Assembly: GCA_965226195.1 (NCBI GenBank) | Contig: OZ245333.1 | Location: 1,313,759-1,377,758, forward strand | Source: Oligoflexales bacterium | GTDB taxonomy: Bacteria; Bdellovibrionota_B; Oligoflexia; Oligoflexales; JAPPIL01 | Reading direction: 5' to 3' | Length of the DNA stretch: 64,000 nucleotides | Shown here: positions 1-64,000 of the stretch, piece by piece | How positions within the stretch are numbered: position 1 is the first letter of the stretch | Layout: the number at the start of each line of letters is the position of its first letter | Made by a program: the position numbers and the translations under genes | The notes under the pieces: generated by a model | What the model was told of the DNA's origin: nothing | Database searches by the model: none | The model's input: only the letters and a program-made list of their open reading frames with translations

Positions 1-842
1 TGCCGCGGGTGGGGGTGTCCACGCCTGTGCAGGTGACTGGCTTTGCTCAAGTACCCGCGGTTGGCGACCCCTTCACTGCAGCACGCAAGGAGAAGATCGC
101 AAAGGAGGTCAGCGAGTGGTATCAGAACGAGAGCAAGCGTGATCAAGAACCGCCACCTGTCGTTCCAGAAGAAGAATCAGAAAGTAGCCCGCTCGACGAA
201 TTATTCAGCAAAGCAGCACAAGCGGAGACACCGCAGCTAGCGTTGATCGTCAAGGCCGATACACAAGGCTCGGCAGAGGCAGTGGCGGGGTCGTTGGTAA
301 ACATCAAGTCTGACAAGGTCGATAACAAAATCTTGCATCAAGGTGCTGGCGCAGTGGTCGAGTCCGATGTCATTTTAGCTTCCGCGTCTGATGCGATGAT
401 CGTAGCCTTCAACGTGCGTGCGCACAAGAACATCGAGGAGCTAGCACGTAAGCGTGGAGTGAAGATCAGTTACTTCTTAGTCATCTACGAGATTATCGAT
501 GCCGTGCGCATGCTGATGGCAGGACTGTTACCACCCGAAATCAGCGAGGTCGTCATCGGTCAAGCAGAGGTGCGTAACCCAATCAGTATTCCGCGGGTAG
601 GGTTAATCGCTGGTTCTTCGGTCACCTCTGGACGCATTACCAGAGATGCAAATCTGCGTCTGTTACGTGATGCCAATGTTGTCCACAGTGGGCGGGTAAG
701 TTCCTTGAAACGTTTCAAGGAAGACGTGCGGGAAGTGGCACTCGGTTACGAGTGTGGTATTGGCATCGAAGGCTGTCATGATATTCGAGAGGGCGACGTT
801 ATCGAGGCTTACCTCAAAGAAGAGTCGATGCCATCGCTGTAG
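1..842 (+). CDS. infB: translation initiation factor IF-2, C-terminal part (5' end lies upstream of the window)
   Basis: The frame is open to the window edge. IF-2 C-terminal domain motifs are present (LALIVKADTQGSAEA, VIGQAEVRNPISIPRVGLIAGS, GYECGIGIEGCHDIREGDVIEAY). rbfA follows directly. Confidence 0.93.
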   Translation, partial: PRVGVSTPVQVTGFAQVPAVGDPFTAARKEKIAKEVSEWYQNESKRDQEPPPVVPEEESESSPLDELFSKAAQAETPQLALIVKADTQGSAEAVAGSLVNIKSDKVDNKILHQGAGAVVESDVILASASDAMIVAFNVRAHKNIEELARKRGVKISYFLVIYEIIDAVRMLMAGLLPPEISEVVIGQAEVRNPISIPRVGLIAGSSVTSGRITRDANLRLLRDANVVHSGRVSSLKRFKEDVREVALGYECGIGIEGCHDIREGDVIEAYLKEESMPSL

Positions 843-854
843 GGAGTTTATGCT

Positions 855-1184
855 ATGCGTGCTGTGCGACTTGCCGACCAAATAAGAGACACCGTTGCTA
901 TTGATCTCACCACCGTGCTGCGTGACCCGCGCCTGAGAGATGTGACTGTTACCCATGTCAACCTCAGTGCCGATTTGCAGATTGCTACCGTCTACTTTCG
1001 CACATTGCGCGACGATCATCGCCCGACGTTGGCAGCACTGAAGGGTGCGGGCGGTTTCCTGCGCCGCAAACTGGCACGGGTGCTTGCTGTCAAACGCGTG
1101 CCAGAGTTGCGCTTCTTTTACGATACCAGCGTTGAACATGCTGCCCATATTGAGGACTTGCTGGCAAAAATCAGGTTAACCTGA
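855..1184 (+). CDS. rbfA: ribosome-binding factor A
   Basis: 109 aa. RbfA-like N-terminus (RLADQIRDTVAIDL...DPRL..VTVTHVNLSADLQIATVYF). Located immediately after infB. Confidence 0.9.
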   Translation: MRAVRLADQIRDTVAIDLTTVLRDPRLRDVTVTHVNLSADLQIATVYFRTLRDDHRPTLAALKGAGGFLRRKLARVLAVKRVPELRFFYDTSVEHAAHIEDLLAKIRLT

Positions 1185-1365
1185 TTCTATTTGGTGCGAT
1201 TTTTATGTGACTGGCAAGAAAGAGTGCGAAGGAAGGTCAGCCGCTAAAAAATGTGCCTTTTGGAACTGGAACGTAGCAAGTGTGTATGTTAATATTTAAA
1301 TTGAGTTATTTTTTGTACAGATTAGAAGATCATCGGTGTTAGGCAACGCAACAACAGTTAGAGCT

Positions 1366-1812
1366 ATGATCAAAAGTGCACTTGCTTGTGCGGCAATTGT
1401 GCTACTTGCTACCGTCTGCGTGGTAGTTTTGAGTCAGACATTGCCTGCGGGCTTGCCGCACCATCTGCGTAATTTTCAAGTCGAGATCGCTGGTGTTGAC
1501 TATGGAGTATTTGATCGCATAGGTGGAATCGAACATGTCAATGTCGCTGGTGGCGGGCAGGGTTACTTTGAGGTAACGCTGGAGCGGCACTTCGTCGCCC
1601 ATCCGTCGCTGTCCTTCTGGGCGAAGCGGCAGCGCACAAGGTACACGCGGGCATCGGATGTCGTCTTGTCGGTGCAGGTGGATGGCAGCGGACATCGCTA
1701 TCTGCTCAAATATTGCCAACCGCTGTCGTGGTCGGTCGAGTCGGCTAACACTGCTTCAGGCGGGTATCATGAAACTGTCGTGCTTGCCGTTCAAGACATC
1801 AGCCACCTTTAG
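1366..1812 (+). CDS. hypothetical membrane-anchored or secreted protein
   Basis: The ATG at 1366 gives a hydrophobic N-terminus (MIKSALACAAIVLLATVCVVVL). No recognisable domain. Confidence 0.45.
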   Translation: MIKSALACAAIVLLATVCVVVLSQTLPAGLPHHLRNFQVEIAGVDYGVFDRIGGIEHVNVAGGGQGYFEVTLERHFVAHPSLSFWAKRQRTRYTRASDVVLSVQVDGSGHRYLLKYCQPLSWSVESANTASGGYHETVVLAVQDISHL

Positions 1813-3118
1813 TTTTCCTGCATCGCTGCTGCTCCTTCTGCTGTCTTTTGGCTGCTACAGCGTGCATTTGCTCCAAAAACCATCAACGCTACCGCGTCAG
1901 GACTTTTTCCCCACAGTTAGATTTGCCGACGAACACGGGGTAGTTGTTGCGAGGGCAGTCGATCTGTCCTGCGACACCTTGTCACCCCTGCGCTTGCAAG
2001 TCAAACTACATGGCGCACCGCAGGCTTTCATGCCCAGCTTTGTCGTCCATGCCGACAACACGTTGCACACGGAGATCGACGGGCTTGTTCTCACTCCGCC
2101 ACAAGGTGTGCGTCCCGATTACCTGCAACTGCGACAGATACTGTGCCGTGCCATCGCTCGCCGCGGCAGTTTTTTTTATGGCACGGCAGACAACATGTTG
2201 CTGAGTTCTCTCGCTACATGGCTGCAGGTATTGTCCCCTCCTTGCCAAATAACCCACCAGCCTGCTCGTGGTTTTTACTGCGAGCTACTTGCTTCCGCGT
2301 CACAACCTGAGAAGAAAACGCTGGAGCGTATCAAGCTCCGCATGGTCAGTGCGTGGCAACGGCAGCCATATTTGTTGACACGCCGTCTTGCCATCGCTAT
2401 CGATCTCGCACAAATTCTCACCGACGGTGAGGCGCAACGTCTGACCCGCTTCTGCCGTGTTTTAAGCGACTCTTTCGTGCGCGAACTGCCGCTAATTTTC
2501 ATCAGCGTGCGTTGGCAGCAGAGCGTGTGCGATACACAAGATGTCGCGGCAAGACTCAAGCACGCCGCACTCGGTCTGGAACTGGCAGTGCAGGAAATTA
2601 CGCTGTTCAAGCAGCTCTTCGAGCGTGCCAGTCACCGCGGCAACGTTGCGGTGAGAATTGCCGCGCCTCTGAGTCACCGTTTCTGGGTGCTGCTCACACC
2701 AACTGCAGATACACGAGCAACAACTGTGCACCAATACCAGCAAGTGTTGGCAGCACGCGAGCAAAACAACGCTGTGCCACGCTGCTGGCATCCGTTTTTT
2801 TCCGAAAACATCCGTCTCCACAATCTCGCCAAAGCCGTTGGTCTGCACGCGGGGCACTGTGCCGCGGTGCGTTACCCGCAATTGCCCGCAGCCGCCAGCA
2901 ACGACCTTTTCGGTGACTATCTCGTTGCGAGCATTACCAGCGAGACAGAATTCGCCATCTCCAACGGACGCACAAAGTTTCTGCGCTTGCCATCGGGAAC
3001 TTACGACTATCGTATCTCGCACTTGCCCAACTATTATTTGCCTACATCCCGTACCGAAGTGGCCCGCGGCTCGATGCAGTGGCGCAAGCAACGCCTTAAC
3101 CATCAAGTGTTGCGCTAG
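1769..3118 (+). CDS. hypothetical protein with lipoprotein-like signal
   Basis: Long ORF. The internal ATG at 1769 gives MKLSCLPF...LLLLLLSFGC (lipobox-like). The track start at 1658 overlaps the previous ORF more heavily. No recognisable domain. Confidence 0.5.
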   Translation: MKLSCLPFKTSATFSFPASLLLLLLSFGCYSVHLLQKPSTLPRQDFFPTVRFADEHGVVVARAVDLSCDTLSPLRLQVKLHGAPQAFMPSFVVHADNTLHTEIDGLVLTPPQGVRPDYLQLRQILCRAIARRGSFFYGTADNMLLSSLATWLQVLSPPCQITHQPARGFYCELLASASQPEKKTLERIKLRMVSAWQRQPYLLTRRLAIAIDLAQILTDGEAQRLTRFCRVLSDSFVRELPLIFISVRWQQSVCDTQDVAARLKHAALGLELAVQEITLFKQLFERASHRGNVAVRIAAPLSHRFWVLLTPTADTRATTVHQYQQVLAAREQNNAVPRCWHPFFSENIRLHNLAKAVGLHAGHCAAVRYPQLPAAASNDLFGDYLVASITSETEFAISNGRTKFLRLPSGTYDYRISHLPNYYLPTSRTEVARGSMQWRKQRLNHQVLR

Positions 3119-3264
3119 AAGAATGGCTGTCAGCGCCACGCAAAAGTAATCTAATCATACTCCATTAATAATCAACTATTTTCATTAAATTTTTAATTTT
3201 ATACACTGAAATACAAATAATTTGTTGTAAAATAAACTTGTAAGATATATATTTGTGAGGTAAC

Positions 3265-4344
3265 ATGGTATTTCTACAGGAGTTTAACATAAAATTTTTA
3301 TTTAGTTTCAATGTGTTAGCGTGTTGTGTGGTTTTACTGCACGGTCTTGAGGTCAGGGGCAGTGCTCTCGCTCAAAACGCACCTTTTGTGCCGAAGGTTG
3401 GAGATGCGGTGAGTAAGGCATTGGGTATCGTACAGCGGTATGATTGGCATGAGTTAAAGGGCTTTATGGACGAATTGGTGCAAGAAATAGATGCTATCGA
3501 CAGCGACGCGGTGGCTACCATCCTGCAGAAGAAAGTTGTTGGACAACAACTGAAGAGGTGGGCAGCTGATCAAGTTTTAAGTTTGATAGCGATACAAGAC
3601 ATAGTTGCTGAGCATACAGAAGATGACAACTTGTTGCAGTTGTGGAACAATAACCCTCACAGTCCTACAGAAAATTTAATTGTGAAGATCGGGTTTCCTT
3701 TGCTGGTACCGCCGCAGTGGGAGAGAAAGTACTTCAATGAAAGGGAATTTTTGTTGGCAAAGTTTGCTAGCCTACCGCCTATGCAGCAAGCAGTTATTAT
3801 CAACATAATCTGGAGTTCAACCCTGAAAGACCGCCACCTCGGTTCTATACATGTGGGTGTGTCGAGTGATTATTTTTTGAAGATTAGAGAGCAAGACGCT
3901 GAAGCTTATTATTCTGACCAGCATTCACTAGAGGTGCGACGAAGGTTACATGCATTGCTTACCTTTGATATGAGGGAGAGCATGCCCGCGACTGCGGCCT
4001 TGACCAATGAAGACTTTCGTATTGATGACGCTCATAGCTTTCGATACTTTCACCATGTCTCGTTAGTGGAACAATTAGCGGTTGAAGGTGTGATGCAAGC
4101 TGTGGCAGCTGGTTTCCCACAACTTGCTCGCACTATTAGTCAGTTGACTGAAGAGCAGATAGCTTATTTGAACGCAAACTTGCAAGATAGTGATGGTTTC
4201 GAGGGGCACAGTCCTAAGCGAGGAACTGAAATCGCGGTAACACAAGATCTCAAATATTACGCCGCAGTACGTTTTTTTGCTTGGGCGGGTATAGGTATGG
4301 ATTATGCTAGACTTGATGCTAAAGTCCGAGCGCTAAGAGATTAG
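3265..4344 (+). CDS. hypothetical secreted protein
   Basis: 359-aa ORF with a hydrophobic N-terminus, preceded by a very AT-rich region (3150-3260). No recognisable domain. Confidence 0.5.
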   Translation: MVFLQEFNIKFLFSFNVLACCVVLLHGLEVRGSALAQNAPFVPKVGDAVSKALGIVQRYDWHELKGFMDELVQEIDAIDSDAVATILQKKVVGQQLKRWAADQVLSLIAIQDIVAEHTEDDNLLQLWNNNPHSPTENLIVKIGFPLLVPPQWERKYFNEREFLLAKFASLPPMQQAVIINIIWSSTLKDRHLGSIHVGVSSDYFLKIREQDAEAYYSDQHSLEVRRRLHALLTFDMRESMPATAALTNEDFRIDDAHSFRYFHHVSLVEQLAVEGVMQAVAAGFPQLARTISQLTEEQIAYLNANLQDSDGFEGHSPKRGTEIAVTQDLKYYAAVRFFAWAGIGMDYARLDAKVRALRD

Positions 4345-4435
4345 TGTGGAAGACGAGTGCGCTAAAAAACAGCTAACATAGTTACCCCAGCTGCTACAAT
4401 TTAGTTGTAAAAAAACAACTATGTGTCAACTAACT

Positions 4436-5686
4436 CTAAAGGAAGCTTGAGGACAGGCCAAGCTCCTCCTCAATTCGCAACAGCTGATTGTATTTGCACA
4501 ATCGCTCGCTGCGACACATCGAGCCACTTTTAATCATGTTGCTGCCTACAGCAACGGCGAGGTCGGCGATCGTCGTATCCTCTGTTTCGCCAGAACGGTG
4601 TGAGATGATGGTAGTGTAGCCGATGTCTGCTGCGGTTGCGATTGTAGCAAGTGTTTCGCTCAGTGTGCCAATTTGATTGAGCTTGATCAAAATCGCATTC
4701 GCCGCGTTCTTTTCTCTACCCTGCAGCAAACGCTCACGGTTGGTGACGAACAGATCATCACCTACCACCTTTACTCGTGCTCCGATTTTTTTGGTCAGCA
4801 GTGCGAAACCTTCCCAATCCTCTTGATCAAAACCATCTTCGATCGAGATGATGGGATACTTTTCGCTCAATGCAACGAGATAAGCGACCATCTCCTTGCG
4901 AGTTAACTCGCGCTTTTGCAAACAGTATTTGCCGTTCTGATAAATTTCCGATGCTGCAACATCGAGCGCTAAGCCAACCTCACGTTGCGGGTCGTAACCA
5001 GCCGCAGTGATTGCCTCTTGCACGAGATCGAGTGCTTGCTCTTCGCCGTCAAGACACGGGGCAAAACCGCCTTCATCACCAACGGCAACACCGAGTTTAT
5101 TTTTTTGTAAAATTTTCTTGAGTTCGTGAAAAATTTCTGCCGCCGCTTGCATGGAGGTTGCAAAGCTTGGCATGCCATAGGGCACGATCATGAATTCTTG
5201 AAAGGCAAGACCGTTATCGGCATGCACCCCGCCGTTGAGAATGTTGATCATCGGCACGGGCAGGCGTGTCGCACGTGCCCCGCCGAGATAGCGATACAGT
5301 GGCAACTGGCAGGTGCGTGCCGCGGCCTGTGCACAGGCAAGGGACACCGCTAGCATTGCATTTGCACCGAGTTTTTTCTTGTTAGCCGTGCCGTCCAATT
5401 CCAACAACACGGCATCGATTGCCTGCTGTGCAAGCACATCGCGACCGTTGAGTGCCGGAGCAATCAACTCACGTACGTTTTTCAAGGCCTTCAGCACACC
5501 TTTGCCGTGGTAACGTTGCGCATCACCATCGCGCAACTCGCATGCCTCAAAGCGTCCCGTCGAAGCCCCTGACGGGACCGCGGCACGTCCTTTTACGCCG
5601 TCGGTGGTGATGATCTCGACCTCGACCGTTGGGTTACCGCGTGAATCGATGATTTCACGTGCCAAGATGTGGGCAATGCTGCTCAT
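4436..5686 (-). CDS. eno: enolase (phosphopyruvate hydratase)
   Basis: N-terminus [19 protein letters not shown], plus [14 protein letters not shown] and other enolase signatures. Its start overlaps the mnmG stop by 4 nt. Confidence 0.96.
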
Positions 5687-7509
5687 GGTGTCCTCCGTCG
5701 TGCTGTGCGGTTGTGTAGAAAAACATGCAGCAGCTGCACTGCCGCGGGGGTTATGCCACTGATGCGCGCAGCTTGACCGAGTGTTGCAGGTCTGATGCGG
5801 GTAAGCTTCTCGACAAACTCACCTCGCAAGCCCGCGATGGAAGCAAACTCAAAACTGTGTGGAATACGCACACGTTCGAGATCGTCGAGCAGTTTCATGT
5901 TGCGAGCATCACGTTTGATGTAGCCCTCGTAACGAATTTCAATCTCGGCACTGCGCAAGGCACAGGGCGTAAAATCTCGCAACTGCGGCACAAGTGCAAG
6001 CATCTCTTGCTGACTAACATCGGGACGTTTCCAAAAATCACGTGCCGTGCCTCGTCCATCGCTGAGTCTTGTGCGTTGCAGCAGTGCGAGGCAATCCTGC
6101 AGTGCCGTGCGGCGTTGCAGGAAACGAGCCGCAGTATCACCATCGACCAGTCCGATTTCAATACCAAGTGGAGTCAAGCGCAAGTCAGCGTTGTCCTCCC
6201 GCAGCTGTAAACGGTGCTCAGCACGAGAGGTGAACATGCGATACGGCTCGCTCGTGCCTTTAGTGACGAGGTCGTCGATCATCACACCGATGTAAGCTTG
6301 CGTGCGCGGTAGCACTATGGGTGGCCTGCCCTGACAGGAATGTGCGGCATTGATGCCTGCCATCAAGCCCTGCGCCGCGGCCTCCTCGTATCCAGTCGTG
6401 CCGTTAATCTGCCCGGCAAGATAGAGGTGCACGGTGCGTTTAGTTTCAAGGCTGGGGTAAAGTTCTTGGGGATCAACGAAGTCATACTCGATTGCATAGC
6501 CGGGCCGAATTATTTCCGCCCGCTCCAGCCCTTTGATCGAACGTACAAAGGCTACCTGCGCCGCAATGGGCAACGAAGTTGAGATGCCGTTGGGATAAAC
6601 TTCACACGTGTCATAGCCTTGCGGTTCGAGAAATATCTGATGCGACTGGCGGTCGGGAAACTTGACTACCTTATCCTCGATCGATGGGCAGTAGCGCGGG
6701 CCGACACTTTTGATTTCACCGCTGTAAAGTGGTGACTGGTCGAGGTAACTACTGACGATCGTATGCGTATCGGTATTGGTAGCGGTAATATGGCAGGGTA
6801 ATAGTGGCTGCGTTATCTTTTCTGTGCTGAAGCTGAACGGGATAATGTCCGCGTCGGAATCCTGCCGCGTCAGTTGGCGGTAGTCGATGGTGCGGGCATC
6901 GAGACGTGGAGTTGTGCCAGTTTTCAAACGCCCGACGGCAAAGCCGTATTTTTGAAAAAAAACTGCCAACGCCACTGCCGCGGCATCGCCGGCGCGTCCC
7001 GCGGTGATACGAGTTGCTCCGATGTGAATGAGTCCGTTCAAAAACGTTCCACTAGTGATTATTACGCGCTGGGCGCGGCAATGACCAAAAATTTTGCTGT
7101 TCACACCCTGCACCTTGCCATCGGCAACGAGCAACTCCTCGACGCTGTCCTGCCGAATGTGCAGATTGGCTTGCTGTTCCAGAGTTTTTTTCATGTAGCG
7201 CTGGTAAAGTCCCATGTCCGCCTGCGCACGGGATGACCACACGGCAAATCCACGACTGCGGTTAAGCACCCGAAACTGAATGCCTGCACTGTCGATCGCC
7301 TTGCCCATCTCACCACCGAGTGCGTCGATTTCCTTGACCAGATGTCCCTTCGCGGTGCCCCCAATCGCAGGGTTGCAACTCATCGCCGCGATACGATCGA
7401 CCGCGTGCGTAATCAACAGTGTCTTCGCCCCCAAGCGTGCTGCTGCCAACGCTGCCTCGCATCCCGCATGTCCCCCACCGACGACGATTATGTTGTATTC
7501 CTCGTTCAT
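5683..7509 (-). CDS. mnmG: tRNA uridine 5-carboxymethylaminomethyl modification enzyme MnmG (GidA)
   Basis: 608 aa. FAD-binding N-terminus [23 protein letters not shown]. MnmG-like along the full length. Confidence 0.95.
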
Positions 7510-7531
7510 CTACTCATATCCACGTTTTTTT

Positions 7532-7715
7532 GCGGGCTGCTAATTCTTTGCCGCTTGCTAGCTCCTCGCATGTCCTCCGCCGACTACGATTATGTCATAT
7601 TTGTCTTGCATTTTCTTACCTCTATGCTTTAGCGAGCGGTCTGCTAATTCTCTGCCGCTTTCTAGCTCCTCGCATGTCCCCCACCGACTACGATGATGTC
7701 ATATTTGCTTTGCGT
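7532..7715. repeat. two tandem units of about 100 bp, each containing a relic copy of the mnmG 5' end fused to the dispersed core motif
   Basis: Units at 7532-7611 and 7632-7715. On the minus strand they read [17 protein letters not shown] (7558-7611) and [17 protein letters not shown] (7662-7715). The live mnmG start reads [19 protein letters not shown]. The in-frame TAG comes from the GGAGCTAG core. Confidence 0.85.
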
Positions 7716-7870
7716 GCTTATACCCAAATCAAAACCCTGCAGATCAGGTTATACCACGTTTAGGCTGGTTTTAATTTAATTTTAGGCAAATAAATGTTAC
7801 AATTAGCGGCTTAAGCTACCCTGCTTGGCGAGTAGCTCAGCGGGGATAACAGAGAAGGGGGATTGTCATC

Positions 7871-8944
7871 ATGTTTGCTGACATGGAACAGATGGGACAT
7901 GAACAGGTTGTTTATTGTTTTGATCAGACTACAGGGCTGCACGCCCTGATTGGTATTCATAGCACGGTACTCGGCCCCGCACTGGGTGGGTGTCGCATGT
8001 GGAACTACGCTAACGAGCACGAAGCATTGCAGGATGTTCTGCGACTGTCGCGGGGCATGACCTACAAGGCGGCGTTGGCTGGCTTGGCTTTGGGAGGCGG
8101 TAAGTCGGTAATTTTTGGCGATCCTGTCAAGGACAAGAGCGAGGCATTGCTACGCAGCTTTGGCAGGTTTGTGAACAGTCTCGGCGGCAGATACATCACT
8201 GCGCAGGATGTTAGCATTAGCAACACTGACTTATTGCACATGCACAAGGAGACCAAGCATGTCGTCGGTCTACCAGCAGAGATGGGTGGTACTGGTGATC
8301 CCTCGCCGATGACGGCACTGGGTGTCTTCAGCGGTATCAAGGCTGCGGTCGAACATCGTTTGCAAAAGAACAGTTTGCGCGGCGTGCGAGTTGCCGTGCA
8401 GGGTTGCGGCAGTGTTGGGAATAAGCTCTGCCACCTGCTGCACAAAGAAGGAGCTGAATTGTGGATCGGTGATATCGATGCGAACAAAACTGCACCGCTG
8501 GTGGCAAGCTGCGGGGCGAAGGTGATAGATAGCGATGCACTGCTATGTGCTGAAGTCGATGTGTTCTCTCCTTGTGCCCTCGGCGCAATTTTGGACGACG
8601 ACAGCATTCCGCAACTGCAGGCCAAAATCGTCGCAGGTGGTGCGAACAACCAGCTAGCAGACGAGAAAGTACATGACGAGATGCTGCGCACCCGCAATAT
8701 TCTCTACGCGCCTGACTATGTCATCAATGCAGGTGGGTTGATCAGCGTTTCGTATGAAATTAAAAAAATGACAGGCACAGCCGCCGAAAAAACCAAAGCA
8801 ATCTATGACACGTTGTTGGAAATCTTCCACCGTGCCGAACAACAGGGTGAAGGCACCGGCAAGACCTCCAACCGTCTCGCCGAAGAGCGGGTGCGTCGGC
8901 AGGTAAGAGCTTCTATCAGCAACCAGCAACGATTGATTGGCTAA
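7871..8944 (+). CDS. leucine dehydrogenase (Glu/Leu/Phe/Val dehydrogenase family)
   Basis: LGPALGGCRMWNY, RLSRGMTYKAALAGLALGGGKSVIFGDP and the NAD-binding VAVQGCGSVG motif closely match the LeuDH pattern. Confidence 0.88.
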   Translation: MFADMEQMGHEQVVYCFDQTTGLHALIGIHSTVLGPALGGCRMWNYANEHEALQDVLRLSRGMTYKAALAGLALGGGKSVIFGDPVKDKSEALLRSFGRFVNSLGGRYITAQDVSISNTDLLHMHKETKHVVGLPAEMGGTGDPSPMTALGVFSGIKAAVEHRLQKNSLRGVRVAVQGCGSVGNKLCHLLHKEGAELWIGDIDANKTAPLVASCGAKVIDSDALLCAEVDVFSPCALGAILDDDSIPQLQAKIVAGGANNQLADEKVHDEMLRTRNILYAPDYVINAGGLISVSYEIKKMTGTAAEKTKAIYDTLLEIFHRAEQQGEGTGKTSNRLAEERVRRQVRASISNQQRLIG

Positions 8945-8954
8945 AACACGAAAT

Positions 8955-9650
8955 TCAAGCAAAGAGCAGTTTCTCCAGTGCCGCGATGCGCTGATTGCTG
9001 TCCAGCTGCTCCCAGTCGGGTAGTTGGTGCAGGTTGCCGTTCTTCAAAACGATGGCACGATCGCACAGCTGCGCGGCGAGCGGTAAAATGTGGGTGCTGA
9101 TCACGTTACTGAGCTGCTGTTGCTTGCGGCTCGTGAGGAGCTCGTGCAGGGTTCTGAGGTGAAAGACATCAAGGCCAGAGAACGGCTCGTCGAGCACCAA
9201 TAGCGGTGGCTGATGCAGGGTGGTGACAGCAAGACCAACTCGCTTCTGCATGCCATGCGAGCAGAGGGTCAGCGGCAAGCTCTTGTAGTGCGCACAATCC
9301 CAACGCTGGAGAGCCAGCGGCACGACTGTGGCACTGTTCAAGCCGTAAAGACGCGCGGCGTAATGCAGCAGTTCCTCGCCGCTAACCCACGGGGGAAAGA
9401 CAGGTGTCTGTGGTAGGAAACCGAGTGCTTTTTTAAGCGCAAAGGCTTCGGGGGTGAAGCGCTGAGCGCGGAAAACTACCTCACCTGCGTCAGGGTCTAG
9501 GTTGGCGGTCATCAGATTGAAGAGGGTGGACTTGCCCGCACCGTTTTTGCCGAGAATTCCGAGTGTTTCGGCACTGTTGACCTGCAGGTTGCAGGGGCCG
9601 AGTTGGAAGCCTGCGGCGAAGGTTTTGTGAATGTCGGTCAGGGTCATCAT
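8955..9650 (-). CDS. ABC transporter ATP-binding protein
   Basis: Walker A GKNGAGKST, a signature-like SHGMQKR and Walker B LLVLDEPFSGLD. Confidence 0.9.
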   Translation of the reverse strand: MMTLTDIHKTFAAGFQLGPCNLQVNSAETLGILGKNGAGKSTLFNLMTANLDPDAGEVVFRAQRFTPEAFALKKALGFLPQTPVFPPWVSGEELLHYAARLYGLNSATVVPLALQRWDCAHYKSLPLTLCSHGMQKRVGLAVTTLHQPPLLVLDEPFSGLDVFHLRTLHELLTSRKQQQLSNVISTHILPLAAQLCDRAIVLKNGNLHQLPDWEQLDSNQRIAALEKLLFA

Positions 9651-10702
9651 GCGCGATAAAACCTACCTTCGCTGTACTGCAACGCATACCAACGCAACAG
9701 CGGATACAGCAGCACGCTGAACCAGCTGGCGAGGATGGCAGTGCCGATGAACAAGGTACTGAGTGTCGCGGTAATATACTGCACCGCGGGACGGCGCACA
9801 TCGATTTGAAACAATAGCAGCGGCATCAGCAGCGGGGCAAGTGCGGCCAGCAGCACGACCTTTAGGACTGCGGGGAGAAGTGGCAATATTGGCTCAGCCA
9901 ACAGCAGTTGCCCACTGATGAAGCAAAAAGCGCAGCACAGCACACAGCAGAGGGCGAGGCTCGCACCAATTTTTTCGCAGGTGCGAACGTATTGGGTGTG
10001 CGAGATGCCGAAGTTTTTTTCCGCCCACGCAAACTGTGCGTCACGAGCTGCCTGTGATGCAAGGCTAAAGGAGGCCAGCAGTCCACAAACGAGTGCTGCG
10101 CAACCAAACACCTGCAGCGGTGCGTTGAGGTAGCTGAGCGGGAAACAACTCAACGCGGCACAAGCGGCGATGCCGAGCAGCAAGCGTTCGCCCTGCAAAA
10201 TCTGCTGCCAGCGCCACGAGAACAGCGTGTGCTGGCTAGCCTTGTGCTGTGGTACGGGGTGGGGGTGGCGGGCGAGCAAGAAGCCGAGCAACAGTGTGGG
10301 CGGAAAAACAAACAGCAGAGATATAAAGGAATTAGCACGCAACAGCAGGTGGCAGAGCAGCACTATGACGGCGGTACTTATCAGCAGCGCCCAGCCGCCG
10401 CGTAGCAAGAGAAAGACGCGTAGCTGGTGTGGTTCTGCGCCGAGATGTCGTTGTAGTTGGCAATAGCGGTCGTGGCTGGCATGGCGCATAAACTTGCCGA
10501 GACCGAAGGCGGTGATCGCGGTGCAAAGTAGTGCGGCTGCATGGGCGAAGCTGTCACGCATTGTAGGGGAGATGGCAGCGACGGCATGGTTGAGAAAATC
10601 GTGGAAGACATAAGCGAAGGTGGCAGCAACGACAAGGGCGCAGAGCATCACGGTGATTTCCTTGCCGAGATCGTAGCGCACCCGGCGCAGCGGTGCAAGC
10701 AT
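9647..10702 (-). CDS. polytopic membrane protein, putative permease partner of the ABC ATPase
   Basis: Multiple hydrophobic segments and a 4-nt overlap with the ATPase start. I prefer the ATG at 10702 (MLAPLRRVRYDL) because the track start at 10897 overlaps the ferredoxin gene. Confidence 0.55.
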   Translation of the reverse strand: MLAPLRRVRYDLGKEITVMLCALVVAATFAYVFHDFLNHAVAAISPTMRDSFAHAAALLCTAITAFGLGKFMRHASHDRYCQLQRHLGAEPHQLRVFLLLRGGWALLISTAVIVLLCHLLLRANSFISLLFVFPPTLLLGFLLARHPHPVPQHKASQHTLFSWRWQQILQGERLLLGIAACAALSCFPLSYLNAPLQVFGCAALVCGLLASFSLASQAARDAQFAWAEKNFGISHTQYVRTCEKIGASLALCCVLCCAFCFISGQLLLAEPILPLLPAVLKVVLLAALAPLLMPLLLFQIDVRRPAVQYITATLSTLFIGTAILASWFSVLLYPLLRWYALQYSEGRFYRA

Positions 10703-10751
10703 GCTACACCTGAACAGATATGTGCAGGTTGAGTGCAGGGCTTGGCAGCTT

Positions 10752-11057
10752 TTAGTCGGCATCGATGCAAATTTCCACGTCGCCCATGATACGGCTCTGG
10801 CAGGCGAGGCGTTCGTCGGGATCGGCACGCATAGCCCGCAAAAAATCCTCCTCTTTAGCATTGCGTGGGGAAATATTTTCCCCACCTTGCAGGACACGGA
10901 AGATACAGGTACCGCAATCGGCGTTGCGGCAGCCGAATTCGATGGGGGTGTCGTCGTGCTGTGCGCACAGTGCTTGAAAGCCCAGCCCGCACCGCACCTG
11001 CCATGAACGTGGTGGTGCGGGTGGTTTGGTGATGGTGACGGTGCAGGCTTGTTTCAA
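10752..11057 (-). CDS. 2Fe-2S ferredoxin-like protein
   Basis: Cys pattern C-x4-C-x2-C ... C (FGCRNADCGTCIFRV ... LACQSRI), typical of the plant-type 2Fe-2S fold. Confidence 0.7.
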   Translation of the reverse strand: MKQACTVTITKPPAPPRSWQVRCGLGFQALCAQHDDTPIEFGCRNADCGTCIFRVLQGGENISPRNAKEEDFLRAMRADPDERLACQSRIMGDVEICIDAD

Positions 11058-11413
11058 GGTGTGTCCTTTTCTTTCGGCATCAGTTGTTCCCGCCAGAATG
11101 ATTTTTTGTAGAACTTGCCGCGGTATCTTTTGTGTGTGGGGTTATCGACCATAAAGCCACGCCCGCGCTGGTCATCGACCCAATCGATGGTCGAGCCAGT
11201 GACAAAACGTAGACTGTCGGTATCGACGATGACATCGACTTTGCCTTGTGGGAAGTGGTGATCGCTCGGTGTGGGATGATCGAAAGCCACACCATAATAG
11301 AAGCCATCACAACCCTTACCTTCGAGATAGAGGCGCAGGCTAGGCTTGCCCGCATCCTGTTGCAGCTCCTCTGCTTTAGTAACAGCTCGTTCTGATAAGG
11401 TGATACTCATCAT
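11054..11413 (-). CDS. HesB/IscA-like protein lacking the C-terminal Cys pair
   Basis: LRLYLEGKGCDGFYYGVAFD matches the IscA/HesB core. The C-terminus GFMVDNPTHKRYRGKFYKK has no CGC motif. Confidence 0.65.
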   Translation of the reverse strand: MMSITLSERAVTKAEELQQDAGKPSLRLYLEGKGCDGFYYGVAFDHPTPSDHHFPQGKVDVIVDTDSLRFVTGSTIDWVDDQRGRGFMVDNPTHKRYRGKFYKKSFWREQLMPKEKDTP

Positions 11414-11604
11414 AACCTCCTTGCAGAGGTGATTTGAGCAGAAAGCGAGCTAAAATTCAATGCCGAATTTTGGTGGTAAGGGAGGATGATGGAAGAAAAA
11501 AATGTGGTTCTGTGTCATAATTATTTGATTTTATTTTTCTTTGCAGATAAACTCGTTAGCAGTGGTAGGTTTTTGATTACAATCACTTGTGTAGGAGAGT
11601 AGTT

Positions 11605-12762
11605 ATGCGTTTTCTGATCACAGCCCTCGTCTTCGGCTTGGCTTCCATTGCTCAAGCTGGCGATCAAGACAAGCACGGAGATGGCAAGACGACGGTCAAA
11701 CTTTCATATGACTGGAGTGTGTCTGTCACCGATGAGAATCTCGGACGAGATACGGAGGATGATGGAGATTTTAAAGTCAGGGCAATTGAGAACAGTGCTG
11801 ATGCCGAGATTGATTTCAGCAAAGAATGGGGTGGTGTCAAAGTCGATGTTAGCTACAACTTGGTAAACGGTCTGGAGAGCGCGGTTGCAACTGCGGAATT
11901 GCCCCATAGTTACCTGAGTGTTGCCTTTGGTAAGGGCGTGTTGGATGTTGGTGGTTGGCAGGAGTATTCATCTCCGTACCTCTCTTACCACAACCCGTTT
12001 CCAGAGTATGGGCCGATGGTGAAGGTCTTTGCCCCGATCGAAGGTTTCGGTGAGTTGTCCTTGATGATTACTAACGATGTGATGGAAGGCGACGACAAGC
12101 GTTGGCACAACGACGACAAGTCGATCATTGGTCTCGCCCAGTACAAAGGCAGCTTTGGTGCCGTTTCTCCCTTGTTGCAGTTCGCGATGTATGACTTCAA
12201 GTCCGGCGGCGATGACGACAGCAAAGACGGCTGGCAGTCATGGGTAATGGCATTAGGGGCGAAGATCGCTTTGCACAACTTGACAGTGCATCTTGATTAC
12301 GTTCACGACAGCCGCAAGAACAAAGATGGTGAGAAGGATATTGAGAATAGCACCACCGTTTATCGTAACTACACTGCGGGTTTATACTACGAGCAAGGCA
12401 TGGTTTCGCCGTGGGCGAGCATTTCGATGCTAATGTCTAAAAACGACGATAAGCGTTATGAAAACATCGAAGGTAACTACATGCCACCTGCTGAAGGTGC
12501 TGGCAAAGATTACGATGAGGCGTTGAAGAAGATGTTCGGTGTAGAGAGCTACGGTGACCTCAAAGACTACCAAAAATACAGCTCCAACATGATGGTCTTG
12601 GAGGTTGGCACATACATCAAATGTATAGAGGATAAGGTGCTTCCTTATATCTCTTACAAGATGAAAATGCACAAGATTGATACAGACTGGACTAAAGGAG
12701 ACAGCGACACAGCTGATCAGACCAGTCACAGTATTACCTTTGGTATTGAAGGCGTTATCTGA
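11605..12762 (+). CDS. putative outer-membrane beta-barrel (porin-like) protein
   Basis: The ATG at 11605 follows an AGGAGA RBS. Signal peptide MRFLITALVFGLASIAQA. Alternating amphipathic, aromatic and Gly-rich segments. A strong terminator lies downstream. Confidence 0.4.
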   Translation: MRFLITALVFGLASIAQAGDQDKHGDGKTTVKLSYDWSVSVTDENLGRDTEDDGDFKVRAIENSADAEIDFSKEWGGVKVDVSYNLVNGLESAVATAELPHSYLSVAFGKGVLDVGGWQEYSSPYLSYHNPFPEYGPMVKVFAPIEGFGELSLMITNDVMEGDDKRWHNDDKSIIGLAQYKGSFGAVSPLLQFAMYDFKSGGDDDSKDGWQSWVMALGAKIALHNLTVHLDYVHDSRKNKDGEKDIENSTTVYRNYTAGLYYEQGMVSPWASISMLMSKNDDKRYENIEGNYMPPAEGAGKDYDEALKKMFGVESYGDLKDYQKYSSNMMVLEVGTYIKCIEDKVLPYISYKMKMHKIDTDWTKGDSDTADQTSHSITFGIEGVI

Positions 12763-12788
12763 TTTCTGCCGCAACGCAGGATTTTGTC

Positions 12789-12820
12789 AAAGCTGGGGGC
12801 GTGTGTCCCCCAGCTTTTTC
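12789..12820 (+). terminator. rho-independent terminator
   Basis: AAAGCTGGGGG-cgtgtgt-CCCCCAGCTTT followed by a T-run, directly after the stop at 12762. Confidence 0.8.
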
Positions 12821-12892
12821 TATGTTATCTTGACGGTAGCATCTCGTAGGTGGTAGTTAGTCTCGTTTGTATTGAGCAAGGAGATTCTGACG

Positions 12893-13213
12893 GTGAGTTT
12901 GCAGGTTTTTACGGACGACAATTTTGATGCTGAGGTGCTCAAGTCGTCGCAACCAGTGTTGGTTGATTTCTGGGCTCCTTGGTGTGGCCCTTGTGTTTCA
13001 ATTACGCCTGCGATAGAGGCGATTGCAACAGAGTGGCACGGGCGGGTGACGGTTGGCAAGGTGAACGTAGACGAGAACGCCAATACACCGGCGGCCTATG
13101 GGGTGCGTTCGATTCCTTACTTTGTGCTAATCAAAGATGGTGAAGTTATCGACACTGTTGTCGGAGCTTCAAAAGAAAAATTAACGGCAATGCTCGAAAA
13201 AAACATCAGCTGA
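12893..13213 (+). CDS. trxA: thioredoxin
   Basis: WAPWCGPC active site. The GTG at 12893 lies 9 nt after AAGGAG. The track start at 12872 (TTG) is the alternative. Confidence 0.92.
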   Translation: MSLQVFTDDNFDAEVLKSSQPVLVDFWAPWCGPCVSITPAIEAIATEWHGRVTVGKVNVDENANTPAAYGVRSIPYFVLIKDGEVIDTVVGASKEKLTAMLEKNIS

Positions 13214-13815
13214 GTGCTATCGCGGGTATCGACGAGGTAGGGCGGGGCTGTTTGGCTGGCCCTGTGTTCGCAGCTTGTGTGGTGCTCGATCAGTCGCGAC
13301 TGGCACGTTTGCCGGATGCTGAACGCAGTCTGATACGTGACTCGAAGAAACTGACTGCGCGGCAGCGGACGAAGGTGTTACCCGCGATTTTGCAGGTTGC
13401 GTGCAGCTATGCGTTCGGTGCGGCGGTCGTTGCCGAAATCGAGCGACTTGGCATTCAGACGGCCACGTTTCTTGCCATGCGTCGTGCTCTGTGCTTGCTA
13501 CCACCACCTGATTTGTTGCGTGTCGATGGGCGGTTTGTTGTGCCTGAGGTCGAGATCGCACAGCAGGCAGTGGTAGGTGGTGATAGCTTGCATGCGGAGA
13601 TTGCCGCGGCTTCGATCGTGGCGAAGGTGGCACGCGATCGCTGGATGACGGCACAGGCGGTGCGTTATCCGCAGTATCATTTTGAACGGCATGTCGGGTA
13701 TGGAACGCGTCTCCATCTGCAAAAAATCAGCGAGCACGGTATCTGCCCTCTGCACCGCCGCAACTTCGCCCCCATCAAAGACTTTGTCACCCAAGCAACG
13801 TGCTCAAGCAGGTGA
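13210..13815 (+). CDS. rnhB: ribonuclease HII (start codon uncertain)
   Basis: The catalytic N-terminal motif AGIDEVGRGCLAGPV is encoded at 13222-13266. That puts most of it upstream of the first canonical start (TTG 13252). Only the CTG at 13210 or other non-canonical codons are available in frame. Confidence 0.85.
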   Translation: MSAIAGIDEVGRGCLAGPVFAACVVLDQSRLARLPDAERSLIRDSKKLTARQRTKVLPAILQVACSYAFGAAVVAEIERLGIQTATFLAMRRALCLLPPPDLLRVDGRFVVPEVEIAQQAVVGGDSLHAEIAAASIVAKVARDRWMTAQAVRYPQYHFERHVGYGTRLHLQKISEHGICPLHRRNFAPIKDFVTQATCSSR

Positions 13816-14131
13816 AGACGCGGCGGCTGCATGGTGGGAGGCACGTGGATGGTGTATACTGGCACGCAATTACCGTGGCAGAGGGTTTGAAATCGATCTC
13901 ATTGCCGCCAAAGAACGTAATCTTGCCTTTATTGAGGTCAAGGCACGACGGCGTGAGTTGACCCGCACACTGGCAGAATTCATCACACCCCGCAAGCGTA
14001 TGGCACTACAGCGGGGCGCGCAGCACTTCATCACTGAGCACCAACCCGATGCCGATCATTACCGTTTTGACCTCTGTCTTTACAGTGCATGGGGTAAGAT
14101 TACCGTGCTGCCTGATGTGCTGGCTGAATGA
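13784..14131 (+). CDS. yraN: YraN-family (UPF0102) endonuclease-like protein
   Basis: GEDAAAAWWEARGWCILARNYRGRGFEIDLIA...LAFIEVKAR matches the YraN pattern. The in-frame TTG at 13784 gives the typical length of about 115 aa. It overlaps the rnhB end. Confidence 0.75.
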   Translation: MSPKQRAQAGEDAAAAWWEARGWCILARNYRGRGFEIDLIAAKERNLAFIEVKARRRELTRTLAEFITPRKRMALQRGAQHFITEHQPDADHYRFDLCLYSAWGKITVLPDVLAE

Positions 14132-14200
14132 TGAAGGTGGTGACATCGAGATAGTGGTGCTACAATTGTGGTAAAGCCTGTGTGAAAAGCGGTGAGTTAG

Positions 14201-14668
14201 ATGAGTGACGAGTTACTTGAGCAGTATAAGTTGTGCGTGCAGATGGCTGATGGGGTCTTGCAGCGCAAACAGTATGCCAATATCTTCTTCTTTGCGGTCA
14301 ACTCGACTACTATTCCCTTGCTGATTGCCTTTGGGGTTTATGCAAGACATGCGGGAGTTGCGCTCAATCTCTTGTCTTACGCAGTACTGGGGGCAGCAGC
14401 GGTTGGGATTATCAACTGCTTGACGTGGTGTTACCTTCTGCAATACTACCATAGGTTGAGTAGTGCAAAATACGAAGTTGTACAGAAGATGGAAGTAAAA
14501 CTCGGCTACAAGCCATACTGCGACGAGCAGGAAATCTTGGTGCGAAGCAAAGACAAGACATATTACCGTCCGCTCGCGGTGGTGGAGTCGCTTGCTCCTC
14601 TAGTTTTTTCTCCCTTTTACATTGGTGGCTTCGTGTTGGCACTCATCTGGATGGTCAGCAGTTTTTAG
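14201..14668 (+). CDS. small integral membrane protein, function unknown
   Basis: 155 aa with an N-terminal helix followed by about 3 hydrophobic segments. No domain recognised. Confidence 0.5.
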   Translation: MSDELLEQYKLCVQMADGVLQRKQYANIFFFAVNSTTIPLLIAFGVYARHAGVALNLLSYAVLGAAAVGIINCLTWCYLLQYYHRLSSAKYEVVQKMEVKLGYKPYCDEQEILVRSKDKTYYRPLAVVESLAPLVFSPFYIGGFVLALIWMVSSF

Positions 14669-14693
14669 ATCGCTTTTTTGTTCAGAGACATGC

Positions 14694-15788
14694 ATGTCTA
14701 ACACTTTTGGCAGACTGTTTCGCATCACTACCTTCGGTGAGTCACACGGCAGCGCGGTAGGGGTGGTTATCGATGGTTGCCCGCCACGGGTAGAAGTAGC
14801 GCGTGAAGTGGTGCAGCGTTATCTCAACCAACGCCGACCGGGGCAGAGTGCCCTAACCTCACCACGGCAAGAAAAAGACCGTGTCGAGATACTGTCAGGC
14901 ATTGAGGATAATCTTACCCTCGGCACTCCGATCGCATTGCTGGTGCGGAACACTGATGTCCGCCGTGAGGATTACCGCGCCTCAGTTCTGCGTCCTTCGC
15001 ATGCGGATTTCACCTACCTCGCTAAGTATGGCATCAAGGCACGGAGTGGCGGTGGACGTGCCAGTGCGAGAGAAACGGTTGGACGGGTTGCTGCGGGTGC
15101 AGTTGCGATGCAGGTGCTGCAAAAATTTACCCCTGAGTTGGAAATCCTTACGTGGGTCGATAGTGTCAAAGACATTTGCTGCGATTTTTCCCCGCAGCAG
15201 ATGCAGCAACTGACGGCAGTGCAGATTGAAGGCAACCCACTCAGATGTCCCGATCCTGAGCGAGCCGACGCGATGCGGGTGGCAATCGAGCAGGCTCGTG
15301 ATGCAGGTGACAGTGTAGGTGGCTGTATTACCACGATGATTAAAAACTGCCCTGTCGGTCTTGGTGAGCCAGTGTTCGCCAAACTCGATGCCCAACTTGC
15401 CCAAGCCATGCTCAGCCTACCAGCGGTGAAAGGTTTCGAGCTAGGCTCAGGTTTTCACGGCACACTTCTGCACGGCTCAGAGCACAACGATGCCTTCGTC
15501 AACCAAGATGGGCAAGTACGCACCACCAGCAACCACTCTGGCGGTGTGCAAGGTGGTATTAGCAACGGCGCAGACATTTATTTCCGCACTGCTTTCAAAC
15601 CCGTCTCGACCATCTTTAAGCCCCAGCAAACACTGGATACTGACCAGCAACCCATCACCTACCAGCCCCAACAAGGACGACACGATCCTTGTGTGCTACC
15701 TCGTGCCGTGCCCATCGTCACCGCCATGACCGCACTGGTGCTTGCTGACAACCTACTGCTCAGCCGCAGCTACTGTGGTAAAAATTAA
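14694..15788 (+). CDS. aroC: chorismate synthase
   Basis: MSNTFGRLFRITTFGESHGSAVGVVIDGCPP, RPSHADFTY and GRSSARETVGRV-like motifs. The ATG at 14694 is preferred to the track start. Confidence 0.95.
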   Translation: MSNTFGRLFRITTFGESHGSAVGVVIDGCPPRVEVAREVVQRYLNQRRPGQSALTSPRQEKDRVEILSGIEDNLTLGTPIALLVRNTDVRREDYRASVLRPSHADFTYLAKYGIKARSGGGRASARETVGRVAAGAVAMQVLQKFTPELEILTWVDSVKDICCDFSPQQMQQLTAVQIEGNPLRCPDPERADAMRVAIEQARDAGDSVGGCITTMIKNCPVGLGEPVFAKLDAQLAQAMLSLPAVKGFELGSGFHGTLLHGSEHNDAFVNQDGQVRTTSNHSGGVQGGISNGADIYFRTAFKPVSTIFKPQQTLDTDQQPITYQPQQGRHDPCVLPRAVPIVTAMTALVLADNLLLSRSYCGKN

Positions 15789-15932
15789 AAAAAGCGAAAT
15801 AAAGACAGCAATTCATGAAAAATAATATAAATTAAATAAGTGCCTCATAATAAATAATTTATAAATAACTCAAGAAAAAATAAAAACAATCGAAATTGTT
15901 TATGAGTTGTTTTTCAAAAAAATTGGAGAGGC

Positions 15933-17081
15933 ATGATGAAATTATTTTTGTTGCTACTGTCGGTAAATGCTGTTGCCTGTGGGGAACGTCAAGCAAACGA
16001 TCAGGCACTGGGCAAATTTGCTACCAGCGAAGAACAAAAGGCAGCAAGTAGAGGTGATTATTTTTATGCCCGCTACCGTTTTACCTACGGAGAGTATGAA
16101 GATGTAGAAGTGGCAGTGCGGGTAGCACTGCGTAACGGGCATCCTGCGGTATTGCGGGTGAAAGACTTGTCCTCCGAAGCGAAAGACAACGCAGTTGAGC
16201 AAGCGGTGTTGAGCAGTCGTGGTTGTAGCCTCTCTTTCAAGGGCACATCGAGTGGTGCAGAGGGAGGTTCATATACAGGCGAACTGGGGCAGAGTGGTGG
16301 CACGGTCAACGACTGCTGTGGTGAGATGACTTTTGTTCCTGCGGTCGATACCACGCTGACTTTTGCAGGCACAAAACTTACCACGCTGAGTGCAGTTGAC
16401 TGGGAGCAACTGACTGGCGAAGAGGAAACCACCAGCACGGAAGAATCTGATGACAACGACGACAACACCGAGACAGGTGGCAACACCGAGACGGACGACG
16501 ACAGCGAGCAAAAATTTTATGCCCTTGACAGCAGCACTATTCTGTTGAGCAAAAACTCGTTTCTTCCCCCTAGAGCGGGGCAAACGCGGAGATACCTGAT
16601 GCAGGCAGTCATCGGCACTAACGATGATGGCAAGCATAGACCACCAGTGGTGCATATCAAGCGGGTCAACAATAATGGCACGATTGCTGCCGAGTGTCTT
16701 TCCCTCCTGTTCAACGAGAAAGACAATACTACTGGTAACAGCAGCGACGGGCGTTTCAAATTCAATTTCGCCCTTGGCACATCGACGGTGGACAACGTCT
16801 GGGGGTTCAGTGACATGTATAGCGATGACCCTTACAGCGATGACATCTTTTTTACTATCGGGGTGCAGTTCCCCGATACCCCCGGCAGCACGGTCAGCTA
16901 CAGTGCGCTGCGTGCAGGAGCTGGGACTAATGATGCCGTGCCCCTTGTGCCCAAAAAGCTACTGGCAACGCAGAACAAAGAATGGGGTATTGCCGATGAC
17001 ATAGTTGCTGCTTTCGGCGAGGGCAGCGGTTGCGACCCACAGGGACACAATCGCATCTGTGCGGGCTGCATTATGCAGTGA
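15933..17081 (+). CDS. hypothetical lipoprotein with an acidic low-complexity tract
   Basis: Signal plus lipobox-like MMKLFLLLLSVNAVAC. Acidic tract TSTEESDDNDDNTETGGNTETDDDSE. AT-rich upstream region. Confidence 0.55.
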   Translation: MMKLFLLLLSVNAVACGERQANDQALGKFATSEEQKAASRGDYFYARYRFTYGEYEDVEVAVRVALRNGHPAVLRVKDLSSEAKDNAVEQAVLSSRGCSLSFKGTSSGAEGGSYTGELGQSGGTVNDCCGEMTFVPAVDTTLTFAGTKLTTLSAVDWEQLTGEEETTSTEESDDNDDNTETGGNTETDDDSEQKFYALDSSTILLSKNSFLPPRAGQTRRYLMQAVIGTNDDGKHRPPVVHIKRVNNNGTIAAECLSLLFNEKDNTTGNSSDGRFKFNFALGTSTVDNVWGFSDMYSDDPYSDDIFFTIGVQFPDTPGSTVSYSALRAGAGTNDAVPLVPKKLLATQNKEWGIADDIVAAFGEGSGCDPQGHNRICAGCIMQ

Positions 17082-17086
17082 TATGT

Positions 17087-18007
17087 TCAGGGCGACACCG
17101 AAGCCCAGACACGCACGCGCGGTGCTACGGCTTGGCATTCTGCTGTCACTGCACCGCGTAATGCCGTCATCTCCTGTGCAACGACATCTGCGACGTGTTG
17201 TTCTAGCTCGCTGGTTTTTTCGCTCACCAGCTCCCGCAAACCCTGTAACTCGATTTCATGTTGCTTGGCAACGGCCTGCAACTGTTGCACGATGCTCTCA
17301 CCGCCCTGCTGCAAGGCTAGCAGCTGCGCGGTGTGTGCTGCATCACTGGCAGCATTCTCCTCTCGCTGCGTCTCGGTGTTGCTTTGCAAAGTCTCCAGAG
17401 TGCGCTGCTGCTGTTCGTGTTGTGTGCGTAAAATATCCCGCAACTGCTGCACGGCATTGTCGTGCAATGTTGCAACCTGCCGCTCAAAATCAGCTAGCAA
17501 CATGCGCCAACCGCGGGATAAGTTTTCAAAGCCGCGCAAAATTTTCTTTGTTTGTAAAAAGTTATCTTCAGTTACTGATAAATTCGTTTTGCTCTGAGTT
17601 GCGAGCAGCAGTTCGCTGAGTTTTTTCTGCAAGGTTTGGCTGGTGTTGGCGACCACTGCGTTCAGCTGTGCGGTCGTTTCTTGTAGTATTGTTTTGTGGC
17701 GTGTCTCGATGTCGTCAGCGACGGAACTGACTGCTGCGGCCGAGCGCTGGCGCGTGAGTGCCGCGCGGGTACTTTCTTGGTAGGAATACAAGTCCGCGGG
17801 GCGGTAGAATGGTTTCAGGTAGCGATCAACGCGTCGCCGCCCGACACGCAATTCATGCCCTGATATCTGTGTTAGTCGCGAGCGTTTGATGTCTAGTGCT
17901 GCCATCACGTCTTCGGCGGAGAGGGTAAATTCCTCCTCTTCGCCACGCAACCAGACGACCATCGGCAGTGCGCCGCCGTTTTGCACCTGTTCTGAACTGC
18001 TTTCCAT
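17087..18007 (-). CDS. hypothetical coiled-coil protein with a possible N-terminal HTH
   Basis: The ATG at 18007 avoids overlap with the upstream gene. The long Gln/Leu/Ala-rich C-terminal half shows heptad-like periodicity. The opposite-strand ORF 17005-17619 is Arg/Ala-rich and looks like an antisense artefact. Confidence 0.5.
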   Translation of the reverse strand: MESSSEQVQNGGALPMVVWLRGEEEEFTLSAEDVMAALDIKRSRLTQISGHELRVGRRRVDRYLKPFYRPADLYSYQESTRAALTRQRSAAAVSSVADDIETRHKTILQETTAQLNAVVANTSQTLQKKLSELLLATQSKTNLSVTEDNFLQTKKILRGFENLSRGWRMLLADFERQVATLHDNAVQQLRDILRTQHEQQQRTLETLQSNTETQREENAASDAAHTAQLLALQQGGESIVQQLQAVAKQHEIELQGLRELVSEKTSELEQHVADVVAQEMTALRGAVTAECQAVAPRVRVWASVSP

Positions 18008-18039
18008 AGCTGTTAAGATAACAGAACAGGCCGCATGGT

Positions 18040-19116
18040 TCAATCCTGCCGACCGAACACCGTGCGTATTTGCCACAGGCAGTAGAGCAGCAGCATAGCA
18101 TTCGCCAGCCATGCCGCGGCGAACGGCTCAACTGCACCGACACGTCCCAGTGTAGTGCAAATACCGAGCAGCAGCCAGTAGGCGAAGCCGACGGCAAACG
18201 TTGCGAGCACTCCTTGTATGGCACGACGTTGATAGAGAAAGCCGAAACGTAATCCCAGCAGCACCACGAACAGCGCGGCACACGGGTATGATATTTTCAA
18301 ATGCAAGTCCACCTGCTGTCTGAGTGTGTTTTCGCCGCGCTCATGTCGTGAGACAATCAACTGCTTGAGTTCAGATCGTTTCAGCTCCAGTGCTTGACGC
18401 TGCTCCCGCTGTAGCCATGCGAGTTTGAACGGCAACTCGGCTGCGACACTCTCTTTTTCCTCCGCCCGCACCAACAAGCCGCGGCGGTCGTAGTGTTGCA
18501 TCTGTGCCTCGTTCAACAACCAGTCTTTGCCGCGATAATCGGCCTGTGCCGCGGTGGTGATGGTTTGCACACCGAAATCGTCACGCAGGTGTATCTGCTT
18601 CAACCCCAGTAGACGTTGGCGATAAGGATCGTAAGTTCGATAACGAAAAATTATGTTGCCATTCTTCAGCCAGACATGCTTGTCGTGGCGATACTGTGTA
18701 TCTCCTGCCATCTGTGCCTCTAAACGCCGCATTTTTGCGGCACTGGCTGGCACGAGCCATTCACCCGCGAAGCAGCCGAGGGCACTGCACAACACGCCTC
18801 CTGCCAGCAGCGGTGCGAACAGGCGCAGCGGCCCCGCTCCTGCAGCACGCATGGCAGTGATCTCGTGGTTGCGTCCCAGCACCATCATCGTCAACACCGA
18901 TGCTAGCAACGCCGTCACGGGCAATGCTTGCACGATGAAAAACGGTAGCTGATAAAAATAAAACAGAGCGATGTCCAGCGCCGGGGGCTCGACTTTACTG
19001 AAAAAAACCCGTGCCCGATGGCTGAAATCGAAAAAAATAAACAAAAACAAGCAGAGGGCAACAACTGCCAGCGCATAGCCGCAGTAACGCTTGAAAATGT
19101 AGAAAAATAACCGCAT
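18040..19116 (-). CDS. LptF/LptG-family (YjgP/YjgQ) LPS export permease
   Basis: 358 aa. N-terminus MRLFFYIFKRYCGYALAVVALCLFLFIF. Family-typical 3+3 TM layout with a periplasmic middle domain. Confidence 0.8.
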   Translation of the reverse strand: MRLFFYIFKRYCGYALAVVALCLFLFIFFDFSHRARVFFSKVEPPALDIALFYFYQLPFFIVQALPVTALLASVLTMMVLGRNHEITAMRAAGAGPLRLFAPLLAGGVLCSALGCFAGEWLVPASAAKMRRLEAQMAGDTQYRHDKHVWLKNGNIIFRYRTYDPYRQRLLGLKQIHLRDDFGVQTITTAAQADYRGKDWLLNEAQMQHYDRRGLLVRAEEKESVAAELPFKLAWLQREQRQALELKRSELKQLIVSRHERGENTLRQQVDLHLKISYPCAALFVVLLGLRFGFLYQRRAIQGVLATFAVGFAYWLLLGICTTLGRVGAVEPFAAAWLANAMLLLYCLWQIRTVFGRQD

Positions 19117-19238
19117 CTTTACCTACACGGCTAGCATAGCTGTTTTTTTTGTTTTTTTCATCTGCTTGCGCACTTTGTTTTTTTCATCTGCTGTTGCAGA
19201 TGACAGGGATGAATGCTCTCTGCTTTTTTGTTAGCATG

Positions 19239-19452
19239 TCGAAAGAGATTCAGTGATCTGATGCTGCTGTGAGTGCCAGACAAAGCACGGTACTTATGTT
19301 TTTCCTCTCGTGCGTGCTACGCAAGACTTTTTGCCGCTTGCTAGCTCCTATGCTTGCTCTCCTCGGCGGGGGCCTATCGGAGTAGCAACAGCCCTCACCA
19401 GCATAGATAGGCAGAGGTTGTTGGCAGCAATCAGATCACTGAATCTCTTTCG
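19239..19452. mobile_element. 214-bp MITE-like element bounded by about 28-nt inverted repeats
   Basis: Arm 19239-19266 (TCGAAAGAGATTCAGTGATCTGATGCTG) is the reverse complement of arm 19425-19452 with one mismatch. The interior carries a core-motif copy (19327-19348). Confidence 0.65.
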
Positions 19453-19699
19453 CCAGCCTCTAAAGCCGCGAGCCTTGATTCGGGGTTTGGTTTTGTGGAG
19501 AGAACAAGCACTGTGCCTGAACACATGAAGCGAGCTGGAGCTAGGCAGCGGCAGGGAGTCTCGCTCGCGAAGCGAGCGTTACAAATAAGGCGGCGTAGCG
19601 AGCGTTGATACGGTTTGGTTTTGTGGGATAGTGCTTGCTACACCTAAGTCTGTGATGTCCGCAAATATTAACAAGGGGGCAGTAGGTATCATCACTGTG

Positions 19700-19885
19700 A
19701 ACCCATTTCACGCGAATGCGCCAGCTGGAGCTAGGAAGCGACAAAGAGCTTGCACACATGTGTGCATGGTGCAGCAGGATGCTTCCTCCCAATCCCAAAC
19801 AAAATTAGCGAACAGAAGGGGTGTGGAGCTAGAAAGCGGCAAAGAGCCGTGCAAAGCGGGGAGGGGAACGCTCCCCGCATACAGA
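19700..19885. repeat. partial copy of the interior modules of the 41140/57653 MITE (no terminal repeats)
   Basis: CCATTTCACGC..CAGCTGGAGCTAGGAAGCGACAAAGAGC..GCACACATGTGTGCATG...GTGTGGAGCTAGAAAGCGGCAAAGAGCCGTGCAAAGCGGGGAGGGGAACGCTCCCCGCATA aligns with 41297-41570 and 57810-58005. Confidence 0.8.
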
Positions 19886-20015
19886 CGATACCTGTTGACC
19901 CAACCAAAAGTATGCAAACAGAAGGGGAAAGAGGAGAGAGGGCTATCATCACGCCGGAAAACATTGTTCTGTCTCACTCATTTTGATAGATTACCCTTGT
20001 GGTTTTGAGGGACTT

Positions 20016-21509
20016 GTGAGCAAAAAAACAGCAATTACACCGCTGCGCGCGGAAAATTATCCTGAATGGTATCAGGCGGTAATTCAAGCTGCAGAGATGG
20101 CAGAGATGTCGGGCATTCGCGGCTGCATGATCCTACGCCCGTGGGGTTATGGTATATGGCAAGAGTTGCAACGCATTCTCGATGCCGAAATAAGGCGCAC
20201 GGGGCATGAGAACGTTTATTTTCCCCTCTTCATTCCACTATCCTACATCGAGAAGGAAGCGGCGCACATCGAGGGTTTCGCTAGAGAGATGGCGGTGGTC
20301 ACGCATCATCGCCTCGAACAGAAGGACGGGCGCTTGGTACCCGCTTCCCCGTTACGTGAACCGTTGGTGGTGCGACCGACTTCGGAGACGGTTATCGGGG
20401 TATCGATGGCGAAGTGGATCAACTCGTGGCGAGACTTGCCGCTGTTGCTGAATCAGTGGGCGAACGTCGTGCGTTGGGAAATGCGACCGCGCATATTCTT
20501 ACGCACGACCGAATTTTTGTGGCAAGAAGGACATACGGCGCACGTCGATCGTGAAGATGCGGAGCGCGAGACACGGCAGATGCTCGCGGTCTATCACAAT
20601 TTTTTGCAAGACGAGCTGGCTATTCCTGTGCTGAGTGGCGCAAAACCAGCGAGCGAGCGTTTTCCCGGTGCGGTGGATACGCTCTGTGTCGAGGCGATGA
20701 TGCAGGATGGCAAGGCATTACAAGCGGGCACGTCGCACTATCTCGGCAACAATTTTGCCAAAGCTGCTGGTATTCGCTTTACCGCTCGTGATGGTGAGAA
20801 ACAGTTCGTCCACACCACGTCATGGGGTGTTACCTCACGCTTGATTGGAGCACTTATCATGGTGCATGGCGACGACGATGGCTTACGTATTCCACCACGT
20901 GTTGCGCCCCGTCACGTCGTTATCGTTACCGTGAGCAACGATGATGCGGCACTCAATGCCTATGCCGACGAGCTCTGCCAGCGTTTGTGTGCGGTGCGTT
21001 TTGATGCGCAACGCTATGTCGTGTGCAACATCGATCGTCGTGACTTGCGCATGGGCGAAAAAAACTGGAGCTGGGTGAAAAAGGGTGTGCCCTTGATCGT
21101 CAACATCGGCAAGCGTGAATTGGAAAACCGCACCGTCAGCCTCAGCCGTCGCGATCACTCACCACAAGAAAAAACCAGCCTTGCCAGCGATACCTTCGTT
21201 GCCCAGATAAAAGAGACCCTTGCCGCGATCCAAAAAAACTATTTCGACAACGCCAGCAATTTTCTTGCCCAGCATACGCAACGCGATATCAGCACCTATA
21301 CCGACTTCGAGCAGGCTTTCAGCAACGATGTGTTCCCCCATCCCTTTTTGCACGTCAAGTGGTGTGGCAGCGAGCAGTGCCAAGCACAGGCAGAAAAATT
21401 AGCGGTGACGATCAGGTGTATTCCCTTCGAGCAGAGCGACACTGCGGGGAACTGTGTCATCTGTGCCAAAGACGCGCAACTTGATGTGGTTTTTGCCAAG
21501 TCTTATTAG
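20016..21509 (+). CDS. proS: proline--tRNA ligase (archaeal/eukaryote-like class II type)
   Basis: NYPEWYQAVIQAAEMAEMSGIRGCMILRPWGYGIWQ, class II motifs and a C-terminal Zn-like CGSEQC...CVIC. The start is GTG 20016 or TTG 19983. Confidence 0.93.
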   Translation: MSKKTAITPLRAENYPEWYQAVIQAAEMAEMSGIRGCMILRPWGYGIWQELQRILDAEIRRTGHENVYFPLFIPLSYIEKEAAHIEGFAREMAVVTHHRLEQKDGRLVPASPLREPLVVRPTSETVIGVSMAKWINSWRDLPLLLNQWANVVRWEMRPRIFLRTTEFLWQEGHTAHVDREDAERETRQMLAVYHNFLQDELAIPVLSGAKPASERFPGAVDTLCVEAMMQDGKALQAGTSHYLGNNFAKAAGIRFTARDGEKQFVHTTSWGVTSRLIGALIMVHGDDDGLRIPPRVAPRHVVIVTVSNDDAALNAYADELCQRLCAVRFDAQRYVVCNIDRRDLRMGEKNWSWVKKGVPLIVNIGKRELENRTVSLSRRDHSPQEKTSLASDTFVAQIKETLAAIQKNYFDNASNFLAQHTQRDISTYTDFEQAFSNDVFPHPFLHVKWCGSEQCQAQAEKLAVTIRCIPFEQSDTAGNCVICAKDAQLDVVFAKSY

Positions 21510-21600
21510 AGCGCAGAGTTTCTACAGACATAATGCTTCCAACGAGAGACTACGGTAAGCTGCTTAAAAAGTGCTAAAAACTACAAAAAGTCTGGCGAAG

Positions 21601-21635
21601 TATTGGAGGTGCAGGAGCTGCCTGCATCTCCAATA
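21601..21635. terminator. hairpin between convergent genes (possible bidirectional terminator)
   Basis: TATTGGAGGTGCAGG-agctg-CCTGCATCTCCAATA forms a 15-bp stem with one G.T pair. The U-tracts are weak. Confidence 0.45.
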
Positions 21636-21675
21636 CAGTTTAATCTAGCATTCCTCCTAATTCTCCTTTTCCTTG

Positions 21676-22155
21676 TTATTCTACTATTTGGCCTGTTGCA
21701 TCAATTTTCAGCTCTTCGATCCCAGAAGTTACTTTGCCTTCGACGCTCTTGTATTTGTGGAGCAAAGTCATTCCCTTGTAGTTGACAAGGACAAGCCACG
21801 CGGTGTAGTCATCGTTAGGAGTAATGTTGCTGTTGTCTGCTTTGCGGGCTAGCTCTTGCATGTTGACAGATTTTGGAAATTCATAATCTTTAACAACTCT
21901 ATATTGCATAATATCATTTAGACGTTGGTATGTGAGTGTGTCGGTGTCGATCCACGAAAATCCACGCTCAGCGCTCACCTTGTCAGACAGCAAGTGCTTA
22001 ACACTTTTAACACGCTTTTCAATCTGATTATCCATAATCACAATCTTGGCTGAATTTGTCGGTTCCAACTTTAAAAAATCTAGAACAACATCTGTTACTG
22101 CAATCGGGATATCTTTCTTGACCAGTACCTTTATAAAGCTCTGCTTTAATGCCAT
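21676..22155 (-). CDS. hypothetical protein; a signal peptide appears detached by a frameshift
   Basis: 159-aa ORF in a lower-GC patch. Upstream, an RBS plus ATG (22243) encodes MRTLATVLVMFW... in another frame. See the finding at 21676-22243. Confidence 0.5.
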   Translation of the reverse strand: MALKQSFIKVLVKKDIPIAVTDVVLDFLKLEPTNSAKIVIMDNQIEKRVKSVKHLLSDKVSAERGFSWIDTDTLTYQRLNDIMQYRVVKDYEFPKSVNMQELARKADNSNITPNDDYTAWLVLVNYKGMTLLHKYKSVEGKVTSGIEELKIDATGQIVE

Positions 22156-22544
22156 CGATGCACCGCCAGTAGGACTGTTATAGATGGTGCCAGCAGAGGC
22201 CGTGTGGCCAAAACATGACGAGTACTGTTGCTAAAGTTCTCATTTTCGCTCTCCTATAAAAAATTATGTAAAATGATCTTCATAACGTGTAAAGATCGCA
22301 CAATCCTATGCAATTAATAATAAAATGTAAATATTTTTTTGTATTTTTTATTTTATCTGTTAAATCAATAACTTGTCTAATTTTATCTTCCATGGCAAGG
22401 AGGAGTGTTCCCGTGCTAACAGCCTGTTGATTGCTCGAAAATTCACTTGGCTATATGGAAAAAATAGAACTATATCAATATGTTATGACGATGGCAGCAT
22501 TATGCAACATAGCCGCTACACCCTCTCGCAGCAGATTTCCGTCA

Positions 22545-23100
22545 TCAGTCCTTCCTCGACTTTGAAAAGCCAGCCGTGAATAAGAATGGCTTGGCTTGGC
22601 TTGGCTTGCCTTGCGAACGCAAGCGAGTGCGGCGATGGTTGCCACCTGATGCTTGATGTTGAGTTCGCTCAGTGCAATAGCGTGGTCGGCATTGCCGATA
22701 CGGTGTTGGTGGGTAAGGTAGAGCTGGCGCAGCGGTGCGAGCTACTGCTGCACACTGCCTGTAGCTGTGCCGTTGATGGCCGCGGGGCAATGCCACCACA
22801 ATATGTATGGCCACAGACGATGATGTATTCAATCTTGAGGACGGTTACCGCATACTCTATGGCACTGGTGACGGTGCTGGTGGGGTTAACCTGATTGGCG
22901 ACAGTAGTTTGGATAAAAAGCTCACCGAGCGCTGCACCGATAATCTTCGCAGGAACGAGACGCGCATCGCAGCAGCCAAGCCAAAAGGCTCGTGGCGATT
23001 TCTCCGCAGACAACTTGGCAAAATAATCTCGGTCAGTGGCAAGCTTGGCACTCACCCAATGCTTATTGCGAGCGAAAAGTTTATCTCGTAGCTCAGTCAT
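22545..23100 (-). pseudogene. beta-class carbonic anhydrase pseudogene
   Basis: The N-terminal half is intact (FWLGCCDARL..., IIVCGHTYCGG). A frameshift then occurs at the G4 run 22784-22787. TAG at 22742-22744 sits where Trp is expected (..VQQ*LAPLRQLY). A further frame change occurs at (GGCTT)4, 22588-22607. The 3' end is uncertain. Confidence 0.75.
22588..22612. repeat. pentanucleotide microsatellite (GGCTT)x4 plus one imperfect unit
   Basis: Read directly: ggcttggcttggcttggcttgcctt, inside the carbonic anhydrase pseudogene. Confidence 0.9.
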
Positions 23101-23602
23101 GGCTCAGTAAAATGGTGTGCTACTAACCAACTATCTATGCACTGTAATACTTGCATTCACGCATAGCAAGCGGCAGCGAAGCCATTCAAAAGCTAGCTAC
23201 AGGAGAGATGGAGATGGCACAGCTGTCTGACCGCATCACGCGACAGCAAGTGGCGCGAGAATTTTACGAGAAATAGCAAAGAAAGGGAAAGGGCGGAGGA
23301 GTGACATTGAGCTGTAGTCTCTCTGTGGTTAGTGCTTAACCAGTCCGTCTATATAGATGTTCACGCTGCCAAAAATAAAGGTTTTTCGCATCGATTTCAC
23401 GCGAGTATCTTTACCGAAGAGCAAGCAAGGCAAGTATCAGAGCCTTGCTGCATATCTATTCCATTGTTACACGAGAAGGCTGGACGCTGGAGGATAAAAG
23501 GCTGTGCTGCGGCTGTTACTCGTGCTATTTTTTACTTCTATTGATGTTTACTCGCAGGCGGGAGTGTCTCGTTGGCGTGATGTGGTGCAAAAGGCAAGGA
23601 GG

Positions 23603-25516
23603 ATGCCTGTGCGGGCAGAGATCGAACAGTTGGCGGCGAAGATTGAGGCACACCGCAGCGCATATACACGGGGCGAACCGCTGCTTAGCGATTTTGAATA
23701 CGATACCCTTGAAGAGCAGTTGCGCCAGCTCGACCCACAGCATCCGTTGTTGCAACAGCCGGGCGTTGAAGTTACGGCAGAAGCAAAGGCAGCACATGCT
23801 GTGCCAATGCTGTCGTTGCAGAAAACTTATCGCGTTAGCGAATTGCTCAGCTGGATTGGCGAGCGGGAAGTCGTCGGCACGCTGAAGATCGATGGCAACA
23901 GCCTCAGCCTTGTCTATCAGCACGGAAAGTTACAAGTCGCCAAGACACGCGGCGACGGACAGCGGGGTGAAAACGTCACTGCGAAGAGCAAGCATATCGA
24001 GGCCGTTCTTGCCACCCTCAGCGATACCCGTCACCTTGAAATACGCGGCGAGCTGTATTGTGAGACCGCAAATTTCTACACCCTTGCCGCGGAGATGGAG
24101 ACACTGGCATTGCCGCGGCCGCTCAGCCCGCGCAACGTCGTGGCGGGATTGCTGGGGCGCAAAGAGCATCATCAACTCGTGCGCCATTTCAGCTTCATGG
24201 CTTGCGACCTGATTTATTACGACGATGGTGCGTTGCCAGCCACCGAGATGGACAAGTTAGCTATCCTGACCGCGCTCGGTTTTGTCCTGCCACAGCCACA
24301 GTTGCTCACTTCACCCGCAGCACTGGAAGCCTACCTCGAACAGGTGCGAGAAAAAATCGACGCAGATGAATTGCCGCTTGACGGTGCGGTTTTTTCCTTT
24401 AACTCACTCGCATATGCACGTGAGCTGGGCAGCACCGCGCACCACCCACGCGGGCGAATGGCCTTCAAGTGGCAAGGCGAAACTGCCGTTGCCAAAATAG
24501 AAAACATCGTCTGGGATACGTCTCGCTTCGGTATTGTCACCCCCGTAGCGGAGATTGTGCCAGTTTTTCTTAACAACGCCTCCATTCGCCGTGTCACACT
24601 GCATAACTCTGCCAACGTCAAGCTTTACAACCTCAAGCGTGGTACCGAGATAAAAATCGTGCGCTCTGGCGAGGTTATTCCTAAATTCCTTGCCGTAGTG
24701 CGAGAAGGCGAAGGTGAGCTTGCCATCCCGACTACTTGCCCTTCCTGTGCCTCGCAACTGGAAGACGACGGGGTGCGGTTGCTCTGCACGAATAGCGACT
24801 GTCCTGCGCAGCATCTGCGTAGTGTGCTCAATTGGGTAAGGTGTGCTGAGATCAGAGACTTGAGTGAGAAACGTCTCGCGGCGATGATGGAGTTGGGGCT
24901 AGTCAAGTCAATTCCCGACCTCTACCGCCTGACGCAGGACGACCTGTTGCGTGTGCCGCTGACTGGCGAACGCATGGCAACCAAACTGCACGCAGCCATC
25001 ACCGCCAGCAAAAAAATTCCTGCTGAACGGCTGCTCAGCGGTCTCGGTATTCGCGGTGGCGGGCGGGCAACTTGGCGAGCACTGTTGCTGGTTGCACCAA
25101 CAATCGAGGCACTGCTAGAGCTCAGCGCGGCAGAAATCAGCGCCATCGATGGTTTTGCGGAAAAGTCAGCCCAGCAGATATATCAAGGGCTACAAGCACG
25201 GCGCACCTTGCTCAACGAACTGCTTGCCGTCGGGGTGGAAGTCATTGCCCCCACCATGCCGCAGGGCGACAGCCAACAAGGGGGTAAGTATGTCATCAGC
25301 GGGGCATTGTCACAGCCACGTGCCTTCTACCAAGAACTCATAGAAAAACACGGCGCAACCCTCGTAGCGTCTGTTTCCGCCAAGACTACTGCCGTCGTTA
25401 CCGCCGACCCGAATTCGACCTCCAGCAAGGTTCAGGCAGCACGCAAGTTTAACATTCCTCTTATCAGTGAACAAGAGCTGCTGCTACGTTTGGAAGAAAA
25501 CTTACAAAAAAAATAA
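23603..25516 (+). CDS. ligA: NAD-dependent DNA ligase
   Basis: Adenylation motif LKIDGNS, Zn finger CPSCASQLEDDGVRLLCTNSDCPAQ, HhH region and C-terminal BRCT. The start is ATG 23603 or GTG 23609, after AGGAGG. Confidence 0.93.
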   Translation: MPVRAEIEQLAAKIEAHRSAYTRGEPLLSDFEYDTLEEQLRQLDPQHPLLQQPGVEVTAEAKAAHAVPMLSLQKTYRVSELLSWIGEREVVGTLKIDGNSLSLVYQHGKLQVAKTRGDGQRGENVTAKSKHIEAVLATLSDTRHLEIRGELYCETANFYTLAAEMETLALPRPLSPRNVVAGLLGRKEHHQLVRHFSFMACDLIYYDDGALPATEMDKLAILTALGFVLPQPQLLTSPAALEAYLEQVREKIDADELPLDGAVFSFNSLAYARELGSTAHHPRGRMAFKWQGETAVAKIENIVWDTSRFGIVTPVAEIVPVFLNNASIRRVTLHNSANVKLYNLKRGTEIKIVRSGEVIPKFLAVVREGEGELAIPTTCPSCASQLEDDGVRLLCTNSDCPAQHLRSVLNWVRCAEIRDLSEKRLAAMMELGLVKSIPDLYRLTQDDLLRVPLTGERMATKLHAAITASKKIPAERLLSGLGIRGGGRATWRALLLVAPTIEALLELSAAEISAIDGFAEKSAQQIYQGLQARRTLLNELLAVGVEVIAPTMPQGDSQQGGKYVISGALSQPRAFYQELIEKHGATLVASVSAKTTAVVTADPNSTSSKVQAARKFNIPLISEQELLLRLEENLQKK

Positions 25517-25705
25517 AAAAAACGCTAGTATGCTATTGACAGTTGCCTGCACAATTATTACAACAGCCATAGAAATTTGTCAGGTGAAGGGGGTGTCTTG
25601 TGTTTGCGAGTACGTATTTGTGTCGGTTATGGGGTTGTCTGTTGTTGTTAGGTAGCTCTGTTTGTTCGTTTAGTTGTTCTTTAATCATGCTAAGGGGAGG
25701 AAGTC

Positions 25706-26143
25706 ATGGCAGCTGTTGAACTGCGACCCGGCGATGTTCTTAATATCGTCTGGTCATCGGTGCAAAATACACCACTGGGTCGGAAGGAGGTTGAGTCGAG
25801 TTTCTCATACCAATATGACGAGCTGCTCATCCAGCTCAAAGCGAAAGGGCGGCGTGGTGGCCGGCGCAACAGTGGCACGGAGGGGGCGCGCTTCAGTCGT
25901 CTCGTGGCGTTGACGGTCAATGCCATCAAGAAGGGCACGTGGTCAACGGGGGCGAAGATCGATCGTGATGTCGTGTATGGCAAGATGATCAAGCGTTTTG
26001 GTGAACTCGATAGCAGCGAGTATACCAATATCACCCCCAACGCAAAGAAGTCGATCACCTACCTGATCCAGAAGAAGACGGCGTTGCGCATGTCGCAGAA
26101 ACGCGAGCTTAACTCAATGTTGGAAACTATTCACGCTTCTTAA
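25706..26143 (+). CDS. hypothetical basic protein
   Basis: 145 aa with a strong RBS (AAGGGGAGGAAGTC-ATG). Lys/Arg-rich (KAKGRRGGRRNSG). No domain recognised. Confidence 0.55.
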   Translation: MAAVELRPGDVLNIVWSSVQNTPLGRKEVESSFSYQYDELLIQLKAKGRRGGRRNSGTEGARFSRLVALTVNAIKKGTWSTGAKIDRDVVYGKMIKRFGELDSSEYTNITPNAKKSITYLIQKKTALRMSQKRELNSMLETIHAS

Positions 26144-26161
26144 CAGCAGCTGAACTTGGCA

Positions 26162-26189
26162 CGAAAATGAGCCAAGTGGCTCATTTTCG
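26162..26189. terminator. hairpin between convergent genes, overlapping the topA stop
   Basis: CGAAAATGAGCCA-ag-TGGCTCATTTTCG is a near-perfect palindrome. Confidence 0.5.
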
Positions 26190-28802
26190 CTCTTGCCATT
26201 TGCCATTTACCCAGCTTGCCGACCATTTGCTCGGCTTGCTTTGCGACTTTCTCGGCTCCATGCCGCTTTCTCGCTCCATGCCGCTTTCTCGCTCCGCCAT
26301 CCCGACGAGATAGTAGCTGCGTGTTTTGCGGCTGAATTTGATTGCCACCTTGTTGCCTTCATTGTCCAGCGGCGGTGCTTCGAGCAAAAATTGAAATTTA
26401 GGATCAATTTCGCTTGCATGCCGTTGCAGGTCTTCGACTAGCGGCGCACGTGTTTCCCGTGACCGCGGGTAGTTGCTTGATGCGAGAAAAATTCCCGACG
26501 CACCGTCCCGCAACACAAAATAGCCGTCCGATTTTTCACAGCGCAACTCAGGCATAGGCACGGGGTCGGCGCGCGGCGGAGCAGCTTCGCCGTTACGCAG
26601 CAACTTGCGGGTGTTCTTGCATTCAGGATAAGCCGTGCAAGAAAAGTATTTGCCGAAACGCCCTGTCTTCAGCTGCATGTCCCTGCCGCACTTGTCGCAG
26701 GTCAGCAGCGGCCCCTCATACCCCTTGATCTTGAAGTTGCCATGTTCAATCTCGTAGGCAGAGCAGTCGGGATTGTTGGCGCAGATGTGCAAACATCGCT
26801 GTGCATCAATAAGGTAGGCTGTCATCGCCGTCGCACAATTCGGACAACGATGCCGCGCTTGCAGTTCTTTCACCCCCTCATCATCATCGCTGACCGTCTC
26901 TTCACCCGCGACGAGATTGATCGTCTCTTTGCAACGTTCCTTAGGCGGTAGCTGATAGCCCGAACAACTCAAGAATACCCCCGTCGAAGCATTCCTGATC
27001 ATCATATTGCGCTCACATTTGCACTTGAGTTTGATCTCCGTCGGGGCGTTGGGACGCATGTTTTCTTCTGCCGCCTGCAGGGTTGATTTGAAGTTGCCGT
27101 AAAAATCGTTTAGCACCTGTAGCCACTTTGCCCTGCCATCCGCGATCGCATCCAGATCCTCCTCCATGCTGGCGGTGAAGCCAAAATTCATCAGCCTCTG
27201 GAAATTTTCTTCGAGCCGACTGGTAACGATGTCACCCATCTTGAGCAGGTAAAAACGCCGCTTCTCGACTTTCACATAACCGCGCTCTTGGATCGTTGAA
27301 ATAATGTTCGCATACGTTGACGGTCTCCCAATGCCGCTCTTTTCCAACTCCCTGACCAGTGCGGCTTCGGAATAACGCGGCGGTGGGCGGGTGAACCGCT
27401 GGTTTTCTTCAATATCGATGAGCTTCAGCACCTCGCCTTCACGCAACTCTGGCAAGATCACGTCTGTCTCTTTACTGACGGGTGGCAGCACCTTCTGGTA
27501 GCCATCTAATTTCAAGATACGGCCGCGCACTTTCAGTTCAAACTCTTCTGCCGTAATCGTGACCGTTGTCGTATCAAATTCCGTCCGTGCCATCTGGCTG
27601 GACACGAAATAACGCCAAATCAACTCGTAGAGACGCACCGCCTCTGCATCTTTAAAGACAAAATTCTGCGGTATGAGTTGCACGTCCGTCGGGCGAATTG
27701 CTTCATGAGCTTCCTGAGCTGCTTTGCTGCTTGCGTAGACGTTCGCGCTTTGCGGCAAATATGGCTTGGAGAAGTTGCTGCCGATGTAAGCTCGACACGC
27801 GGCAATGGCATCCTTGCTAACGTTGGTCGAATCGGTACGCATGTAGGTGATGTGTCCTGCCTCGTAGAGACGCTGGGCAAACATCATTGTTTTGCGCACC
27901 CCGAAGTTGAGACGTGTGCTTGCCGCTTGCTGCAAAGTCGAAGTAATCAGCGGGGCGGGCGGCTTCGATTGTGCTGCCTTCTTCTCGCAGGCACTGACGA
28001 CGAAACGACATTGTCGCAAGTGTGCGCTCTTTTGTGCGCAGCTGTCCTTATCGAGCGGACGAAACGGTTTATCTTGTTCTTTGACCACCTGTGCTTTGAG
28101 CTGGCTGCCGTTTTTAAGGTTGCAGAAAACTTCCCAGAACTCTTCGATCTTGAAGGCGTTGATTTCCTTCTCACGCAAGGCAATCAGCTTGACCGCCACC
28201 GATTGCACCCGCCCTGCCGACAGACCGCGGGCGATTTTTTTCCACAGCAGAGGCGATACCATGTAGCCGACGACACGGTCGAGGAAACGCCGCGCCTGCT
28301 GGGCGTTGACACGATCCATGTTGATTTTCTGCGGTTGTGCGAATGCCTCTTGCACCGCCTTGCGGGTAATTTCGCTGAACGTCACCCGTCGATAGCGTTC
28401 TTCCGCTCCGCCAATCGCCTCACGCAGATGCCACGCGATCGCTTCGCCTTCACGGTCAAGGTCGGTAGCGAGGTAGATGATATCGGCAGTTTTTGCCAGT
28501 GTCTTCAGCTCCTTCAGCACTTTTTCCTTGCCCGGCAAAATCTCGTAATATGCTTGCCAGTTGTTGTCTGGATCGACAGCAAGACGGTTGATCAGTGCGT
28601 CGTGGGTGGATTTTTTGCTCGTCGTCTTTTGCTTCGCCGCCGTGGGTTTCTTGCGCCCACCACCGCTAGTTGGCAGGTCACGCACATGCCCGATACTCGA
28701 TTTAACGACATACTGCCGTCCCAGGTACTTGTTAATTGTGCGAGCTTTCGCGGGCGACTCGACGATGACCAGACTTTTAGTGGCAGCCAAAATATGCCCC
28801 AA
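26181..28802 (-). CDS. topA: DNA topoisomerase I with a repeat-derived C-terminal tail
   Basis: TOPRIM N-terminus [18 protein letters not shown], active-site region and multiple C4 Zn ribbons. The tail reads ...[22 protein letters not shown]. Confidence 0.95.
26245..26295. repeat. tandem 18-bp units related to the dispersed core motif, inside the topA 3' end
   Basis: ATGCCGCTTTCTCGCTCC occurs twice (26260-26295) after a degenerate unit. It resembles ATGCCGCTTTCTGCTTCG and CCGCTTTCTAGCTCC in the 63261 array. Confidence 0.7.
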
Positions 28803-28826
28803 TACGTGAAATTTTTTACAAAAAAA

Positions 28827-30098
28827 TCACCGCACCAGAAAATCTTCTGCTGCGATGCCTGTTCCTACACCGATAACCTTGCATTCGGCAAGGCTTTCGA
28901 TGCGGCGCACATACGCCAACGCTGCGGGTGGCAGCGCGGCAATGCGTCCCTGTGTCGGAATCGCCGCCGTCCACCCTTCGCATTCTTCCCAAACGGGTTG
29001 GCACTTTTCTAGTATACGATAGTCACAAGGAAATTCAAGCAATCGTCCCAGCTCAGGGTGTTGGTAGGCAACACACAGCTTAATCGCTGGCAGTCCCGAC
29101 AGGATGTCGAGTTTGTTCAAGATGATGCCATCGAAGCCGTTCAGTTCCTGTGCATAGCGCAGTGCTACGCAATCGAGCCAGCCGATGCGCCGTGCTCGCT
29201 GCGTAGTCGCTCCGAACTCCGCCCCTAGCTCCCGCAGCTGTGCCGCGGTGTCGTCGTGCAGTTCCGAAGGAAAGGGGCCGTTGCCGACACGGGTCAGGTA
29301 AGCTTTGGCGATACCGTAAATTTTACCGCAGGCACGTGGCGCAACACCCACGCTGCACAAGGCCGAGGCCGCCAGCGTTGAGCTTGAGGTGACGTAAGGA
29401 TACGTGCCACAGCTGATGTCTAGTAACACACCCTGTGCGCCCTCGAACAGCACCGCATCATTAGCACGAATTTTTTTGCGCACCTGTGCTTCTGCTGCGC
29501 AGACGTGCGGGCGCAAGCAATCCGCCGACCGCGCAAAACATTCCCACGCCTCTCTGTCTTCATTCTGACTGGCAGCAAAATGTGGCTCGCGGTGCATCTG
29601 AGCAAGCCACTTCTCCCGCCGTTCAGCATCAATGTAGTCTGCTATGCGCAAACCGCAACGCAAGGCACGCGTGCTGTAAGCGGGGCCAATGCCGCGTCCC
29701 GTCGTACCGATCGGCTTAGCTTGCTCTCGTTCCCGTCCTTGATCCTGCCGAATATGCCACGGGGTGATAACGTGTGCTGCTCCCGAAATCCACAGCTGTG
29801 CGGGTGTGAGTTGCACATGCTTCTCCAGTTCACGGAGTTCCTGTTCAAGGGCAACGGGATTGATCACCATGCCCGCGGTCAAGGCACAGGCAACCTGTGG
29901 ATAGAGCACTGCCGATGGTAGATGATGCAGCACGACCTTCTGTCCGTTATGATAGACCGTGTGTCCCGCATTGTTACCCCCCTGAAAACGCACGACGAGC
30001 GCATAGTCACGTGCCATGCGATGCACCCACTTGCCCTTGCCTTCGTCGCCCCACTGCGCACCGACGACGATGTCAGCTCTGCTCACCACAACTCCCAC
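28827..30098 (-). CDS. purA: adenylosuccinate synthetase
   Basis: VVGAQWGDEGKGKWV P-loop and GTTGRGIGPAY. The start is one of the GTG codons at 30098-30084. Confidence 0.95.
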   Translation of the reverse strand: MGVVVSRADIVVGAQWGDEGKGKWVHRMARDYALVVRFQGGNNAGHTVYHNGQKVVLHHLPSAVLYPQVACALTAGMVINPVALEQELRELEKHVQLTPAQLWISGAAHVITPWHIRQDQGREREQAKPIGTTGRGIGPAYSTRALRCGLRIADYIDAERREKWLAQMHREPHFAASQNEDREAWECFARSADCLRPHVCAAEAQVRKKIRANDAVLFEGAQGVLLDISCGTYPYVTSSSTLAASALCSVGVAPRACGKIYGIAKAYLTRVGNGPFPSELHDDTAAQLRELGAEFGATTQRARRIGWLDCVALRYAQELNGFDGIILNKLDILSGLPAIKLCVAYQHPELGRLLEFPCDYRILEKCQPVWEECEGWTAAIPTQGRIAALPPAALAYVRRIESLAECKVIGVGTGIAAEDFLVR

Positions 30099-30111
30099 GT
30101 GTAAGTCGCAA

Positions 30112-30140
30112 ACATCTGCTGTCTATAGCTTAAGTGGGAG
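30112..30140 (-). promoter_or_regulatory. sigma70-like promoter block upstream of purA
   Basis: On the minus strand: TTGCAA, a 17-nt spacer, then TATAGA, about 15-25 nt upstream of the purA start. The same 29-nt block recurs at 34427-34455. Confidence 0.45.
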
Positions 30141-30217
30141 AAGTTTGCAAAGTTTGCAATCCGACATGCGCCGCACAATGCTGTATGTTATCATGATTAC
30201 ATAGTTGCGGAGTTAGC

Positions 30218-31357
30218 GTGCGAAAAATCTGGTTAGTTGTCGCGGTTTACTACTGCTTGCAAGGCTGTGACTTCCTATGTGAGCTTTCTCTAGGATGCCA
30301 TGAAAAAGAGATACCGCGAGACGAACCTTTTAAGGCAATTTTACAAACCGAAAAAATCAGCAAAGAAGTCGGAGAATTATTTAGCGTTGACATCAGCCTT
30401 GAAGACGAGGATGGCAAGCCTGTCAAGATCACGGAGGACATATCTCTATCGGGCAAGTATCGCCGCTATCTTTTCGTGACTGGCAAGGGGCAGCAACTTG
30501 AGCAACTATTAAGGGTGGAAGAGCCTGCGGACAGTAATTTCCGTGTTGGTTGGCGCGAGGGGGGGATATTCCTGCCAAGCCAACCCCCACCACGTCGTAA
30601 CGAAGGCAAGGTGATCGATAATGGCAAAACCGTTCGCTTTGAGAACCTCTTTCACCTAGAGAAGACATCGGCAACGCTTGTTGTCGATCGTTACCATAAA
30701 GGAAAACCTGTTACCGATGACTCTATCCCTTTTGAGATTGTCGATAACACCGGGGTTACGGTTGACTTTGCGCTAAGTCATGCCGACAGCATGGTCGTGG
30801 CAAAAATAACTGAGGGCGATACTAACCGTGATTATCTGCTGTACAGAATTTTATCCCTCGACGATGCAGTATATTATGCCGAAGTAGTAAAAAAAATCAC
30901 CCTCGATGCAGAGGGCAAGGGCGCGGTGATCTTTCCTGTTAAGCAACTGGATAGAAGCTGTCAAAAATCCTTCACAGTGCTACTCAAGGCTAGCGATGGC
31001 GATAACAGCCGTGTTGTCCACAGGGAAGTAGATATATCTCCATGTCTTGTGTCTGAAGATAACGGCACTATCAAAGCGACTGACGAAGGCTCATTGACTT
31101 TTACTGAGAGATCGTATTCGTCATGTAGCAGTGCAGATGCCAAAACGATAAGCTGGTCTTATGCTTATCGCAGTGACTACACTAAATTAAGCGAAGGAGG
31201 TACACTAGAGCGGGTAAATCCGAATGCGCGTACTGTCGATCTTGGCACAATTGCTGATTATGATAGCAGCGCATGTTATCTTGTGGTAGTATGGTCGGCA
31301 TGTCTTGGCGAAGTAGATTCACGTCCAACAAGGGGTAGAGTAGGTAATGGTTGTTAA
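30218..31357 (+). CDS. hypothetical lipoprotein, paralog A
   Basis: Lipobox CLQGC. It shares segments with the next gene (EKISKEVGELFSV vs KKIEQEAGQLFKL; LGTIADYDSSACYLVVV vs LGSIADYKPDELCYYIVV). Confidence 0.6.
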   Translation: MRKIWLVVAVYYCLQGCDFLCELSLGCHEKEIPRDEPFKAILQTEKISKEVGELFSVDISLEDEDGKPVKITEDISLSGKYRRYLFVTGKGQQLEQLLRVEEPADSNFRVGWREGGIFLPSQPPPRRNEGKVIDNGKTVRFENLFHLEKTSATLVVDRYHKGKPVTDDSIPFEIVDNTGVTVDFALSHADSMVVAKITEGDTNRDYLLYRILSLDDAVYYAEVVKKITLDAEGKGAVIFPVKQLDRSCQKSFTVLLKASDGDNSRVVHREVDISPCLVSEDNGTIKATDEGSLTFTERSYSSCSSADAKTISWSYAYRSDYTKLSEGGTLERVNPNARTVDLGTIADYDSSACYLVVVWSACLGEVDSRPTRGRVGNGC

Positions 31358-32441
31358 TGTGAAAATTTTAGTGCTTGCCGTTATGTGTGCTAGTTTGCTT
31401 TGCTTACAATCTTGTTCTAAGGGAAGCTATATCCCTATCTTTACCGTTAAAAAAATTGAGCAAGAGGCGGGGCAGTTATTTAAGCTTAAGACTACTGTAA
31501 AAGATGGCAAAGGTAAAGACGCTGAGCACAGAACGGGGTTTGATTTTATTCGTTTGCAATTAGAGCAAGATAGCAAAGAAACAGATTTTCGCTTACGACA
31601 GTGGGGCAACCACGATGATAACATAATTTTTAGTAACAGATATAAAACAATAACCCGCGACAATGGGGCAACCAGGCAATACAACAATCTCTACTATCTG
31701 CAAGCATTCAGTGGCACGTTGGTCGCAAGTGTCTTTGGTGTAACTTATAGTGGTAGCAACAAAAACAGCATCCCACTGAAGATTACTGCCAACAGAGGTA
31801 TCAAGGGTGTCTTTACCTTGAACGATGCTACCGACGAGTTGACCTTGCAGCTGAGCAACGCTGAGCCACTGCAACAGTACAAAATTGACTTGGCTAATAA
31901 CATCAATTATCTCGATTACGGCGTGGCAAAGATAGCAGACGCAGATGCCGACGGAAAAATTAACAGCAGTTGGACTTTGACGAGCAAGATTGACAAGCAA
32001 AAAGTTTGTGAAGCTGAATTTGCAGCCAAAGTTGCAAGTAATGATAGCGGCACAGATGATATACGCATCATCTCTACAGTGCTTGAATTTCCCTGTCTCA
32101 GGGAGCATGATCGTGACATAAGTGTTAACAACGATGGTTCGGTACTTTTTGGTGACAGAACGGCACAGATTAACTGCTACGGAGCATATTACAAAGAGGC
32201 GGAAGTGCGTTGGTCTTATGCTGAATACGACAAGTATCCCGCGGGCAAGACCGAGAATGGAGCTTACATATACATGGATCGCAAGAAGACCCAGTTAGGT
32301 AGCATTGCTGATTACAAGCCTGATGAACTTTGCTACTACATAGTGGTCAAGGGAAAATACAAGTGTTCTGAAAGGAATAGCAGTAGCGGTGGCAGCATTG
32401 GTGCCCGTGCCTTACACGGCAAGTGTGCGGCTACGCCTTAA
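31347..32441 (+). CDS. hypothetical lipoprotein, paralog B
   Basis: Lipobox LCLQSC. It overlaps paralog A by 11 nt and has a conserved Cys-containing C-terminal module. Confidence 0.6.
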   Translation: MVVNVKILVLAVMCASLLCLQSCSKGSYIPIFTVKKIEQEAGQLFKLKTTVKDGKGKDAEHRTGFDFIRLQLEQDSKETDFRLRQWGNHDDNIIFSNRYKTITRDNGATRQYNNLYYLQAFSGTLVASVFGVTYSGSNKNSIPLKITANRGIKGVFTLNDATDELTLQLSNAEPLQQYKIDLANNINYLDYGVAKIADADADGKINSSWTLTSKIDKQKVCEAEFAAKVASNDSGTDDIRIISTVLEFPCLREHDRDISVNNDGSVLFGDRTAQINCYGAYYKEAEVRWSYAEYDKYPAGKTENGAYIYMDRKKTQLGSIADYKPDELCYYIVVKGKYKCSERNSSSGGSIGARALHGKCAATP

Positions 32442-32579
32442 GCAGGACAGTGCTCCTAAATTTCAGTCACCGTTGTGCTATTTCTTGGTGATGGCCTGCA
32501 TGTTGGCAGCAGGCTGTTTCGGCAAGGTGTATATCTATATTAGATGCAGGGATTTGGTTATTGAGACATCAATTCCTAA

Positions 32580-34343
32580 TCACTGTCGATATCCGTCCCT
32601 GAGTCTGCTCATAGGGGTGTAGCGCATCAGGCACTCATAAATTAGCAACATAGCTCCCAGTGTTACGAGAATCGTCATGATGTATTTGATGTCCGCTGGC
32701 AATATCCAGGTTCGCATTGTCTTCTGTAGTAAAATTACTAGAGGTGGGTGAAAAAGAAACAGCCAATAGGCGTTGTCAGAGATGTAATTCCATATCTTAC
32801 TTTCATCACTTATCATATGACGGAAGAGACCAATCACGGCAAATACCATCACCCATGTGAATGTTGCTTGCATAGCTACCGAAATCAGATATTGCATTTC
32901 GGATAGGTGCAGCCCAAATCCTGGTACTGGAAACGCAAAACGCAAAATACCGATGGTCATACCGATGGGAAAAATAAGCAGCAAACCCAATAGCAACGCT
33001 ATCACCCAGTGTTTTCCTAATTTGCCGCTATTATCATCGCAATCGTAGTAGACGACACCGAAGAAGAAAAAGATACTATAGTAGAAAAGAACATGTGCTG
33101 GAGGAAAGATGGCTGTCGCATGGTCAGGGCCAAAGCCGGCCATTGTTCCTTGTGCTGCCATGAACCACTGGGGAATCATGGTCAGAGGTATTAACCACAG
33201 ATAGCGATAGGGAGATAGCACCATCTTCTTTGCTATCCCTGTCCCCTTCCACCGACCAGCAATTGCAGCATAGAGAACAAAAAAAGGCATCAGTAAGCAG
33301 ACAAACCATAAGAACCAGATGTGATAGAGAGTTTCCTTCTCTGCCAGTACATACCACACATCCTTTTCTCTGGGTTCACCCTCACTGGCCGTAGCATGTT
33401 CACTATCCTCTGCTAGTGGTGGCGGTATCTTGCCACTAGCTTCATGCTGAACTAAAAGTTCAGCTACGTTTACCCAGCCCAGATGAATCTCTCTTAAATC
33501 AATGACAAGCTGCCACTCTCTGATCTTATTAAGCGTATTTTTCCAGCCAAATTGGGCGCGCTGCAACGGTGTTTCACCGTTGTCATCTTTGGCAACAACG
33601 TTAGCACCTCTTCGTATGAGAAGCTCTGCAACTCTGTCTTGACCCATAGAGGCAGCCTCGTGCAGAGCTGTGCCACCATCGTTGTTTTCACTGTCTATCC
33701 TCGCGCCTATCTTGAGAAGATGGTGGACAACTTTAACCTTATCGGCTGCCGCCGCCCACGTTAGGGGAGTGAGGCCATTTTGGGGATCGGGTGCGTCGAT
33801 GTCCACCCCCTTAGCTAGATGTGTATTAATTTTTTCCACATCCCCATTTCTTGCCGCACACCAGATACTTGTTGCAGAGGCTTCAGGAGATACACAGATA
33901 GGGTTATTACCTCTATCTTGTTGAGCCAGTGACCTTATCGCATTCATGTAGAGCCAGGTCGAAAGTGGAACAATCGTAGCAAATGTCAGTAAAAAGGGTA
34001 GCAGTAGGTGACGAAACCTGTGCCGTAGCATTGCCGTTAATCCCAACCTACGCCATAACCTTGCGGTAAAAAAACCACTGGTAAGGAAGAACGTTTGCAT
34101 CAAAAAGCCACTCCCCATTATGAAGGGAATGACGTACCAAATACTCCTTTGTGTATCTTGAACGGGCCAGGCTGAGTCAAAAAATGGCAAAGAGCCAAAC
34201 TGAGCCAAAACCATCAACATGGCGATGGCACGCAGGGCATACAGGTCACGACGGAAAATGGGAGCTGGTGTTTGCACTCCTGAATAGTAGCAATTTTTGC
34301 AAATAGAGTCTATAACTACTGCAACTTCAATATGGTGTGCCAC
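32580..34343 (-). CDS. acyltransferase-3 family membrane protein with an inserted ankyrin-repeat block
   Basis: N-terminus FRRDLYALRAIAMLMVLAQFG and later HIWFLWFV are typical of the Acyl_transf_3 family. Residues of about 150-300 carry 3-4 ANK repeats (NGLTPLTWAAAADKVKVVHHLLKIGARID..DGGTALHEAA..). Confidence 0.65.
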   Translation of the reverse strand: MAHHIEVAVVIDSICKNCYYSGVQTPAPIFRRDLYALRAIAMLMVLAQFGSLPFFDSAWPVQDTQRSIWYVIPFIMGSGFLMQTFFLTSGFFTARLWRRLGLTAMLRHRFRHLLLPFLLTFATIVPLSTWLYMNAIRSLAQQDRGNNPICVSPEASATSIWCAARNGDVEKINTHLAKGVDIDAPDPQNGLTPLTWAAAADKVKVVHHLLKIGARIDSENNDGGTALHEAASMGQDRVAELLIRRGANVVAKDDNGETPLQRAQFGWKNTLNKIREWQLVIDLREIHLGWVNVAELLVQHEASGKIPPPLAEDSEHATASEGEPREKDVWYVLAEKETLYHIWFLWFVCLLMPFFVLYAAIAGRWKGTGIAKKMVLSPYRYLWLIPLTMIPQWFMAAQGTMAGFGPDHATAIFPPAHVLFYYSIFFFFGVVYYDCDDNSGKLGKHWVIALLLGLLLIFPIGMTIGILRFAFPVPGFGLHLSEMQYLISVAMQATFTWVMVFAVIGLFRHMISDESKIWNYISDNAYWLFLFHPPLVILLQKTMRTWILPADIKYIMTILVTLGAMLLIYECLMRYTPMSRLRDGYRQ

Positions 34344-34426
34344 GGAAAATTCAAGCGGAGGGTATTATCGGCGAATGGTAGATAGGATGCAGCAACCACA
34401 AGCACTTAAGGCGTAAACGTTGGTTG

Positions 34427-34455
34427 CCTATAGCTTAGGCCGGAGAAGTTTGCAA
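34427..34455 (-). promoter_or_regulatory. second copy of the conserved promoter block
   Basis: CCTATAGCTTAGGCCGGAGAAGTTTGCAA vs 30112 TCTATAGCTTAAGTGGGAGAAGTTTGCAA. It lies about 85 nt upstream of the minus-strand gene start at 34343. Confidence 0.4.
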
Positions 34456-34577
34456 AGGTGAGCATGATGTGTTGTAGGATGAGCTTGCTGTCGTTACCAC
34501 GTGTTATGTAGAAAAATGTGGCAGAACAAAAACAGGGGCAAGCGCGATCGCCAGACCCTGTTTTGTGCGGTCAAACG

Positions 34578-35114
34578 CTACAGCTTGGCTGGATCAACCT
34601 TGCCGTCTCTGAACAGGCGTAGCCACACTAGTGTTTCTTTCCTGTCAGGGCGATCGCTGATGTCATTTTTGTAGACCTTGTAAGCTGTCGCCAGCCACTC
34701 CTCGTAATTTTGAGTAGTGAAGCCTTTGCCACTTGTAGTAGCAGCGAGTTTGGCGATTAGCTTGATCGATTCAACTTGTGCGTAGCGAATCGCATCGTAA
34801 GCAGCCGCGTCGAGGCTAATAGCCCCGTTGCGATAGGCCAGACCGATGAGGGCGCGACTGCCGCGTGCCGCACCAACCTTCAGCACAAACTCCAAGAATT
34901 TCCGCTCTATCATAGACGGTTCACCGGGAGAGCTTTCGGCAATGGCACTGGCAACTTGCTCGGTCAAACCACAGCACGTGCCGCCACTCTCCTCTAGTTC
35001 TACGATCATTTTGCCCAACGACTGGCGCGACACCTCAACCTGATCACTGCTCGCAAAGCCTAACGCGGTTGACAACAACAGGACTACAGCACCTGCAACA
35101 ACAAGAAAACGCAT
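34578..35114 (-). CDS. hypothetical secreted protein
   Basis: Signal peptide MRFLVVAGAVVLLLSTALGFA. No recognisable domain. Confidence 0.5.
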   Translation of the reverse strand: MRFLVVAGAVVLLLSTALGFASSDQVEVSRQSLGKMIVELEESGGTCCGLTEQVASAIAESSPGEPSMIERKFLEFVLKVGAARGSRALIGLAYRNGAISLDAAAYDAIRYAQVESIKLIAKLAATTSGKGFTTQNYEEWLATAYKVYKNDISDRPDRKETLVWLRLFRDGKVDPAKL

Positions 35115-35279
35115 TGAACACCTCAAAAAAAAGATGGTTGAATATTATGTTACACGGTACTAAAAAACAATCTTACAGTCAAGTTCTTTTCAAGTTTTTC
35201 TTGTTGACTGTCGTTTTTTTTTGCTATGAATTGCCGTGTTGTTTGTTGATTTTTTTTAATTTTTTTTGAGGTATTCAGC

Positions 35280-35885
35280 ATGAAAGGTTCAGCTATGCAT
35301 ATCATAATTGTCCTGCTGTGTGCGTTGTTGTTTGCTTCTGTGCATGAGGCAGAGGTTCAGGGATCAGCTGGAGCGGTGCGGGCACGGCTCAGTGCTCGTG
35401 TCGGCAAGGTGAAGAATTTTTTCAAACCCACTGCCGACAAGCTGCTGCCCCTGCGTAAAGGTGCGACTAGTGCGATGTTCGCCGCGTTAATTTATGCTAG
35501 TGGCATGTTGCCCACTACGGCGGTGGCACAAGATTCGCCTATTCAGTATCAGCAGCGCGATAACGAGATGGTCATCTTACGTCAAAATGATGATGAAAGG
35601 CTACTCATGCCTGTGCAAAGTTGGCTACCGCTGGAAGAAACTCTTACCGTCAAGGCACTTATCGTCTCCCCAACTCTAGTGCGTAATTTGGCTCAAACCT
35701 TGACCGAATTAGTTGATGAGGATGACGGTGATGAGTTGGTAGTTAGCAGGATGTTGCGCTATTGGGATGCTCATCTTGGCTCACGAGGAGTAAATTTGCG
35801 TACCGCGGTGGAAGCCGTGCAACTTGCGCACAAGGAGGGACAACTTGCAACACGGTACGATAGACTACGAAGGCTATCCGATTGA
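35280..35885 (+). CDS. hypothetical secreted protein
   Basis: Signal-like N-terminus MHIIIVLLCALLFASVHEA. No recognisable domain. Confidence 0.5.
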   Translation: MKGSAMHIIIVLLCALLFASVHEAEVQGSAGAVRARLSARVGKVKNFFKPTADKLLPLRKGATSAMFAALIYASGMLPTTAVAQDSPIQYQQRDNEMVILRQNDDERLLMPVQSWLPLEETLTVKALIVSPTLVRNLAQTLTELVDEDDGDELVVSRMLRYWDAHLGSRGVNLRTAVEAVQLAHKEGQLATRYDRLRRLSD

Positions 35886-36921
35886 GGTACTAGAACAGCG
35901 GCTTGCATTGCTTACTCTCGCAGAGTTGACTGCAAGTTTGAATGCTGCTTTGGTAGGTGAGAACGGCTATTCGGGTGTTAGCTATTATGCTGCGTCCCGT
36001 ATCATTGATCGCTACATCGAAAGTGGTTACGTGATGGTAGAGATGGACGACAGCGGGCGTGTCAAGATGGTACATCCGCACTTGTACAACCACAGTCCTG
36101 AAGGTAGACTCATTAGTGCAAAAACAGGCAAGAGCCATTTACCCATATGGCGAACAAGCTACGATAGAATAATGAACATTGCTATTGTTAACGATCACGA
36201 CGGTGTTTTGAGTATGCTGCTTAGTGTGATCAGCAGCAAGTACTACGATCCGCATCAACATCTGGCAACAGCAGCGAAGTTGGGTCGCATCCAGATGGTA
36301 AAGGCACTGCTGACGGAGGTGCAAGAGCGTCGCAACTATGCCTTGTCTGCAGCAGCGCATAACGGAAATCTAGCGAGGGTCATGGTTCATCTGGCAAGCG
36401 GAGCTGATGACCTCAATTGGGCACTGACCGAGGCAGTAGGATCACATGAGAGAGATGTCGTAGATTTTCTCGTTGCCCTTGGTGCTGATAATTTCAATAA
36501 AGGCCTAGAAGCGGCTGCGGTATACCACAACCTTGAAGAAGCGGAGCGTTTCATCAAGCTTGGGGCTGATAATTTCGATGAAGCACTGCAGGAAATGCTG
36601 GAATATACTCCTTCTGCTGATAAGGTGGCAGAATTGTTGATCGTGAGAGCCACCGCCCTCGATGCTGCACTGCAAGCGCTGCTGCAATCTGAAGCTGTGT
36701 ATAATGCCGGTGGCGACTTGGTGGGTGATGAAGAGGCTTTGGTGCGCATGCTGATCAGGGCTGGTGCTGATGATCTCAAGGGGATACTAGATTATTTGCA
36801 TAGCGACGACATGGATTACATGGATTACGACTCAAAGATGAGGCTGGAGAAGGATTTATTGCTAATATTTGCGGCGGGAAGACCGCAGCAAAATCCTGCA
36901 CAATTGCCGCTACAGCATTAA
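35845..36921 (+). CDS. ankyrin-repeat protein
   Basis: The TTG at 35845 lies 6 nt after AGGAGGGA. Several ANK-like repeats are present (AAKLGRIQMVKALL, AAHNGNLARVMVHLASGADD, LVALGADNF, IKLGADNF). Confidence 0.65.
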   Translation: MQHGTIDYEGYPIEVLEQRLALLTLAELTASLNAALVGENGYSGVSYYAASRIIDRYIESGYVMVEMDDSGRVKMVHPHLYNHSPEGRLISAKTGKSHLPIWRTSYDRIMNIAIVNDHDGVLSMLLSVISSKYYDPHQHLATAAKLGRIQMVKALLTEVQERRNYALSAAAHNGNLARVMVHLASGADDLNWALTEAVGSHERDVVDFLVALGADNFNKGLEAAAVYHNLEEAERFIKLGADNFDEALQEMLEYTPSADKVAELLIVRATALDAALQALLQSEAVYNAGGDLVGDEEALVRMLIRAGADDLKGILDYLHSDDMDYMDYDSKMRLEKDLLLIFAAGRPQQNPAQLPLQH

Positions 36922-36943
36922 CGTATGTGTGGAACACGGCGGT

Positions 36944-37264
36944 TCAATAACCGCCGTGTTTGCCGCGCAGCACACTGCCAACAAGTTGGCAGCAGCATAC
37001 GAACAGAAAAAACACCGCGGCCAGCACAAGTGCTAACAACAGCAATGGCAACACCACCAACAGCAGTGCGGCTAACAGTCCTTTTTCGATGGTGAGGACA
37101 CGTGCTGCCACTGGTCTGCACCAGCGTTGATGCTCCTGCTCGACACGAATGCGCTGTTCCTGTTGTTGCGTGGCACGGCGCTGTTCCTCGAATTCGTCCT
37201 TTACACCCACAACCTGTGACATTAACTTTGCCCTATTCAAACGTAATCCATGCCATTCTAGCAA
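36944..37264 (-). CDS. possible small tail-anchored membrane protein
   Basis: A Gln/Glu-rich N-terminus followed by one long hydrophobic segment. There is no RBS or homology support. Confidence 0.3.
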   Translation of the reverse strand: MLEWHGLRLNRAKLMSQVVGVKDEFEEQRRATQQQEQRIRVEQEHQRWCRPVAARVLTIEKGLLAALLLVVLPLLLLALVLAAVFFLFVCCCQLVGSVLRGKHGGY

Positions 37265-37311
37265 AATGTTCCGTTCCTTTCTAGCCTGTGTTGTGGCAAA
37301 ACTGTGTTGTG

Positions 37312-39528
37312 ATGGTTGGCAGCGGTGTGCTTGTGTCAGAAAAATTTCCTCTTCAACCTCCCCTGTCTGTGGCGGAGTTGCCGCAGGTGGCAGAGATGCA
37401 CAATCTCGCTGCCGACGATGTTGCTCGTATCAAAGCTTTGCTGCAACGCACCCCGACGCTGACCGAGCTTGCCATCTTTGGTGCGCTGTGGAGCGAGCAC
37501 TGTAGCTACAAGTCAACCCGCGCCTTACTGCGCAAGTTACCCCGTGAAGGCACAAATGTCGTCGTCGGCCCAGGTGAGAATGCAGGGGCGGTTTTATTTG
37601 AGAATGATCTCTGTCTCGTGTTCAAGATGGAGAGCCACAACCATCCGACCTACATCGATCCTTTCAACGGCGCGGCAACTGGTGTTGGTGGTATCATGCG
37701 CGATATATTTTGCATGGGCGCACGGCCGATCGCTAACTTTAATGCCTTGCGCTTTGCTCCCGACCATCGCACTCACCTGTTGCCCACCGCCGTCAGAGGC
37801 ATCAGTGCTTACGGCAACTGTGTTGGTGTGCCAACCGCAGGTGGCAACGTAGCCCTCGATCCGCGTTACGCGGGCAACTGTCTGGTCAATGTCATGACAC
37901 TCGGTGTCTGCCGCCAGCAAGAATTGCATTTTGCTCAAGCGGGCAAGAGTGGCAACCTTGTCGTCTATCTCGGCGCAAAGACAGGACGTGATGGTATACG
38001 TGGCGCAAGTATGGCTTCGCAGAATTTCGCTGACGGAGAACAAGAACGCGGTTGTGTGCAGGTCGGCGATCCTTTTCTGGAAAAACTCCTGCTGGAAGCA
38101 ACACTCGAACTGCTGCAGCAAGACCTGCTGGTCGGGTTGCAGGACATGGGCGCGGCGGGGTTAACTTCCTCTGCGTTTGAAATTGCTACCCGCGCGGACA
38201 AAGGCATGCAACTCAATCTCGACCATGTCCCCTTACGCACCGATGCTATGCGCAGCGACGAGATTATGCTGTCCGAAGCACAAGAACGCATGCTACTGAT
38301 CGTGCCGCAGCAAAACTACTCGCAAGTCGAAGCTATCTGCCACAAGTGGTTGCTTGACGTGGCCGTCATTGGGAAAATTACCGCGTCGCCATGCATGGAA
38401 ATTTTTTTTCAGCAACAAACCGTCGCGTGTATTCCGCTCGTTAAAGAACAGATTGAAGCTCCGTTACAACAGCATCGGCAAACGCCGCGTCACCTGTCCC
38501 TTACCACTGATGCTACGGCACAGTTGAACGTACGGTTGCGAGAGCGTGGGATCGCAGCGGTCTGGCAAGCGTTGCAAAACGAACAGCCCGACCAGCAGGA
38601 AATTTACGAACAGTTCGATCGTAGCATCGGGCAACGCACGGTGCGCACCTCGGAAGACGGCGGTGCGACGGTATTGTGGTTGCGCGATTGGGGGCTGCAA
38701 AACCAGCATCGCGGTGTGGCGGTAGCGACGGCAGCACTCGAAGACCTGTGTTATCTTGATCCCCGACACGGTGCAGAACAGACGGTGATGAAGACCGCCC
38801 GCATGCTCTATGCCTTTGGTGCTGAGCCGTTGGGCATGACCGACTGCCTCAACTTCGGCGACCCGCAGCAACCGGAAGTTATGTGGGAACTCGCCGCCTG
38901 CATTGACGGCATTGCCGCCGCTGCTCGTGAATTAGCAGTGCCAGTGGTAAGTGGCAACGTCAGCCTCTACAACGCCAACAACGGTCACAGTATTCCGCCC
39001 ACACCGATGATCGGCTTGGTTGGTAAAATTGACGACATTAGCACCATGCCCGCCGCAGTCTGCACAAGTGAGTGCCTCCTCTATTTGCTCCAGCCCGATG
39101 CACCACCCGCACCATTGCCTTCAGCCGCGTTGCGGCACGTACTCGAACTCTCTGCGCTGCACGTTGCCGTGCCCGCGGTGAACTGGACGCAAGAACGTGC
39201 CGTTGCCGTGTTGCTCAAGCAAATGCTGGCACGCGGGCTGCTCGTCGCCGTGCGCGATATTTCCTCTCGCGGCTTGCTGCCAACGCTGGCGGCAATGCTG
39301 GCCGCACAAGATTTATCGGCAGACATCACCGCCGACCCTGCCGACGATCTGTTGTGGTATTTCAGCATGCTGCCGTGTGCATATCTGCTTGCTGTGCCGC
39401 AGAACAAGGGCACGGCGTTGACAGAGATCTCCTTGCCACAAGGCATGCAGTTAATTGCACTGGGAAAAGTACAGCGCGGGCGTGAGTATCTTTTGTGCGG
39501 CAACGGTTGGCGGGTGGAGTCTGTTTAG
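37312..39528 (+). CDS. purL: phosphoribosylformylglycinamidine synthase subunit PurL (FGAM synthase II)
   Basis: FGALWSEHCSYKST, ESHNHPTYIDPFNGAATGVGGIMRDI. The exact start is uncertain (37288-37400). Confidence 0.93.
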   Translation: MVGSGVLVSEKFPLQPPLSVAELPQVAEMHNLAADDVARIKALLQRTPTLTELAIFGALWSEHCSYKSTRALLRKLPREGTNVVVGPGENAGAVLFENDLCLVFKMESHNHPTYIDPFNGAATGVGGIMRDIFCMGARPIANFNALRFAPDHRTHLLPTAVRGISAYGNCVGVPTAGGNVALDPRYAGNCLVNVMTLGVCRQQELHFAQAGKSGNLVVYLGAKTGRDGIRGASMASQNFADGEQERGCVQVGDPFLEKLLLEATLELLQQDLLVGLQDMGAAGLTSSAFEIATRADKGMQLNLDHVPLRTDAMRSDEIMLSEAQERMLLIVPQQNYSQVEAICHKWLLDVAVIGKITASPCMEIFFQQQTVACIPLVKEQIEAPLQQHRQTPRHLSLTTDATAQLNVRLRERGIAAVWQALQNEQPDQQEIYEQFDRSIGQRTVRTSEDGGATVLWLRDWGLQNQHRGVAVATAALEDLCYLDPRHGAEQTVMKTARMLYAFGAEPLGMTDCLNFGDPQQPEVMWELAACIDGIAAAARELAVPVVSGNVSLYNANNGHSIPPTPMIGLVGKIDDISTMPAAVCTSECLLYLLQPDAPPAPLPSAALRHVLELSALHVAVPAVNWTQERAVAVLLKQMLARGLLVAVRDISSRGLLPTLAAMLAAQDLSADITADPADDLLWYFSMLPCAYLLAVPQNKGTALTEISLPQGMQLIALGKVQRGREYLLCGNGWRVESV

Positions 39529-39561
39529 GTTTCTCTGTGAAGCAGAGAAACCTAAACAGAC
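39519..39561. repeat. perfect 19-bp-stem hairpin spanning the purL stop codon
   Basis: GTCTGTTTAGGTTTCTCTG-tgaag-CAGAGAAACCTAAACAGAC. There is no U-tract on either side. Confidence 0.85.
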
Positions 39562-39721
39562 AAGATATAACCCAAGCCAGCATTGGTATATTGGTGCTGA
39601 ACTTTCCCTCCTCCCTAATATGGGGTACGGTCGTCGGGCAAAGGGTCAGCACCAATATCTCCGCCTTATAGTGTATGTATGTATGTTGGTTTATTTTTAT
39701 ACGATGTTGTGTGTTTTTTAG

Positions 39722-40960
39722 ATGAGCGAGCGTTTTGGTTTACATTGGGAAGGTCAAGAGCGCAGTCAGCGAGAACTACATTGCCCGCCACAGAGCAAGT
39801 TGCAAGCGTGTCGCGAGCAGTCGGTCAATTGGGATAGCAGCAGCAACATCTTTATTGAGGGTGAAAATCTCGAAGCTCTGAAACTGCTGCAAGCGACGCA
39901 CGCAGCCCAGATAAAGATGATCTACATCGATCCACCTTACAACACAGGGCGGGAGTTTACTTTCTGTGACAACTACCGCACACGACGCAAAGCGCAACAA
40001 GACGATGGCGGACAGCGGCATGCACGTTGGTTGAGTATGATGTATCCACGCCTCTGTCTTGCTCGTGAGCTGTTGCGTGCCGACGGGGTAATTTTTATCA
40101 GCATCGACGATAACGAGCAGGCGACCTTGAAGCTGTTGTGTGAGCAAATTTTTGGCAGTAAAAACTTCATCACCCAGATCATTTGGAAAAAGCGCAACTC
40201 GCCCCCCAACGATCGTGTCATCGGTACACAGCACGAATATGTGCTCGTCTTCGCCAAAGACCACACACAGGTAGAGCTGAACCGTAAGGCGCGCAGTAGC
40301 GCACAGCTGGCACGCTACAAGAACCATGACAACCACCCGAAAGGACGGTGGGCGGCGGACAACTTGATGGCTAACATCAAGGGCGGCAGATATGTGCCGA
40401 CACTGCACTATGCCATCGAGAATCCCACCACGGGTGAGCAGCACTACCCTTCGGGGCAAGGCAACTGGCGTTTCAATAAAGAGAAAATGCAGCGGCTGCT
40501 AGTTGCCGATGAAATTTATTTCGGCAAAGATAAGCGCGGACGACCACAGTTGAAGCGTTTCCTGTGCGACCTCAAGCATGGGGTAAGTTGGTCGTCGTTG
40601 TGGAACACCGCCCCGCTGAACAGTCAGGGGTCGCGGGAGATGCAAACGCTGTTCGGTGACCTTGCGGTCTTTGAGAATCCAAAACCGAGTGGCTTGATCA
40701 AGTTGTTGATCGAACTTGGCTCGGATGAGGGCGACACGGTACTCGATTTTTTTGCTGGTGCAGCCTCGACTGCCGCGGCTGTATTGCAGAGTGGCCGGCA
40801 TTTCTTGCTGGTGCAGTTGCCTGTCGCAGTGCCGCCTAACAGTGCCGCTGCTCGTGCTGGCTATCACGATATCGCGGCTCTGGCACTGGCACGCATTCGG
40901 CTGGAGCTGGAGCGGCATGGTGGTGATGCAGGAGTGAGGGTGCTGCGTCTTGTGCTCTGA
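39722..40960 (+). CDS. site-specific DNA methyltransferase (N6-adenine/N4-cytosine, type III Mod-like), orphan
   Basis: IFIEGENLEALKLLQATHAAQIKMIYIDPPYNTG (DPPY motif IV). C-terminal motif I region VLDFFAGAASTAAAV. No nuclease or helicase gene is adjacent. Confidence 0.85.
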   Translation: MSERFGLHWEGQERSQRELHCPPQSKLQACREQSVNWDSSSNIFIEGENLEALKLLQATHAAQIKMIYIDPPYNTGREFTFCDNYRTRRKAQQDDGGQRHARWLSMMYPRLCLARELLRADGVIFISIDDNEQATLKLLCEQIFGSKNFITQIIWKKRNSPPNDRVIGTQHEYVLVFAKDHTQVELNRKARSSAQLARYKNHDNHPKGRWAADNLMANIKGGRYVPTLHYAIENPTTGEQHYPSGQGNWRFNKEKMQRLLVADEIYFGKDKRGRPQLKRFLCDLKHGVSWSSLWNTAPLNSQGSREMQTLFGDLAVFENPKPSGLIKLLIELGSDEGDTVLDFFAGAASTAAAVLQSGRHFLLVQLPVAVPPNSAAARAGYHDIAALALARIRLELERHGGDAGVRVLRLVL

Positions 40961-41083
40961 CATATCCAAAATTTTTTAATCTAGCTTCCACCCTCACAGA
41001 GATACCAAGAACCAAAACCAAACCCCAAGAGGCGTGCCAGAAGGCACGCTTCAAAGCTCTCAGCGTTAGAAGATGAATAAAGG

Positions 41084-41740
41084 TGATGGCATAGTGTCTG
41101 CTAATACCTATATCCATCTTTGCGGGCGAGGGTTGTTGCGACTTTGTTGCATAACTCAGGGCAGGCATGTTTATATCCTATAACCCTTTAGCAGTAAGAA
41201 TTTTATAGGTGTTGCAAAGGTAATGCTTGCACTACGCACAAGCCCATAGTGTCCACAGAAGTTGACAATGGTCAGGTGCAAGCAGACCTGCAAACCATTT
41301 CACGCCAATGCTTCAGCTGGAGCTAGGAAGCGACAAAGAGCATGCACACATGTGTGCATGCTGCAGCAGGATGATTGCACCTGACCCAAACGAGAAGTCT
41401 GCGAACACGCAGGGGTGTGGAGCTAGGCGTGCCTTCGGGCACGCCTTTGGCAAAGAGCCGCGCAAAGCGGGGAGGGGAACGCCAAACGGAGCGAGACAAC
41501 ATGCAAGCGTAGCTTGTGATGTTGCGAGCGGAGTGCAGGGGTCAGCGAAGCTAACGCTCCCCGCATAAAAATGCTATGATAACAGCATGTTATAATCAAC
41601 GGAACTTATGCAACAAAGCCGGTTGTTGCGACCTCGGTAGGCTCCTGCCAAGAGGCGCAAGCAAGCCTCGCCCGCATGGGAAAAATGCATAAGTACCATG
41701 CATTATCTGGCAAATACAGCAGACACTATGCCATCACCTT
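41084..41740. mobile_element. outer inverted-repeat-bounded element carrying a nested MITE
   Basis: AAGGTGATGGCATAGTGTCTGCT (about 41087-41109) is the reverse complement of AGCAGACACTATGCCATCACCTT (about 41717-41739). An inner pair GCGGGCGAGG/CCTCGCCCGC is also present. Confidence 0.55.
41140..41620. mobile_element. MITE copy 1 (481 bp) with terminal inverted repeats
   Basis: Left end (G)ACTTTGTTGCATAACT and right end ACTTATGCAACAAAGCC. It is flanked by the direct repeat GGTTGTTGCGA (41131-41141 and 41621-31). It has no ORF and is near-identical to 57653-58058 apart from an extra segment of about 75 bp. Confidence 0.85.
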
Positions 41741-41834
41741 CATTCAGCACAATAAAAAGCAAAGGGCATGCCCCGTCAGGAGCGAGAAAGCGGCAAAGAG
41801 CCTTGCGCTAGCGAGCAGATGAGAAATAACACAC

Positions 41835-42002
41835 CTACTTCGTGAGTTTGGCTTGCCTGAAATCGACGTGTTTGCGAATTTTAGGGTCGTATTTTTTGAT
41901 CAGCAGTTTTTCGTTTTCTTTTTTTACTTTTGTCGTGTAATAATAGCCCGTTCCAGCGGTAGAAACGAGTTTGACGACCTCTCGGCGGGTTGATTTTGCC
42001 AT
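41835..42002 (-). CDS. rpmG: 50S ribosomal protein L33
   Basis: Translated by hand: [55 protein letters not shown], with an AAGGAG RBS. It is absent from the ORF track, whose shortest listed ORF is 60 aa. Confidence 0.9.
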
Positions 42003-42101
42003 GTTCAGATCTCCTTTGTGTCAACGCACAGCTATTCTTTGTAGCAGGAGTGCATGTATGATGCAAGCAGGAAATTACAGTGTGCTTGTGCGGAGCGAGC
42101 G

Positions 42102-43625
42102 ATGAGCAAGTGGTTTTGTGCCGCGGAGACGCTGGTAGTTTTCGTACTGGCATGGCTGCTCTTCTACTACTTGCAGTTTACTACCCCATGGATAAGCGGT
42201 TACGACGGCTACTATCACATCAAATATGCTTGGCTGCTACGTGAGCAGGGCATTTTTCAGGAATTCCCGTGGGCGCAATTTAGCTTGTGGAGTGATCATT
42301 TTTCTGACAAGGAGTTCCTCTTTCATGTCTTGTTGATTCCCTTTACCTTCTTTGCTGATTTGGCGACGGGGGTTAAGCATGCCGCGGTGGTGTTTGCTGC
42401 GTTCTTCATCGCTAATTTCAATCTCGTGCTGCGTCTGCATCGCGTGCCGCTACGCTACCTGTGGATAATATTGCTGCTGGTGGCTGGTGATGTGCTACTG
42501 TATCGCTTATGTCTGCCGCGTCCGCATCTGTTGTCGATGAGCTTTATGCTATGGCTGGTGCATGCTACAGTGCGGCAACGCTATTGGCTGTTGGCAGTGT
42601 TGAGTTTTTTCTATGCGCAGTCCTACACAGCTATCCACATGCCTCTGGTGCTGGGGATTATTTTCTGTGCAGGGCAGTTGCTGATGCGAGAGAAACTCAG
42701 CTGGCGATCGTTATCCGTGCCGACAGTGGCAGTACTTGTTTCGTTGCTGGTCTCGCCGTTTTTTCCCCACAATCTGGTGGTGTTCTACGTGCAGAACCTT
42801 GAGCTGGCATGGCAGCAGTTGTTCTGGAACATCAACCTCTATCAAGGCACAGAACTCAAACCGATGTCAACGCGCTACTTTTTTACCTACAATCTGCCAC
42901 TGCTCATGCCATTCGGAGGTGCACTGTATCTGGCGGTGTTGCATCCCAGTAAAGTTAGTCGTGAGAGCAAGCATCTGCTGGCGATGGCGGCGGCCTTTAT
43001 CGTCATGACGATGATTTCAAAACGTTTCGTCGAGTATTCCTACCCCATCGGGCTGCTCTTCTGTGCCTGCTATTGCCGTGATCGTTGGGGTAAGGTCGAT
43101 TTGCGGACACTGTGGTCACAATCCAAGCTAAAGATGGCTGTGAGCGTGCTGCTCATCACAGCCATAGCTGGTGCAAGTGGTGCAGCATCCTATCGCAATC
43201 TGCACCGCGACCTTATCAGTGTAAAACCCTCACGCTACGAACAGGCGGCTAAATTTTTGCAACAGCACACACTTCCCGATACGACAGTTTTCACCTGCGA
43301 TTGGGATGATGCGCCCGAACTGTTTTACTTCAATCACCACAACCGTTACATGATTTTCATGGATCCGCTTTTCATGTATAGCTGGTCGCCGCAAGTCTGG
43401 CATATCTGGATGAAAATTGCTAGCGGGACGGCGGCTGAACGCACGGCAAAAATTCTTTTTAATGATTTAAAAATTCAGTATGGCCTTTGCACGGGTAATT
43501 ACTACAATTTGCGTAAAATTATCGAAAACGATCCACATCTGCATATCGTCTACGAAGACAAAGAGGTCTATGTCTTCAAGGTAACGGCCCCGCCTGTTGA
43601 AGATGCAGCCGAAGAGAGCGACTGA
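42102..43625 (+). CDS. large polytopic membrane protein, possibly a GT-C-type glycosyltransferase
   Basis: More than 10 hydrophobic segments, an early-loop YDGYYH motif and a soluble C-terminal domain. The family assignment is only a guess. Confidence 0.4.
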   Translation: MSKWFCAAETLVVFVLAWLLFYYLQFTTPWISGYDGYYHIKYAWLLREQGIFQEFPWAQFSLWSDHFSDKEFLFHVLLIPFTFFADLATGVKHAAVVFAAFFIANFNLVLRLHRVPLRYLWIILLLVAGDVLLYRLCLPRPHLLSMSFMLWLVHATVRQRYWLLAVLSFFYAQSYTAIHMPLVLGIIFCAGQLLMREKLSWRSLSVPTVAVLVSLLVSPFFPHNLVVFYVQNLELAWQQLFWNINLYQGTELKPMSTRYFFTYNLPLLMPFGGALYLAVLHPSKVSRESKHLLAMAAAFIVMTMISKRFVEYSYPIGLLFCACYCRDRWGKVDLRTLWSQSKLKMAVSVLLITAIAGASGAASYRNLHRDLISVKPSRYEQAAKFLQQHTLPDTTVFTCDWDDAPELFYFNHHNRYMIFMDPLFMYSWSPQVWHIWMKIASGTAAERTAKILFNDLKIQYGLCTGNYYNLRKIIENDPHLHIVYEDKEVYVFKVTAPPVEDAAEESD

Positions 43626-43630
43626 AGTGT

Positions 43631-43918
43631 TTAGTCAGCAAAGAAGACGATATTTTCGCCGTGTTCGGTCAGGTGATAGCGATCGCGCAGCACTTTACGG
43701 GCGTAGCTGCGGGAGTTTTTTATTTTGCTGATTTCGTTGGCAAGGGTGTGGTTCTCGGCTTCGAGTTGGGCAAGTTGTTGTCGCAATACTGTGGCACTGC
43801 GTTCAAGGCGGTACTTGTGGGTCAGCGAACTGCTCCCACGCACGATACCCACGCCGAGTACGATGATGCCGAAAACAAGCAGTAAACGCAAGACATTGCC
43901 CATGCTGCTATTATACAC
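43631..43918 (-). CDS. ftsB: septum formation initiator (FtsB/DivIC family)
   Basis: Single N-terminal TM followed by a coiled coil (LRQQLAQLEAENHTLANEISKIKNS..YARKVLRDRYHL). Confidence 0.7.
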   Translation of the reverse strand: MYNSSMGNVLRLLLVFGIIVLGVGIVRGSSSLTHKYRLERSATVLRQQLAQLEAENHTLANEISKIKNSRSYARKVLRDRYHLTEHGENIVFFAD

Positions 43919-44276
43919 GACACCGCATGCGCATGCCGAGATACTCCTATAAAGTTGTGGATTGCCCTAGAGTAGCGGGGTCTGTTTTACCGCGAGGAAA
44001 GCTCACTCCAGATGATTAGCAGGCGATAGAGGTCTGCAGAGTCATACTATGAGCTAGATGGGTGACGACGACACCACCTAACAGCATTGTAACAGACTAA
44101 TACTACAAGAAAAGCACGTAATTTTTTCCTAAAGTCGGGAGAATACCCAAAAAGTTGGGTGGTACTGTCTCAAGGCTATGTTTGGCGACGAACGGCAACT
44201 TGCAGTAACTTATTGTTGCGCATTCAGTTTCCACCCATGAGGTATAGTCTGGTGCTCACCTAGAAGTCTTGAGCCC

Positions 44277-44293
44277 AGCTTTGTTGCATAACT
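44277..44293. repeat. solo copy of the MITE terminal repeat
   Basis: AGCTTTGTTGCATAACT vs GGCTTTGTTGCATAACT (16 of 17 positions). No element body is adjacent. Confidence 0.6.
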
Positions 44294-44388
44294 GCTCTTG
44301 CTGCTGACTCTATTTTACTATGCCCGCAGCCGCCCACCCAGTTAGTTGTTGACAGATTCTTAGTTTATTGCTACACACCTTTAATGTT

Positions 44389-45372
44389 ATGAGAAAGTTA
44401 TTGCTGCTAACATCTATCACACTGGGAGTAGTTGCCCTTGTTCTGGTGGGGCGCTGGGTAGCTACGTCTTCTGATACCTCCGTGTCAACACCAGTGGTGA
44501 TAGCAGTACCTAACTGGCCTTCAGCACGCGCTAAGGCGCATGTGTTCAAACTAATTATTGAGGATAACTTTGGTATTGAAGTTCAGCTTCGGAACAGCAC
44601 CAACACGGTTATTTTTGAGGGCATGAATAATGGTTCAATGCACGTGCATCCAGAAGTTTGGCTTCCTAATGTGGATAATCTGCGACGAGAGTTTGTGGAG
44701 AAGCGAAAGACTGTACGGCAAAGTCCAAAATCAACTCCAGCCGATCAGAGAATCTGTGTAACTAAAGGGACTGTCCAGCGAACGGGGATTGTTAACTTGC
44801 GCGACCTTTCCGATCCGCGGATGGCGAAGAATTTTGATCGTGATGGTGATGGTCGTGGTGAAATGTGGATCGGTGCTTCGGGATGGTCTTCAACAAATAT
44901 TGAAAAGATTCGTGCTAAATCCTACGGCTATGCTGCTACTATGCAGCTCAGAGAAATGGACGAAGTATTGGCATTAGCACAGCTTGACGCAGCAGTAACA
45001 AAAAAAGATAACATAGTTTTTTACTGTGACTCGCCACACTACACCTTCGTACTTTACGAACTTGTAATTCTTAAAGAAGAGCCACACGATCCTAACCAGT
45101 GGAACATAGTGCAGCCTACGGAAGACCCAGATTGGCTAGAGAGATCGCATGCTCTTACCGCATGGAAGAAAGCTTCTCTCCATGTTTTCTACGCGGCGGC
45201 ACTGGAGCAGTCACATCCTGTGATCGCCAAGATGCTGTCACAGGTGGAATTTGACGGGAAAATGGTTGCAGCCATGAACTACGCTCTCGCGGTAGAAAAA
45301 ACGTCTTCAACAGAATTTGCCCGGAAGTGGGTAACTGAAAATGCTGCTCTTGTAGATAATTGGCTGTTCTGA
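44389..45372 (+). CDS. glycine betaine/osmoprotectant ABC substrate-binding protein (OpuAC-like), orphan
   Basis: Signal/TM MRKLLLLTSITLGVVALVLVG. The pattern AVPNWPSARAKAHVFKLIIEDNFGIEVQL...HVHPEVWLPN is typical of the OpuAC family. No permease or ATPase is nearby. Confidence 0.72.
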   Translation: MRKLLLLTSITLGVVALVLVGRWVATSSDTSVSTPVVIAVPNWPSARAKAHVFKLIIEDNFGIEVQLRNSTNTVIFEGMNNGSMHVHPEVWLPNVDNLRREFVEKRKTVRQSPKSTPADQRICVTKGTVQRTGIVNLRDLSDPRMAKNFDRDGDGRGEMWIGASGWSSTNIEKIRAKSYGYAATMQLREMDEVLALAQLDAAVTKKDNIVFYCDSPHYTFVLYELVILKEEPHDPNQWNIVQPTEDPDWLERSHALTAWKKASLHVFYAAALEQSHPVIAKMLSQVEFDGKMVAAMNYALAVEKTSSTEFARKWVTENAALVDNWLF

Positions 45373-45476
45373 TCAACGTATATATAAGCGTGTGCCTATA
45401 CTAAAACATGGCTGGTATTAGCGCCTTATTTTGCTATAGAGCAGGAAAGTTTTTCGTAATTTGTGGGAGGTTCGTG

Positions 45477-45827
45477 ATGAGGAAAGTGTTGTTGGCTGTG
45501 CTGTTGTGGTAGTCGTGGTGTGGCGTAGTGCAGGCAAATATTGCCAGAGGGATTACACAGGTGTTGTTTCCCGCCTAGCTGAGTTTATTGGAAGCTGCGT
45601 ATGCGGGCTCTGTCAGAGGTGTGCGGATGGCGTTGTGGCAAGGTGCTAGACATTCATGTCCAAGCTTCCTACGGGTATTTGCGTGAGACGCATTACCGCG
45701 ACAATCTGTGCATGCATCGGGTAAGCGCAATGAGTAGAATCTTTGGGCTAGACATGTCGAGATGGTGCGTCTTTTGGTCGATAGTGGTGCTGATTCTAAC
45801 TTGGGCGGCAAAGCACTAGGTGTATAG
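45477..45827 (+). pseudogene. decayed secreted ankyrin-repeat gene (4 in-frame stops)
   Basis: GGGAGG RBS plus ATG. A single frame reads MRKVLLAVLLW*SWCGVVQA...LLEAAYAGSVRGVRMALWQGA...*DALPRQSVHASGKRNE*NLWARHVEMVRLLVDSGADSNLGGKAL. Confidence 0.7.
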
Positions 45828-45908
45828 GTTTTGCATAATTGCAGTTGCTGGGTAAAATGTAAGTGATGCTGTGTGTTTTTGCCGAGAGCTACCGACGTGA
45901 CAACTGCA

Positions 45909-47882
45909 ATGCACACCTTTGACGAAGGCGAAATAGTTTGGCAAGCTGATCCTGAACGCCAGCAGAACAGCAGCATGCATCGTTTTGCCATGTGGCTCAA
46001 CCAGCGCTTTGCTGATAAAGGCTATGATTTTCACAACTACGATGACCTGCACCGCTTCTCGCTCACTGAAGCTGACTTGTTCTGGCGTGCCTGTGCGGAT
46101 TTTTGTGGTTTTATCTGGCAACGCGAGCCAAGCTTGACCTATCGTGACAATGCTGAGGGAATGCGTGGGCGATGCTGGTTTCCCGACGCACGCTTCAACT
46201 ACTGCCAAAACCTGCTGCACCGTGGGGAGGATGATGACATTGCCCTCTACAGCTATGTTGAGGGAGCGGCTAAAATCACCACCATAACGCGTCGCCAGCT
46301 GCGTGATAATGTTGCCCGCTGTGCTGCGGTATTAGGCACGCTGGGAGTACACAAGGGCGATATTGTTTGTGGAGTGCTGTCAAACGTGCCTGCCGCAGTG
46401 GTTGCCGCACTTGCAACTGCCGCGCTTGGTGCGGTGTGGTCGTCCTGCTCGCCCGATTTTGGCGCACAAGGTATCAGCGATCGTCTGGAGCAGATTGCAC
46501 CCAAAGTTATCTTTTTCACCACCGCCTATGTCTATGGACAGAAACGGCACGATCGCCGTGCCGAAATGCAAAAAGTGCTGCGCAAATTTCCCCATAGCCA
46601 TGCCATTGCTGTTTCGCACCTCGACGACGCTGAGGGCACAAGTGATGCCTTGAACTTTGCCGATCTGCTTGCCAATGCTGCCAGCCACGCACTGACGTAT
46701 GCGGAGATGTCCTTCGCCGATCCGCTGTGTATTTTATTTTCCTCTGGCACGACAGGAGTGCCTAAATGCATCGTGCAGAGCGGTGGTGGCACGCTGCTCC
46801 AACACCTAAAGGAACACGTGTTGCATGGTGATCTTGGCCGCGATGATAGACTAATGTTCTACACCACCTGCGGCTGGATGATGTGGAATTGGCAACTTTC
46901 TGCCCTTGCCGCGGGCTGTGCGGTCGGTCTTTATGAAGGCGCACCGCATCACCCCCGCATCACTACACTGTGGGATGTCGTTGACCGCACTGCCAGCACC
47001 GCTGTCGGCATTAGTCCGCGCTACCTCGATCTCTGTGCACAGAAAAAATCCAACTCTATCCCTGCTTTGCCTGCACTGCGCACAATTTTTTCGACAGGTG
47101 CGCCGCTAGGCAGCAATCACTACCGCTATATTTATACTTGTGTCAAAGCTGACGTGCATCTCGTCTCAATTTCTGGCGGCACGGATATTATTTCTTGCTT
47201 CATGCTTGGCAACGTGTTGCTGCCGGTCAGAGCAGGCGAAATTCAAGTCAAAGGTCTTGGCATGGCAGTTGCAGCATGGGATAGCGAGGGTGTTAGCCTA
47301 GTTGATACACAGGGAGAACTGGTGTGCACCGCACCCTTTGTCTCAATGCCGTGTGGTTTTTTGCACGACCCTGACGGCAGCCGTTTTCAGCAGGCGTATT
47401 TTAATTTTTTCCCCGATCGTGATGTCTGGCGACACGGAGATTTTATCACCATCACCGCACATGGTGGGATTCGCATGCACGGCCGTTCCGATGCGGTGCT
47501 CAACCCGCACGGCATCCGCATTGGCACCGCGGAAATCTACCGCCAACTTGAGCAGCTTGACGAAGTTGCCGACGCAGTGGTCATCGATCACCAGCAGGGA
47601 ACAGACAGTAGTATGATCCTGTTCGTCGTGCTCACCAACGCACAACAGCTGGATACAGCGTTACAACAAAAAATCAAGCATACCATCGCCGCTGGTCTCA
47701 CCCCCCGTCACGTGCCGCGCAGCATCGTGCAAGTGCCTGATATACCCTACACCGTCAACGGCAAGAAGATGGAGCTGGCAGTAAAGTGTGTGTTGGCGGG
47801 CGAGCATGTCCACAATCGTGCGGCAATGGCTAATCCACAGGCAATCGATTATTTCACTAAGATCAGCAAAGATTTTGCCTAA
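45909..47882 (+). CDS. acetoacetyl-CoA synthetase
   Basis: AMP-binding family (SSGTTGVPKCIV) with the AACS-type N-terminus (IVWQADPERQQNSSMHRFAMWL...YDDLHRFSL..DLFW). Confidence 0.9.
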   Translation: MHTFDEGEIVWQADPERQQNSSMHRFAMWLNQRFADKGYDFHNYDDLHRFSLTEADLFWRACADFCGFIWQREPSLTYRDNAEGMRGRCWFPDARFNYCQNLLHRGEDDDIALYSYVEGAAKITTITRRQLRDNVARCAAVLGTLGVHKGDIVCGVLSNVPAAVVAALATAALGAVWSSCSPDFGAQGISDRLEQIAPKVIFFTTAYVYGQKRHDRRAEMQKVLRKFPHSHAIAVSHLDDAEGTSDALNFADLLANAASHALTYAEMSFADPLCILFSSGTTGVPKCIVQSGGGTLLQHLKEHVLHGDLGRDDRLMFYTTCGWMMWNWQLSALAAGCAVGLYEGAPHHPRITTLWDVVDRTASTAVGISPRYLDLCAQKKSNSIPALPALRTIFSTGAPLGSNHYRYIYTCVKADVHLVSISGGTDIISCFMLGNVLLPVRAGEIQVKGLGMAVAAWDSEGVSLVDTQGELVCTAPFVSMPCGFLHDPDGSRFQQAYFNFFPDRDVWRHGDFITITAHGGIRMHGRSDAVLNPHGIRIGTAEIYRQLEQLDEVADAVVIDHQQGTDSSMILFVVLTNAQQLDTALQQKIKHTIAAGLTPRHVPRSIVQVPDIPYTVNGKKMELAVKCVLAGEHVHNRAAMANPQAIDYFTKISKDFA

Positions 47883-47958
47883 ACATGTGATCTAACTGTC
47901 ACGTCGAAGCATTTTCTACTCATGCAGTCTACGTTGGCAAAAACTTCACCCTTTATTT

Positions 47959-48612
47959 TTATTTTATTTTTACTTTACCTCTCTCAACCACGTAAATTCT
48001 GGCGGGTGAAAGTTCCCAGTGCTGGTTTTCTTCGGCATTTATGGCAACGGAAACTCGGATGGCAAGCCGTCCGTCGCTGAAAACGCCAGCAACCTCGCCA
48101 TAGAGACGCGCGTCAGCAGACACATCCTGTGCTTCTTCGGCATGTATCAGCTGAGCATCTGCCTTGCGGCCGATGACTGCACTCTTGCCATAGTCACGGT
48201 GATTCCAGACCAGCACCGCCTCGATCTGCTCGACATCGGTAAGCCAGCTATCGATTAGCACCTTATCTGTTACCAGTTCGTCAATACGATAGGCAATGCC
48301 AGCTCGCACACCTTCCAAGCCTTTACGCTGGTAGAGAACAAGTAAATCTTCGTAGTAGTTGATGTCATAGGTGTCTTTGTTGTTCTGATAATCATCTAGC
48401 TCGGAGGAGTAGATGCCATCCCTGATGTCGGTCACAAACAGCAGCAGGTTGTGTTTGAGTAGAAAGTCATTGATGCGGGACAACATCGAAAAACCCACTT
48501 GGCGTTTTAGTGGCATTTGAGTGCTGAGCAGACTGCCGTAAACCATGTAGTTGGCAAAGGCAGGCAACGACAGCAACAACATGATAAAGGCGGCCAGCAA
48601 AAAACGACGCAT
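47959..48612 (-). CDS. hypothetical secreted protein
   Basis: Signal peptide MRRFLLAAFIMLLLSLPAFA. No recognisable domain. It lies inside the segment bracketed by the duplicated synthetase 3' ends. Confidence 0.5.
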   Translation of the reverse strand: MRRFLLAAFIMLLLSLPAFANYMVYGSLLSTQMPLKRQVGFSMLSRINDFLLKHNLLLFVTDIRDGIYSSELDDYQNNKDTYDINYYEDLLVLYQRKGLEGVRAGIAYRIDELVTDKVLIDSWLTDVEQIEAVLVWNHRDYGKSAVIGRKADAQLIHAEEAQDVSADARLYGEVAGVFSDGRLAIRVSVAINAEENQHWELSPARIYVVERGKVKIK

Positions 48613-48665
48613 CTCAACCTCAAAACAATTAGCTATACCCCCCTCCTACAGCACAGTGAAGTAAC

Positions 48666-49269
48666 TTGCAAACAAAAAACAGACTGCTAGACCCTCGGTT
48701 CAAGACTGGCGGTCATTCATATGAGTTGTGGATGGGACTATATCCCCTGCAAGGCGGTGGCCTGTTCAGGGCGATGCAGCGACGGGATGTTGGGGCGGTT
48801 AAATTTTTGCTTAAACATCTTCGTGGTGCGGAGCTTAACACCGTCGTCTGCCGCCGATGTGGGTGACTTTACTCCGTTGCAGTGGGTGGTGCATCGCTTT
48901 CTTTATGGGGTGGCTGATGGCATGTATGAAAACGTAAAACCAGCCAATGAGGAGGACAGGAAAAAATCTTTCAACATTGTCGCTCTGCTACTTGCCAATG
49001 GTGTAAATGTCAATGCCCACGATCGCCATGGCGATGCACCGCTCCACCATGCCGTGCATTTTTTGCACAAGCCTCGCACCGAACTGTTGTTACAGCACAA
49101 CGCCTATGTCAACACTCGCAACAGTGTGGGGGAAACGGTGCTGCATGTTATTGCTCGCGTTGCGAGAGGCTATCGTGGCCGTGCCGAACTTACGGAGTTT
49201 TTGCTCAACGAAGGCGCAAGCTATAGCATCAAAAACAAAACTGCATTTAACATCGCCATCGCCTGCTGA
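48666..49269 (+). pseudogene. ankyrin-repeat gene, probably frameshifted near 48830-48855
   Basis: ANK-like sequence continues across two frames. The first ends ...LFRAMQRRDVGAVKFLLKHLRGAELNTVV, and the second reads AADVGDFTPLQWVV...HGDAPLHHAVHF...VGETVLHVIA. This could instead be an intact shorter gene starting at 48721. Confidence 0.45.
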
Positions 49270-49455
49270 CCTCACGCCGCGGCATGTGTTGCTCAGCAGC
49301 GTGCAAATGCCCGGTATAACCCACACCGTCAACGGCAAGAAGATGTAAGTAGCCGTTAAACGTGCGTTAGAGGGCGAGCATGCTCACAATCGTGCAGCAA
49401 TGGCTAATCCACAGGCGTTAGATTATTTTATTAAAATTAGTGCAGATTTTCTTGA
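49264..49455 (+). pseudogene. relic duplicate of the acetoacetyl-CoA synthetase 3' end
   Basis: Aligns with 47693-47882. The relic reads LTPRHVLLSSVQMPGITHTVNGKKM*VAVKRALEGEHAHNRAAMANPQALDYFIKISADF. The live gene reads LTPRHVPRSIVQVPDIPYTVNGKKMELAVKCVLAGEHVHNRAAMANPQAIDYFTKISKDFA. Confidence 0.85.
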
Positions 49456-49563
49456 CTATGTTGAAAATTAGTATTATTGTCGGGCTTATCGTTGGTTTGT
49501 AGTGCATAATGTAAGTTTATGTCGCAAATCTTTTTTTTAATTTTTAATCAGGAGGTTAAATAG

Positions 49564-50676
49564 ATGATATTTATATTGTTTTTGGTAATTACCTTGTCAT
49601 CTATCGGTGCTCAGGTAAGTGCGGCAACTCCAGATATGGAAACAACAAGAAGAGCGGTAGAGGCGGCACGTGGTGTCTATCGTGCATTGTCTGAGTCTGG
49701 AAAAATTCTAGGCATACAAGGGATGAGTGCGCTGTTGGTCGATGGTTTTCTGCAAAAATTCTGGTGGGAGGAAAGTGCGAGTAGCACTTATTTAGACCTA
49801 CTCAGCAGTACTCGTGCTATTGATGTCAATTCCGACCTCGCTAATGGTCGCACTATCCTGCACGCACTTGCGATAGAGGGGGGACAGAATGACATTGAGA
49901 TGGTGCAGCTTTTCACCAAGTACACGGACACCAAGCTCGATGTGATAGATGACATAGAAGGAGATTCGCCCATCGAACTTGCGGCGAGGAGTGATAACTT
50001 GGTGGTGGTGAAAGCTATGCTGCCAGCTAGAGGCTACAGCGAGGATGAATACAAAAAACTGCTGCAGCTTGCAGTGGAAAACAATAATGCGGAGATGGTG
50101 GGGGCACTTGTAGAATACGGTTACAGTAAACGACATGAGGATAAACAATTGGCCACCTATCCCAATCTTTTCTTGGGTGAGGCATGGGAGACCGAGGTAA
50201 ACGTAGCTGAGATTATTATCAAGCACGGTGGTGATCCTAACTACAAAAAACCTGTGGAAAAGCTGGTCAAACGGTATGCTGGAGTGCCGTCTGATCATTG
50301 GGATGGAAGCTGGCATTGGTTTAGCCATGAAAAATGGCAAGAGGCAGAGCCACTGCGGCAACCTATCTACAATCAGGTAAAAACTCTGCTTGAACGCGGT
50401 GCTGATTTAAGCAAGTCACCGTATATTTTAGATAATATCATGGATAGAGAGATGACCTTCCTGCTGCTCGAACACGGTGCTAAACTCGATCACAAGCGTC
50501 ATCTCAACCAATCTCTGAATTTTTCGCCAGGAAACAACAGTGGCTGGAGTATTATTGTCCGTGATGGAGTCATGTCTCTCAGCGATTCTGATGATGGTAC
50601 TCTGTTCCATGCTTATCTGGAGGCGCAGAAGCAGGAAGCGATACTTGAGCGCTTAGAGAAAACGGAACAACAATAA
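49564..50676 (+). CDS. secreted ankyrin-repeat protein
   Basis: Signal MIFILFLVITLSSIGAQVSA. ANK-like repeats are present (GRTILHALAIEGGQNDIEMVQL, GDSPIELAARSDNLVVVKAML, LLERGADL, LLEHGAKL). Confidence 0.7.
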   Translation: MIFILFLVITLSSIGAQVSAATPDMETTRRAVEAARGVYRALSESGKILGIQGMSALLVDGFLQKFWWEESASSTYLDLLSSTRAIDVNSDLANGRTILHALAIEGGQNDIEMVQLFTKYTDTKLDVIDDIEGDSPIELAARSDNLVVVKAMLPARGYSEDEYKKLLQLAVENNNAEMVGALVEYGYSKRHEDKQLATYPNLFLGEAWETEVNVAEIIIKHGGDPNYKKPVEKLVKRYAGVPSDHWDGSWHWFSHEKWQEAEPLRQPIYNQVKTLLERGADLSKSPYILDNIMDREMTFLLLEHGAKLDHKRHLNQSLNFSPGNNSGWSIIVRDGVMSLSDSDDGTLFHAYLEAQKQEAILERLEKTEQQ

Positions 50677-50732
50677 GTTTTTACCCGATGAGATATTTAG
50701 GCCACCGCGCTCTTGCAAGGTGGCCACCTTTC

Positions 50733-52700
50733 TTACTCCCACCATGCCAGCACCCTTTGAGTAACGGCCGCGACGGTAAAACCAAAATGTTCAGCAAGAT
50801 CGCGGCCCCGCGCACTTTTGCCGAACTGTTCAACACTGATGCATAGCCCCGCATCGCCACGATAACCTTCCCAGCCTTGTGCAACGCCAGCTTCAATTAT
50901 CACTCGTTTGCGCTGTGTTGAGGGCAATACTTGTTCACGATAGGTGCGTTCCTGCTGCACAAAAATTTCTCGACAAGGCATCGACACCACCCGTGTCTGC
51001 AAGTTGTGCTGACGATTAAGGTGCTCGGCAACTTGCAGTGCTAGTGCTACTTCACTGCCAGTCGCGATGCAGAGCAGATCGCGGGCGTTTTCGCCTGCTA
51101 GCACATAGCCGCCGCGAGCAATGTCAGTTCGCTGTTGTGCGGTGCGCCGCAACAGGGGCACGTCTTGGCGTGTCAAGCAGAAAGCCGTGGGCAAAGAAGT
51201 ATTCGCCGCCACTTGAAACATCACCTCTGTCTCCTCCGCATCGGCGGGGCGGATAACATAGAAGTCAGGTATCGCTCGCAAACTCGACAAGTGCTCGACG
51301 GGTTGATGTGTCGGCCCGTCTTCGCCGACAAAAAAAGAATCGTGCGTGAACTCGTGTATTACCTTCAGTCGTTGCAGCGCAGCCAGCCGCAGTGCGGGAC
51401 GCATGTAGTCGGAGAAACACAAAAAGGTTGCGTCGAAGGGCAACATGCCGCCGAACAGGGCAATGCCGTTGACGATTGCCGCCATAGGAAATTCACGCAC
51501 ACCAAAAGCCAAACCCCGTCCGTCACGTTTAGCAGCAGTGAATTCACCGACATAAGTGTTGAAGTCTTGCGTCATGTTCGATGGTTCGAGGTCAGCACTG
51601 CCGCCCATCAAGGTCGGCAAATGCTCGGCATAGTGGCGTAGAATTTTGCCGAAAGCCTTGCGTGTCGCTAGTTTTTCACCTTCCCAAGTGAGAGCAGGCA
51701 CGGCCTCGAAATCAACCGTGGGCTGATAATGTTTGTTCCAGCGTGCGGCGAAGTCTTGGCCGGCTTGTTTTTTGTCAAATTGAGCGTTTTTGTTACGCAC
51801 GAATTCACGCTGCCCTTGCATTTTTTCTTGCCAAAAATCTTGTGCCGCGGCAGGCCAGAAAAATTTTGTCTTACCTTCCACACCAAGTTTTTGCCGACTG
51901 AACTGTGCTTCTTGTGCTGGCAACGGTGCGCCGTGATAACGATGGTCGCCCTCGACCGCGTGTGTGCCCTTACCCATCACTGTGTTGCTAATAATCAGCA
52001 GTGGTTGACGGCGTGCGCTGCGTATCGATGCCAATGCACTCCTGATTTGTGCGTGGTTATGCCCATCGATGGTTACCACCTGCCAGCCAAAGCCAGTGAA
52101 GATTGCCGCGTAATCGTCAGAGGTCACGCGCGCGATCGCACCCGAAATTTGGCGGCAGTTCTTGTCATAAATCCAAGTCAAATTAGATAGGGCGAGATGC
52201 CCCGCATAAGATGCCGCCGCAAGCGTAACACCTTCTTGCATACAGCCGTCGCCGAGCAGTGCGACGATCTGCTGGTCGAACAGCTCTGGGCCAAATTTTT
52301 CGCGCTGATAGAGTGCAGAGATGGCAAAGCCGACTGCCATCGCCGCACCTTGACCGAGCGGCCCTGTCGTGCATTCGACACCGGGTAAGTGTTGTTCGGG
52401 ATGGCCGGGCGTGCGGGAATCGAATTGGCGAAAGTTTTGTAAGTCTTCTACGTTGAGATAACCGATAGCATAGTGCAGGGCGTAGAGCAGCATCGACATG
52501 TGCCCAGCACTCAAGATAAACCGATCGCGCCAGTGCCATTGAGAGTCGTCGGGGTCGTAGCGCAGATACTCGGCGAACAGCAGCGTCGCCAAGTCCATCG
52601 CCGACAGCGCCCCGCCGATATGCCCGCTCTGTGCTTCTTGCACGGCATCGATGACCATCGCCCGCAAGTAGTCGCTTATTTTTTGCAGTGTCATAGACAT
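50733..52700 (-). CDS. tkt: transketolase
   Basis: SGHIGGALSAMDL, GDGCMQEGV (TPP motif). Transketolase-like along its full length (655 aa). Confidence 0.95.
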   Translation of the reverse strand: MSMTLQKISDYLRAMVIDAVQEAQSGHIGGALSAMDLATLLFAEYLRYDPDDSQWHWRDRFILSAGHMSMLLYALHYAIGYLNVEDLQNFRQFDSRTPGHPEQHLPGVECTTGPLGQGAAMAVGFAISALYQREKFGPELFDQQIVALLGDGCMQEGVTLAAASYAGHLALSNLTWIYDKNCRQISGAIARVTSDDYAAIFTGFGWQVVTIDGHNHAQIRSALASIRSARRQPLLIISNTVMGKGTHAVEGDHRYHGAPLPAQEAQFSRQKLGVEGKTKFFWPAAAQDFWQEKMQGQREFVRNKNAQFDKKQAGQDFAARWNKHYQPTVDFEAVPALTWEGEKLATRKAFGKILRHYAEHLPTLMGGSADLEPSNMTQDFNTYVGEFTAAKRDGRGLAFGVREFPMAAIVNGIALFGGMLPFDATFLCFSDYMRPALRLAALQRLKVIHEFTHDSFFVGEDGPTHQPVEHLSSLRAIPDFYVIRPADAEETEVMFQVAANTSLPTAFCLTRQDVPLLRRTAQQRTDIARGGYVLAGENARDLLCIATGSEVALALQVAEHLNRQHNLQTRVVSMPCREIFVQQERTYREQVLPSTQRKRVIIEAGVAQGWEGYRGDAGLCISVEQFGKSARGRDLAEHFGFTVAAVTQRVLAWWE

Positions 52701-53578
52701 AAAGCCTCTTCGCCCTCAGCGACACAGACATCGTACTTGGTCTTGTTGAACCACGTAATCTGACGCTTGGCATACTGGCGTGTGGCGTAGACAATTCTCG
52801 TTGCCAGTTCTTTTTCCTCCAGCTCACCGCGCAGATAGGCGACGACCTGCCGATAGCCGATACTCTGCATCGGCTTTGCCTGTGGCGGGCAGCCACTCGC
52901 CAGCAATGTTTTTACCTCTGCAACCAGCCCCGCGGTGAGCACGTCCCTTGTGCGTGCCTCAATACGGCGATGCAATTCTTCCCGCGCTGGTTTGAGATAG
53001 ATGACCCGCGGCGACAGTTCTTCGCCCACGACCCGCGGCAACTCGTGTCTCGCCTTGCCGCTCACCTGCGCAATCTCAATGGCACGCAACAGCCGCACCC
53101 GATCGGCAGGGTGAATCTGTGCTGCTCGCTGGGGGTCAAGTTTTCGCAAACGCTGTGCCAGCTGGATATTGGTCAGACACTCCATTTCGGTGCGCAAGGC
53201 CGTGTCCGCGGGCGGTGCGTCGTGCCAGTTGTAGCCGAGCAGAGCACGCCAGTAAAGACCGCAGCCACCCACTACCAGTGCCGTGCGGCCACGGGCAAGG
53301 ATGTCAGCAATCACTCCCCGCGCCGCGTTGCGATAGCGTCCTGCACTATAGTCTTCGTGTGCCGCAACACTGTCGATAAGATGATGCACGATCTGACGAC
53401 GTGCTGCGGTATCAGGCTTGACCGCACCGATGTCAAAACCACGATAGACCAGCACCGAGTCGCAGATGACTATTTCCGCATCGAGCTGGGCCGCAAGGCG
53501 CATTGCCAGCGCACTCTTACCCGCGGCCGTTGGGCCGATGATGCCTACTACCCTGTCTTTGGCGTAGACCAAGACCAC
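52691..53578 (-). CDS. miaA: tRNA dimethylallyltransferase
   Basis: P-loop GPTAAGKSALAMRLA and DSVLVYRGFDIGAVKP. It overlaps the tkt start by 10 nt. Confidence 0.93.
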   Translation of the reverse strand: MVLVYAKDRVVGIIGPTAAGKSALAMRLAAQLDAEIVICDSVLVYRGFDIGAVKPDTAARRQIVHHLIDSVAAHEDYSAGRYRNAARGVIADILARGRTALVVGGCGLYWRALLGYNWHDAPPADTALRTEMECLTNIQLAQRLRKLDPQRAAQIHPADRVRLLRAIEIAQVSGKARHELPRVVGEELSPRVIYLKPAREELHRRIEARTRDVLTAGLVAEVKTLLASGCPPQAKPMQSIGYRQVVAYLRGELEEKELATRIVYATRQYAKRQITWFNKTKYDVCVAEGEEALCL

Positions 53579-53756
53579 ACCCTCACAAAATTAACACCCT
53601 CCTTATACAAAAAATGAGCACTCGATACGAATGTGTTCGGAGCAGATGTATGAATTAGCGATAAAGCTGGATTTTCCACCCAATCTTAGCTAGAGCAGGA
53701 CGATACCGTCTTGACAATGAAAATGCTCGGCAGGTATTTTCATCATCTATCGGGCT

Positions 53757-56270
53757 ATGTCCCCTACCTGTAACAGATGTGGTGTTATGTATACCGTCTC
53801 AAAGTATCTAAAATCTTTTCATCTCGAAACGGCGACGGCCTTGAAAGAGCCACTTGCCGAGAAAAATGCAATAAAATTAAATGCTTGTGCAATTAAAAAG
53901 CGTATTGTGTTTCCCTCAGGTCAGGCAACGCTGGCCAGTGACGACCTTGATTTGCAGTCACGTCTCTGGCTGCGCAAGAGCCAGAATTTGCAGAAAGCGA
54001 AGCGAGATGGCTTCGTGTTTATCTCGTTGACTGAGCGTGACACACGTTCCCCCGATTTTTGTCAGGTTGGGATTGAGGCGAAGCTGGTCAAGTCGCTCAA
54101 CCTCGACAACGGCGAGAAGGGCTATCTCGTGCGTGGGGTGCGTCGTATGCTGGTCGCATCGCTGGCACGCAAGGAAGACGGTGGCTATCACTCGGTGGTG
54201 AAGCCAATCGAGAACAGCGCACGCGTATCGTCACGCCGTATTTTGCGACAAGTCAGCAGTTTGCGTGCTTCGCTGTCGAAGTTATTGAAATTAAACGATA
54301 ATATTGACAGCAAGACCCGTGCTTTGCTGTTGAGCAGCACCGAAGACCCGCACCGTCTCTGCGATTTGATCGCACCGCACCTGACCATGACCTACGAGGA
54401 ACAGCTGCCGCTGCTGTCGTTGCCCCAGCTTACTGTTCGCCTCGCACTGGTGAGCAAGTATCTCAACCGTGAGATCGAACTACTGAAGTATTCATCTGAC
54501 ATTCAGAAACAGGTCGAGGAGCAGATTACCGCAGGCGAGCGTGCCAACTTCATCAGAGAGCAAATCAAGACCTTACAGGACGAACTAGCCGATCTTGACG
54601 AGCATAGTTCGGAGGTCAAGAGCCTGACCAACGCGGTGCAGCGTGCTGATTTGCCACCCCGTGTGCGTGAGATTGTCTTCAGCGAACTGGAAAAAATAGA
54701 CCTCGCCCCCTATGGTTCAAGCGAATACATGATTTCGCACCAATACCTCAGCTGGCTGAAAGACCTGCCGTGGCAAAGCAAACCGTTCGTGCTCCCCGAG
54801 CTTGATAAAGCCTCGAAGATACTCAACAAAAACCATTTTGGGCTTACCGCTATCAAGGAGCGTATTCTCGAACATCTGGCGGTTATTATTCACAGAAGAA
54901 AGATCGAGGGGCAGATTTTGCTGTTTGTCGGCCCCCCCGGCGTTGGCAAAACCTCGCTGGTCAAGTCGATTGCCGATGCACTGCAACGTAAGATGGTCAA
55001 GATTTCGCTCGGCGGCATGAAAGAAGAGATCGAGATTCGCGGCCTGCGCCGTACCTACGTCGGGGCGATGCCGGGGCGCATCATTCAAGCTATTAAGCAA
55101 GTCGGCGACAGCAGTGCGGTGATTTTGCTCGACGAACTCGACAAACTTGGCAACAGCGATAAGCACAACGACGTGCAGGCAGCGCTGCTGGAAGTGCTTG
55201 ATTACCAGCATAACAAGGCATTCAAGGATCTTTACCTCGACGTGCCGTTTGACCTGTCCAGTATTCTGTTTGTCGCGACAGCTAACGATAGCAGCACGAT
55301 TCCTGCCACACTGTTGAGTCGCATGGAAGTCGTCGAGCTGTCCTCCTACAGCGATCAAGAAAAAATAAAAATTGCGCAGAAACACCTCCTGCCGCAAATC
55401 AGAAAAAAATTACAGATCGCCCCGCGCCGCTTCAACTTTGACAAGGAGGCACTGCTCGCCGTCATCAAGAACTATACACAGGAAGCGGGTGTGCGACAGC
55501 TACAGCGCAAGATCGAGGACATCGGCCGCAAGGTAATCAGACAGCACGTTGCCTTTCGCCAGGAAATTCCCACCTCTATCAGCGGGGCAAGTGTCAATCA
55601 GCATCTCGGCAAGCCGCTCTACCACGACGAGCCGAACGACTTGACCTTGCCACCGGGGGTGGCTGTCGGGCTTGCTTGCACCGCTTTCGGGGGTGAAATA
55701 ATGTATGTCGAGACTATGCAGATGGCGGACAAAAACGGTGGGCTGTTGCTGACGGGATTGCCGGGCAAGGTGATGCAGGAGAGTGCGGCGATGGCACGCT
55801 CGGTAATTACCGCATTGGCAGAAGAACTTGGCATCGAGGCCGCAAGATTGGAAAACTCGCGCCTGCACGTGCATCTGCCCGATGGTGCAACCCCGAAAGA
55901 TGGCCCCAGTGCTGGCTTGGCGGTGTTGCTGGCCTTGACCAGCCTGCTGACTCGCCGTAAAATAAGAGCAAGCCTTGCTGTCAGCGGTGAGATTACCCTG
56001 CGTGGTCAAGTGTTGCCCGTTGGCGGAGTCAAAGAGAAAATGCTCGCGGCCTTTCGCTATCGCAAAAAAGAAATTGTCTTGCCACGTGCCAATTTGTGCG
56101 ATCTACTTGAAGTGCCAGACGAAGTGCTGCGCGCTCTTTCCTTCTACCCAGTGGCAACCATGCGTGAAGCTCTGGTCTGTGCTCGCCTGTTGCCCGTTGC
56201 CCGTCCTGTGCCTGCACCGCAACGCTTGCGCAAGAAGGACATTCTGGCCCTGCTTGCAGAATCGCAATGA
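53757..56270 (+). CDS. lon: ATP-dependent Lon protease
   Basis: Walker A GPPGVGKTSL and the catalytic PKDGPSAG...GGVKEK Ser-Lys dyad. The start is uncertain because a TTGACA-18-TATTTT promoter-like site at 53710-53739 lies very close to 53757. Confidence 0.93.
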   Translation: MSPTCNRCGVMYTVSKYLKSFHLETATALKEPLAEKNAIKLNACAIKKRIVFPSGQATLASDDLDLQSRLWLRKSQNLQKAKRDGFVFISLTERDTRSPDFCQVGIEAKLVKSLNLDNGEKGYLVRGVRRMLVASLARKEDGGYHSVVKPIENSARVSSRRILRQVSSLRASLSKLLKLNDNIDSKTRALLLSSTEDPHRLCDLIAPHLTMTYEEQLPLLSLPQLTVRLALVSKYLNREIELLKYSSDIQKQVEEQITAGERANFIREQIKTLQDELADLDEHSSEVKSLTNAVQRADLPPRVREIVFSELEKIDLAPYGSSEYMISHQYLSWLKDLPWQSKPFVLPELDKASKILNKNHFGLTAIKERILEHLAVIIHRRKIEGQILLFVGPPGVGKTSLVKSIADALQRKMVKISLGGMKEEIEIRGLRRTYVGAMPGRIIQAIKQVGDSSAVILLDELDKLGNSDKHNDVQAALLEVLDYQHNKAFKDLYLDVPFDLSSILFVATANDSSTIPATLLSRMEVVELSSYSDQEKIKIAQKHLLPQIRKKLQIAPRRFNFDKEALLAVIKNYTQEAGVRQLQRKIEDIGRKVIRQHVAFRQEIPTSISGASVNQHLGKPLYHDEPNDLTLPPGVAVGLACTAFGGEIMYVETMQMADKNGGLLLTGLPGKVMQESAAMARSVITALAEELGIEAARLENSRLHVHLPDGATPKDGPSAGLAVLLALTSLLTRRKIRASLAVSGEITLRGQVLPVGGVKEKMLAAFRYRKKEIVLPRANLCDLLEVPDEVLRALSFYPVATMREALVCARLLPVARPVPAPQRLRKKDILALLAESQ

Positions 56271-57451
56271 ACACGATCCTCTATGCCGATGCCAATGCAG
56301 GCTTGCCCGCCACTGCTCGCCACCTCGATCAGGTTTGCAAACGTCTGCTGGCGGCGGACGGCAACCCATCGAGCGTGCATGTCTTCGGACGCAAGGCACG
56401 TATCGCACTGGAGGAATCACGCCGCTACATCTGCAGCTACCTCAAGATAACACCAGATCAGTTTATCTTTACCTCTGGTGGCACGGAGAGCAATAACCTT
56501 GTCATGCGTGCTCGCCTCACCGCGGGCAAGACACCGCATATCATCTACACCGCAGGCGATCATCCCTCAGTGCGTGCTACCGCGACACACTTGAGCGAAC
56601 AAGGCCTGTGCCGTATCGACAAGATACCCCTCGACCGTGATGGCATTGTGCAACGCGACAAGCTCGCACAGCTACTGTGCGATGACACGGTGCTCGTCTG
56701 CTTGACACATGCTAACAGCGAGACGGGAGTCATCAACGATGTCGTGGCACTCGCACGACTGGTGCAAGACCTTCAGCCCCAAGCACACGTGCATTGCGAT
56801 GCGGTACAGACACTGGGTAAGCTCGATTTGCAGGGTTTTTTCAACGACACCGCCATCGACAGTGCCGCGTTTTCGGCGCACAAGCTTGGTGCATTGAAAG
56901 GCTGCGGCGGTCTCTATATCAAGGACAGTCACGCCTTGTCAGCTCAGCTAAGCGGCGGCTCACAAGAACAGCAGCGTCGCGCCGGCACGGAAAACCTCAG
57001 CGGCATCATTTCCTTCGGTCTTGTCATTGCCGCACTGGAAGAACGACTACCGCGCTGGCAACAGCATGTGCAGCAACTCAAGAACCTCCTGTGCGCCGAA
57101 CTCGCTAACATTCCCAACCTCGTGCTGCACGGCAGCCAAGCACACTGTTTGCTAAACACGGTCAGCTTTCATATCGACGGTGTGTGTGGCGAAGATCTGG
57201 TCTTAGGCCTCGACCTCGCGGGTTTCGCTGTTTCTAGCGGCAGTGCCTGCTCGTCAGGTATCTCCCGCAGCAGCCGTGTCCTCGAGGCGATGGGTTATGA
57301 AGATGATGTTGCCAGCAACGCCGTGCGGGTTAGCTTCACCACCCAAGGCGATCGTCACGACATCGTGCGCATGGCCGAAGTGATACGCACTGTGGTTAAG
57401 AACAGCAGCCCTCAGCAGCGGAGACAAGAGCCTGCTGCACTTAATCACTGA
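56267..57451 (+). CDS. cysteine desulfurase (NifS/IscS-like, class V aminotransferase)
   Basis: PLP-Lys motif SAHKLG and catalytic loop SSGSACSSG. It overlaps lon by 4 nt. Confidence 0.9.
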   Translation: MNTILYADANAGLPATARHLDQVCKRLLAADGNPSSVHVFGRKARIALEESRRYICSYLKITPDQFIFTSGGTESNNLVMRARLTAGKTPHIIYTAGDHPSVRATATHLSEQGLCRIDKIPLDRDGIVQRDKLAQLLCDDTVLVCLTHANSETGVINDVVALARLVQDLQPQAHVHCDAVQTLGKLDLQGFFNDTAIDSAAFSAHKLGALKGCGGLYIKDSHALSAQLSGGSQEQQRRAGTENLSGIISFGLVIAALEERLPRWQQHVQQLKNLLCAELANIPNLVLHGSQAHCLLNTVSFHIDGVCGEDLVLGLDLAGFAVSSGSACSSGISRSSRVLEAMGYEDDVASNAVRVSFTTQGDRHDIVRMAEVIRTVVKNSSPQQRRQEPAALNH

Positions 57452-57652
57452 ACAAAACGACAGGTGCGCCAACAAGGGAGAGTTTGCTGACGCACCAATC
57501 TCCAGCCGGGAATATCGGTCGCACCCGCGCCGGAATTCTATTACCACCCTCTTATTCAAGTGATCGGAATTTTTTAAACTTTTGTAAAAAAATATAATTT
57601 ACTCTTTTTATTTTAAGATGTTATCTGGCTATTTTTTTGACGTGCTCCTACC

Positions 57653-58058
57653 GGCTTTGTTGCATAACTCAGGGCCGGCATGTTTATATCCTATAACCCT
57701 TCAGCAGTAAGAATTTTATAGGTGTTGCCAAGGTAATGCCTGCACCACGCACAAGCCCGTAGTGTCCACAGAAGTTGACAATGGTCAGGTGCAAGCAGAC
57801 CTGCAAACCATTTCACGCCAATGCTTCAGCTGGAGCTAGGAAGCGACAAAGAGCATGCACACATGTGTGCATGCTGCAGCAGGATGATTGCACCTGACTC
57901 AAACGAGAAGTCTGCGAACACGCAGGGGTGTGGAGCTAGGCGTGCCTTCGGGCACGCCTTTGGCAAAGAGCCGCGCAAAGCGGGGAGGGGAACGATCCCC
58001 ACATAAAAGTGCTATGATAACAGCATGTTATAATCAACGGAACTTATGCAACAAAGCC
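57653..58058. mobile_element. MITE copy 2 (406 bp)
   Basis: GGCTTTGTTGCATAACT ... ACTTATGCAACAAAGCC. The interior is near-identical to 41140-41620. Confidence 0.88.
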
Positions 58059-58109
58059 GAGTCAGCCACCCCACATAGCTAGCTGACTCCCTATTTTCGT
58101 GATGCTCGC

Positions 58110-58916
58110 CTAGAGCGCTAAGGCATCCGCGTTGACTTTGAGTTTGTAGAACCGTGCCATTGCCTTCAGTATGACCCGCAGGTTGTCGTCATCCTCCAAG
58201 CTAGTCACGTTACGGAAACTGGTAACAGAAGTAACGTCATGCCAGTATTGATGTGTGACAATGGCAGTTGGGCTGAACTGATGCGTAAAAAAGCCAGTTT
58301 TTATTGCCTTGGGGTATGCTCGACCTGCGTCATCACCGCTACGCTTCCTGCGTGCGTCTCGCTTAGTAAGCTTTATCCATTCATGAACCGCAACAATTGC
58401 CATGCCAGTACCAAAAACAATACTGGCAGTACCAAAAAGAATCGGGAATTCACTTGTGTAGCCAGTTGATATAGCCAACGCCACATCAAGTACTCCTGTC
58501 CCAATGAGTAGAGTACCTAAAATCCCATTCGTTACAACTCTTTCCCCAACGCCATCTGCTTCATCGAGCGGCGACTGACCTAGCTCTCTAGCTTCAGATG
58601 CGAATTCAGATTCCAGATGTGTGACATCCTTATGTGCTGCATCCAGCTTGTTGCCGATAAAATCAACCTCTTGGCCACTTTTGCTCAGCAACGCACTGCG
58701 GCACACGTTCTTATCAGCAAACGTTGCGGCACTGTATTCTGGCAATTTTTTGCAGACCAGCAAACGATAGCGCTGATCTTTTGCTGTTGATCCAGCCTGC
58801 AAAGGCACGATTCCCAGCACATGTTCGCCGTTGGTTATCGCGGCGGTCTTTGCTACAGGACTCTGACCACAAGCACAGATAGCCAAACAAATTAATGAAG
58901 ATAATAGCTTAGACAT
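58110..58916 (-). CDS. hypothetical lipoprotein/membrane protein, tandem paralog 1
   Basis: The ATG at 58916 gives MSKLLSSLICLAICACGQ (lipobox). A central hydrophobic region is present, and the C-terminus ...MARFYKLKVNADALAL is conserved with paralog 2. Confidence 0.6.
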   Translation of the reverse strand: MSKLLSSLICLAICACGQSPVAKTAAITNGEHVLGIVPLQAGSTAKDQRYRLLVCKKLPEYSAATFADKNVCRSALLSKSGQEVDFIGNKLDAAHKDVTHLESEFASEARELGQSPLDEADGVGERVVTNGILGTLLIGTGVLDVALAISTGYTSEFPILFGTASIVFGTGMAIVAVHEWIKLTKRDARRKRSGDDAGRAYPKAIKTGFFTHQFSPTAIVTHQYWHDVTSVTSFRNVTSLEDDDNLRVILKAMARFYKLKVNADALAL

Positions 58917-59053
58917 GTTACTTTCCTTAAGTAAAATAGGCAAATCACATATATAATATTCACAATAATATTGCAATAGGAAATTTTTTAAAAAATTATA
59001 GTAAGTTACAGGTCAGCGGCACAGAGTTCAATTGAATTCAGCCGCGGGGCATT

Positions 59054-59194
59054 GCAGGCCAGCACACTGTTTGCTAAACACGGTCAGCTTTCATATCGAC
59101 GGTGTGTATGGAGAAGATCTGGTCTTAGGCCTCGACCTTGCCGGCTTTGCTGTTTCTAGCGGCAGTGCTTGTTCGTCAGGAATAGCTCGCAGCA
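59054..59194 (+). pseudogene. relic fragment of the cysteine desulfurase gene
   Basis: Aligns with 57131-57272 at roughly 90% identity by eye ([39 protein letters not shown]). Confidence 0.85.
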
Positions 59195-59241
59195 CAGCCA
59201 CCCCACATAGCTAGCTGACTCCCTATCTTAGTGATGCCCTC

Positions 59242-60078
59242 CTAGAGTGCTAAGGCATCCGTGTTGACTTTGAGTTTGTAGAACCGTGCCATTGCCACTA
59301 GTATGGCACGCAAGTTGCTCTCGTATTCCAAGTTAGTCACAGCGCGGAAATCAACCAAAGAAATGTCCCGCCAGTGTTGATGTGCGATTAGGTCAGTTGG
59401 GATGAGCTTAGCTTTAGAAATGCGACCCCTTGCTGTCCTCTTGGGATATTCTCGCCCCGCGTCATCACCGCTACGCTCTCTGCGTTCGTTACGCTTAGCG
59501 ATCTTTATCCCCCTGTTAACTGCACCAACTACTATGAGCGCACCAAAAACAATAAGGCCAGCAGTAGCAACAACACTAGTAACGTGTATCAAAGAGTCAA
59601 GACCAGAAGCGGGGGGAGTAGATACCTTGTCTGCACTGAGGAGATGCTTTTGATATAATACCCCTAAAAGAACAGATAGCCCCCCAATCATTGCATGAGA
59701 CGCAACTGAACTTCCCCTTTTTTCGCTGAGCGGCGACTGGCCAAACTCCCTAGCTGCAGGTGCTAAGTAAGACTCCAGATGTGTGACATCCTTACTTACT
59801 CCATCCAGCTTGTTGCCAACAAGATCAACCTCTTGGCCATCTTTAGTCAGCAGAGCACTGCGGCAGACGTTCTGGTCAGCAAACTCTGCGGCACTGTATG
59901 CTGGCAATTTCTTGCAAACCAGCAGACGATAGCGTTGATCTTCTGCTGTTGCACCGCCCCGCAAAGGCACGATGCCTAGCACGTGCTTGCTGTTGGCTAC
60001 CGCCGCGGTCTTTGCTACAGGATTTTGACCGCAAGCGCACATAGCTAAACAAATCAATAAATATAATAGTTTATGCAT
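59242..60078 (-). CDS. hypothetical lipoprotein/membrane protein, tandem paralog 2
   Basis: The ATG at 60078 gives MHKLLYLLICLAMCACGQ. The N-terminal 120 aa or so and the C-terminal 80 aa or so resemble paralog 1, and the middle is unrelated. Confidence 0.6.
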   Translation of the reverse strand: MHKLLYLLICLAMCACGQNPVAKTAAVANSKHVLGIVPLRGGATAEDQRYRLLVCKKLPAYSAAEFADQNVCRSALLTKDGQEVDLVGNKLDGVSKDVTHLESYLAPAAREFGQSPLSEKRGSSVASHAMIGGLSVLLGVLYQKHLLSADKVSTPPASGLDSLIHVTSVVATAGLIVFGALIVVGAVNRGIKIAKRNERRERSGDDAGREYPKRTARGRISKAKLIPTDLIAHQHWRDISLVDFRAVTNLEYESNLRAILVAMARFYKLKVNTDALAL

Positions 60079-60189
60079 GTATCTATCCTTAAAATAAAAA
60101 ATACCAATTATATTATATAATTTTAATAATAAAATTGCAATAGTAAAAATTATCAAAGATTAAAGTAATTTACAGATAAGCGATACAGT

Positions 60190-61305
60190 TCAGTGGAACT
60201 CCGCCGCGGGGCATTGCAGACCAGCTGAACAGGGTTTGAAGGTGAGTTTGGCAAAGCCGGGCACGTCGCCACGTGGTTTCAAGCTCATCCACATGCCCTT
60301 GAGCTTGAGAGCACGATCGAACATGATGTGGCCGAGCGTAAACTCCTTTTTGTGCTTCTCCGCAGTGGTGCGCATCTCATAGCGGAAGAAACTGTCTTTC
60401 TGCTTGCGGTCGTCGGGGAAGGTAGTGACGTTGAGGTGTTCCTTAACCCCGATGGAATAGAAGAATACCAACTGGTGCGGCTCGTAGGACTGCAGCAGTA
60501 CCCTTGCCAGCAGCAAGTGCGTCCACTTGAGTTGCACGAGCGCGTGTGCCAGCTGCATAAACTCGGTGTCTCCCCGTGCACTGGCATCAAAGGGTAACTC
60601 TTGCATGGCTGGCAGCGCGGGCGCAGTGCCTTGTTGTAACTCAAGCACGGCATGGTAGGTTGTGTTTATCAGCGCGAGCATGTTTTGCTCTAACAAACAC
60701 TTGCCGCGGCGTTTTTTGTGAGAAATTCTTTTTGTGCGCAGTTCGTTTTCTTTTTTATTAATTTCTGCCGTAACTTTATCACGTTCAAAAAACCTTTTCC
60801 CAGCAAATTTAATCTCAACCTGTGTGTCAAGATTGCTAAACGCATAAGCAGCACGCTTAGCGATGTGTAGCTTAGAAAAACCACGATAGCATGCCTCTAC
60901 CAGTTCAAGCAGTTCGGTTTCCCTTCCGCTGACTTCTTGCCCAAATTTTTGCAACTTACCTATCTGTCTGCTCCGCTCCAAAGCTAGCCAGCTAAGTCGC
61001 AGCGGCAGTGTCACTCCGTTATACTCCTTGTTGCTAGTGGTGTAGGTGCTGTCGGCATGGTAAAAACGCATAGGTTGATTTTCGAGATACTGCTGCCCTT
61101 TATCTGTCGGGGCAAGATAGCCAGCAATCATGATCTGCTGGCCTTGCTCGGCAGCTCGCACATGCATGTGGGCAATTGTTCCCTTTGCGGTGGCATTGAC
61201 AGACCAACTAAAAGTTTGAATCGTGGCAGTGCTAGTGTCCACCCGTGCCTTGAACTTTATCGTGCAACTGGCGAGTAAAATTAAAACAACAGGCATAATC
61301 TTCAT
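60190..61305 (-). CDS. hypothetical lipoprotein
   Basis: MKIMPVVLILLASC lipobox. No recognisable domain. Confidence 0.55.
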   Translation of the reverse strand: MKIMPVVLILLASCTIKFKARVDTSTATIQTFSWSVNATAKGTIAHMHVRAAEQGQQIMIAGYLAPTDKGQQYLENQPMRFYHADSTYTTSNKEYNGVTLPLRLSWLALERSRQIGKLQKFGQEVSGRETELLELVEACYRGFSKLHIAKRAAYAFSNLDTQVEIKFAGKRFFERDKVTAEINKKENELRTKRISHKKRRGKCLLEQNMLALINTTYHAVLELQQGTAPALPAMQELPFDASARGDTEFMQLAHALVQLKWTHLLLARVLLQSYEPHQLVFFYSIGVKEHLNVTTFPDDRKQKDSFFRYEMRTTAEKHKKEFTLGHIMFDRALKLKGMWMSLKPRGDVPGFAKLTFKPCSAGLQCPAAEFH

Positions 61306-61439
61306 TTTTTGTCCCCATTGACGCGGTGTTATACCCATCTCCAGCTAAAGTTAGTCACTATCTTCCTGCGTACGCGTGGTCGGTAGATGAGGTGCAAAAG
61401 CTTAGTGTCGCAGGTATAATAGTTAACAGGAGGTGATGT

Positions 61440-61955
61440 ATGCAGGACGGCTGGATTTCTATCAACGACTACGCTCGCAAGTTCAACGTCTCGGACATCA
61501 CTGTGCGCAGACGTATCAAACAGGGCAAAATACCCGCAGAACTGAAAAACGGCAAATACTACGTCAGAGCCGATTACCAAGATACGAGCACAGCTGCAGG
61601 GCAGAACGCCACTCCGCCACCGGGAGTTGTCTCCACCACCCGTCCCTCGTTCTCACTACCGCCACCGCCAACCAGCGTGTCCTACACGGCTACCGAGCCA
61701 CCCAAAGTCGTTGCGACAGAAATACCCATGCAGACTACCCCCCCTCCAGCGCAGCAGAGCAAAGAACTACTGGAGTTCTGCGATCGCTATCTCGCCGAGC
61801 TAAAGACTAGAGAACAGCATCTTGCCAAAAGACATGAGTCAGAGATAGCCCTGCTCGAAGCCAAGCTCGCCAAGAAGGACAGCGAAATCACCGCCCTAAA
61901 ACAACAAATCGAAGATCTGCAACTACTCGTTAAAATTCTCGAAAACAAAATTTAA
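61440..61955 (+). CDS. excisionase/MerR-like HTH protein with Pro-rich linker and C-terminal coiled coil
   Basis: ISINDYARKFNVSDITVRRRIKQGKIPAELKNGKYYV resembles the excisionase-family HTH. The C-terminus reads LEAKLAKKDSEITALKQQIEDLQLLVKILENK. Confidence 0.6.
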   Translation: MQDGWISINDYARKFNVSDITVRRRIKQGKIPAELKNGKYYVRADYQDTSTAAGQNATPPPGVVSTTRPSFSLPPPPTSVSYTATEPPKVVATEIPMQTTPPPAQQSKELLEFCDRYLAELKTREQHLAKRHESEIALLEAKLAKKDSEITALKQQIEDLQLLVKILENKI

Positions 61956-62177
61956 ACCAGTGAAAATTTACTGTGCCGTTCTGTATTTGCGATCCAATGC
62001 AGCACTGCTGCCAAAGACGTATTGAGTAGCTGAGCTTAAGATGCCGCAGCATTTATCCGTCAGTCTGTGTCAACCAAAAATATAGTTTTACTTAATACAA
62101 AAATTTGTCTATATTCCCTTCAAAAGTTCCGAGTGTAGGTCGGCTGCCGATCTGAGTGCTGTCGATGAGGAGGGGAG

Positions 62178-64000
62178 ATGCACGTGCGGGCAACGAGCTG
62201 TCTGGCTCTGCTGCTGTTCTGTGTTGCGCCGCTGCACGCGAGTGAGCGCGTCGATGCGTTGCTGGCACGCAGCGAAGCACGTCTTGGTGGTCTTGGTGGG
62301 CTTGATGCTGATCCTACCGAACTGCCCAAACCACCGTTTGGCGAAGCACTCGTCTCGCCGCTAAACATCGCCACCTTCCTCGCAGGCGTAGGTGTAGCCG
62401 AAGGTATCAACTCCCAACTGCTCAACGACCCGATGCGATTACAGGAATACTTCGTTTCACTCGGACAGCCGCTGACCTACATAGCCTTCATGATTTTCGA
62501 CATGTCCCGCTACACGATCAGCCGCAGCCTCTATCCGCTGACCTCCAACCCTTACACTATTCGCAGTCATCGTGATCTCAATTTCATCGACAAAACTGGT
62601 GGCTACATCGCCCTTGCGGGTGCATCGACCGTCTTGCACCTGCTGTTTGAAATTATCTACTCACCGCATTTCAAAAAACTACAAACCGCTTCCGATGCAA
62701 CCGCCTTCAAACACGATTTAAATAAGCTGCTGCGGGAAAATTTTCTTTCCACTGATCGCTGGATTGGCCGCGGCATCGGCACAACCACCCTGCTCGCCGC
62801 CGCCGTCAGTCAAGGCTATGTCGCGGGCTTGCGCATGCCCCTGCAAGAAAAAATTAAAAGCACCATCTATCGTGCCATTGCCAGCCGCCCGCTGGTCGCC
62901 GATGACTTGTTGCTGCAAACGTCTTATGACGGACACGGCCTCTATGTGGAAAACATTATCGCCAAAAAAAATGGGGCAATTAACCATGCCGACCTCACCA
63001 AATACCTACACCAGCCGATCAAACTGAAAAAAGTTACCATCATGCTGCCCCGCTTCAAACTGAAGGGCAAGTATCTCGCCTTCACTGGTGCAAGCGTCGG
63101 GATAATGCTGCACGTGCTCGATATGGCGCTGTTCATCGAATTCGATCACCTCTACACCGCCCTGATCGAACAACCGCTGTGGCAGTTTATCCATGCACAA
63201 CGCATCGCCAAACTGAACACCACCATCAAGGACATCTGTGCCAGCTTGCTGCGCTCGCAGGACTCTTTGCCGCTTTCTGCTTCGCGGGACTCTTTGCCGC
63301 TTTCTGCTTCGCGGGACTCTTTGCCGCTTTCTAGCTCCATGCCGCTTTCTGCTTCGCGGGACTCTTTGCCGCTTTCTAGCTCCATGCCGCTTTCTGCTTC
63401 GCGGGACTCTTTGCCGCTTTCTAGCTCCATGCCGCTTTCTGCTTCGCAGGACTCTTTGCCGCTTTCTAGCTCGCTGCGCTCGCAGGACTCTTTGCCGCTT
63501 TCTGCTTCGCGGGACTCTTTGCCGCTTTCTAGCTCCATGCCGCTTTCTGCTTCGCGGGACTCTTTGCCGCTTTCTAGCTCCATGCCGCTTTCTGCTTCGC
63601 AGGACTCTTTGCCGCTTTCTAGCTCCACGCCCGACCTGCAAAAGCTGCGTTCCCATCTCGACCAGCTGTCACAAAGCTGGTTCGATTACCGCATGCTGTT
63701 CATTCTCAAACTGCTGATGTCCTTGCGTAGCTGGCACGATGAACTAATGCACCAAGATCGCCGCTTCTACCAACGCCTGTCCTTCTATCGCTGGCTGCTT
63801 AAAGGTGGTGACTATCACGACGCACAGTTTCTCTACAACAATCACAACTGGCACGCTGCGCCGCACCGCGCAGAGTTTCAACGCACCAAAACCAAAATGA
63901 TCAAAGACATGTTCTATGGCTTTCGCCAACTCGATTTTTTCAACTACAGTTTCTTCGGCAAAACTATTGCCCACCAGCACTTCCCCGCCATTATTCCGCC
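62178..64000 (+). CDS. secreted protein with a Ser/Leu/Pro tandem-repeat region (3' end beyond the window)
   Basis: Translated by hand: ATG 62178, signal MHVRATSCLALLLFCVAPLHA, and no stop up to position 64000 (more than 607 codons). It is missing from the ORF track, presumably because it has no stop in the window. Confidence 0.6.
   Translation, partial: MHVRATSCLALLLFCVAPLHASERVDALLARSEARLGGLGGLDADPTELPKPPFGEALVSPLNIATFLAGVGVAEGINSQLLNDPMRLQEYFVSLGQPLTYIAFMIFDMSRYTISRSLYPLTSNPYTIRSHRDLNFIDKTGGYIALAGASTVLHLLFEIIYSPHFKKLQTASDATAFKHDLNKLLRENFLSTDRWIGRGIGTTTLLAAAVSQGYVAGLRMPLQEKIKSTIYRAIASRPLVADDLLLQTSYDGHGLYVENIIAKKNGAINHADLTKYLHQPIKLKKVTIMLPRFKLKGKYLAFTGASVGIMLHVLDMALFIEFDHLYTALIEQPLWQFIHAQRIAKLNTTIKDICASLLRSQDSLPLSASRDSLPLSASRDSLPLSSSMPLSASRDSLPLSSSMPLSASRDSLPLSSSMPLSASQDSLPLSSSLRSQDSLPLSASRDSLPLSSSMPLSASRDSLPLSSSMPLSASQDSLPLSSSTPDLQKLRSHLDQLSQSWFDYRMLFILKLLMSLRSWHDELMHQDRRFYQRLSFYRWLLKGGDYHDAQFLYNNHNWHAAPHRAEFQRTKTKMIKDMFYGFRQLDFFNYSFFGKTIAHQHFPAIIP
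63261..63626. repeat. tandem array of 27-, 36- and 45-bp units built on the dispersed core motif
   Basis: There are 10 units. GACTCTTTGCCGCTTTCTGCTTCGCGG encodes DSLPLSASR. GACTCTTTGCCGCTTTCTAGCTCCATGCCGCTTTCTGCTTCGCGG encodes DSLPLSSSMPLSASR. All unit lengths are multiples of 3. Confidence 0.92.

Follow-up and report, generated by a model that had tools for sequence, protein, structure and literature searches.

The window analysed here is a stretch of 64,000 nucleotides that carries mnmG on its minus strand, and two head-to-tail units of 102 and 104 bp lie 5' of this gene (7510-7715, minus strand). Each unit consists of a copy of the mnmG start region (D) followed by a filler (F). In the window, D comprises the last ~14 nt of the mnmG 5' UTR and codons 1-15, and F is ~45 nt long. 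The features of the locus are as follows.

5683-7509, minus strand: live mnmG, 608 aa (ORF; GIDA, GIDA_C_1st and SAM_GIDA_C in the precomputed Pfam annotation of the identical protein; relatives 99% to 72% identical)
7465-7509, minus strand: coding part of the live D (the first 45 nt of mnmG), the segment common to the live gene and the relics
7510-7523, minus strand: 5' portion of the live D, GTGGATATGAGTAG, which is the ribosome-binding region just before the live ATG and is homologous to what natively precedes the ATG in L083 and L093
7510-7611, minus strand: unit B (U2), 102 nt, with relic D at 7567-7611 and filler plus ribosome-binding region at 7510-7566
7546-7565, minus strand: core motif copy of unit B, GGAGCTAGCAAGCGGCAAAG, at the precise 5' end of the filler (motif search)
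7612-7715, minus strand: unit A (U1), 104 nt, with relic D (ACG start) at 7671-7715 and filler plus a good SD, AGAGGTAAGAAA, at 7612-7670
7650-7669, minus strand: core motif copy of unit A, GGAGCTAGAAAGCGGCAGAG (motif search)
7748-7756, minus strand: extended -10-like element TGGTATAAC, the presumed mnmG promoter, conserved and ~32 nt upstream of the ancestral start
7871-8944, plus strand: divergent Glu/Leu/Phe/Val dehydrogenase gene, a syntenic anchor (synteny in L082, L084, L085 and L087-L093)

The relics are upstream members of a head-to-tail array, and the live gene is its last, complete copy. The minus-strand segments 7555-7611 and 7659-7715 translate to relics of the MnmG N-terminus of 17 residues each. 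Live MnmG begins with MNEEYN and the relics with MQDKYD and TQSKYD, ACG having replaced ATG in the relic at 7659-7715. The positions and sequences that the original prediction gave for both relics and for the live start were all confirmed. A repeat finder independently recovered two units (89 nt, 85% identical, 104 spacing) and three copies of D (50 nt, 78-80% identical, spacings 102 and 104). The independent assembly Logan ERR14231558 (L081), which represents the same strain, is identical to the window over 13.5 kb, and therefore the array is not an assembly artefact. Of the 91 ORFs of the window, mnmG alone is preceded by copies of its own 5' end (score 25.5 vs 9.7 +/- 2.1), and the full unit of D and F was found at the mnmG locus only. 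Within the window, the search for other genes with duplicated 5' ends, proposed for the genome together with the prediction, thus returned none but mnmG.

Across lineages, D extends from about -10/-19 to +45, in some to +60, F measures 30-50 nt, and the units form contiguous blocks of 101-110 bp. In all array-bearing lineages the first base of the filler is the precise 5' end of the motif GGAGCTAG(A/C)AAGCGGCA(A/G)AG, so the predicted link between the array and this core motif is real. Interior units each retain an SD and an ATG. The mini-ORF of unit B terminates at a TAG within the motif. This TAG had been thought to close the frame of the relics; it occurs only in GCTAG variants and is absent from L085, L088 and L089, which carry GCGAG variants, and is therefore incidental. 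The upstream element, in the form TGnTATAAc or TGnTATrr, is conserved in all lineages aligned at the mnmG upstream region; a two-hexamer promoter scan made no call at it. Given this presumed promoter, the array would be transcribed as the mnmG leader. With regard to an oriC beside gidA/mnmG, no TTATCCACA-like DnaA box (<=1 mismatch) was found between 3805 and 13146. The GC-skew profile was uninformative at window scale.

The core motif is dispersed. A search allowing <=3 mismatches returned 18 matches in the window, where 0.01 were expected and 0 of 100 shuffles reached 18, and these are spread over about 7 loci in 64 kb. Away from mnmG, the following copies are discussed here.

19329-19348, minus strand, and 19537, 19727 and 19825, plus strand (range 19329-19844): motif copies in the LptF/G-ProRS intergenic region (motif search)
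26247-26295, minus strand: 18-nt motif repeats, in frame (ERESGM, 2.7 copies), in the Topoisomerase I C-terminal loop (repeat and motif search)
41319-41338 and 41779-41798, plus strand (range 41319-41798): motif copies, the first within a composite intergenic repeat
57832-57851, plus strand: motif copy in the second full copy of the composite repeat (motif search)
63265-63626, minus strand: motif array (periods 18, 27 and 45 nt) that is read in frame within a plus-strand ORF that exits the window (DSLPLS(A/S)S repeats)

In a metagenome scan, the motif had two matches within a coding sequence, unrelated and due to chance, and a literature search on the motif string returned no paper. The dispersed motif might itself be active, either as a non-autonomous element or as a hot spot, linked to a protein or a nick, at which whatever flanks it is locally re-copied. 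Such a motif would seed arrays wherever it occurs, duplicate tens of target bases when it arrives and perhaps create the mnmG array anew repeatedly. It would fit a family that has a defined 5' end (consensus start GGAGC[T/G/A]AGAAAGCGGCAAAG...) and is private to the lineage with the mnmG array, and in which every inspected tandem array of the window with a period of >=18 nt contains the motif (18 nt in topA, 18/27/45 nt in the 63-kb ORF and 104 nt at mnmG). The Topoisomerase I loop has also expanded independently in two lineages, that of the window and P0132, and the filler of L093 is itself expanded. On the other hand, the motif contains an internal 11-nt direct repeat, AGAAAGCGGCA, and is therefore slippage-prone on its own. 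Another flank duplication (~30 nt) is present around the copy at 19825 (19788-19822 and 19899-19927) and its counterparts at ~41.2-41.4 and ~57.7-57.9 kb, as an active motif might produce; it counts as one old event common to three composite-repeat copies. Solitary copies (19348, 19727, 41779 and others) show no flank duplication, their scores of 6-9 being background, and Pfam scans of the ORFs flanking motif copies revealed no mobile-element or candidate enzyme genes. Recurrent creation at mnmG is further opposed by the homologous fillers and the phylogeny described below. We therefore regard an active motif as unlikely. Its fullest form is slightly less likely still: the GGAGC(T/G)AGAAAGCGGCAAAG family would be a non-autonomous repeat that duplicates 55-79 nt (mnmG) or ~30 nt (composite repeat) on arrival and seeds intergenic and coding minisatellites, and mnmG would have a hypermutable leader whose decoy starts tune translation and whose relics reshuffle the N-terminal codons.

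The filler is a member of this family and is foreign to mnmG. This bears on the plainest alternative, in which mnmG was duplicated locally and in tandem from about -14 to +90 and the 'core motif' is decayed or gene-converted coding sequence. The similar unit length in both junction classes (104-110 nt) agrees with a plain duplication, and MAFFT sets the relic sequence AGCAG(C/A)CCGC under AGCAGCACGC of the gene. However, comparison of the filler with mnmG downstream of the junction gave no significant similarity in 8 lineages (p = 0.16-0.97), whereas 20 nt of the filler are an exact match to the dispersed family. The filler of L093 holds two full copies of the 45-nt family unit seen in the window array at 63.3 kb, which cannot derive from mnmG. 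The live gene had been described as loosely similar to the core at the junction, but this similarity is at chance level: the segment has a score of 8, where the background is 5.0 +/- 1.5 and dozens of sites reach 9-12, and in lineage-specific tests 5-36% of background sites score as well. This also ruled out the live gene as a motif-like pseudo-target. Slippage between AAGCGGCA of the motif and GAAGCGGCA of the gene, considered for L089, was ruled out by the full motif retained after the gene's own copy. The plain duplication is effectively refuted, and we give it next to no weight.

Comparison of the mnmG upstream regions of relatives, which the original prediction had called for, showed that copy number varies from 0 to 5. 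Among genomes with mnmG >=90% identical (DNA distances of 1.1-7%), L093 has one unit, the window two, L091 and L092 three, L082 four and L090 five. In more distant lineages (86-88%), L085 and L087 have one unit and L088 and L089 three, with homologous fillers. The array is absent from L083 and L084, two nested lineages, and from the outgroup L096; the sister lineages L084 and L087 thus differ by 0 vs 1 unit. Spacings are 104 nt in all four units of L082, 101 nt and then four times 104 nt in L090, and 110 nt in L089. All nine fillers align past the motif in a cross-lineage alignment. Neither a fixed copy number without the motif nor a simple duplication unlinked to it was found, both of which had been named as outcomes that would speak against the prediction. 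Among species-representative genomes none is close, the best relative reaching only 65% identity.

In the tree, a crown group that includes the array-less L083 and L084 was supported in 200/200 replicates and the pair L084 and L087 in 197/200, and the array-bearing L085, L088 and L089 branch outside this crown group. This placement argues for one gain and two losses; the basal order of L085, L088, L089 and L096 is poorly supported (112-122 of 200), with 14 genomes sampled. The most upstream relic aligns with the ATG of the array-less L084, at an equal distance from the TGnTATAAC element. The most upstream D is thus the ancestral start position of the gene, and the copies are age-ordered as had been predicted. 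The duplicated target measures ~55 nt in L087 (-10 to +45) and ~79 nt in L088 and L089. In L088, GCGGGA repeats are visible, and a 15-nt slippage between them could have turned the codon-20 junction into the codon-15 junction.

Units resemble one another and the live gene of their own genome. In L090, U2, U3 and U5 are identical and their D is identical to the live copy; D of L087 is identical to its live counterpart at 54/55 positions, and relic and live D of L089 are identical or nearly so. Two haplotypes of D occur as mosaics, both in units and in live genes. Identical units and mosaic haplotypes indicate that unequal exchange is ongoing and that the live 5' end takes part in it. The live 5' end of the window (MNEEYN and the ribosome-binding region) has a haplotype unlike its own relics and resembles L093 and L083: the pre-ATG sequences are GTGGATATGAGTAG in the window, TTGGATATGAGTTGTAGCA in L083 and GAGGATGAGTAAGGCAACGAC in L093, each followed by ATGAAC. 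Compared with L082 and L090, this live 5' end is a differing patch of ~40 nt inside otherwise ~99% identical DNA. In L093, the relic (MPSEYD) and the live gene (MNEYD) are sharply different upstream of +16 and identical from +16 to +45.

The original prediction read the stack as repeated insertion or recombination at one spot of mnmG, in which a motif-associated element brings a fresh ribosome-binding site and 5' end each time and displaces the older one. One part of this stands, in that an MQDKYD-type start in the window has been replaced by the MNEEYN haplotype; repeated integration is unsupported. In its favor, the oldest copy is the furthest upstream, copy number is variable, the fillers of all array-bearing lineages begin exactly with the 5' end of the motif, and the live 5' ends of the window and L093 differ from their relics as described above. 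Restoration of a target-gene 5' end by integrative elements is documented at dusA and prfC (PMC8409611, PMC2791158), and so the proposed mirror image of 3'-end restoration is not new. The mnmG array shares with these elements (including SXT) a displaced native 5' end upstream, a replacement fused to an intact housekeeping gene body (mnmG being a tRNA-modification gene), the same short sequence at both junctions and, in the window, a live N-terminus that differs from the displaced one (PMC8409611, PMC2791158). It lacks their defining parts: they are 20-100 kb long and carry a tyrosine recombinase and an excision factor, with one displaced fragment per element, whereas only the ~45-nt filler separates the mnmG copies, no recombinase is nearby and amplification is local.

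Several further results argue against repeated integration. The array consists of 101-110-bp blocks without integrase, excisionase or cargo. In the precomputed Pfam annotation of the window and 12 related loci, the neighbors of mnmG are housekeeping genes (Glu/Leu dehydrogenase, ABC transporter, enolase and similar), with no integrase or recombinase among them, and Pfam scans of further ORFs of the window, among them those near the other motif loci, found no recombinase. No kilobase-sized cargo lies between the copies, which are 101-110 nt apart with only a filler of 30-59 nt intervening. Units match the live D of their own genome, as expected of local amplification and not of separate imports, all array-bearing lineages have homologous fillers, and the tree favors a single gain. 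The junction in the gene is no better a look-alike of the motif than background, and the pattern is seen in no other gene of the window. Repeated integration is thus improbable. Piled-up gene fragments are also said to occur at tRNA and tmRNA genes that serve as integration hot spots (Williams 2002-2003, 'traffic at the tmRNA gene'). There too, several partial copies of one gene end are stacked beside the intact gene in order of age. Those fragments are 3' ends with whole islands between them, each from a distinct integrase event, whereas the mnmG array has 5' ends, homogeneous units and no islands.

The reading that we favor, at a probability of roughly 60%, is a single old illegitimate duplication-plus-filler event that has become a minisatellite in the mnmG leader, and the array, though unusual, is probably non-functional. 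The arrangement D-F-D would have formed once, in the ancestor of a clade that now differs by up to ~23% in mnmG DNA. Through an illegitimate event, with microhomology of 0-3 nt at the junction, codon 15-20 of mnmG would have become joined to a repeat element, after which the sequence restarted at the ribosome-binding region; the simplest such event would be a tandem duplication that received a templated insertion where its copies meet. Thereafter, unequal homologous exchange or replication slippage between copies of D (and F) would have gained and lost units, giving the 0-5 copies of today. Exchange of 5' ends between relics and the live gene would reshuffle the N-terminal codons of MnmG. For the stacking, ordinary unequal exchange is a sufficient explanation, and the family expands in tandem elsewhere as well, in the Topoisomerase I loop and the 63-kb ORF. 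The relics may be decoy mini-ORFs (SD, ATG, about 17 codons and a stop) with no required function. The first-unit ATG has decayed to ACG in four genomes. In the subclade of the window, collapse onto such a first unit would inactivate mnmG, so that at least one unit appears to be locked in. Retro-duplication of the mRNA 5' end was considered since D starts in the 5' UTR; it was dropped, by inference only, as the conserved -10 element predicts a transcription start 8-15 nt upstream of the D boundary (-10 to -20).

Some observations weigh against the one-event reading. No founding intermediate, that is, D-D without filler or filler without duplication, was found among the 14 genomes sampled. L089 has filler also 5' of its first D; this fits later remodelling or another founding route, in which a copy already present upstream took part in unequal exchange. 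A family that makes up <1% of the genome would seldom be the source of a random templated insertion, and a filler that starts at the precise 5' end of this family hints at an element-specific process. With regard to neutrality, direct repeats of 55 nt placed 104 nt apart should delete easily, yet the array persists in most lineages across ~20% DNA divergence, and this could reflect selection or re-creation instead.

Such persistence in a deletion-prone architecture is also what would be expected of a selected regulatory leader or contingency locus, in which the number of decoy starts or mini-ORFs tunes MnmG translation and copy change gives heterogeneity. The 1 to 5 copies among near-identical strains and the SD and ATG of each interior unit are compatible with this. 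However, two nested lineages and the outgroup manage without the array, and automatic exchange with the live copy alone would preserve the interior SD and ATG. The loss of the first-unit ATG in four genomes speaks against selection for decoy starts. The stop position and frame of the mini-ORF are unconserved, and the periods (104-110 nt) are not divisible by 3. In the leader, no stable RNA structure signal was seen (z = -0.14); Rfam gave no match at E<=1 in 7300-8000 and none at the gathering score in the whole window; and no intrinsic terminators or sigma-70 two-hexamer promoters were found. A regulatory role therefore has only a small chance of being correct.

The array under the favored single-event reading resembles several known repeat systems in part. 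MIRU-VNTR loci consist of 40-100-bp repeats at tens of loci, arranged head to tail and polymorphic between close strains, and in mycobacteria they contain small ORFs that abut the flanking genes (PMC3184786, PMC3635867). The mnmG units are likewise 101-110 bp long, head to tail, polymorphic at 0-5 copies and provided with one mini-ORF each, and their core motif is dispersed over about 7 loci in 64 kb. MIRUs have the same sequence everywhere, whereas more than half of the mnmG unit is the neighboring gene's own translation start; only the motif part of ~20-45 nt is dispersed, the complete unit being found at mnmG only, and the motif family also builds in-frame arrays within genes. Short repeats in frame in protein genes are known from Rickettsia palindromic elements and similar families (reviewed in PMC3184786). 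The motif family is read in frame in Topoisomerase I and the 63-kb ORF in the same way, but at mnmG its frame has a stop and lies outside the functional gene, and the family is not palindromic.

The mnmG join has a dispersed short repeat exactly at the join of a tandem duplication. This is a likeness to REP-mediated tandem duplications of Salmonella and E. coli, whose joins, as reportedly described by Shyamala et al. in 1990, lie in dispersed short repeats. That process needs two parental repeat copies flanking the segment and leaves a hybrid repeat at the join, whereas an L084-like parent has no motif on either side, the gene junction is not motif-like and the full motif is at the join. Replication template switching of the FoSTeS/MMBIR type is known mostly from eukaryotes and experimental systems, where it occurs as a one-off event. 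The D-F-D anatomy, the 0-3 nt of microhomology and a short filler whose source lies at another place in the genome are shared with it; in contrast, the mnmG array is long-lived and polymorphic, and its filler comes from a specific family, at the defined end of that family. A MITE or transposon was rejected. No inverted repeats >=9 nt were found in the window units or L088, and L082 has only a weak 14-nt, 79% pair; the target duplication is ~55 or ~79 nt, vs a fixed 2-15 bp, and solitary motif copies have no flank duplication. A CRISPR-like array was also rejected, since the 'spacers' (fillers) are identical in every unit and no cas domains occur among the scanned neighbors.

The array has practical consequences. 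It leads to a false N-terminal extension (MnmG of L089 is called as 627 aa), to spurious small ORFs with faint GIDA hits (L088) and to assembly gaps (L086). It is also a good candidate for a strain-typing marker in this uncultured, apparently host-associated lineage. If the motif family did drive the duplications, this would be a new mechanism of repeat-induced genome plasticity. At mnmG, an essential-type gene survived an insertion into its first 20 codons, its translation start being co-duplicated, and this is a clean natural example of such an event. The scar has turned into a long-lived, fast-changing tandem array that would still exchange sequence with the live gene.

The mnmG leader in this genome carries a real, clade-wide, polymorphic minisatellite of 101-110 bp, which combines the start region of mnmG with a dispersed repeat specific to the lineage. 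The original prediction described two dead copies (relics) of the 5' end of this tRNA-modification gene running into a core motif. Coordinates, translations, a repeat finder and an independent assembly agree on this observation.

Features of the mnmG locus in the window
5683..7509, minus strand: live mnmG, an ORF of 608 aa
7611->7555, minus strand: relic B, translated as 17 residues
7715->7659, minus strand: relic A, translated as 17 residues, with ACG where ATG is expected
7546-7565 and 7650-7669, minus strand: core motif copies into which both relics continue, GGAGCTAG(A/C)AAGCGGCA(A/G)AG

The repeat finder recovered two units of 89 nt with 85% identity at a spacing of 104 nt, and likewise three copies of the 5' segment. 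The array units measure 104 and 102 nt. The independent Logan assembly was identical to the window over 13.5 kb. Among the 91 ORFs of the window, only mnmG has copies of its 5' end upstream.

The closest MnmG among species-representative genomes was only 65% identical, and the nearest named relatives (about 63-66%) were Oligoflexales. Contigs of relatives from a graded MnmG series in a large protein database were compared, each locus turned so that mnmG reads along the plus strand.

Relic units upstream of mnmG in related loci (MnmG identity to the window)
L093 (at least 90%, P0001 cluster): 1 unit; filler is the 45-nt family unit in two copies
Window (reference): 2 units, 104 and 102 nt
L091 / L092 (at least 90%, P0001 cluster): 3 units
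L082 (99%): 4 units
L090 (at least 90%, P0001 cluster): 5 units
L085 (88%): 1 unit
L087 (88%): 1 unit
L086 (88%, same protein as L087): array interrupted by a 100-N gap (about 1067-1166), short-read scaffold
L088 (86%): 3 units
L089 (86%): 3 units, 110-nt period
L083 (91%): 0 units
L084 (88%): 0 units
L096 (83%, outgroup): 0 units

Copy number thus varies, from 0 to 5 units across the relatives compared, which supports the original prediction on this point. In every array-bearing lineage, all units consist of a segment copying the mnmG start region (D) followed by a filler (F) of 30-59 nt with the motif at its start. D is exactly -10..+45 of mnmG in L087, where 54/55 positions match the live copy, and about -19..+60 in L088 and L089. 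The predicted link to the core motif also held: every filler starts with it, and the L093 filler is built from the same 45-nt unit as the window array at 63.3 kb and is therefore a bona fide family member.

The 20-mer motif (up to 3 mismatches) occurs 18 times in the window, compared with 0.01 expected. It is part of a dispersed family of short repeats, whose 5' end is defined (…GGAGC) and whose 3' extensions are modular. Copies are found in three settings: intergenic, adjoining housekeeping genes (LptF/G, ProRS, a DNA methylase, an aminotransferase); within a composite repeat of about 250-400 nt, present three times in the window; and in frame inside two genes (Topoisomerase I and an ORF at 62.9-64.0 kb).

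Motif arrays and composite repeats in the window
26247-26295, minus strand: 18-nt motif array (ERESGM, 2.7 in-frame copies) in the C-terminal loop of Topoisomerase I (26181-28802)
63265-63626, inside a plus-strand ORF spanning at least 62901-63998: motif array repeating every 18, 27 or 45 nt, each period a multiple of 3
19640-19990, 41139-41700 and 57652-58110: three copies of the composite intergenic repeat

In relatives, the Topoisomerase I loop has a single EQENAK/EQENGK/GQESGK (a copy or look-alike) or is shorter, and P0132, an 83% relative, expanded independently at the identical position (ELESGK x2). The nearest named Topoisomerase I relatives (about 60%) are from Gammaproteobacteria, unlike the Oligoflexales nearest to MnmG. 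The 63-kb ORF, which has no Pfam match and continues past the window end, reads the array in frame as (S/R)DSLPLS(A/S)S(MPLSAS) repeats. The composite repeat has a perfect palindrome, GCATGCACACATGTGTGCATGC, 3' of a motif copy. In two of its three copies a second motif is split by a small hairpin, GGAGCTAGG|CGTGCCTTCGGGCACGCC|TTTGGCAAAGAG, and the 41-kb copy has an extra insert of about 60 nt within the GGGGAGGGGAACG…CTCCCC hairpin. Most solitary motif copies show no flank duplication. The exception, about 30 nt around the 19825 copy, is common to all three composite repeats and is therefore one old event. No transposase or integrase was found near any motif copy, and the exact motif was all but missing from JGI metagenomes, where the only two matches were due to chance. 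Tandem paralogous genes without Pfam match were also observed at 58063-58976 and 59195-60156 (75-85% DNA identity in several blocks); a 146-nt segment from the aminotransferase gene end region (57127-57272) is repeated between them (59049-59194).

An AT-rich stretch upstream of the first relic is conserved in all genomes compared and ends in TGnTATAAC. The first-relic start lies at the same distance from this element as the ATG of array-less L084. This indicates that the gene originally started at the most upstream relic, and the predicted age order of the copies is borne out. The further units lie between this ancestral start and the live gene. The first unit starts with ACG in the window, L082, L090 and L091/L092, and with ATG in L093, L085, L087 and L088. 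If an array collapsed onto a first unit with ACG, mnmG would be left lacking a start codon, an effect that would act as a ratchet retaining at least one unit.

Units 2, 3 and 5 of L090 share one 104-nt sequence, in which D matches the live 5' end exactly, and L082 units form two pairs. Relics and live genes carry differing mosaics of two D haplotypes, …TATGACATAATC…GGTGGGGGA and …TACAACATCATC…GGCGGAGGA. Such a pattern is the signature of unequal exchange or slippage plus gene conversion within the tandem array, the live 5' end included. This accounts for two findings. P0001, a relative at 99% identity, shares its N-terminus (MQDKYD) with window relic B. The live start of the window, with the adjacent upstream 14 nt, is a third haplotype common to L093 and L083; a replaced 5' end had been anticipated for this strain. 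A patch of about 40 nt (7492-7531, minus strand) spans the end of the leader (22 nt) and the start of live mnmG (18 nt). It is strongly unlike the sequence of L082 and L090 (about 99% identical elsewhere) and resembles L093 and L083, which suggests a short recombination or conversion tract from another haplotype.

How did the array arise? Plain tandem duplication, with the filler as decayed mnmG, was rejected: fillers aligned with their own gene downstream of the junction no better than shuffles (p = 0.16-0.97, eight lineages). In every lineage, the filler begins at the exact end of one repeat family. The live gene had been thought similar to the core at the junction, which would make it a natural look-alike. 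This did not survive scoring, since the junction segment scores 8 against a background of 5.0 +/- 1.5 with dozens of sites reaching 9-12, and with lineage-specific motifs 5-36% of background sites score as well. Junction microhomology is 0-3 nt. REP-type repeat-mediated duplication was ruled out by a parental arrangement that lacks flanking repeat copies.

Repeated element integration, the mechanism originally proposed, is disfavoured: a single gain is favoured, the fillers are homologous, and integrase and cargo are absent. In a neighbour-joining tree of mnmG +100..+1780, array-bearing L085, L088 and L089 fall outside (200/200 support) a crown group of the window clade, L087 and array-less L083 and L084 (L084+L087, 197/200). 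On this tree, one gain and two losses are clearly more parsimonious than five gains, and D x D recombination is a mechanistically trivial route to loss. All nine fillers align past the motif (GGAGCNAGNAAGCG-GCAAAGAAT-yvGCAkhCCGC). Junctions fall into two classes, after codon 15 or codon 20. The 15 nt that separate them have GCGGGA repeats on either side in L088, so slippage could turn one class into the other. The founding event would resemble a tandem duplication with templated insertion at the join, known from template-switch mechanisms. The array, though easily deleted, has been kept across about 20% DNA divergence.

The leader showed no Rfam match, RNA structure signal (fold z = -0.14) or terminator, and the units no terminal inverted repeats. 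In the whole 64 kb, no Rfam family reached gathering score, and no tRNA, rRNA or riboswitch was detected. No DnaA boxes were found near mnmG, so the locus is not oriC. Elsewhere, DnaA-box-like 9-mers TTATCCACA (up to 1 mismatch) are over-represented in the window (29 vs 10.8 +/- 3.3 expected): an OpuAC-type substrate-binding protein gene contains three in a span of 150 nt (44559-44702), and two further lie at 42460-42639. Interior units retain SD and ATG, both of which exchange with the live copy maintains automatically, and mini-ORF stop and frame vary across lineages. We therefore infer that the relics serve no function: they would be decoy mini-ORFs lying in a leader whose transcription starts from the promoter-like element conserved upstream.

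Relic arrays lead to false gene calls. L089 MnmG is annotated at 627 aa with a false 20-residue N-terminal extension (L089 3001-3060), L088 has a 76-aa ORF with faint GIDA/Pyr_redox matches (2672-2902), and small spurious ORFs are called over arrays in L082 (2537-2815) and L093 (2815-2991). The array also breaks short-read assembly: the 100-N run of L086 falls exactly within it, and another sample of the same species (L087) has one unit.

Near purA, 51-nt direct repeats (80% identical, 30102-30152 and 34407-34457) bracket a 4.3-kb segment that may be a small island; its GC is 0.46 vs 0.51, and it contains two orphan ORFs plus the gene for an ankyrin-repeat acyltransferase. Ankyrin-repeat proteins occur at 32580-34343, 48721-49269 and 49564-50676, and near mnmG in L088 (157-1329) and L089 (6247-6789). 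Together with contigs of 1.6-3.2 Mb, they suggest that the lineage lives in association with a host.

The idea of a mirror image of 3'-end-restoring elements already exists as integrative elements that restore 5' ends, documented for dusA and prfC (PMC8409611, PMC2791158). These have an integrase, cargo and one fragment per element, whereas the mnmG locus has none of the three. The array behaves as an interspersed minisatellite, like MIRU-VNTR (PMC3184786, PMC3635867). It differs in that more than half of each unit copies the adjacent gene's own start, so that mnmG alone has the full unit. The finding is richer than the original prediction described.

Follow-up and report, generated by a model that had tools for sequence, protein, structure and literature searches.

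Rickettsia palindromic elements (RPEs) are short selfish repeats that lie between genes and also in frame within unrelated housekeeping genes, where the added peptide is tolerated (PMC10969869). The tandem repeats of Borgs evolve rapidly in both spacers and genes, and their in-gene units are divisible by three (PMC9879509). They encode S/P/E/K-rich inserts, probably disordered and frequently located in secreted or membrane proteins, are seeded by flanking partial repeats, and were described by their authors as arising independently (PMC9879509). Here we describe a 22-nt motif in a 64-kb stretch of DNA (the window, meaning the whole of the stretch analysed) from a member of an uncultured clade of Oligoflexales-like bacteria that are rich in ankyrins. 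The 22-mer is the common core of a short-repeat family without earlier description. We propose, with a probability of roughly 0.6, that this is a lineage-specific, dispersed, minisatellite-like family built around GGAGCTAGAAAGCGGCAAAGAG, whose copies act as hot spots of recombination and slippage and which spreads by patch insertion.

A pattern search on both strands of the window recovered 17 copies of the motif with three or fewer mismatches (starting at 7544, 7648, 19327, 19727, 19825, 26256/26274, 41319, 41779 and 57832, with seven more in 63317-63626), compared with 0 matches in 100 dinucleotide-preserving shuffles. The initial annotation had reported such a motif dispersed on both strands, and all of its sites were recovered, with one start corrected from 7649 to 7648. 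The conserved core was purine-rich (18/22 bases) and non-palindromic. It showed no significant fold relative to shuffles (z-scores of -1.7, -0.4 and +1.1), which ruled out a hairpin or REP-like core structure. Unrelated GC hairpins followed some of the copies, with no structure common to them. Readings of the motif and its modules as sigma-54-like, sigma-70-like or terminator-like were judged by eye and were unconvincing. The motif had no match in viral contigs and thus gave no sign of a phage origin. No tRNA genes were found in the window.

Table 1. Motif-bearing features of the window, with positions, strand and method of detection.
Feature	Position	Strand	Method
mnmG leader and codons 1-15 in variable-number tandem duplication; two 104-nt units	7510..7724	-	repeat analysis
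Solo intergenic copy, 2 mismatches, divergent lptG-proS spacer	19327..19348	-	pattern search
Degenerate copy GGAGCTAGGCAGCGGCAGGGAG with 4 mismatches, ahead of a GC hairpin	19535..19556	+	read by eye
Module with two motifs 98 nt apart (19727, 19825)	19700..19881	+	pattern search, repeat families
In-frame topA array, 18 nt x 2.7, read as ERESGM	26247..26295	-	TRF
MITE copy 1; 16-nt terminal inverted repeats; intact motif 41319-41340, split copy 41419-41457	41139..41621	+	
Solo copy, 3' region of rpmG (41835-42002, minus strand)	41779..41800	+	pattern search
MITE copy 2; perfect 16-nt terminal inverted repeats; motif 57832-57853, split copy 57932-57970	57652..58059	+	
Tandem array, 45-/27-/18-nt blocks around the motif	63239..63631	-	TRF

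The motif was not confined to the few loci of the window, a finding that the initial annotation had said would undo its reading if it were otherwise. It was present in all close relatives sampled (loci L039-L048), whose genomes were sampled as fragments rather than whole, and at least 36 motif-bearing 8-kb blocks were spread over the whole length of a related 2.84-Mb chromosome (OY282434.1, hereafter OY). Only topA-purA of OY aligned with the window, and orthologous sites were reached through protein look-ups. The density was approximately one cluster per 10 kb, and the motif was depleted in genes, with 9 of about 100 clusters genic and approximately 90% intergenic. Searches anchored on half of the motif recovered the full 22-mer in three genome groups. 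The sites differed between species while the core remained the same, and the topA DNA of these species was only 77-83% identical. The Spirobacillus genome paper contains no word on repeats or transposases.

A reading of the similarity as ordinary convergence of low-complexity sequence, or as an artefact of assembly, would draw on the purine-rich sequence and on the low-complexity peptides that the repeats encode. Against it stand the empty shuffles, the genome-wide copies in OY and the cross-species topA comparison described below, together with a 58-nt composite and identical 22-mers that recur in different species in genes and spacers unrelated to one another, and the same arrays found in independent assemblies (Logan, ENA). 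We regard this reading as refuted and give it practically no credence.

Each of the 104-nt mnmG units carried one motif copy at its junction (7544-7565, 7648-7669), and the array contained 2 units in the window versus 4.4 in the sister strain L042. It was absent in OY (L043) and in L044, and L045 contained an independently formed 110-nt array with its junction inside a shared GCGAAGCG. The earlier description of motif copies adjoining mnmG relics was right about the copies, but the relics result from the motif and are not just its neighbours: they are a motif-driven tandem duplication of adjacent host DNA. The sister strains also showed a precise 321-nt deletion between two GGCAAAGAGCC, joining two direct motif copies, one of which corresponds to the solo copy near rpmG. 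The same comparison showed a 29-nt duplication at GCGAG, and L041 showed an A-X-A-B structure. No regular target-site duplication was found at the 22-mer. Flank duplications occurred at two loci only (mnmG and L041), where they were long tandem duplications of 46-50 nt, and a fixed-length target duplication was rejected on these grounds. A single long "type A" element in OY was also rejected, as the alignment showed irregular decay of similarity and a modular mosaic with no clean ends.

In-frame arrays were found in topA and in genes for a NuoN-like protein, a 690-aa secreted protein, a cytochrome c554-like protein, YjeF_N and P_proprotein. The topA array was described earlier as a repeat in the last codons of the gene. 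It is indeed an in-frame array, but it is inserted between the conserved segments ..SYYLVG and ..KPSKWSASW, 18 codons before the stop, and does not form the tail. The site was empty in P0003, P0004, P0006 and P0008, and was filled in P0007 while its sister P0008 was empty. In L040, the composite sequence in topA matched an array between genes at locus L011 of OY. The reverse-complement tandem array previously noted inside a long ORF was detected by TRF as well; the ORF starts at 62178 on the + strand and runs off the window end (62178->64000), and the + strand translation of the array was S/L/P-rich. This 45-nt tandem array read as (SRDSLPLSSSMPLSA)n, and the repeat insert in the conserved secreted protein was approximately 130 residues. 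Across relatives the 690-aa protein carried 0, 1, 2-3, 6 and 9 units, and its array differed between the window and P0241. Orthologues of topA and of the 690-aa gene without the repeats did not carry the same peptides, contrary to what the initial annotation had named as grounds for ordinary convergence, and therefore the in-gene copies are acquired DNA and not convergent low complexity. These sequence comparisons show that the topA and 690-aa arrays are insertions, and most of the in-gene sequence reflects arrays expanding locally in tandem and not insertions made repeatedly.

All in-gene unit lengths seen (18, 27, 30, 36 and 45 nt) were divisible by three, and intergenic arrays also included units of 38, 40, 44, 104 and 110 nt. 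The in-gene arrays used three stop-free hydrophilic frames, read as ELESGKE, GARKRQR and SLPLSSS. Over all loci, unit length was locus-specific (18, 27, 29, 36, 38, 44, 45, 104 and 110 nt). As in a dispersed minisatellite family, arrays at several loci had a common core and their copy number varied between close strains.

These alignments show that the motif copies are hot spots of slippage and of recombination at short homologies. New copies would be made by template switching or by the insertion of templated patches, and not through a cut-and-paste transposase. Insertion may target sites with a prior partial resemblance to the motif, an argument that rests on three sites and on "empty" sequences taken from relatives and not from ancestors (among them GTGGAA..CGGCAAG in topA and CTTTGCC in the 690-aa gene). 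Each array would then grow locally. Some copies travel inside an IS-derived MITE.

The MITE, reported earlier as present in two copies, was confirmed by its 16-nt terminal inverted repeats. In both copies a second motif was split into GGAGCTAG and GGCAAAGAG by a hairpin, as already noted, although the hairpin measured 22 nt. The module at 19700..19881 was homologous to the MITE interior and lacked the MITE ends. The right part of copy 1 was deleted in sister strains, and copy 2 was missing at the corresponding sister-strain site. One copy was flanked by GTTGTTG and the other showed no duplication. The sister strain L048 contained an IS with DDE_Tnp_1 and ends (GGCGTTGTTGCATAAG) similar to those of the MITE. 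The element, 408 bp in size, is counted as a MITE because it has terminal inverted repeats, encodes no transposase itself and has an autonomous IS as a relative. It is a true, IS-derived MITE that is separate from the 22-mer and merely carries the motif.

Passive slippage and microhomology alone leave the invariance of the core across species unexplained while the sites turn over. An invariant core with turnover of sites usually points to a sequence-recognising protein or a conserved master copy. The motif could on this account be the recognition end of a non-autonomous element, moved in trans by a sequence-specific enzyme encoded elsewhere; the best candidate would be an expanded Rpn/YhgA-like PD-(D/E)XK family ("Transposase_31"), with a RAYT-like or DDE enzyme as the alternative. 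We consider this explanation rather unlikely, although several observations favour it. The core is exactly conserved between species despite the turnover of sites, and in L039 a perfect inverted pair of 22-mers, the only one seen, formed the ends of an element of 106 nt adjoining a tRNA gene; its transposon-like look counts against the recombination and patch-insertion model. Rpn/YhgA-like genes sat inside repeat mosaics of OY. About 18 Rpn-like genes or fragments were found in the 36 motif-bearing OY blocks, versus two partial Rpn matches (one with the N-terminal part of Transposase_31) in 236 kb not chosen by motif; this enrichment is confounded, as the OY blocks were motif-selected and both features may collect in long spacers. 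Repeat modules lay just 3' of the Rpn genes, in fixed orientation in 8/11 cases, and the proteins were 24-44% identical. In E. coli, RpnA stimulates recombination that proceeds by template switching and independently of RecA, which favours such an enzyme, but it cuts without sequence specificity in vitro, which counts against it (PMC5350276).

The DNA of the window and of its sister strains also speaks against a mobilising enzyme acting in trans. There was no fixed-length target duplication and no constant element boundary, and the 22-nt core is not a palindrome. No Rpn gene was present in the 64-kb window or in the sister-strain loci L042, L048 and L049, where the arrays still vary. In support of the patch-insertion model, a Pfam scan of the approximately 30 large ORFs in 17-64 kb (overlapping ORFs in other frames excluded) showed no transposase domain, and neither did the precomputed gene and Pfam table for positions 1-17509. 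The earlier statement that no mobilising enzyme is present in the window thus agrees with the ORFs scanned, among which no RAYT (IS200/IS605-like Y1) gene was noticed. The narrower proposal that a dedicated nuclease or recombinase, most plausibly Rpn/YhgA-like "Transposase_31", recognises the 22-mer and so keeps the core invariant across species seems to us decidedly improbable.

The motif might instead be a selected binding or regulatory site, much like REP/BIME or DNA uptake sequences. It could, for example, be bound by a nucleoid-associated protein or act as a signal in transcription or RNA processing, with the arrays as by-products. Conservation of the core between species and the mostly intergenic position fit this reading, as do several copies in 5' leaders, such as that of mnmG in the window and that of ligA in L039. 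However, no rule of orientation relative to neighbouring genes emerged, distances to genes were inconsistent, and no replication-strand or chromosome-position bias was visible by eye in OY. Orthologous sites were not conserved, the mnmG leader being empty in OY and L044, and copy number varied within species. No conserved structure was found, and no RNA family matched in Rfam, either across the whole window at the gathering threshold or in six repeat-rich loci at E<=0.1. We hold a selected site to be very doubtful.

Read as a recombination-prone minisatellite family, the 22-mer is a clear case, from bacteria, of essential proteins (a secreted protein, topoisomerase I and NuoN) into which selfish or neutral repeat DNA has been written. 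The steps from empty site to single unit to long array are visible directly in close genomes, which is unusual. A single short motif is behind deletions, duplications of gene leaders and within-species copy-number variation, and the arrays come ready-made as markers for strains of a lineage that is uncultured and probably host-associated. The core's invariance, together with its association with genes for Rpn-like nucleases, gives a testable lead on the natural role of "Transposase_31". If an Rpn protein did recognise the 22-mer, the Rpn/YhgA-like family would have its first natural substrate of repeated DNA, and the repeats would form a new class spread by nuclease-primed template switching and not by transposition.

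Among known systems, DNA uptake sequences are 9-12 nt long, occur approximately once per kb and are enriched in genes and terminators, whereas the present motif is 22 nt long, forms approximately one cluster per 10 kb and is depleted in genes. REP/BIME/REPIN sequences, which are mobilised by RAYTs and whose core is conserved by co-evolution with the enzyme, are likewise short, abundant, mostly extragenic and arranged in mosaic clusters. However, REPs are imperfect palindromes of 20-40 nt and are strictly extragenic, while the 22-mer is not palindromic and approximately 9% of its clusters lie in genes. MITEs such as Correia elements and the BOX/RUP clusters resemble it in the clustering and nesting of repeat types, as in pneumococcus, but the 22-mer on its own lacks both terminal inverted repeats and target duplications and lies mostly outside the 408-bp MITE.

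The initial annotation had likened the motif to RPEs. The likeness holds for behaviour, as the 22-mer occurs between genes and is also inserted in frame into unrelated protein-coding genes, and does not hold for the core, which is no palindrome. RPEs are palindromic, single-unit elements of about 100-150 bp, whereas the 22-nt non-palindromic core is usually amplified to tandem arrays (units of 18-45 nt in the window) that are read in three frames. The host is not a Rickettsia. As in Borgs, in-gene units have lengths that are multiples of three, whereas intergenic units are unconstrained, but here the same 22-mer is common to unrelated loci and to several species. MIRU/VNTR loci, as their anatomy is generally understood, and eukaryotic core-sharing minisatellites resemble the present family in having arrays of 18-110-nt units at many loci with a common core, and MIRU/VNTR loci also in copy number that varies between close strains. 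In contrast to MIRU/VNTR, each locus here builds its unit from the core and local sequence, many copies are solo, and arrays also lie inside essential genes.

A search of the window for the 22-nt purine-rich core GGAGCTAGAAAGCGGCAAAGAG, allowing up to 3 mismatches, returned 17 matches on both strands, and 100 dinucleotide-preserving shuffles of the window returned none. All the sites listed in the initial annotation were among the matches, both hairpin-split copies in the MITE (a 408-bp carrier element) proved real, and an additional degenerate copy was found at 19535. Both tandem arrays were confirmed by TRF, the one of 45-nt units at 63.3-63.6 kb and the one of 18-nt units in topA, where the forward strand of the motif is translated as ERESGM. 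The window also holds an in-frame 18-nt repeat unrelated to the motif (Table), so in-frame short tandem repeats are not confined to this family. Pfam annotation of the window showed ordinary housekeeping genes and several ankyrin-repeat proteins. No transposase domain was found among about 30 large ORFs located between 17 and 64 kb of the window or in the precomputed gene table for 1-17509. Four ankyrin-repeat proteins are encoded in the window's 64 kb, and further ones occur in three loci of relatives (L040, L041, and L045), which suggests a lifestyle tied to a eukaryotic host.

An exact scan for GGAGCKAGNAAGCGRCAAAGAG, using one genome per species, matched at least 36 distinct 8-kb blocks of OY282434.1 (OY, an 'uncultured Oligoflexales' MAG), from position 1 to 2.74 Mb. 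Among the matches listed, 1 lone match lay outside OY, which is about the chance expectation. The window is not from the OY genome; topA and purA alone align between the two, at 83% nucleotide identity. Logan contigs from ERR14231558/57 match the window without a difference, and two ENA contigs (1.57 and 3.2 Mb) match it at 93-99.6% identity. Further loci of relatives were reached via topA, mnmG, and the ~690-aa protein of window ORF 62178, and were therefore unselected for the motif. At up to 3 mismatches, L039 held 9 copies in 22.5 kb and L040 held 4; copies were also present in L041, L042, L043, L047, and L048, and 0 were found in L044, L045, and L046 (L045 has a degenerate variant alone). 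By our tally, there were ~21 clusters in 236 kb of unselected loci, or ~1 per 10 kb. The motif is not local, being OY-wide and present in most unselected loci of relatives. When one half of the motif (AAGCGGCAA) served as the query, its partner half GGAGC(T/G)AG came back in 3 separate genome groups, with 71-98% agreement per position, so the 22-mer is a real unit. Only in OY was a variant with a longer spacer (GAGCTAGGAAGCGAGCGATACAAA) abundant.

Nine of ~100 motif clusters were inside genes and the remainder were intergenic, a split based on crude gene calls. No distance or orientation rule relative to neighboring genes was found among the ~100 clusters, and the OY copies showed no replication-strand pattern when judged by eye. 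Intergenic copies in OY sit in 0.3-2-kb mosaics made of many short modules; the flanking modules differ in the window's species, so the core alone is common to both. The core is not palindromic, its fold was no better than that of shuffles (z = -1.7, -0.4, and +1.1), and an Rfam search matched no family. Three reading frames were used in genes (ELESGKE, GARKRQR, and SLPLSSS); TAG is present in two of the remaining frames, and no validated gene was seen to use the hydrophobic one, LCRFLAP. In-gene array units were all multiples of three, and intergenic units include also 38, 40, 44, 104, and 110 nt.

Relatives with empty sites were found for both topA and the 690-aa protein. The basal state of TopA (..SYYLVG-xxGDKx-SKWSASW..) was shared by P0003, P0004, P0006, and P0008, and likewise by the outgroups. 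The array comprises 2.7 units in the window, ~10 in OY, and two of a 36-nt composite in P0007. In the topA tree the filled P0007 and the empty P0008 were sisters, and the window grouped with P0001, P0002, and P0005, each of which keeps a single decayed unit, a pattern indicating gain or loss more than once at this site. The P0007 composite (motif + CCTGGCGAGCGAAG + motif) is identical to an intergenic array in OY locus L011, a match that excludes convergence. The 690-aa family is conserved and has no Pfam domain; at one site of its alignment there was no insert in P0248 and P0250-53, one unit in P0243 (an exact 22-mer in the DNA), two to three in P0244 and P0245, ~6 in P0242, and ~9 in the window and its sister strain (P0241). 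By these alignments, the motif copies inside genes are acquired, and the initial interpretation of an element lying both between genes and translated within them was supported.

Features of the window and of fetched loci (L, loci of relatives or OY; P, proteins of relatives)
Feature	Position	Strand	Observation
ORF holding 45-nt array	window 62178 to beyond 64000	+	motif reverse complement read as SRDSLPLSSSMPLSA repeats
In-frame array, NuoN-like gene	L022 and P0255
In-frame array, YjeF_N protein	P0254
In-frame array, cytochrome c554-like gene	L039
In-frame array, P_proprotein-domain gene	L048
In-frame array, helicase tail	L025
18 nt x 2.8 tandem repeat (GACGACAACACCGAGACA)	window 16458-16508		within ORF 15933-17081
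Tandem triplicate of 2458-bp unit	L035 (OY 584001-592000)		each unit: one motif copy, two genes without Pfam domain, repeat mosaic
Solo MITE-end-like sequence	window 22499	-
Solo MITE-end-like sequence	window 44277	+
Intact IS	L048 5515-6696		DDE_Tnp_1_5/DDE_Tnp_1 transposase; long inverted ends containing GGCGTTGTTGCATAAG
Ankyrin-repeat proteins	window 32580-34343, 35824-36921, 48721-49269, 49564-50676
51-nt direct repeats	window 30102-30152 and 34407-34457		80% identical; flank 4.3-kb segment
1.13-kb tandem duplication	window 58063-60225		paralogues 58110-58976 and 59242-60156, no Pfam domain
146-nt relic of aminotransferase gene 3' end	window 59049-59194 (matching 57127-57272)		between the two paralogues
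186-nt direct repeat	window 47691-47876 and 49265-49450		79% identical
Extra 294-aa gene	L042 7392-8276 (sister strain)		between ABC ATPase and glutamate dehydrogenase genes
Rpn copy	L040 10709-11670		split by motif into N-terminal ORF and HTH_Rpn_C ORF
tRNA-like gene (Gln type, by eye)	L039 9480-9735		24-nt duplicate of own 5' end before gene; 106-nt element with perfect inverted 22-mer ends immediately after

The mnmG relics of the window are two 104-nt units, each with leader, mnmG codons 1-15, and motif; the array reaches 4.4 units in the sister strain, and the leaders of OY and L044 carry neither relic nor motif. In L045 a 110-nt x 4 array formed independently; its junction lies in GCGAAGCG, common to mnmG codons 16-19 (GGA TGC GAA GCG GCA) and a leader motif variant. 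By this comparison, the relics are tandem duplications that arose between a motif in the leader and a part of the gene resembling it. Downstream of rpmG, window 41460-41780 is exactly missing in sister-strain contigs L049, L050, and L051. In L050 and L051 the junction is an 11-nt sequence (GGCAAAGAGCC) that occurs both in the split copy of the MITE and in the solo motif at 41779; the right end of the MITE is lost with the deletion. L049 has an extra 29-nt duplication with the junction GCGAG, common to the motif 5' box and host GCTAGCGAG; it looks like a nascent array, and such beginnings would explain the locus-specific unit lengths. In L041 a 52-nt motif-bearing segment is flanked on both sides by a 46-nt host sequence in direct orientation (junction GGAGC). 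The empty sites in topA (GTGGAA...CGGCAAG) and the 690-aa gene (CTTTGCC) resemble the motif. Because these cases are few and the 'empty' sequences come from relatives standing in for ancestors, we infer only that new copies would be seeded at sites with microhomology to the motif.

The MITE has 16-nt terminal inverted repeats and two copies in the window. The sister strain has no MITE at the 57.6-kb site; ~200 bp from this empty site lies an IS that encodes a DDE_Tnp_1 transposase and has MITE-like ends. This IS, intact in L048 (Table), probably represents the parent family of the MITE. The module at 19.7 kb contains the internal two-motif segment of the MITE without the MITE ends, which marks the motif as a passenger. 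The MITE is separate from the motif family, and carriage in it is one way in which the motif spreads. Recombination, slippage, and this passenger transport are shown as parts of the mechanism.

Other rearrangements were observed (Table). The 4.3-kb segment carries an ankyrin-acyltransferase gene along with two unknown genes. As purA in OY (L013) runs straight on into the second 51-nt repeat, the segment looks like a repeat-mediated insertion or deletion. The unit of the 1.13-kb duplication is single-copy in sister-strain locus L048. The 186-nt repeat has one copy at the 3' end of an acyl-CoA synthetase-like gene and the other downstream of an ankyrin gene, and the extra 294-aa gene of the sister strain is missing from the window's genome (~8950).

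The core was letter-perfect in each species despite turnover of its sites and topA DNA only 77-83% identical, which suggests either a protein that recognizes it or a source copy that is itself conserved. That a dedicated enzyme explains this conservation is rather unlikely, and that Rpn/YhgA-like ('Transposase_31') proteins are this enzyme is more doubtful still. About 18 such genes or fragments occurred in the 36 motif-bearing OY blocks, against two partial matches in the 236 kb of unselected loci, but this enrichment is confounded by how the OY blocks were chosen. Repeat modules directly followed the Rpn stop codon in fixed orientation in 8 of 11 cases, the proteins being just 24-44% identical. 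E. coli RpnA promotes RecA-independent recombination, with primer-template switching proposed (PMC5350276); such switching would fit the junctions at motif copies, but RpnA has little sequence specificity, and no Rpn gene was found in the window or in the sister-strain loci checked (L042, L048, and L049). The Rpn/YhgA-like expansion is itself large and divergent and is embedded in the OY repeat mosaics (L009, L012, L014, L020, L028, L030, L031, L033, L036, and L038), with tandem genes of 1.5-kb period in L014 and L030.

A narrow topical search of the literature found no earlier description of the motif family, which falls within known categories of interspersed or tandem repeats in prokaryotes. 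RPEs enter genes in frame (PMC10969869) and the motif is alike in this; however, it has neither their defining size nor their palindrome. Unlike REP/REPIN sequences, it is neither palindromic nor exclusively extragenic, and by MITE criteria the 408-bp carrier qualifies but the 22-mer does not. Borg tandem repeats (PMC9879509) share the rule of three and S/P/E/K-rich inserts, whereas in the motif family one core is common to all loci. On every feature tested, the family matched a dispersed VNTR/minisatellite family.

Follow-up and report, generated by a model that had tools for sequence, protein, structure and literature searches.

The gap between the genes for acetoacetyl-CoA synthetase (AACS) and transketolase (tkt) in this Oligoflexales genome holds accessory genes together with a second, decaying copy of the AACS 3' end. 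We analyzed this locus within a stretch of 64,000 nucleotides (the window) and compared it with that of three strains of the same species and of seven more distant relatives. The arrangement probably reflects the serial joining of two alleles of the locus, both of which brought an AACS end, through homologous recombination and one illegitimate joint. On this reading, the bracket formed by the live end and the relic is a known kind of scar from integrase-free recombination, not a new mobile element.

The features of the locus are listed in Table 1. The AACS gene (acetoacetate-CoA ligase) likely starts at the ATG at 45909, which gives a protein of 657 aa. It scores 747 bits against the TIGR01217 equivalog (cut-off 520.9; model positions 4-648 of 652), contains AMP-binding domains and has orthologs at 79-96% identity. 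Between the two AACS ends lie hyp217 and an ankyrin-repeat gene, and both calls of the initial annotation held, including the suspected frameshift: alignment to P0132, an intact homolog, places a +1 frameshift near 48849, and the joined halves are 69% identical to that protein. The ankyrin pseudogene has no signal peptide, and its TGA stop comes from the relic sequence. Homologs of hyp217 share 69-96% identity. An exhaustive HMMER search with hyp217 returned only eight weak or moderate relatives, which gave no functional clue, and its AlphaFold model, built from a four-sequence alignment, has a pLDDT of 42. Neither hyp217, nor orf178 (the gene that takes the place of ank370 in strain L089), nor the gene downstream of AACS in L090 matched Pfam, NCBIfam or PHROGs. 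The downstream cassette genes, which encode signal-peptide-like or ankyrin-repeat proteins, matched no defence or toxin family. Promoter and terminator scans of the locus returned chance-level hits only, and base composition gave no foreign-DNA signal except for an AT-rich stretch upstream of ank370.

Table 1. Features of the AACS-tkt locus (positions in the window)
Feature	Position	Strand	Basis or remark
AACS, core gene left of the slot	45873-47882	+	TIGR01217, Pfam AMP-binding
Recombination patch inside AACS	47009-47846	+	9.4% divergent from L083, versus 0.48% outside patches
Live copy of the duplicated AACS 3' end	47691-47882	+	Repeat search, in-frame comparison, strain alignment
hyp217, first cassette gene, convergent with AACS	47959-48612	-	Signal-peptide-like N-terminus; conserved orphan
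Ankyrin-repeat pseudogene	48732-49269	+	Pfam Ank; alignment to residues 22-198 of P0132 (215 aa)
Joint, apparently illegitimate	49250-49264	+	..AAC ATC GCC ATC GCC / (T)GCTGAC; identical in window, L083 and L089
Relic AACS 3' end	49265-49455	+	Repeat, translation, allele comparison
ank370, intact ankyrin-repeat gene, second cassette, 3' of the relic	49564-50676	+	Signal-peptide-like N-terminus
Recombination patch at the tkt 3' end	50422-51096		8% divergent from L083
tkt (transketolase), core gene right of the slot	50733-52700	-	3' end in recombination patch

The recurrence of the AACS 3' end as a diverged copy, noted in the initial annotation, was confirmed at about 78% identity: a direct-repeat search of the window recovered it as a 186-nt repeat (47691-47876 and 49265-49450; 79% identity). 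Compared in frame over 189 nt, the live and relic ends share 77.8% of their nucleotides and 45 of 63 residues. The duplicated end is not due to chance, given the E-values of 8e-25 (tblastn, the 63 aa of the live end against the relic) and 1e-39 (blastn, the L083 live end against the window relic). Nor is it an assembly artefact, because the duplication is also present in two independent assemblies (L083 and L089) and because two Logan contigs, L081 and L082, are 100% identical to the window, with L081 spanning the relic.

Both ends encode one conserved C-terminus, including the TVNGKK motif. The last 36 nt of the live end are a 'T-type' allele (..DYFTKISKDFA followed by the stop), identical in the window, L083 and L089, and the terminal part of the relic is an 'I-type' allele (..DYFIKISADFL). 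The relic is a dead, decaying fragment of an AACS 3' end. Its translation agrees in full with that given in the initial annotation, including the in-frame TAA at 49346-49348, and it carries a 1-nt deletion ahead of the former stop codon. Its 16 private substitutions fall 7/8/1 on the three codon positions, 11 of them at columns that are invariant in 11 live alleles. By these signs, the relic evolves without constraint. A second gene-fragment relic lies elsewhere in the window (59049-59194).

The initial annotation had described a 1.4-kb accessory segment and proposed a search for relatives with an empty site. Such sites exist: AACS and tkt are separated by only 4 nt in L084 and 33 nt in L001, and the segment is thus accessory. 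Its extent had been underestimated, since the DNA missing from these relatives runs from 47883 to 50732 (2.85 kb) and contains the relic midway along rather than at the edge. The contents of the gap differ in almost every genome, the slot measures 0 to 2.9 kb, and all gap genes with a complete N-terminus begin with a signal-peptide-like sequence. The architecture of live end and relic is common to the window, L083 and L089, with an identical joint in all three. In the distant relative L087, a homolog of hyp217 (hyp221, 69% identity) abuts the live AACS end at a locus for which neither a relic nor an integrase family is recorded. Likewise, a homolog of orf178 (orf183, 34% identity) abuts the live AACS end in L088. 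A donor arrangement, with a T-type AACS end followed by hyp217 and an intact ankyrin gene and with no relic, was not found among the compared loci. Only one relic-forming event was counted among 171 AACS loci, so serial displacement is not recurrent here. Metagenome contigs searched with the C-terminal 260 aa of AACS yielded distant AACS only (<=58% identity) and no clade relatives, and an exact-protein search with the 669-aa AACS and with tkt gave no match because gene starts are called differently.

In order to place the relic, we compared it with live ends from the other strains. The relic is an allele of live ends found in other strains and does not descend from the live end in cis. Its last 33 nt match the live end of L090 at 30 positions and the cis live end at only 23, a mismatch equal to the distance between distant lineages. 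Over segment 47774-47846, the relic agrees with the L090 live end at 66 of 73 positions versus 57 of 73 for the cis end, and overall it is 83.1% (nt) and 82% (aa) identical to the L090 end versus 77.8% and 73% for the cis copy. L090 carries the I-type allele as its live end on a backbone that is near-identical to the other strains. Even though the backbones of the strains are ~98-99.5% identical, their T-type and I-type ends show differences at 9 of 33 positions. Of the two origins offered in the initial annotation, an old event or a replacement end from a different lineage, the second fits these numbers better.

The same comparisons bear on a local duplication, in which one genome copied the 190-nt end, or a longer stretch that includes it, in place and the copies then diverged. 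Over the first 83 nt of the relic the cis live copy is indeed the best match (32/42 and 35/41), and the live and relic copies both have 'GEH.HNRAAMANPQA' and 'KIS', which are absent from more distant orthologs. However, such a duplication would require changes at 10 of the last 33 nt in the constrained live copy, and no more than 3 differences between the unconstrained relic and the live allele of L090. The relic is also nearer to the L090 live end than to the copy beside it, as the initial annotation had asked of anything other than a simple local duplication, and, judged against the empty sites, the DNA that separates the copies is foreign. We consider a local duplication highly unlikely.

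The relic has apparently continued to exchange sequence. In L089 its terminus is a different, intact AACS end (..DYFVEIRKNFS followed by the stop), located 13 nt from orf178. Of the first 42 nt of the relic, 14 are not the same in the window and in L089, so further recombination inside the relic is needed. Behind the I-type end lies ank370 in the case of the window relic and a gene of at least 445 aa in L090; ends and cassettes are thus not strictly co-inherited. We rejected gene conversion from the relic into the L083 live copy, because the relic-private sites 47777, 47795, 47797 and 47809 were not co-transferred.

On its left side, the relic begins where the ankyrin gene breaks off. Precisely at this border, 17 codons are missing from the ankyrin gene, and the break coincides with an 8-nt microhomology, CCATCGCC, that is common to the ankyrin gene and AACS (..ACC ATC GCC..); the ankyrin side of this microhomology is read from the window sequence and the P0132 protein rather than from the DNA of an intact gene. 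The joint lies at the microhomology and disrupts unrelated ankyrin sequence. A candidate extension of the homology upstream of the repeat (49210-49257 against 47640-47690) was rejected, as this stretch aligns to P0132 as a canonical ankyrin repeat.

The initial annotation had likened the bracket to the footprint of an element that enters the 3' end of a gene. A degraded site-specific integrative element, with the live end as attL, the relic as attR, and the integrase and most of the cargo later deleted, would leave this very geometry of live end, cargo and displaced end, and the cargo does consist of accessory genes missing from empty-site relatives. The hallmarks of such an element are nevertheless missing. 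In agreement with the annotation's own remark that the segment contains no integrase or recombinase, none is found among the ORFs of the window segment, and the Pfam annotation of L083 and L089 reveals none within +/-10 kb, so that the absence extends to all three strains; the closest gene of a mobile element, for a DDE transposase, lies ~9 kb downstream in L089. There is no tRNA, tmRNA or Rfam RNA at the locus, and no phage-specific family. The identical short repeats proposed as attachment cores are not att-like: the 5' edges of the two copies share only CATCGCC and GCTG, the 3' edges share no common core, and the best identical run (GTCAACGGCAAGAAGATG) sits inside the repeat, in conserved coding sequence. 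A discrete element would carry intact cargo to its ends, whereas here the ankyrin gene is cut at the right joint, at the microhomology, and a second, precisely placed deletion would be needed. In addition, the accessory DNA extends past the relic with ank370, and the L087 locus indicates that hyp217 is a normal chromosomal neighbour of AACS. An integrative element is accordingly a very improbable source of the bracket.

Recombination has also affected the flanking core genes. Over the 16.1 kb compared between the window and L083, 189 of the 256 differences are concentrated in four patches that make up 12.6% of the length. Two of these patches abut the variable slot; the one in AACS ends within the duplicated segment. 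AACS is a mosaic across the four strains, and so is the tkt 3' end. L084, which co-occurs in the same sample, was considered as the donor of the L083 patches and is unsupported, because the window and L083 are equidistant from it (79.9% each).

Given the mosaic makeup of AACS in the four strains, either the T-type or the I-type end could be native. The same data would fit a mirror image of the favoured order of events, in which AACS with its T-type end, hyp217 and the ankyrin gene were resident, the live end is native, and the relic with ank370 immigrated, anchored in tkt. The patch that abuts the slot on the tkt side and the presence of the T-type live end in three of four strains agree with this order, but L090, with its near-identical backbone, has the I-type allele as its live end, and no observation separates the two orders. 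We regard this order as possible, though somewhat unlikely.

The reading that we favour, serial joining of two allelic versions, can be laid out as follows. Between the core genes AACS and tkt, which are convergent, lies a strain-variable slot for small genes, mostly signal-peptide-like or ankyrin-repeat. With AACS and tkt as homology arms, a version of the slot that is imported could arrive with an AACS 3' allele of its own. In a strain ancestral to the window, L083 and L089, two versions of this AACS-tkt locus would then have been placed in series, neither replacing the other: version 1 would have been AACS with a T-type end, hyp217 and the ankyrin gene, and version 2 AACS with an I-type end, a downstream cassette and tkt. 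One side of the exchange would have been homologous, in AACS or in tkt, and the other would have been an illegitimate joint at CCATCGCC, linking the ankyrin gene to a point 190 nt before the AACS stop. This joint could have formed during DNA uptake or by a later deletion. The expected product is one full-length AACS and an orphaned 190-nt AACS end 1.4 kb downstream with its own cassette attached. The orphan has since decayed, yet it would still serve as a homology arm: in L089, the last 27 nt of the relic and the following cassette were presumably exchanged for another AACS end and orf178. If the joint is recombinational, intact ankyrin DNA is predicted to read ..GCCATCGCC.. at the breakpoint.

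These findings leave the current understanding standing and add one more case to a known class of scars, which is of modest interest. The locus is nonetheless a clean natural case of accessory-gene gain without mobile-element machinery, and it offers a breakpoint resolved to 8 nt, empty sites and four comparable strain variants. It illustrates that live and relic gene ends on either side of accessory DNA are not in themselves evidence of an integrative element, and that a dead gene end, as in L089, can stay active as a recombination arm. Through the slot, an uncultured Oligoflexales-like lineage varies its secreted and ankyrin repertoire between strains. The ankyrin-repeat proteins are eukaryote-like and are candidate host-interaction proteins, and the many secreted ankyrin proteins suggest that the lineage is probably host-associated.

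Several known systems resemble parts of this locus. Replacement-type flexible genomic islands, such as O-antigen and capsule loci, are exchanged via their flanking core genes. As in the AACS-tkt slot, their contents differ in almost every genome and the flanking core ends show raised, mosaic diversity; the slot is, however, very small and carries secreted and ankyrin cargo instead of surface-polysaccharide genes. Islands that target a gene for a tRNA, a tmRNA or a protein at its 3' end and rebuild that end from their own copy also leave live and displaced ends that bracket accessory DNA. Unlike these, the AACS locus has no integrase, att core or element boundaries, its joint truncates a cargo gene, and its cargo is the ordinary chromosomal neighbourhood in another lineage.

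Homology-facilitated illegitimate recombination (HFIR) is described in naturally transformable bacteria (PMC3240628, PMC5361080). It has one homologous side and a second joint at short microhomology, here 8 nt, and it adds foreign genes beside the anchor, as at the AACS locus. The event at AACS differs in being deduced from sequence only, and homologous import followed by a microhomology deletion would give the same product.

C-terminal displacement with orphan 3' modules is known from Rhs, CDI and T6SS effector loci (Kirchberger et al. 2017, PMC5361080), and is also credited, as cited in that paper, to Jackson et al. 2009. There, as at AACS, a constant 5' body gains a new 3' end and the downstream genes linked to it, the old 3' end persists farther downstream as an orphan that lacks a promoter but has its own linked gene attached, no integrase is involved, a homologous anchor plus illegitimate recombination is proposed, and orphans stay substrates for later homologous exchange. 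Unlike those effectors, AACS is a housekeeping CoA ligase and not a polymorphic toxin; it has neither a variable C-terminal toxin domain nor a cognate immunity gene. The locus has a single orphan and no toxin-immunity logic, and its ends have the same function, with no gain from a swap. One could imagine, and we think it rather unlikely, that the AACS-tkt gap and possibly other core-gene junctions are dedicated integrase-free landing pads in which secreted and ankyrin genes are shuffled between strains and displaced ends, as additional homology arms, let cassettes stack, which would make them a housekeeping-gene analogue of the Rhs and T6SS orphan arrays. The second gene-fragment relic (59049-59194) is a hint in favour of such a recurring process. 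The AACS end itself appears to be a passive passenger that is used as a homology arm.

The 3' end of the acetoacetyl-CoA synthetase gene (AACS) is present twice in the window. A repeat search returned a direct repeat of 186 nt with 79% identity (47691-47876 and 49265-49450), and the in-frame comparison of the live end with its decayed second copy, hereafter the relic, gave 77.8% identity across 189 nt, with 45 of 63 residues identical (tblastn of the 63 live residues against the relic, E = 8e-25). The duplicated end reported in the initial annotation is thus borne out, its translation of the relic was reproduced exactly, in-frame TAA included, and its gene calls near the locus hold up. Relative to 11 live alleles, the window relic carries 16 private substitutions (7/8/1 over the three codon positions), 11 of which fall at columns invariant across all live alleles; each live allele has 0-11 private sites, chiefly third positions. 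Together with the in-frame stop and a 1-nt deletion preceding the old stop codon, this pattern shows a dead gene end that evolves without constraint. The relic stop (TAA GTA, 49346-49349) also occurs in strain L089. Strain L083 reads GAA CTA (13438-13441 of its contig) and its relic is therefore an open 54-aa ORF; reversion or a short recombined tract is the likely cause.

Genes and relic at the AACS locus (window coordinates)
Feature	Coordinates	Strand	Remarks
AACS	45873-47882		TIGR01217, 747 bits (cut-off 521)
hyp217	47959-48612	minus	signal-peptide-like N-terminus
Ankyrin ORF, in two frames	48666-48866 and 48721-49269		
Relic	49265-49455		decayed AACS 3' end
ank370	49564-50676		second ankyrin gene, intact
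tkt (transketolase)	50733-52700		convergent

The window contains no tRNA genes, and no Rfam family was found within 44000-53000. Base composition is unremarkable except for AT-rich sequence 5' of ank370.

Among named genomes, the closest are Oligoflexales MAGs (L001, OY282434, and L002, OZ244057, with AACS amino acid identities of 81% and 79%). Closer relatives came from a protein search, and we compared their contigs along with those of two additional members of their 90% cluster. Three strains are conspecific with the window, namely L083 (98.4% identity over 16 kb), L090 (98.2%) and L089 (about 94-96%), and the Logan contigs L081 and L082 match it at 100% identity. The gap between AACS and tkt, which we call the slot, is empty in two relatives, with 4 nt between the two stop codons in L084 (AACS 84% aa identity) and 33 nt in L001. 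All of 47883-50732 (2.85 kb) is therefore accessory. The initial annotation had described a 1.4-kb accessory segment bracketed by the two AACS ends; the DNA is indeed foreign to the empty sites, but it extends further, and the relic lies in mid-segment instead of bounding it.

Slot contents vary in nearly every genome compared. The window and L083 hold hyp217, an ankyrin pseudogene, the relic and ank370, and L089 holds hyp217, a shorter ankyrin remnant, the relic and a gene named orf178. Downstream of AACS, L090 carries an unrelated gene (445 aa or more, N-terminus cut off), and its homology to the window ends precisely at the AACS stop codon. In that position L087 has a homolog of hyp217 together with a 290-aa gene, L088 has a homolog of orf178, and L002 has other genes. 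In their translations, cassette genes with a complete N-terminus have a signal-peptide-like start. The region 5' of AACS (43900-45870, following a DivIC-like gene) is likewise variable: the window carries OpuAC there, L085 has an ankyrin gene, L084 and L087 each have other hypothetical genes, and in L086 and L088 it is empty. In L089 the sequence corresponding to window positions 45401-45800 is unrelated.

The arrangement had been read as the possible footprint of an integrating element, which is unsupported. In L083 and L089, the genes annotated within 10 kb include no integrase or recombinase, the segment's proteins match no phage-specific families (their sole PHROG matches are ankyrin repeats), and none of the identical short repeats envisaged as attachment cores is common to the live and relic copies. 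Nor is hyp217 island cargo in the usual sense: in L087, a distant relative that has no relic, a hyp217 homolog (69% identity) lies immediately 3' of the live AACS. The hyp217 family is tiny and clade-restricted, with only 8 matches in an exhaustive HMMER search; these include repeated matches (4-11 stretches) within giant proteins of 1450-6565 aa, so hyp217 may represent an adhesin-like repeat domain occurring as a separate protein.

The nearest live sequence to the relic is not the adjoining copy. Over 47774-47846 the relic matches L090 and L083 at 66 of 73 positions and the window's own live end at 57; in its final 33 nt it matches the L090 live end (..DYFIKISADFS*) at 30 positions and the adjoining end (..DYFTKISKDFA*) at 23. 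The two kinds of terminus disagree at 9 of 33 positions, as much as distant lineages do, between strains whose backbone divergence is about 0.5% once recombination patches are set aside. The relic is thus allelic to another strain's live end. Duplication in place was rejected, as the constrained copy would have to change far more than the unconstrained one. The earlier suggestion that an old end was displaced, and its substitute came from another lineage, is supported by these affinities.

The ankyrin gene had been called probably frameshifted, and its frame-corrected product (69% identity to residues 22-198 of P0132, an intact 215-aa homolog) confirms a +1 shift near 48849. It lacks the signal peptide and the last 17 codons, and ends (..AAC ATC GCC ATC GCC) exactly where the relic starts; AACS at the homologous point reads ..ACC ATC GCC. 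The 8 nt CCATCGCC are common to both partners (the ankyrin side being read from the window sequence and the P0132 protein alignment), the hallmark of an illegitimate joint formed through microhomology. The window, L083 and L089 share an identical junction, which therefore formed once; in L089 the ankyrin remnant continues in frame into the relic. In the best-supported account, two alleles of the locus, both carrying an AACS 3' end of their own, would have become joined in series. On one side the exchange would be homologous, within AACS or tkt; on the other, the ankyrin gene would have been joined illegitimately at CCATCGCC to a position 190 nt upstream of the AACS stop codon, a joint that may have arisen during DNA uptake or by later deletion. 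A mirror-image version, with the exchange anchored in tkt and the live end native, fits equally well. A rule that each cassette carries its own end is disfavored, since different genes follow the L090-type end in L090 and in the window relic, and this is the only relic among 171 AACS loci examined.

In L089 the relic terminates in a third, intact AACS end (..DYFVEIRKNFS*, TGA), 13 nt from orf178 and in the convergent geometry of L088, where an orf178 homolog adjoins the live end. A donor's live AACS end, together with the gene behind it, therefore recombined onto the relic, either in L089 or, reciprocally, in the lineage of the window, with a crossover between 49347 and 49429, and the relic thus still functions as a homology arm. 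The window and L083 differ at 256 sites over 16.1 kb, 189 of which lie in four patches (2.0 kb in total) that are 8-12.5% divergent, versus 0.48% elsewhere. Two patches adjoin the slot, one ending within the duplicated segment (47009-47846) and one across the ank370/tkt boundary (50422-51096), and the accessory DNA between them is just 0.58% divergent. In the four strains, AACS is a mosaic built from three or more allele classes, and the last 300 nt of tkt share 75-89% identity among conspecifics, versus 90-100% deeper in the gene. The slot flanks thus look like a recombination hot spot. The two other short patches (9-12% divergent) cover the start of a 523-aa orphan gene (42017-42293) and the N-terminal third of AACS (46134-46373).

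Other repeats occur in the window. A second gene-fragment relic (59049-59194) copies 57127-57272, an internal part of a class-V aminotransferase gene (56267-57451), over 146 nt at 89% identity, and sits between tandem paralogous hypothetical genes (58110-58976 and 59242-60156, both minus strand). A repeat of ~320-480 nt (97% identity; 41139-41621 and 57652-58059, with a partial copy at 19700-19832) flanks a 16.5-kb block holding the locus, and the window has 321 extra nt relative to L083 at 41460-41780. A 45-nt tandem repeat array (63237-63676) lies in a 216-aa minus-strand ORF (63006-63656) without a Pfam match.

The scar serves as a caution, and it marks a small slot for effector-like cassettes. 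As a recombination scar, the locus is of an already known kind and would not surprise a specialist.

Follow-up and report, generated by a model that had tools for sequence, protein, structure and literature searches.

A tandem pair of diverged lipoprotein genes with relics of both flanking genes at the seam in an Oligoflexales genome

Results

Gene content of the locus

The window analyzed here is a 64,000-nucleotide stretch of contig OZ245333.1 (positions 1,313,759 to 1,377,758) in assembly GCA_965226195.1 of an Oligoflexales bacterium. The window strain (W) was compared with relatives L001–L007, of which L006 and L007 are two sister species reached via Lon. W and its relatives are metagenome-derived assemblies, some with low coverage. 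The features of the locus are listed in Table 1. The product of the nifS-like gene matched Pfam Aminotran_5 (E 4.4e-55), and its top NCBIfam matches were NifS/IscS models, every one of them under its cutoff. This gene adjoins Lon in L001, L002, L005, L006, and L007, a conserved arrangement. Gene G, called at 371 aa in L002–L005 as well, gave no family match in Pfam, NCBIfam, PHROGs, or PADLOC. An Rfam search of the window detected no RNA family, and terminator and promoter scans of the window gave counts not above those of shuffles; regulatory roles of the promoter-like and terminator-like sites are only suggested.

Table 1. Coordinates of the features in the window (position 1 is its first letter).
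Feature	Position	Strand	Remark
nifS-like cysteine desulfurase gene, 394 aa	56267–57451	+	intact parent of the nifS' relic
nifS source segment with SSGSACSSG loop	57131–57272	+	copied at 59054–59194
MITE, 406 bp, terminal inverted repeats GGCTTTGTTGCATAA	57653–58058		later insertion, outside the duplication
Hairpin GAGTCAGC-15 nt-GCTGACTC	58059–58089		directly beyond the P1 stop codon
Unit 1	58063–59063	-	holds the P1 gene with its 3' flank and AT-rich upstream region, and the G' relic
P1, 268-aa predicted lipoprotein	58110–58916	-	signal peptide with CACGQ lipobox, two hydrophobic helices
TTGCAA element upstream of P1	within 58950–58978	-	homologous to that of P2 (repeat comparison)
G' relic, last 11 codons and stop of gene G	59025–59063	-	repeat with 60187–60225
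Junction 1, G'/nifS'	59054–59063		GCAGGCCAGC, shared short homology ending in AGC
nifS' relic, 47 internal nifS codons, frame kept	59054–59194	+	unambiguously nifS-derived from 59064
Junction 2, nifS'/unit 2	59190–59199		CAGCA/CAGCC (slash, breakpoint)
Unit 2	59195–60225	-	holds the P2 gene with its truncated hairpin and AT-rich upstream region, and the real G's 3' end
P2, 278-aa paralog of P1	59242–60078	-	56% identical protein
Promoter-like site TTGCAA-17-TATAAT upstream of P2	60112–60140	-	10/12 consensus match only
Gene G, 371-aa predicted lipoprotein, LLASC lipobox	60190–61305	-	parent of the G' relic

P1 and P2 belong to a rare, unannotated, lineage-restricted family of predicted lipoproteins with a variable pair of hydrophobic helices. 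The lipobox A-C-G was invariant in all family members (13/13); with a hydrophobic N-terminal segment, it makes up a predicted lipoprotein signal peptide. In the P proteins, omega was 0.2–0.35 in the N domain and about 1 or more in the centre. P1 and P2 had no match in Pfam and NCBIfam (E <= 0.1), PHROGs, or PADLOC, and a Foldseek comparison of the AlphaFold2 model (pLDDT 71.5) with the PDB returned nothing under E 0.28; the likeness of the model to the helical hairpins of AhlB/SmhB and TolQ/ExbB was not significant. Searching 1.84 billion representatives with a profile yielded 78 proteins. Among them are longer relatives in which the shared N- and C-terminal modules lie around a long insert, and none carried a Pfam domain at gathering score. 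Other family members were located at unrelated loci. The setting is a fast-evolving envelope lipoprotein in a little-known, uncultured, and possibly host-associated Oligoflexales lineage.

Repeats and junctions

Comparison by blastn and repeat comparison confirmed the three repeat pairs described in an earlier, sequence-only reading of this DNA. The segment 59054–59194 matched 57132–57272 at 90.1% (blastn, E 2.5e-50), and 59025–59063 matched 60187–60225 at 87%. The third pair, described as 59195–59241 repeating the hairpin and 3' flank at 58064–58109, was recovered from 58063, within the left arm of the hairpin, and proved wider: 59195–59573 matched 58063–58438 (75%, E 6e-71) and 59728–60225 matched 58566–59063 (81%, E 2.7e-132; both blastn), and the similarity of unit 1 to unit 2 covers the whole gene beyond the hairpin alone. 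The units are direct repeats in the same orientation at a spacing of 1132–1162, each with its own AT-rich upstream region. As the sequence-only reading had it, the locus is a head-to-tail array of two units that extends from within nifS as far as the 3' end of G.

At junction 1, the G' relic (equivalent to 60187–60225) abuts the nifS' relic (equivalent to 57132–57272) between 59063 and 59064, so that the distal end is joined to the proximal start. The junction decamer agrees with GCAGACCAGC of G (60216–60225) at nine of ten positions and with GCAGCCAAGC of nifS (57132–57141) at eight of ten, which bears out the earlier placement of the join in a short sequence resembling both genes. An identical AGC ends all three decamers and constitutes the exact homology. 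Illegitimate recombination at this short homology (GCAG.CCAGC) joined the units and left two relics at the seam, one with the final 11 codons of G and one with 47 codons from the interior of nifS. Junction 2 omits the counterpart of the nifS tail along with the spacer and the hairpin's left arm (57273–58062 are absent from copy 2), and the copy-2 hairpin is reduced to CAGC..GCTG (4 bp). Both junctions were also present in L001 and L002, which are independent metagenome assemblies from other samples.

Divergence of the relics

We compared the relics with their parent genes. Between nifS' and nifS (44 codons), Sd was 10 and Nd 2 (pS 0.306, pN 0.020), and between G' and G there were four synonymous changes and one non-synonymous change, with the stop codon retained. 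Combined, the relics showed 14 synonymous and 3 non-synonymous differences, a split that, on a base of 55 codons only, has P = 2.4e-4 if the relics were neutral throughout their divergence and P = 0.01 if they were neutral for half of it. This is not the pattern of copies identical at birth whose relics decay neutrally; the pS of 0.31 with a pN of 0.02 is the signature expected if the inserted segment came from a functional gene of another lineage. Two of the three non-synonymous differences match working alleles (Ala in nifS of L006/L007, Asn in G of L001), and changes specific to the relic lineage were synonymous in 5/6 cases. The relics differ almost solely at synonymous sites, suggesting that the units diverged inside working genes before the junction formed.

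The pS of nifS' (0.31) equals the synonymous divergence between the conserved domains of P1 and P2 (0.31 and 0.36) and sits between the strain-level value for W and L001 (0.088) and the species-level value for W and L006 (0.42–0.47). The contrast noted earlier between flanks of about 90% identity and far more different proteins holds in its figures (90.1% and 56%), but the flanks are equally diverged at silent sites. Since the P proteins tolerate or favour amino acid change, this would explain the two values side by side.

On comparing the relics of W with those of L001, 3 of 168 sites differed, whereas a background dS of 0.09 would predict about 15 (P = 2e-4); single-base differences are unreliable in L001, a 2x assembly, as in L002 at 3x. 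The relics are too alike for the background, suggesting that the seam is younger than the strain backgrounds carrying it. Over its first 55 nt, nifS' has the same sequence as nifS of the window, which looks like gene conversion, and the relic would then not be evolving independently.

Variation among related strains and the MITE

Comparison with related strains revealed that the array is unstable and that copy number varies. The L005 unit is type 1 at all informative sites with a single switch to type 2 at the start codon, a P1/P2 hybrid, while L003 has a single copy with one switch, in the 3' flank. The units of L001 and L002 are mosaics, and their alleles appear to be products of gene conversion. 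Only P2 is kept in two assemblies, and nifS' is wholly lost in the L003/L004 and L005 strains. P2 of W and L001 differed at dS 0.34 and were 61% identical as proteins against a background of 97% identity. The mosaic alleles and this excess allelic divergence indicate that recombination occurs between strains. We rejected both L003 and L005 as representatives of an ancestral state with one copy, each being 98–100% identical to one window unit and then switching once to the other type. A single-copy nifS-P-G donor or ancestral locus was not found in GTDB genomes by family alignment or in JGI metagenomes. L006 and L007 have Lon-nifS, with P and G absent downstream.

The element between nifS and P1 has perfect terminal inverted repeats of 15 nt (57653–57667 and 58044–58058) and a DNA fold z of -8.2. 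Its open reading frames of at least 50 aa were only short, overlapping ones of 58–61 aa on both strands (57821–58006, +; 57826–58002, -). With its inverted repeats, small size, and apparent lack of a transposase gene, it is classed here as a putative MITE. A second copy lies at 41140–41620 of the window (97%), flanked by the 9-bp target-site duplication (TSD) GGTTGTTGC. In L002 and L005 the MITE is flanked by the 9-bp TSD GCTCCTACC, and in L001 and L003 it is absent with the target site intact and uninterrupted. The empty sites and the TSD indicate that the MITE inserted after the join. They rule out the MITE as part of the segment deleted from copy 2: the earlier statement that copy 2 lacks the end of nifS together with the MITE was right about the nifS tail and spacer, but the MITE had never been in copy 2. 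In the window, 88 bp are deleted beside the MITE, the right TSD included. L003 carries an IS of 1182 bp with a DDE_Tnp_1 transposase and terminal inverted repeats GGCGTTGTTGCATAA (14/15 match); no internal similarity of this IS to the MITE or the window was detected.

Discussion

We consider it probable that the array consists of already-diverged working alleles from separate lineages, which were joined later or spread by recombination. At synonymous sites the units would have come to differ by about 0.31 while nifS' and G' still belonged to working genes, and, being non-identical when joined, one of them would come from another lineage of the same genus. By one route, imported DNA would integrate additively, with homology anchoring one end and microhomology joining the other; junction 1 has one such joint, at roughly 3–10 bp of microhomology. 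By another, the array would have been born elsewhere and then been spread by homologous recombination, the crossovers lying within the P genes. A specific version, additive allele capture, in which DNA of a related lineage (silent distance about 0.3) integrated beside a resident allele of a hypervariable envelope lipoprotein gene with one end by microhomology, giving an instant paralog pair whose seam was then spread by homologous recombination, is a tentative proposal to which we give somewhat less than even odds. A silent-site distance of about 0.3 is several times deeper than that among the sampled strains. The second breakpoint passes over the nifS tail and spacer. After the join came the insertion of the MITE between nifS and P1 and, in the window strain, the subsequent loss of the adjoining 88 bp. 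The repeats now serve as recombination substrates, with unequal crossing-over deleting a unit and gene conversion shuffling segments between copies and strains, and the outcome is two, one, or zero intact copies depending on the strain.

A rival in line with the sequence-only reading is a classical duplication of one ancestral unit in place, through unequal exchange mediated by microhomology or through template switching, after which genes and relics diverged over a long time. Such an event would produce exactly the head-to-tail structure, end-to-start junction, and short homology seen here, and the array is common to strains differing by dS 0.09. However, the relics fit it poorly, with 14 synonymous against 3 non-synonymous differences and a kept stop codon (P = 2.4e-4), and those of W and L001 are closer than the background silent divergence permits. 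Duplication in place would hold only with later replacement of nifS and G or of the whole unit, which amounts in effect to a union of diverged alleles, and we regard it as unlikely. Against a union of diverged alleles, no single-copy nifS-P-G lineage at the needed distance was found, so no donor type is among the sampled genomes, and duplication in place with replacement of the flanking nifS and G alleles would give the same pattern, though with more events.

The silent bias could also arise if nifS' had been kept by selection, either as a 60-aa ORF (59032–59214) including the Cys loop or as an antisense target of P2 read-through past its truncated hairpin. This ORF is open with a TTG start, pN is just 0.02, and the P2-side hairpin is down to 4 bp. 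However, G' has the same silent bias on the opposite strand and outside every ORF of at least 50 aa, the L003/L004 and L005 strains do without nifS', and independent folding of a 47-residue piece of a PLP enzyme seems unlikely. We therefore consider a function of nifS' very improbable. False expansion of a single copy during assembly might be suspected for a metagenome-derived window with similarly derived relatives, some at low coverage. Because the window shares its junctions with two assemblies of other samples, such an artefact is excluded for practical purposes, and the copies, just 75–83% identical in DNA, are so unlike that an assembler would keep them apart.

Tandem paralogs are usually interpreted as the products of duplication and later divergence. 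At this locus, truncated pieces of the neighbouring genes may serve as internal clocks, suggesting a far greater age for the copies than for the seam between them. A union of diverged alleles, if true, would give direct, locus-level support to the view that gene families in bacteria often expand by gaining diverged versions rather than by in-place copying. Under additive allele capture, such relics would also offer a general way to tell the age of a junction from that of the copies. The sequel is seen in five related assemblies: apparent collapse of the array through unequal crossing-over, gene conversion, insertion of the MITE, and small deletions. The kinds of event involved are already known and ordinary; the case is unusually well documented, and its value is as illustration and method, with no new concept.

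The tandem lipoprotein-like lpl cluster of Staphylococcus aureus varies in copy number and segment combination by strain through homologous recombination in conserved intragenic blocks (Tsuru and Kobayashi 2008, PMC2568036). Both loci have tandem lipoproteins with variable regions and co-evolving intergenic regions, and the present one shares with lpl the predicted lipoprotein signal peptides in tandem and the copy-number and mosaic variation (L005, L003, L001/L002). P1 and P2 showed no homology to the Lpl family (no Pfam or NCBIfam match at E <= 0.1). In contrast to lpl, the present locus has just two copies, its conserved blocks lie at both ends with the variable block central, an arrangement that is reversed in lpl, and datable relics of both flanking genes are kept at the seam.

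Microhomology events of the MMBIR/FoSTeS type copy resident sequence and would yield copies identical at birth. They resemble the present case in the end-to-start junction with 3 exact bases (8–9/10 in the decamer), in a second nearby breakpoint, and in a complex junction holding a short templated piece (nifS'), whereas the relic signature here argues against identity at birth.

Homology-facilitated illegitimate recombination, reportedly described by de Vries and Wackernagel in 2002, and merodiploids resemble this case in that incoming DNA gives rise to a partial duplication in tandem or to an additive insertion, one of whose joints lies at a very short homology. Pneumococcal merodiploids made by transformation carry duplications of 100–900 kb with IS repeats at their borders (Johnston et al. 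2013, PMC3784515), whereas the event here spans about 1.2–1.9 kb with a junction without IS. Those are laboratory events with known donors; the present event is read from sequence alone.

According to Treangen and Rocha, gene families were said in 2011 to expand by xenologs rather than by duplication. We use xenologs in the sense of Darby et al. (2017, PMC5860392). As in such expansion, the apparent paralogs here would have diverged before coexisting in one genome. Studies of xenologs offer genome-wide statistics, whereas this is one locus with its physical junction kept, in which the partner is probably a tandemly placed, diverged allele of that same locus.

Structure of the array

Comparison of the region 57000-60400 with the window by blastn recovered every repeat listed in the sequence-only reading. 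The interval 59054-59194 matched 57132-57272 at 90.1% identity (E 2.5e-50), 59195-59573 matched 58063-58438 at 75% (E 6e-71), and 59728-60225 matched 58566-59063 at 81% (E 2.7e-132). The matches extended along the complete units U1 and U2, indicating that the repeat consists of two whole units, and the earlier structural reading of a head-to-tail array with relics of both neighbouring genes was correct. The predicted lipoproteins P1 and P2 shared 56% protein identity, and the upstream regions in both units had a GC content of 0.28-0.35.

Coordinates of the array and its neighbours in the window
Feature	Position	Strand	Description
nifS	56267-57451	plus	nifS-like gene
MITE	57653-58058		406 bp; perfect 15-nt terminal inverted repeats (TIRs)
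U1	58063-59063		whole repeat unit; P1 and AT-rich upstream region
P1	58110-58916	minus	268 aa
G' relic	59025-59063		between U1 and U2; duplicates the final 39 bp of G
nifS' relic	59054-59194		between U1 and U2; copy of nifS interior
U2	59195-60225		whole repeat unit; P2 and AT-rich upstream region
P2	59242-60078	minus	278 aa
G	60190-61305	minus	predicted lipoprotein gene

The seam decamer GCAGGCCAGC matched G at 9 of 10 positions and nifS at 8 of 10, with AGC ending all three. The second breakpoint, CAGCA/CAGCC at 59194/59195, leads from nifS codon 336 into a hairpin (58059-58089), midway along its left arm. Another hairpin with a 13-bp stem (57463-57496) lies directly 3' of the nifS stop codon, has a terminator-like score on the minus strand, and is kept in strains L001 and L003.

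On the other side of the array, G is transcribed divergently from a gene (61440-61955, plus strand) whose 171-aa product combines an HTH_17/excisionase-like helix-turn-helix at the N-terminus (below the Pfam cutoff) with a C-terminal coiled coil and has weak matches to PHROG terminase-small/excisionase and PADLOC mad1. A near-perfect 45-bp tandem repeat array (63295-63631; periods of 108 and 153 were also scored) is probably inside a long gene running off the window end. The corresponding gene encodes 760 aa in L002, 763 in L005, 769 in L004 and 799 in L003, and the window-L001 alignment is gapped at the repeats, indicating that repeat number varies between strains.

Related strains and the MITE

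Five related contigs from other samples were recovered through the P family, which comprised 13 proteins among 5.8 billion. L002 (99% identity to the window) had the window structure plus 88 bp beside the MITE, and L001 (97% in Lon-nifS, dS 0.09) had both units and both junctions without the MITE. L005 (99.4%) had one unit only; L003 and L004 (97%) had one unit adjoining an insertion sequence (IS), with Lon-nifS no longer adjacent. Since the junctions were identical in three independent assemblies, an assembly artefact was excluded. The Lon protein also matched two Oligoflexales MAG chromosomes of sister species (L006 and L007), OY282434.1 (92% amino acid identity) and OZ244057.1 (89%); Lon-nifS was present in both, and P and G were both absent downstream of it.

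The IS of L003 (7191-8372; also in L004) is 1182 bp long, encodes a DDE_Tnp_1 transposase, and has TIRs (GGCGTTGTTGCATAA) matching those of the MITE at 14 of 15 positions. In L003 it is placed exactly at the start of the nifS-downstream spacer, with unrelated genes in place of Lon-nifS, implying that this strain underwent a rearrangement associated with the IS. In L001, G is split into two ORFs by a frameshift (8772-9889); with the contig covered only approximately 2x, the split may reflect an error in sequencing instead of a pseudogene.

The MITE DNA fold was strong (z = -8.2). A second copy (41140-41620, 97%) adjoins a DNA methylase gene (39722-40960); it is interrupted by 71 bp of inserted sequence and flanked by a 9-bp duplication (GGTTGTTGC). 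The window also contained a partial copy of 79% identity (19700-19881) and, at 22500-22514 and 44277-44291, isolated TIR-like 15-mers that each had a single mismatch. The site beside nifS was uninterrupted in L001 and L003 (GTGCTCCTACCCCCTAGAGCG...), whereas GCTCCTACC stood on either side of the MITE in L002 and L005; the insertion thus followed array formation. The sequence-only reading had described copy 2 as lacking the nifS end plus MITE; this holds for the nifS tail but not for the later MITE, and the segments missing are the nifS tail, a spacer of ~200 bp and a further ~100 bp. A segment of 88 bp on the right side of the MITE is missing from the window strain alone (58058/58059 versus L002 8111-8022 and L005 6737-6648). 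Both a GAGTCAGCC repeat and the target-site duplication on the right were within this segment, so that the window's MITE copy shows no target duplication.

Predicted P proteins

Every P family member had a predicted signal peptide, closed by a lipobox with an invariant A-C-G. Behind it, mean pairwise identity in 20-column blocks was 51-79% across a conserved N-terminal domain and 9-13% across two hardly conserved hydrophobic helices; conservation was moderate in the C-terminal domain that follows. dN/dS was 0.2-0.35 in the N domain, 0.3-0.8 in the C domain, and about 1 to 1.8 in the central region, where the alignment is uncertain. In the AlphaFold2 model (pLDDT 71.5), the N domain is rich in beta structure, the C domain is small and helical, and two long helices lie between them; the model had no significant structural neighbour in the PDB by Foldseek. 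The family was named by none of the libraries searched (Pfam, NCBIfam, PHROGs, PADLOC).

Profile search added longer relatives of 415-766 aa. The two examined over full length, P0031 and P0035, kept the N and C modules and carried a long charged Glu/Lys/Arg-rich insert between the hydrophobic segments. The N and C domains may thus share one side of the membrane, with the variable part making up the hairpin plus loop. At two other loci (L014 6823-9247 and L016 454-1660), family members adjoin Fic-domain and ankyrin-repeat genes, weakly hinting that these Oligoflexales are host-associated and interact with eukaryotic hosts.

Recombination and age of the seam

We scored sites where U1 and U2 of the window differ as type 1 or type 2, respectively. 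The L005 unit was type 1 throughout, with a single switch to type 2 at the start codon; the P2 upstream region precedes a P1 body, the product expected of unequal crossing-over. This hybrid, the sole remaining P gene, is frameshifted by the loss of 43 bp between two CAGCAAACG direct repeats (equivalent of 58725-58767), leaving L005 without an intact copy at the locus. In L003, the first six sites were type 1 and the rest type 2, placing the crossover in the 3' flank. L001 U1, L001 U2 and L002 U2 were patchworks; the L001 copies were 96-98% identical over ~100 bp where the window copies were 68-76% identical. P2 of the window and L001 shared 61% protein identity (dS 0.34) in a neighbourhood 97% identical. 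Judged from these sequences, the array is recombinationally active.

Over 44 unambiguous codons in the nifS frame, 10 of the changes between nifS' and resident nifS were synonymous and 2 were non-synonymous (pS 0.306, pN 0.020). Between G' and G, 4 changes were synonymous and 1 was non-synonymous, and G' still carried the stop codon (G ends ...EFH*). The non-synonymous share of 3/17 compares with ~62% expected under neutral drift since unit divergence (P = 2.4e-4); for a relic neutral for half that time, P = 0.01. Selection on a relic peptide is an unlikely cause of this pattern, as G' lies on the opposite strand outside every ORF of at least 50 aa and the relics were lost from L003 and L005. 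Two of the three amino acid differences occur in working alleles (Ala in L006/L007 nifS, Asn in L001 G). The relic silent-site distance (0.31) equalled that of P1 and P2 in conserved domains (0.31 and 0.36) and fell between window-L001 (0.088) and window-L006 (0.42-0.47), whereas the window and L001 relics differed at 3 of 168 sites against ~15 predicted from background dS (P = 2e-4). Relics as deep as P1-P2 yet nearly identical between strains indicate that the seam is young and the units old, and the seam appears to have moved between strain backgrounds.

Over its initial 55 nt, nifS' was identical to nifS of the window, L002 and L005, including the Leu codon CTA at 57152-57154 (within CTG CTA, Leu-Leu, 57149-57154). 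At the equivalent position, nifS of L001, L006 and L007 encodes Pro, and Leu is present in nifS' of all strains, a pattern suggestive of gene conversion in the window/L002/L005 lineage, from the relic into the working gene.

The finding is real and all events are of known kinds; the history of the array, however, differs from the simple duplication and subsequent divergence proposed earlier, given the relic substitution pattern and a seam younger than its units. In the simplest readings, an imported diverged allele would have integrated additively through one homologous and one microhomology joint, or the array would have been born elsewhere and entered other strains afterwards, by recombination with crossovers within the P genes. 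Duplication in situ, with both flanking alleles replaced later, is a possible route that requires more steps.

Comparison with known systems

The proposed origin would resemble homology-facilitated illegitimate recombination, transformation-made merodiploids (PMC3784515) and family growth by xenologs, in each case as an analogy of mechanism only. Of known systems, the S. aureus lpl tandem lipoprotein cluster comes closest; in it, recombination between conserved blocks reshuffles variable parts and alters copy number (PMC2568036). The P genes have the reverse arrangement of conserved and variable blocks and no sequence relationship to Lpl.
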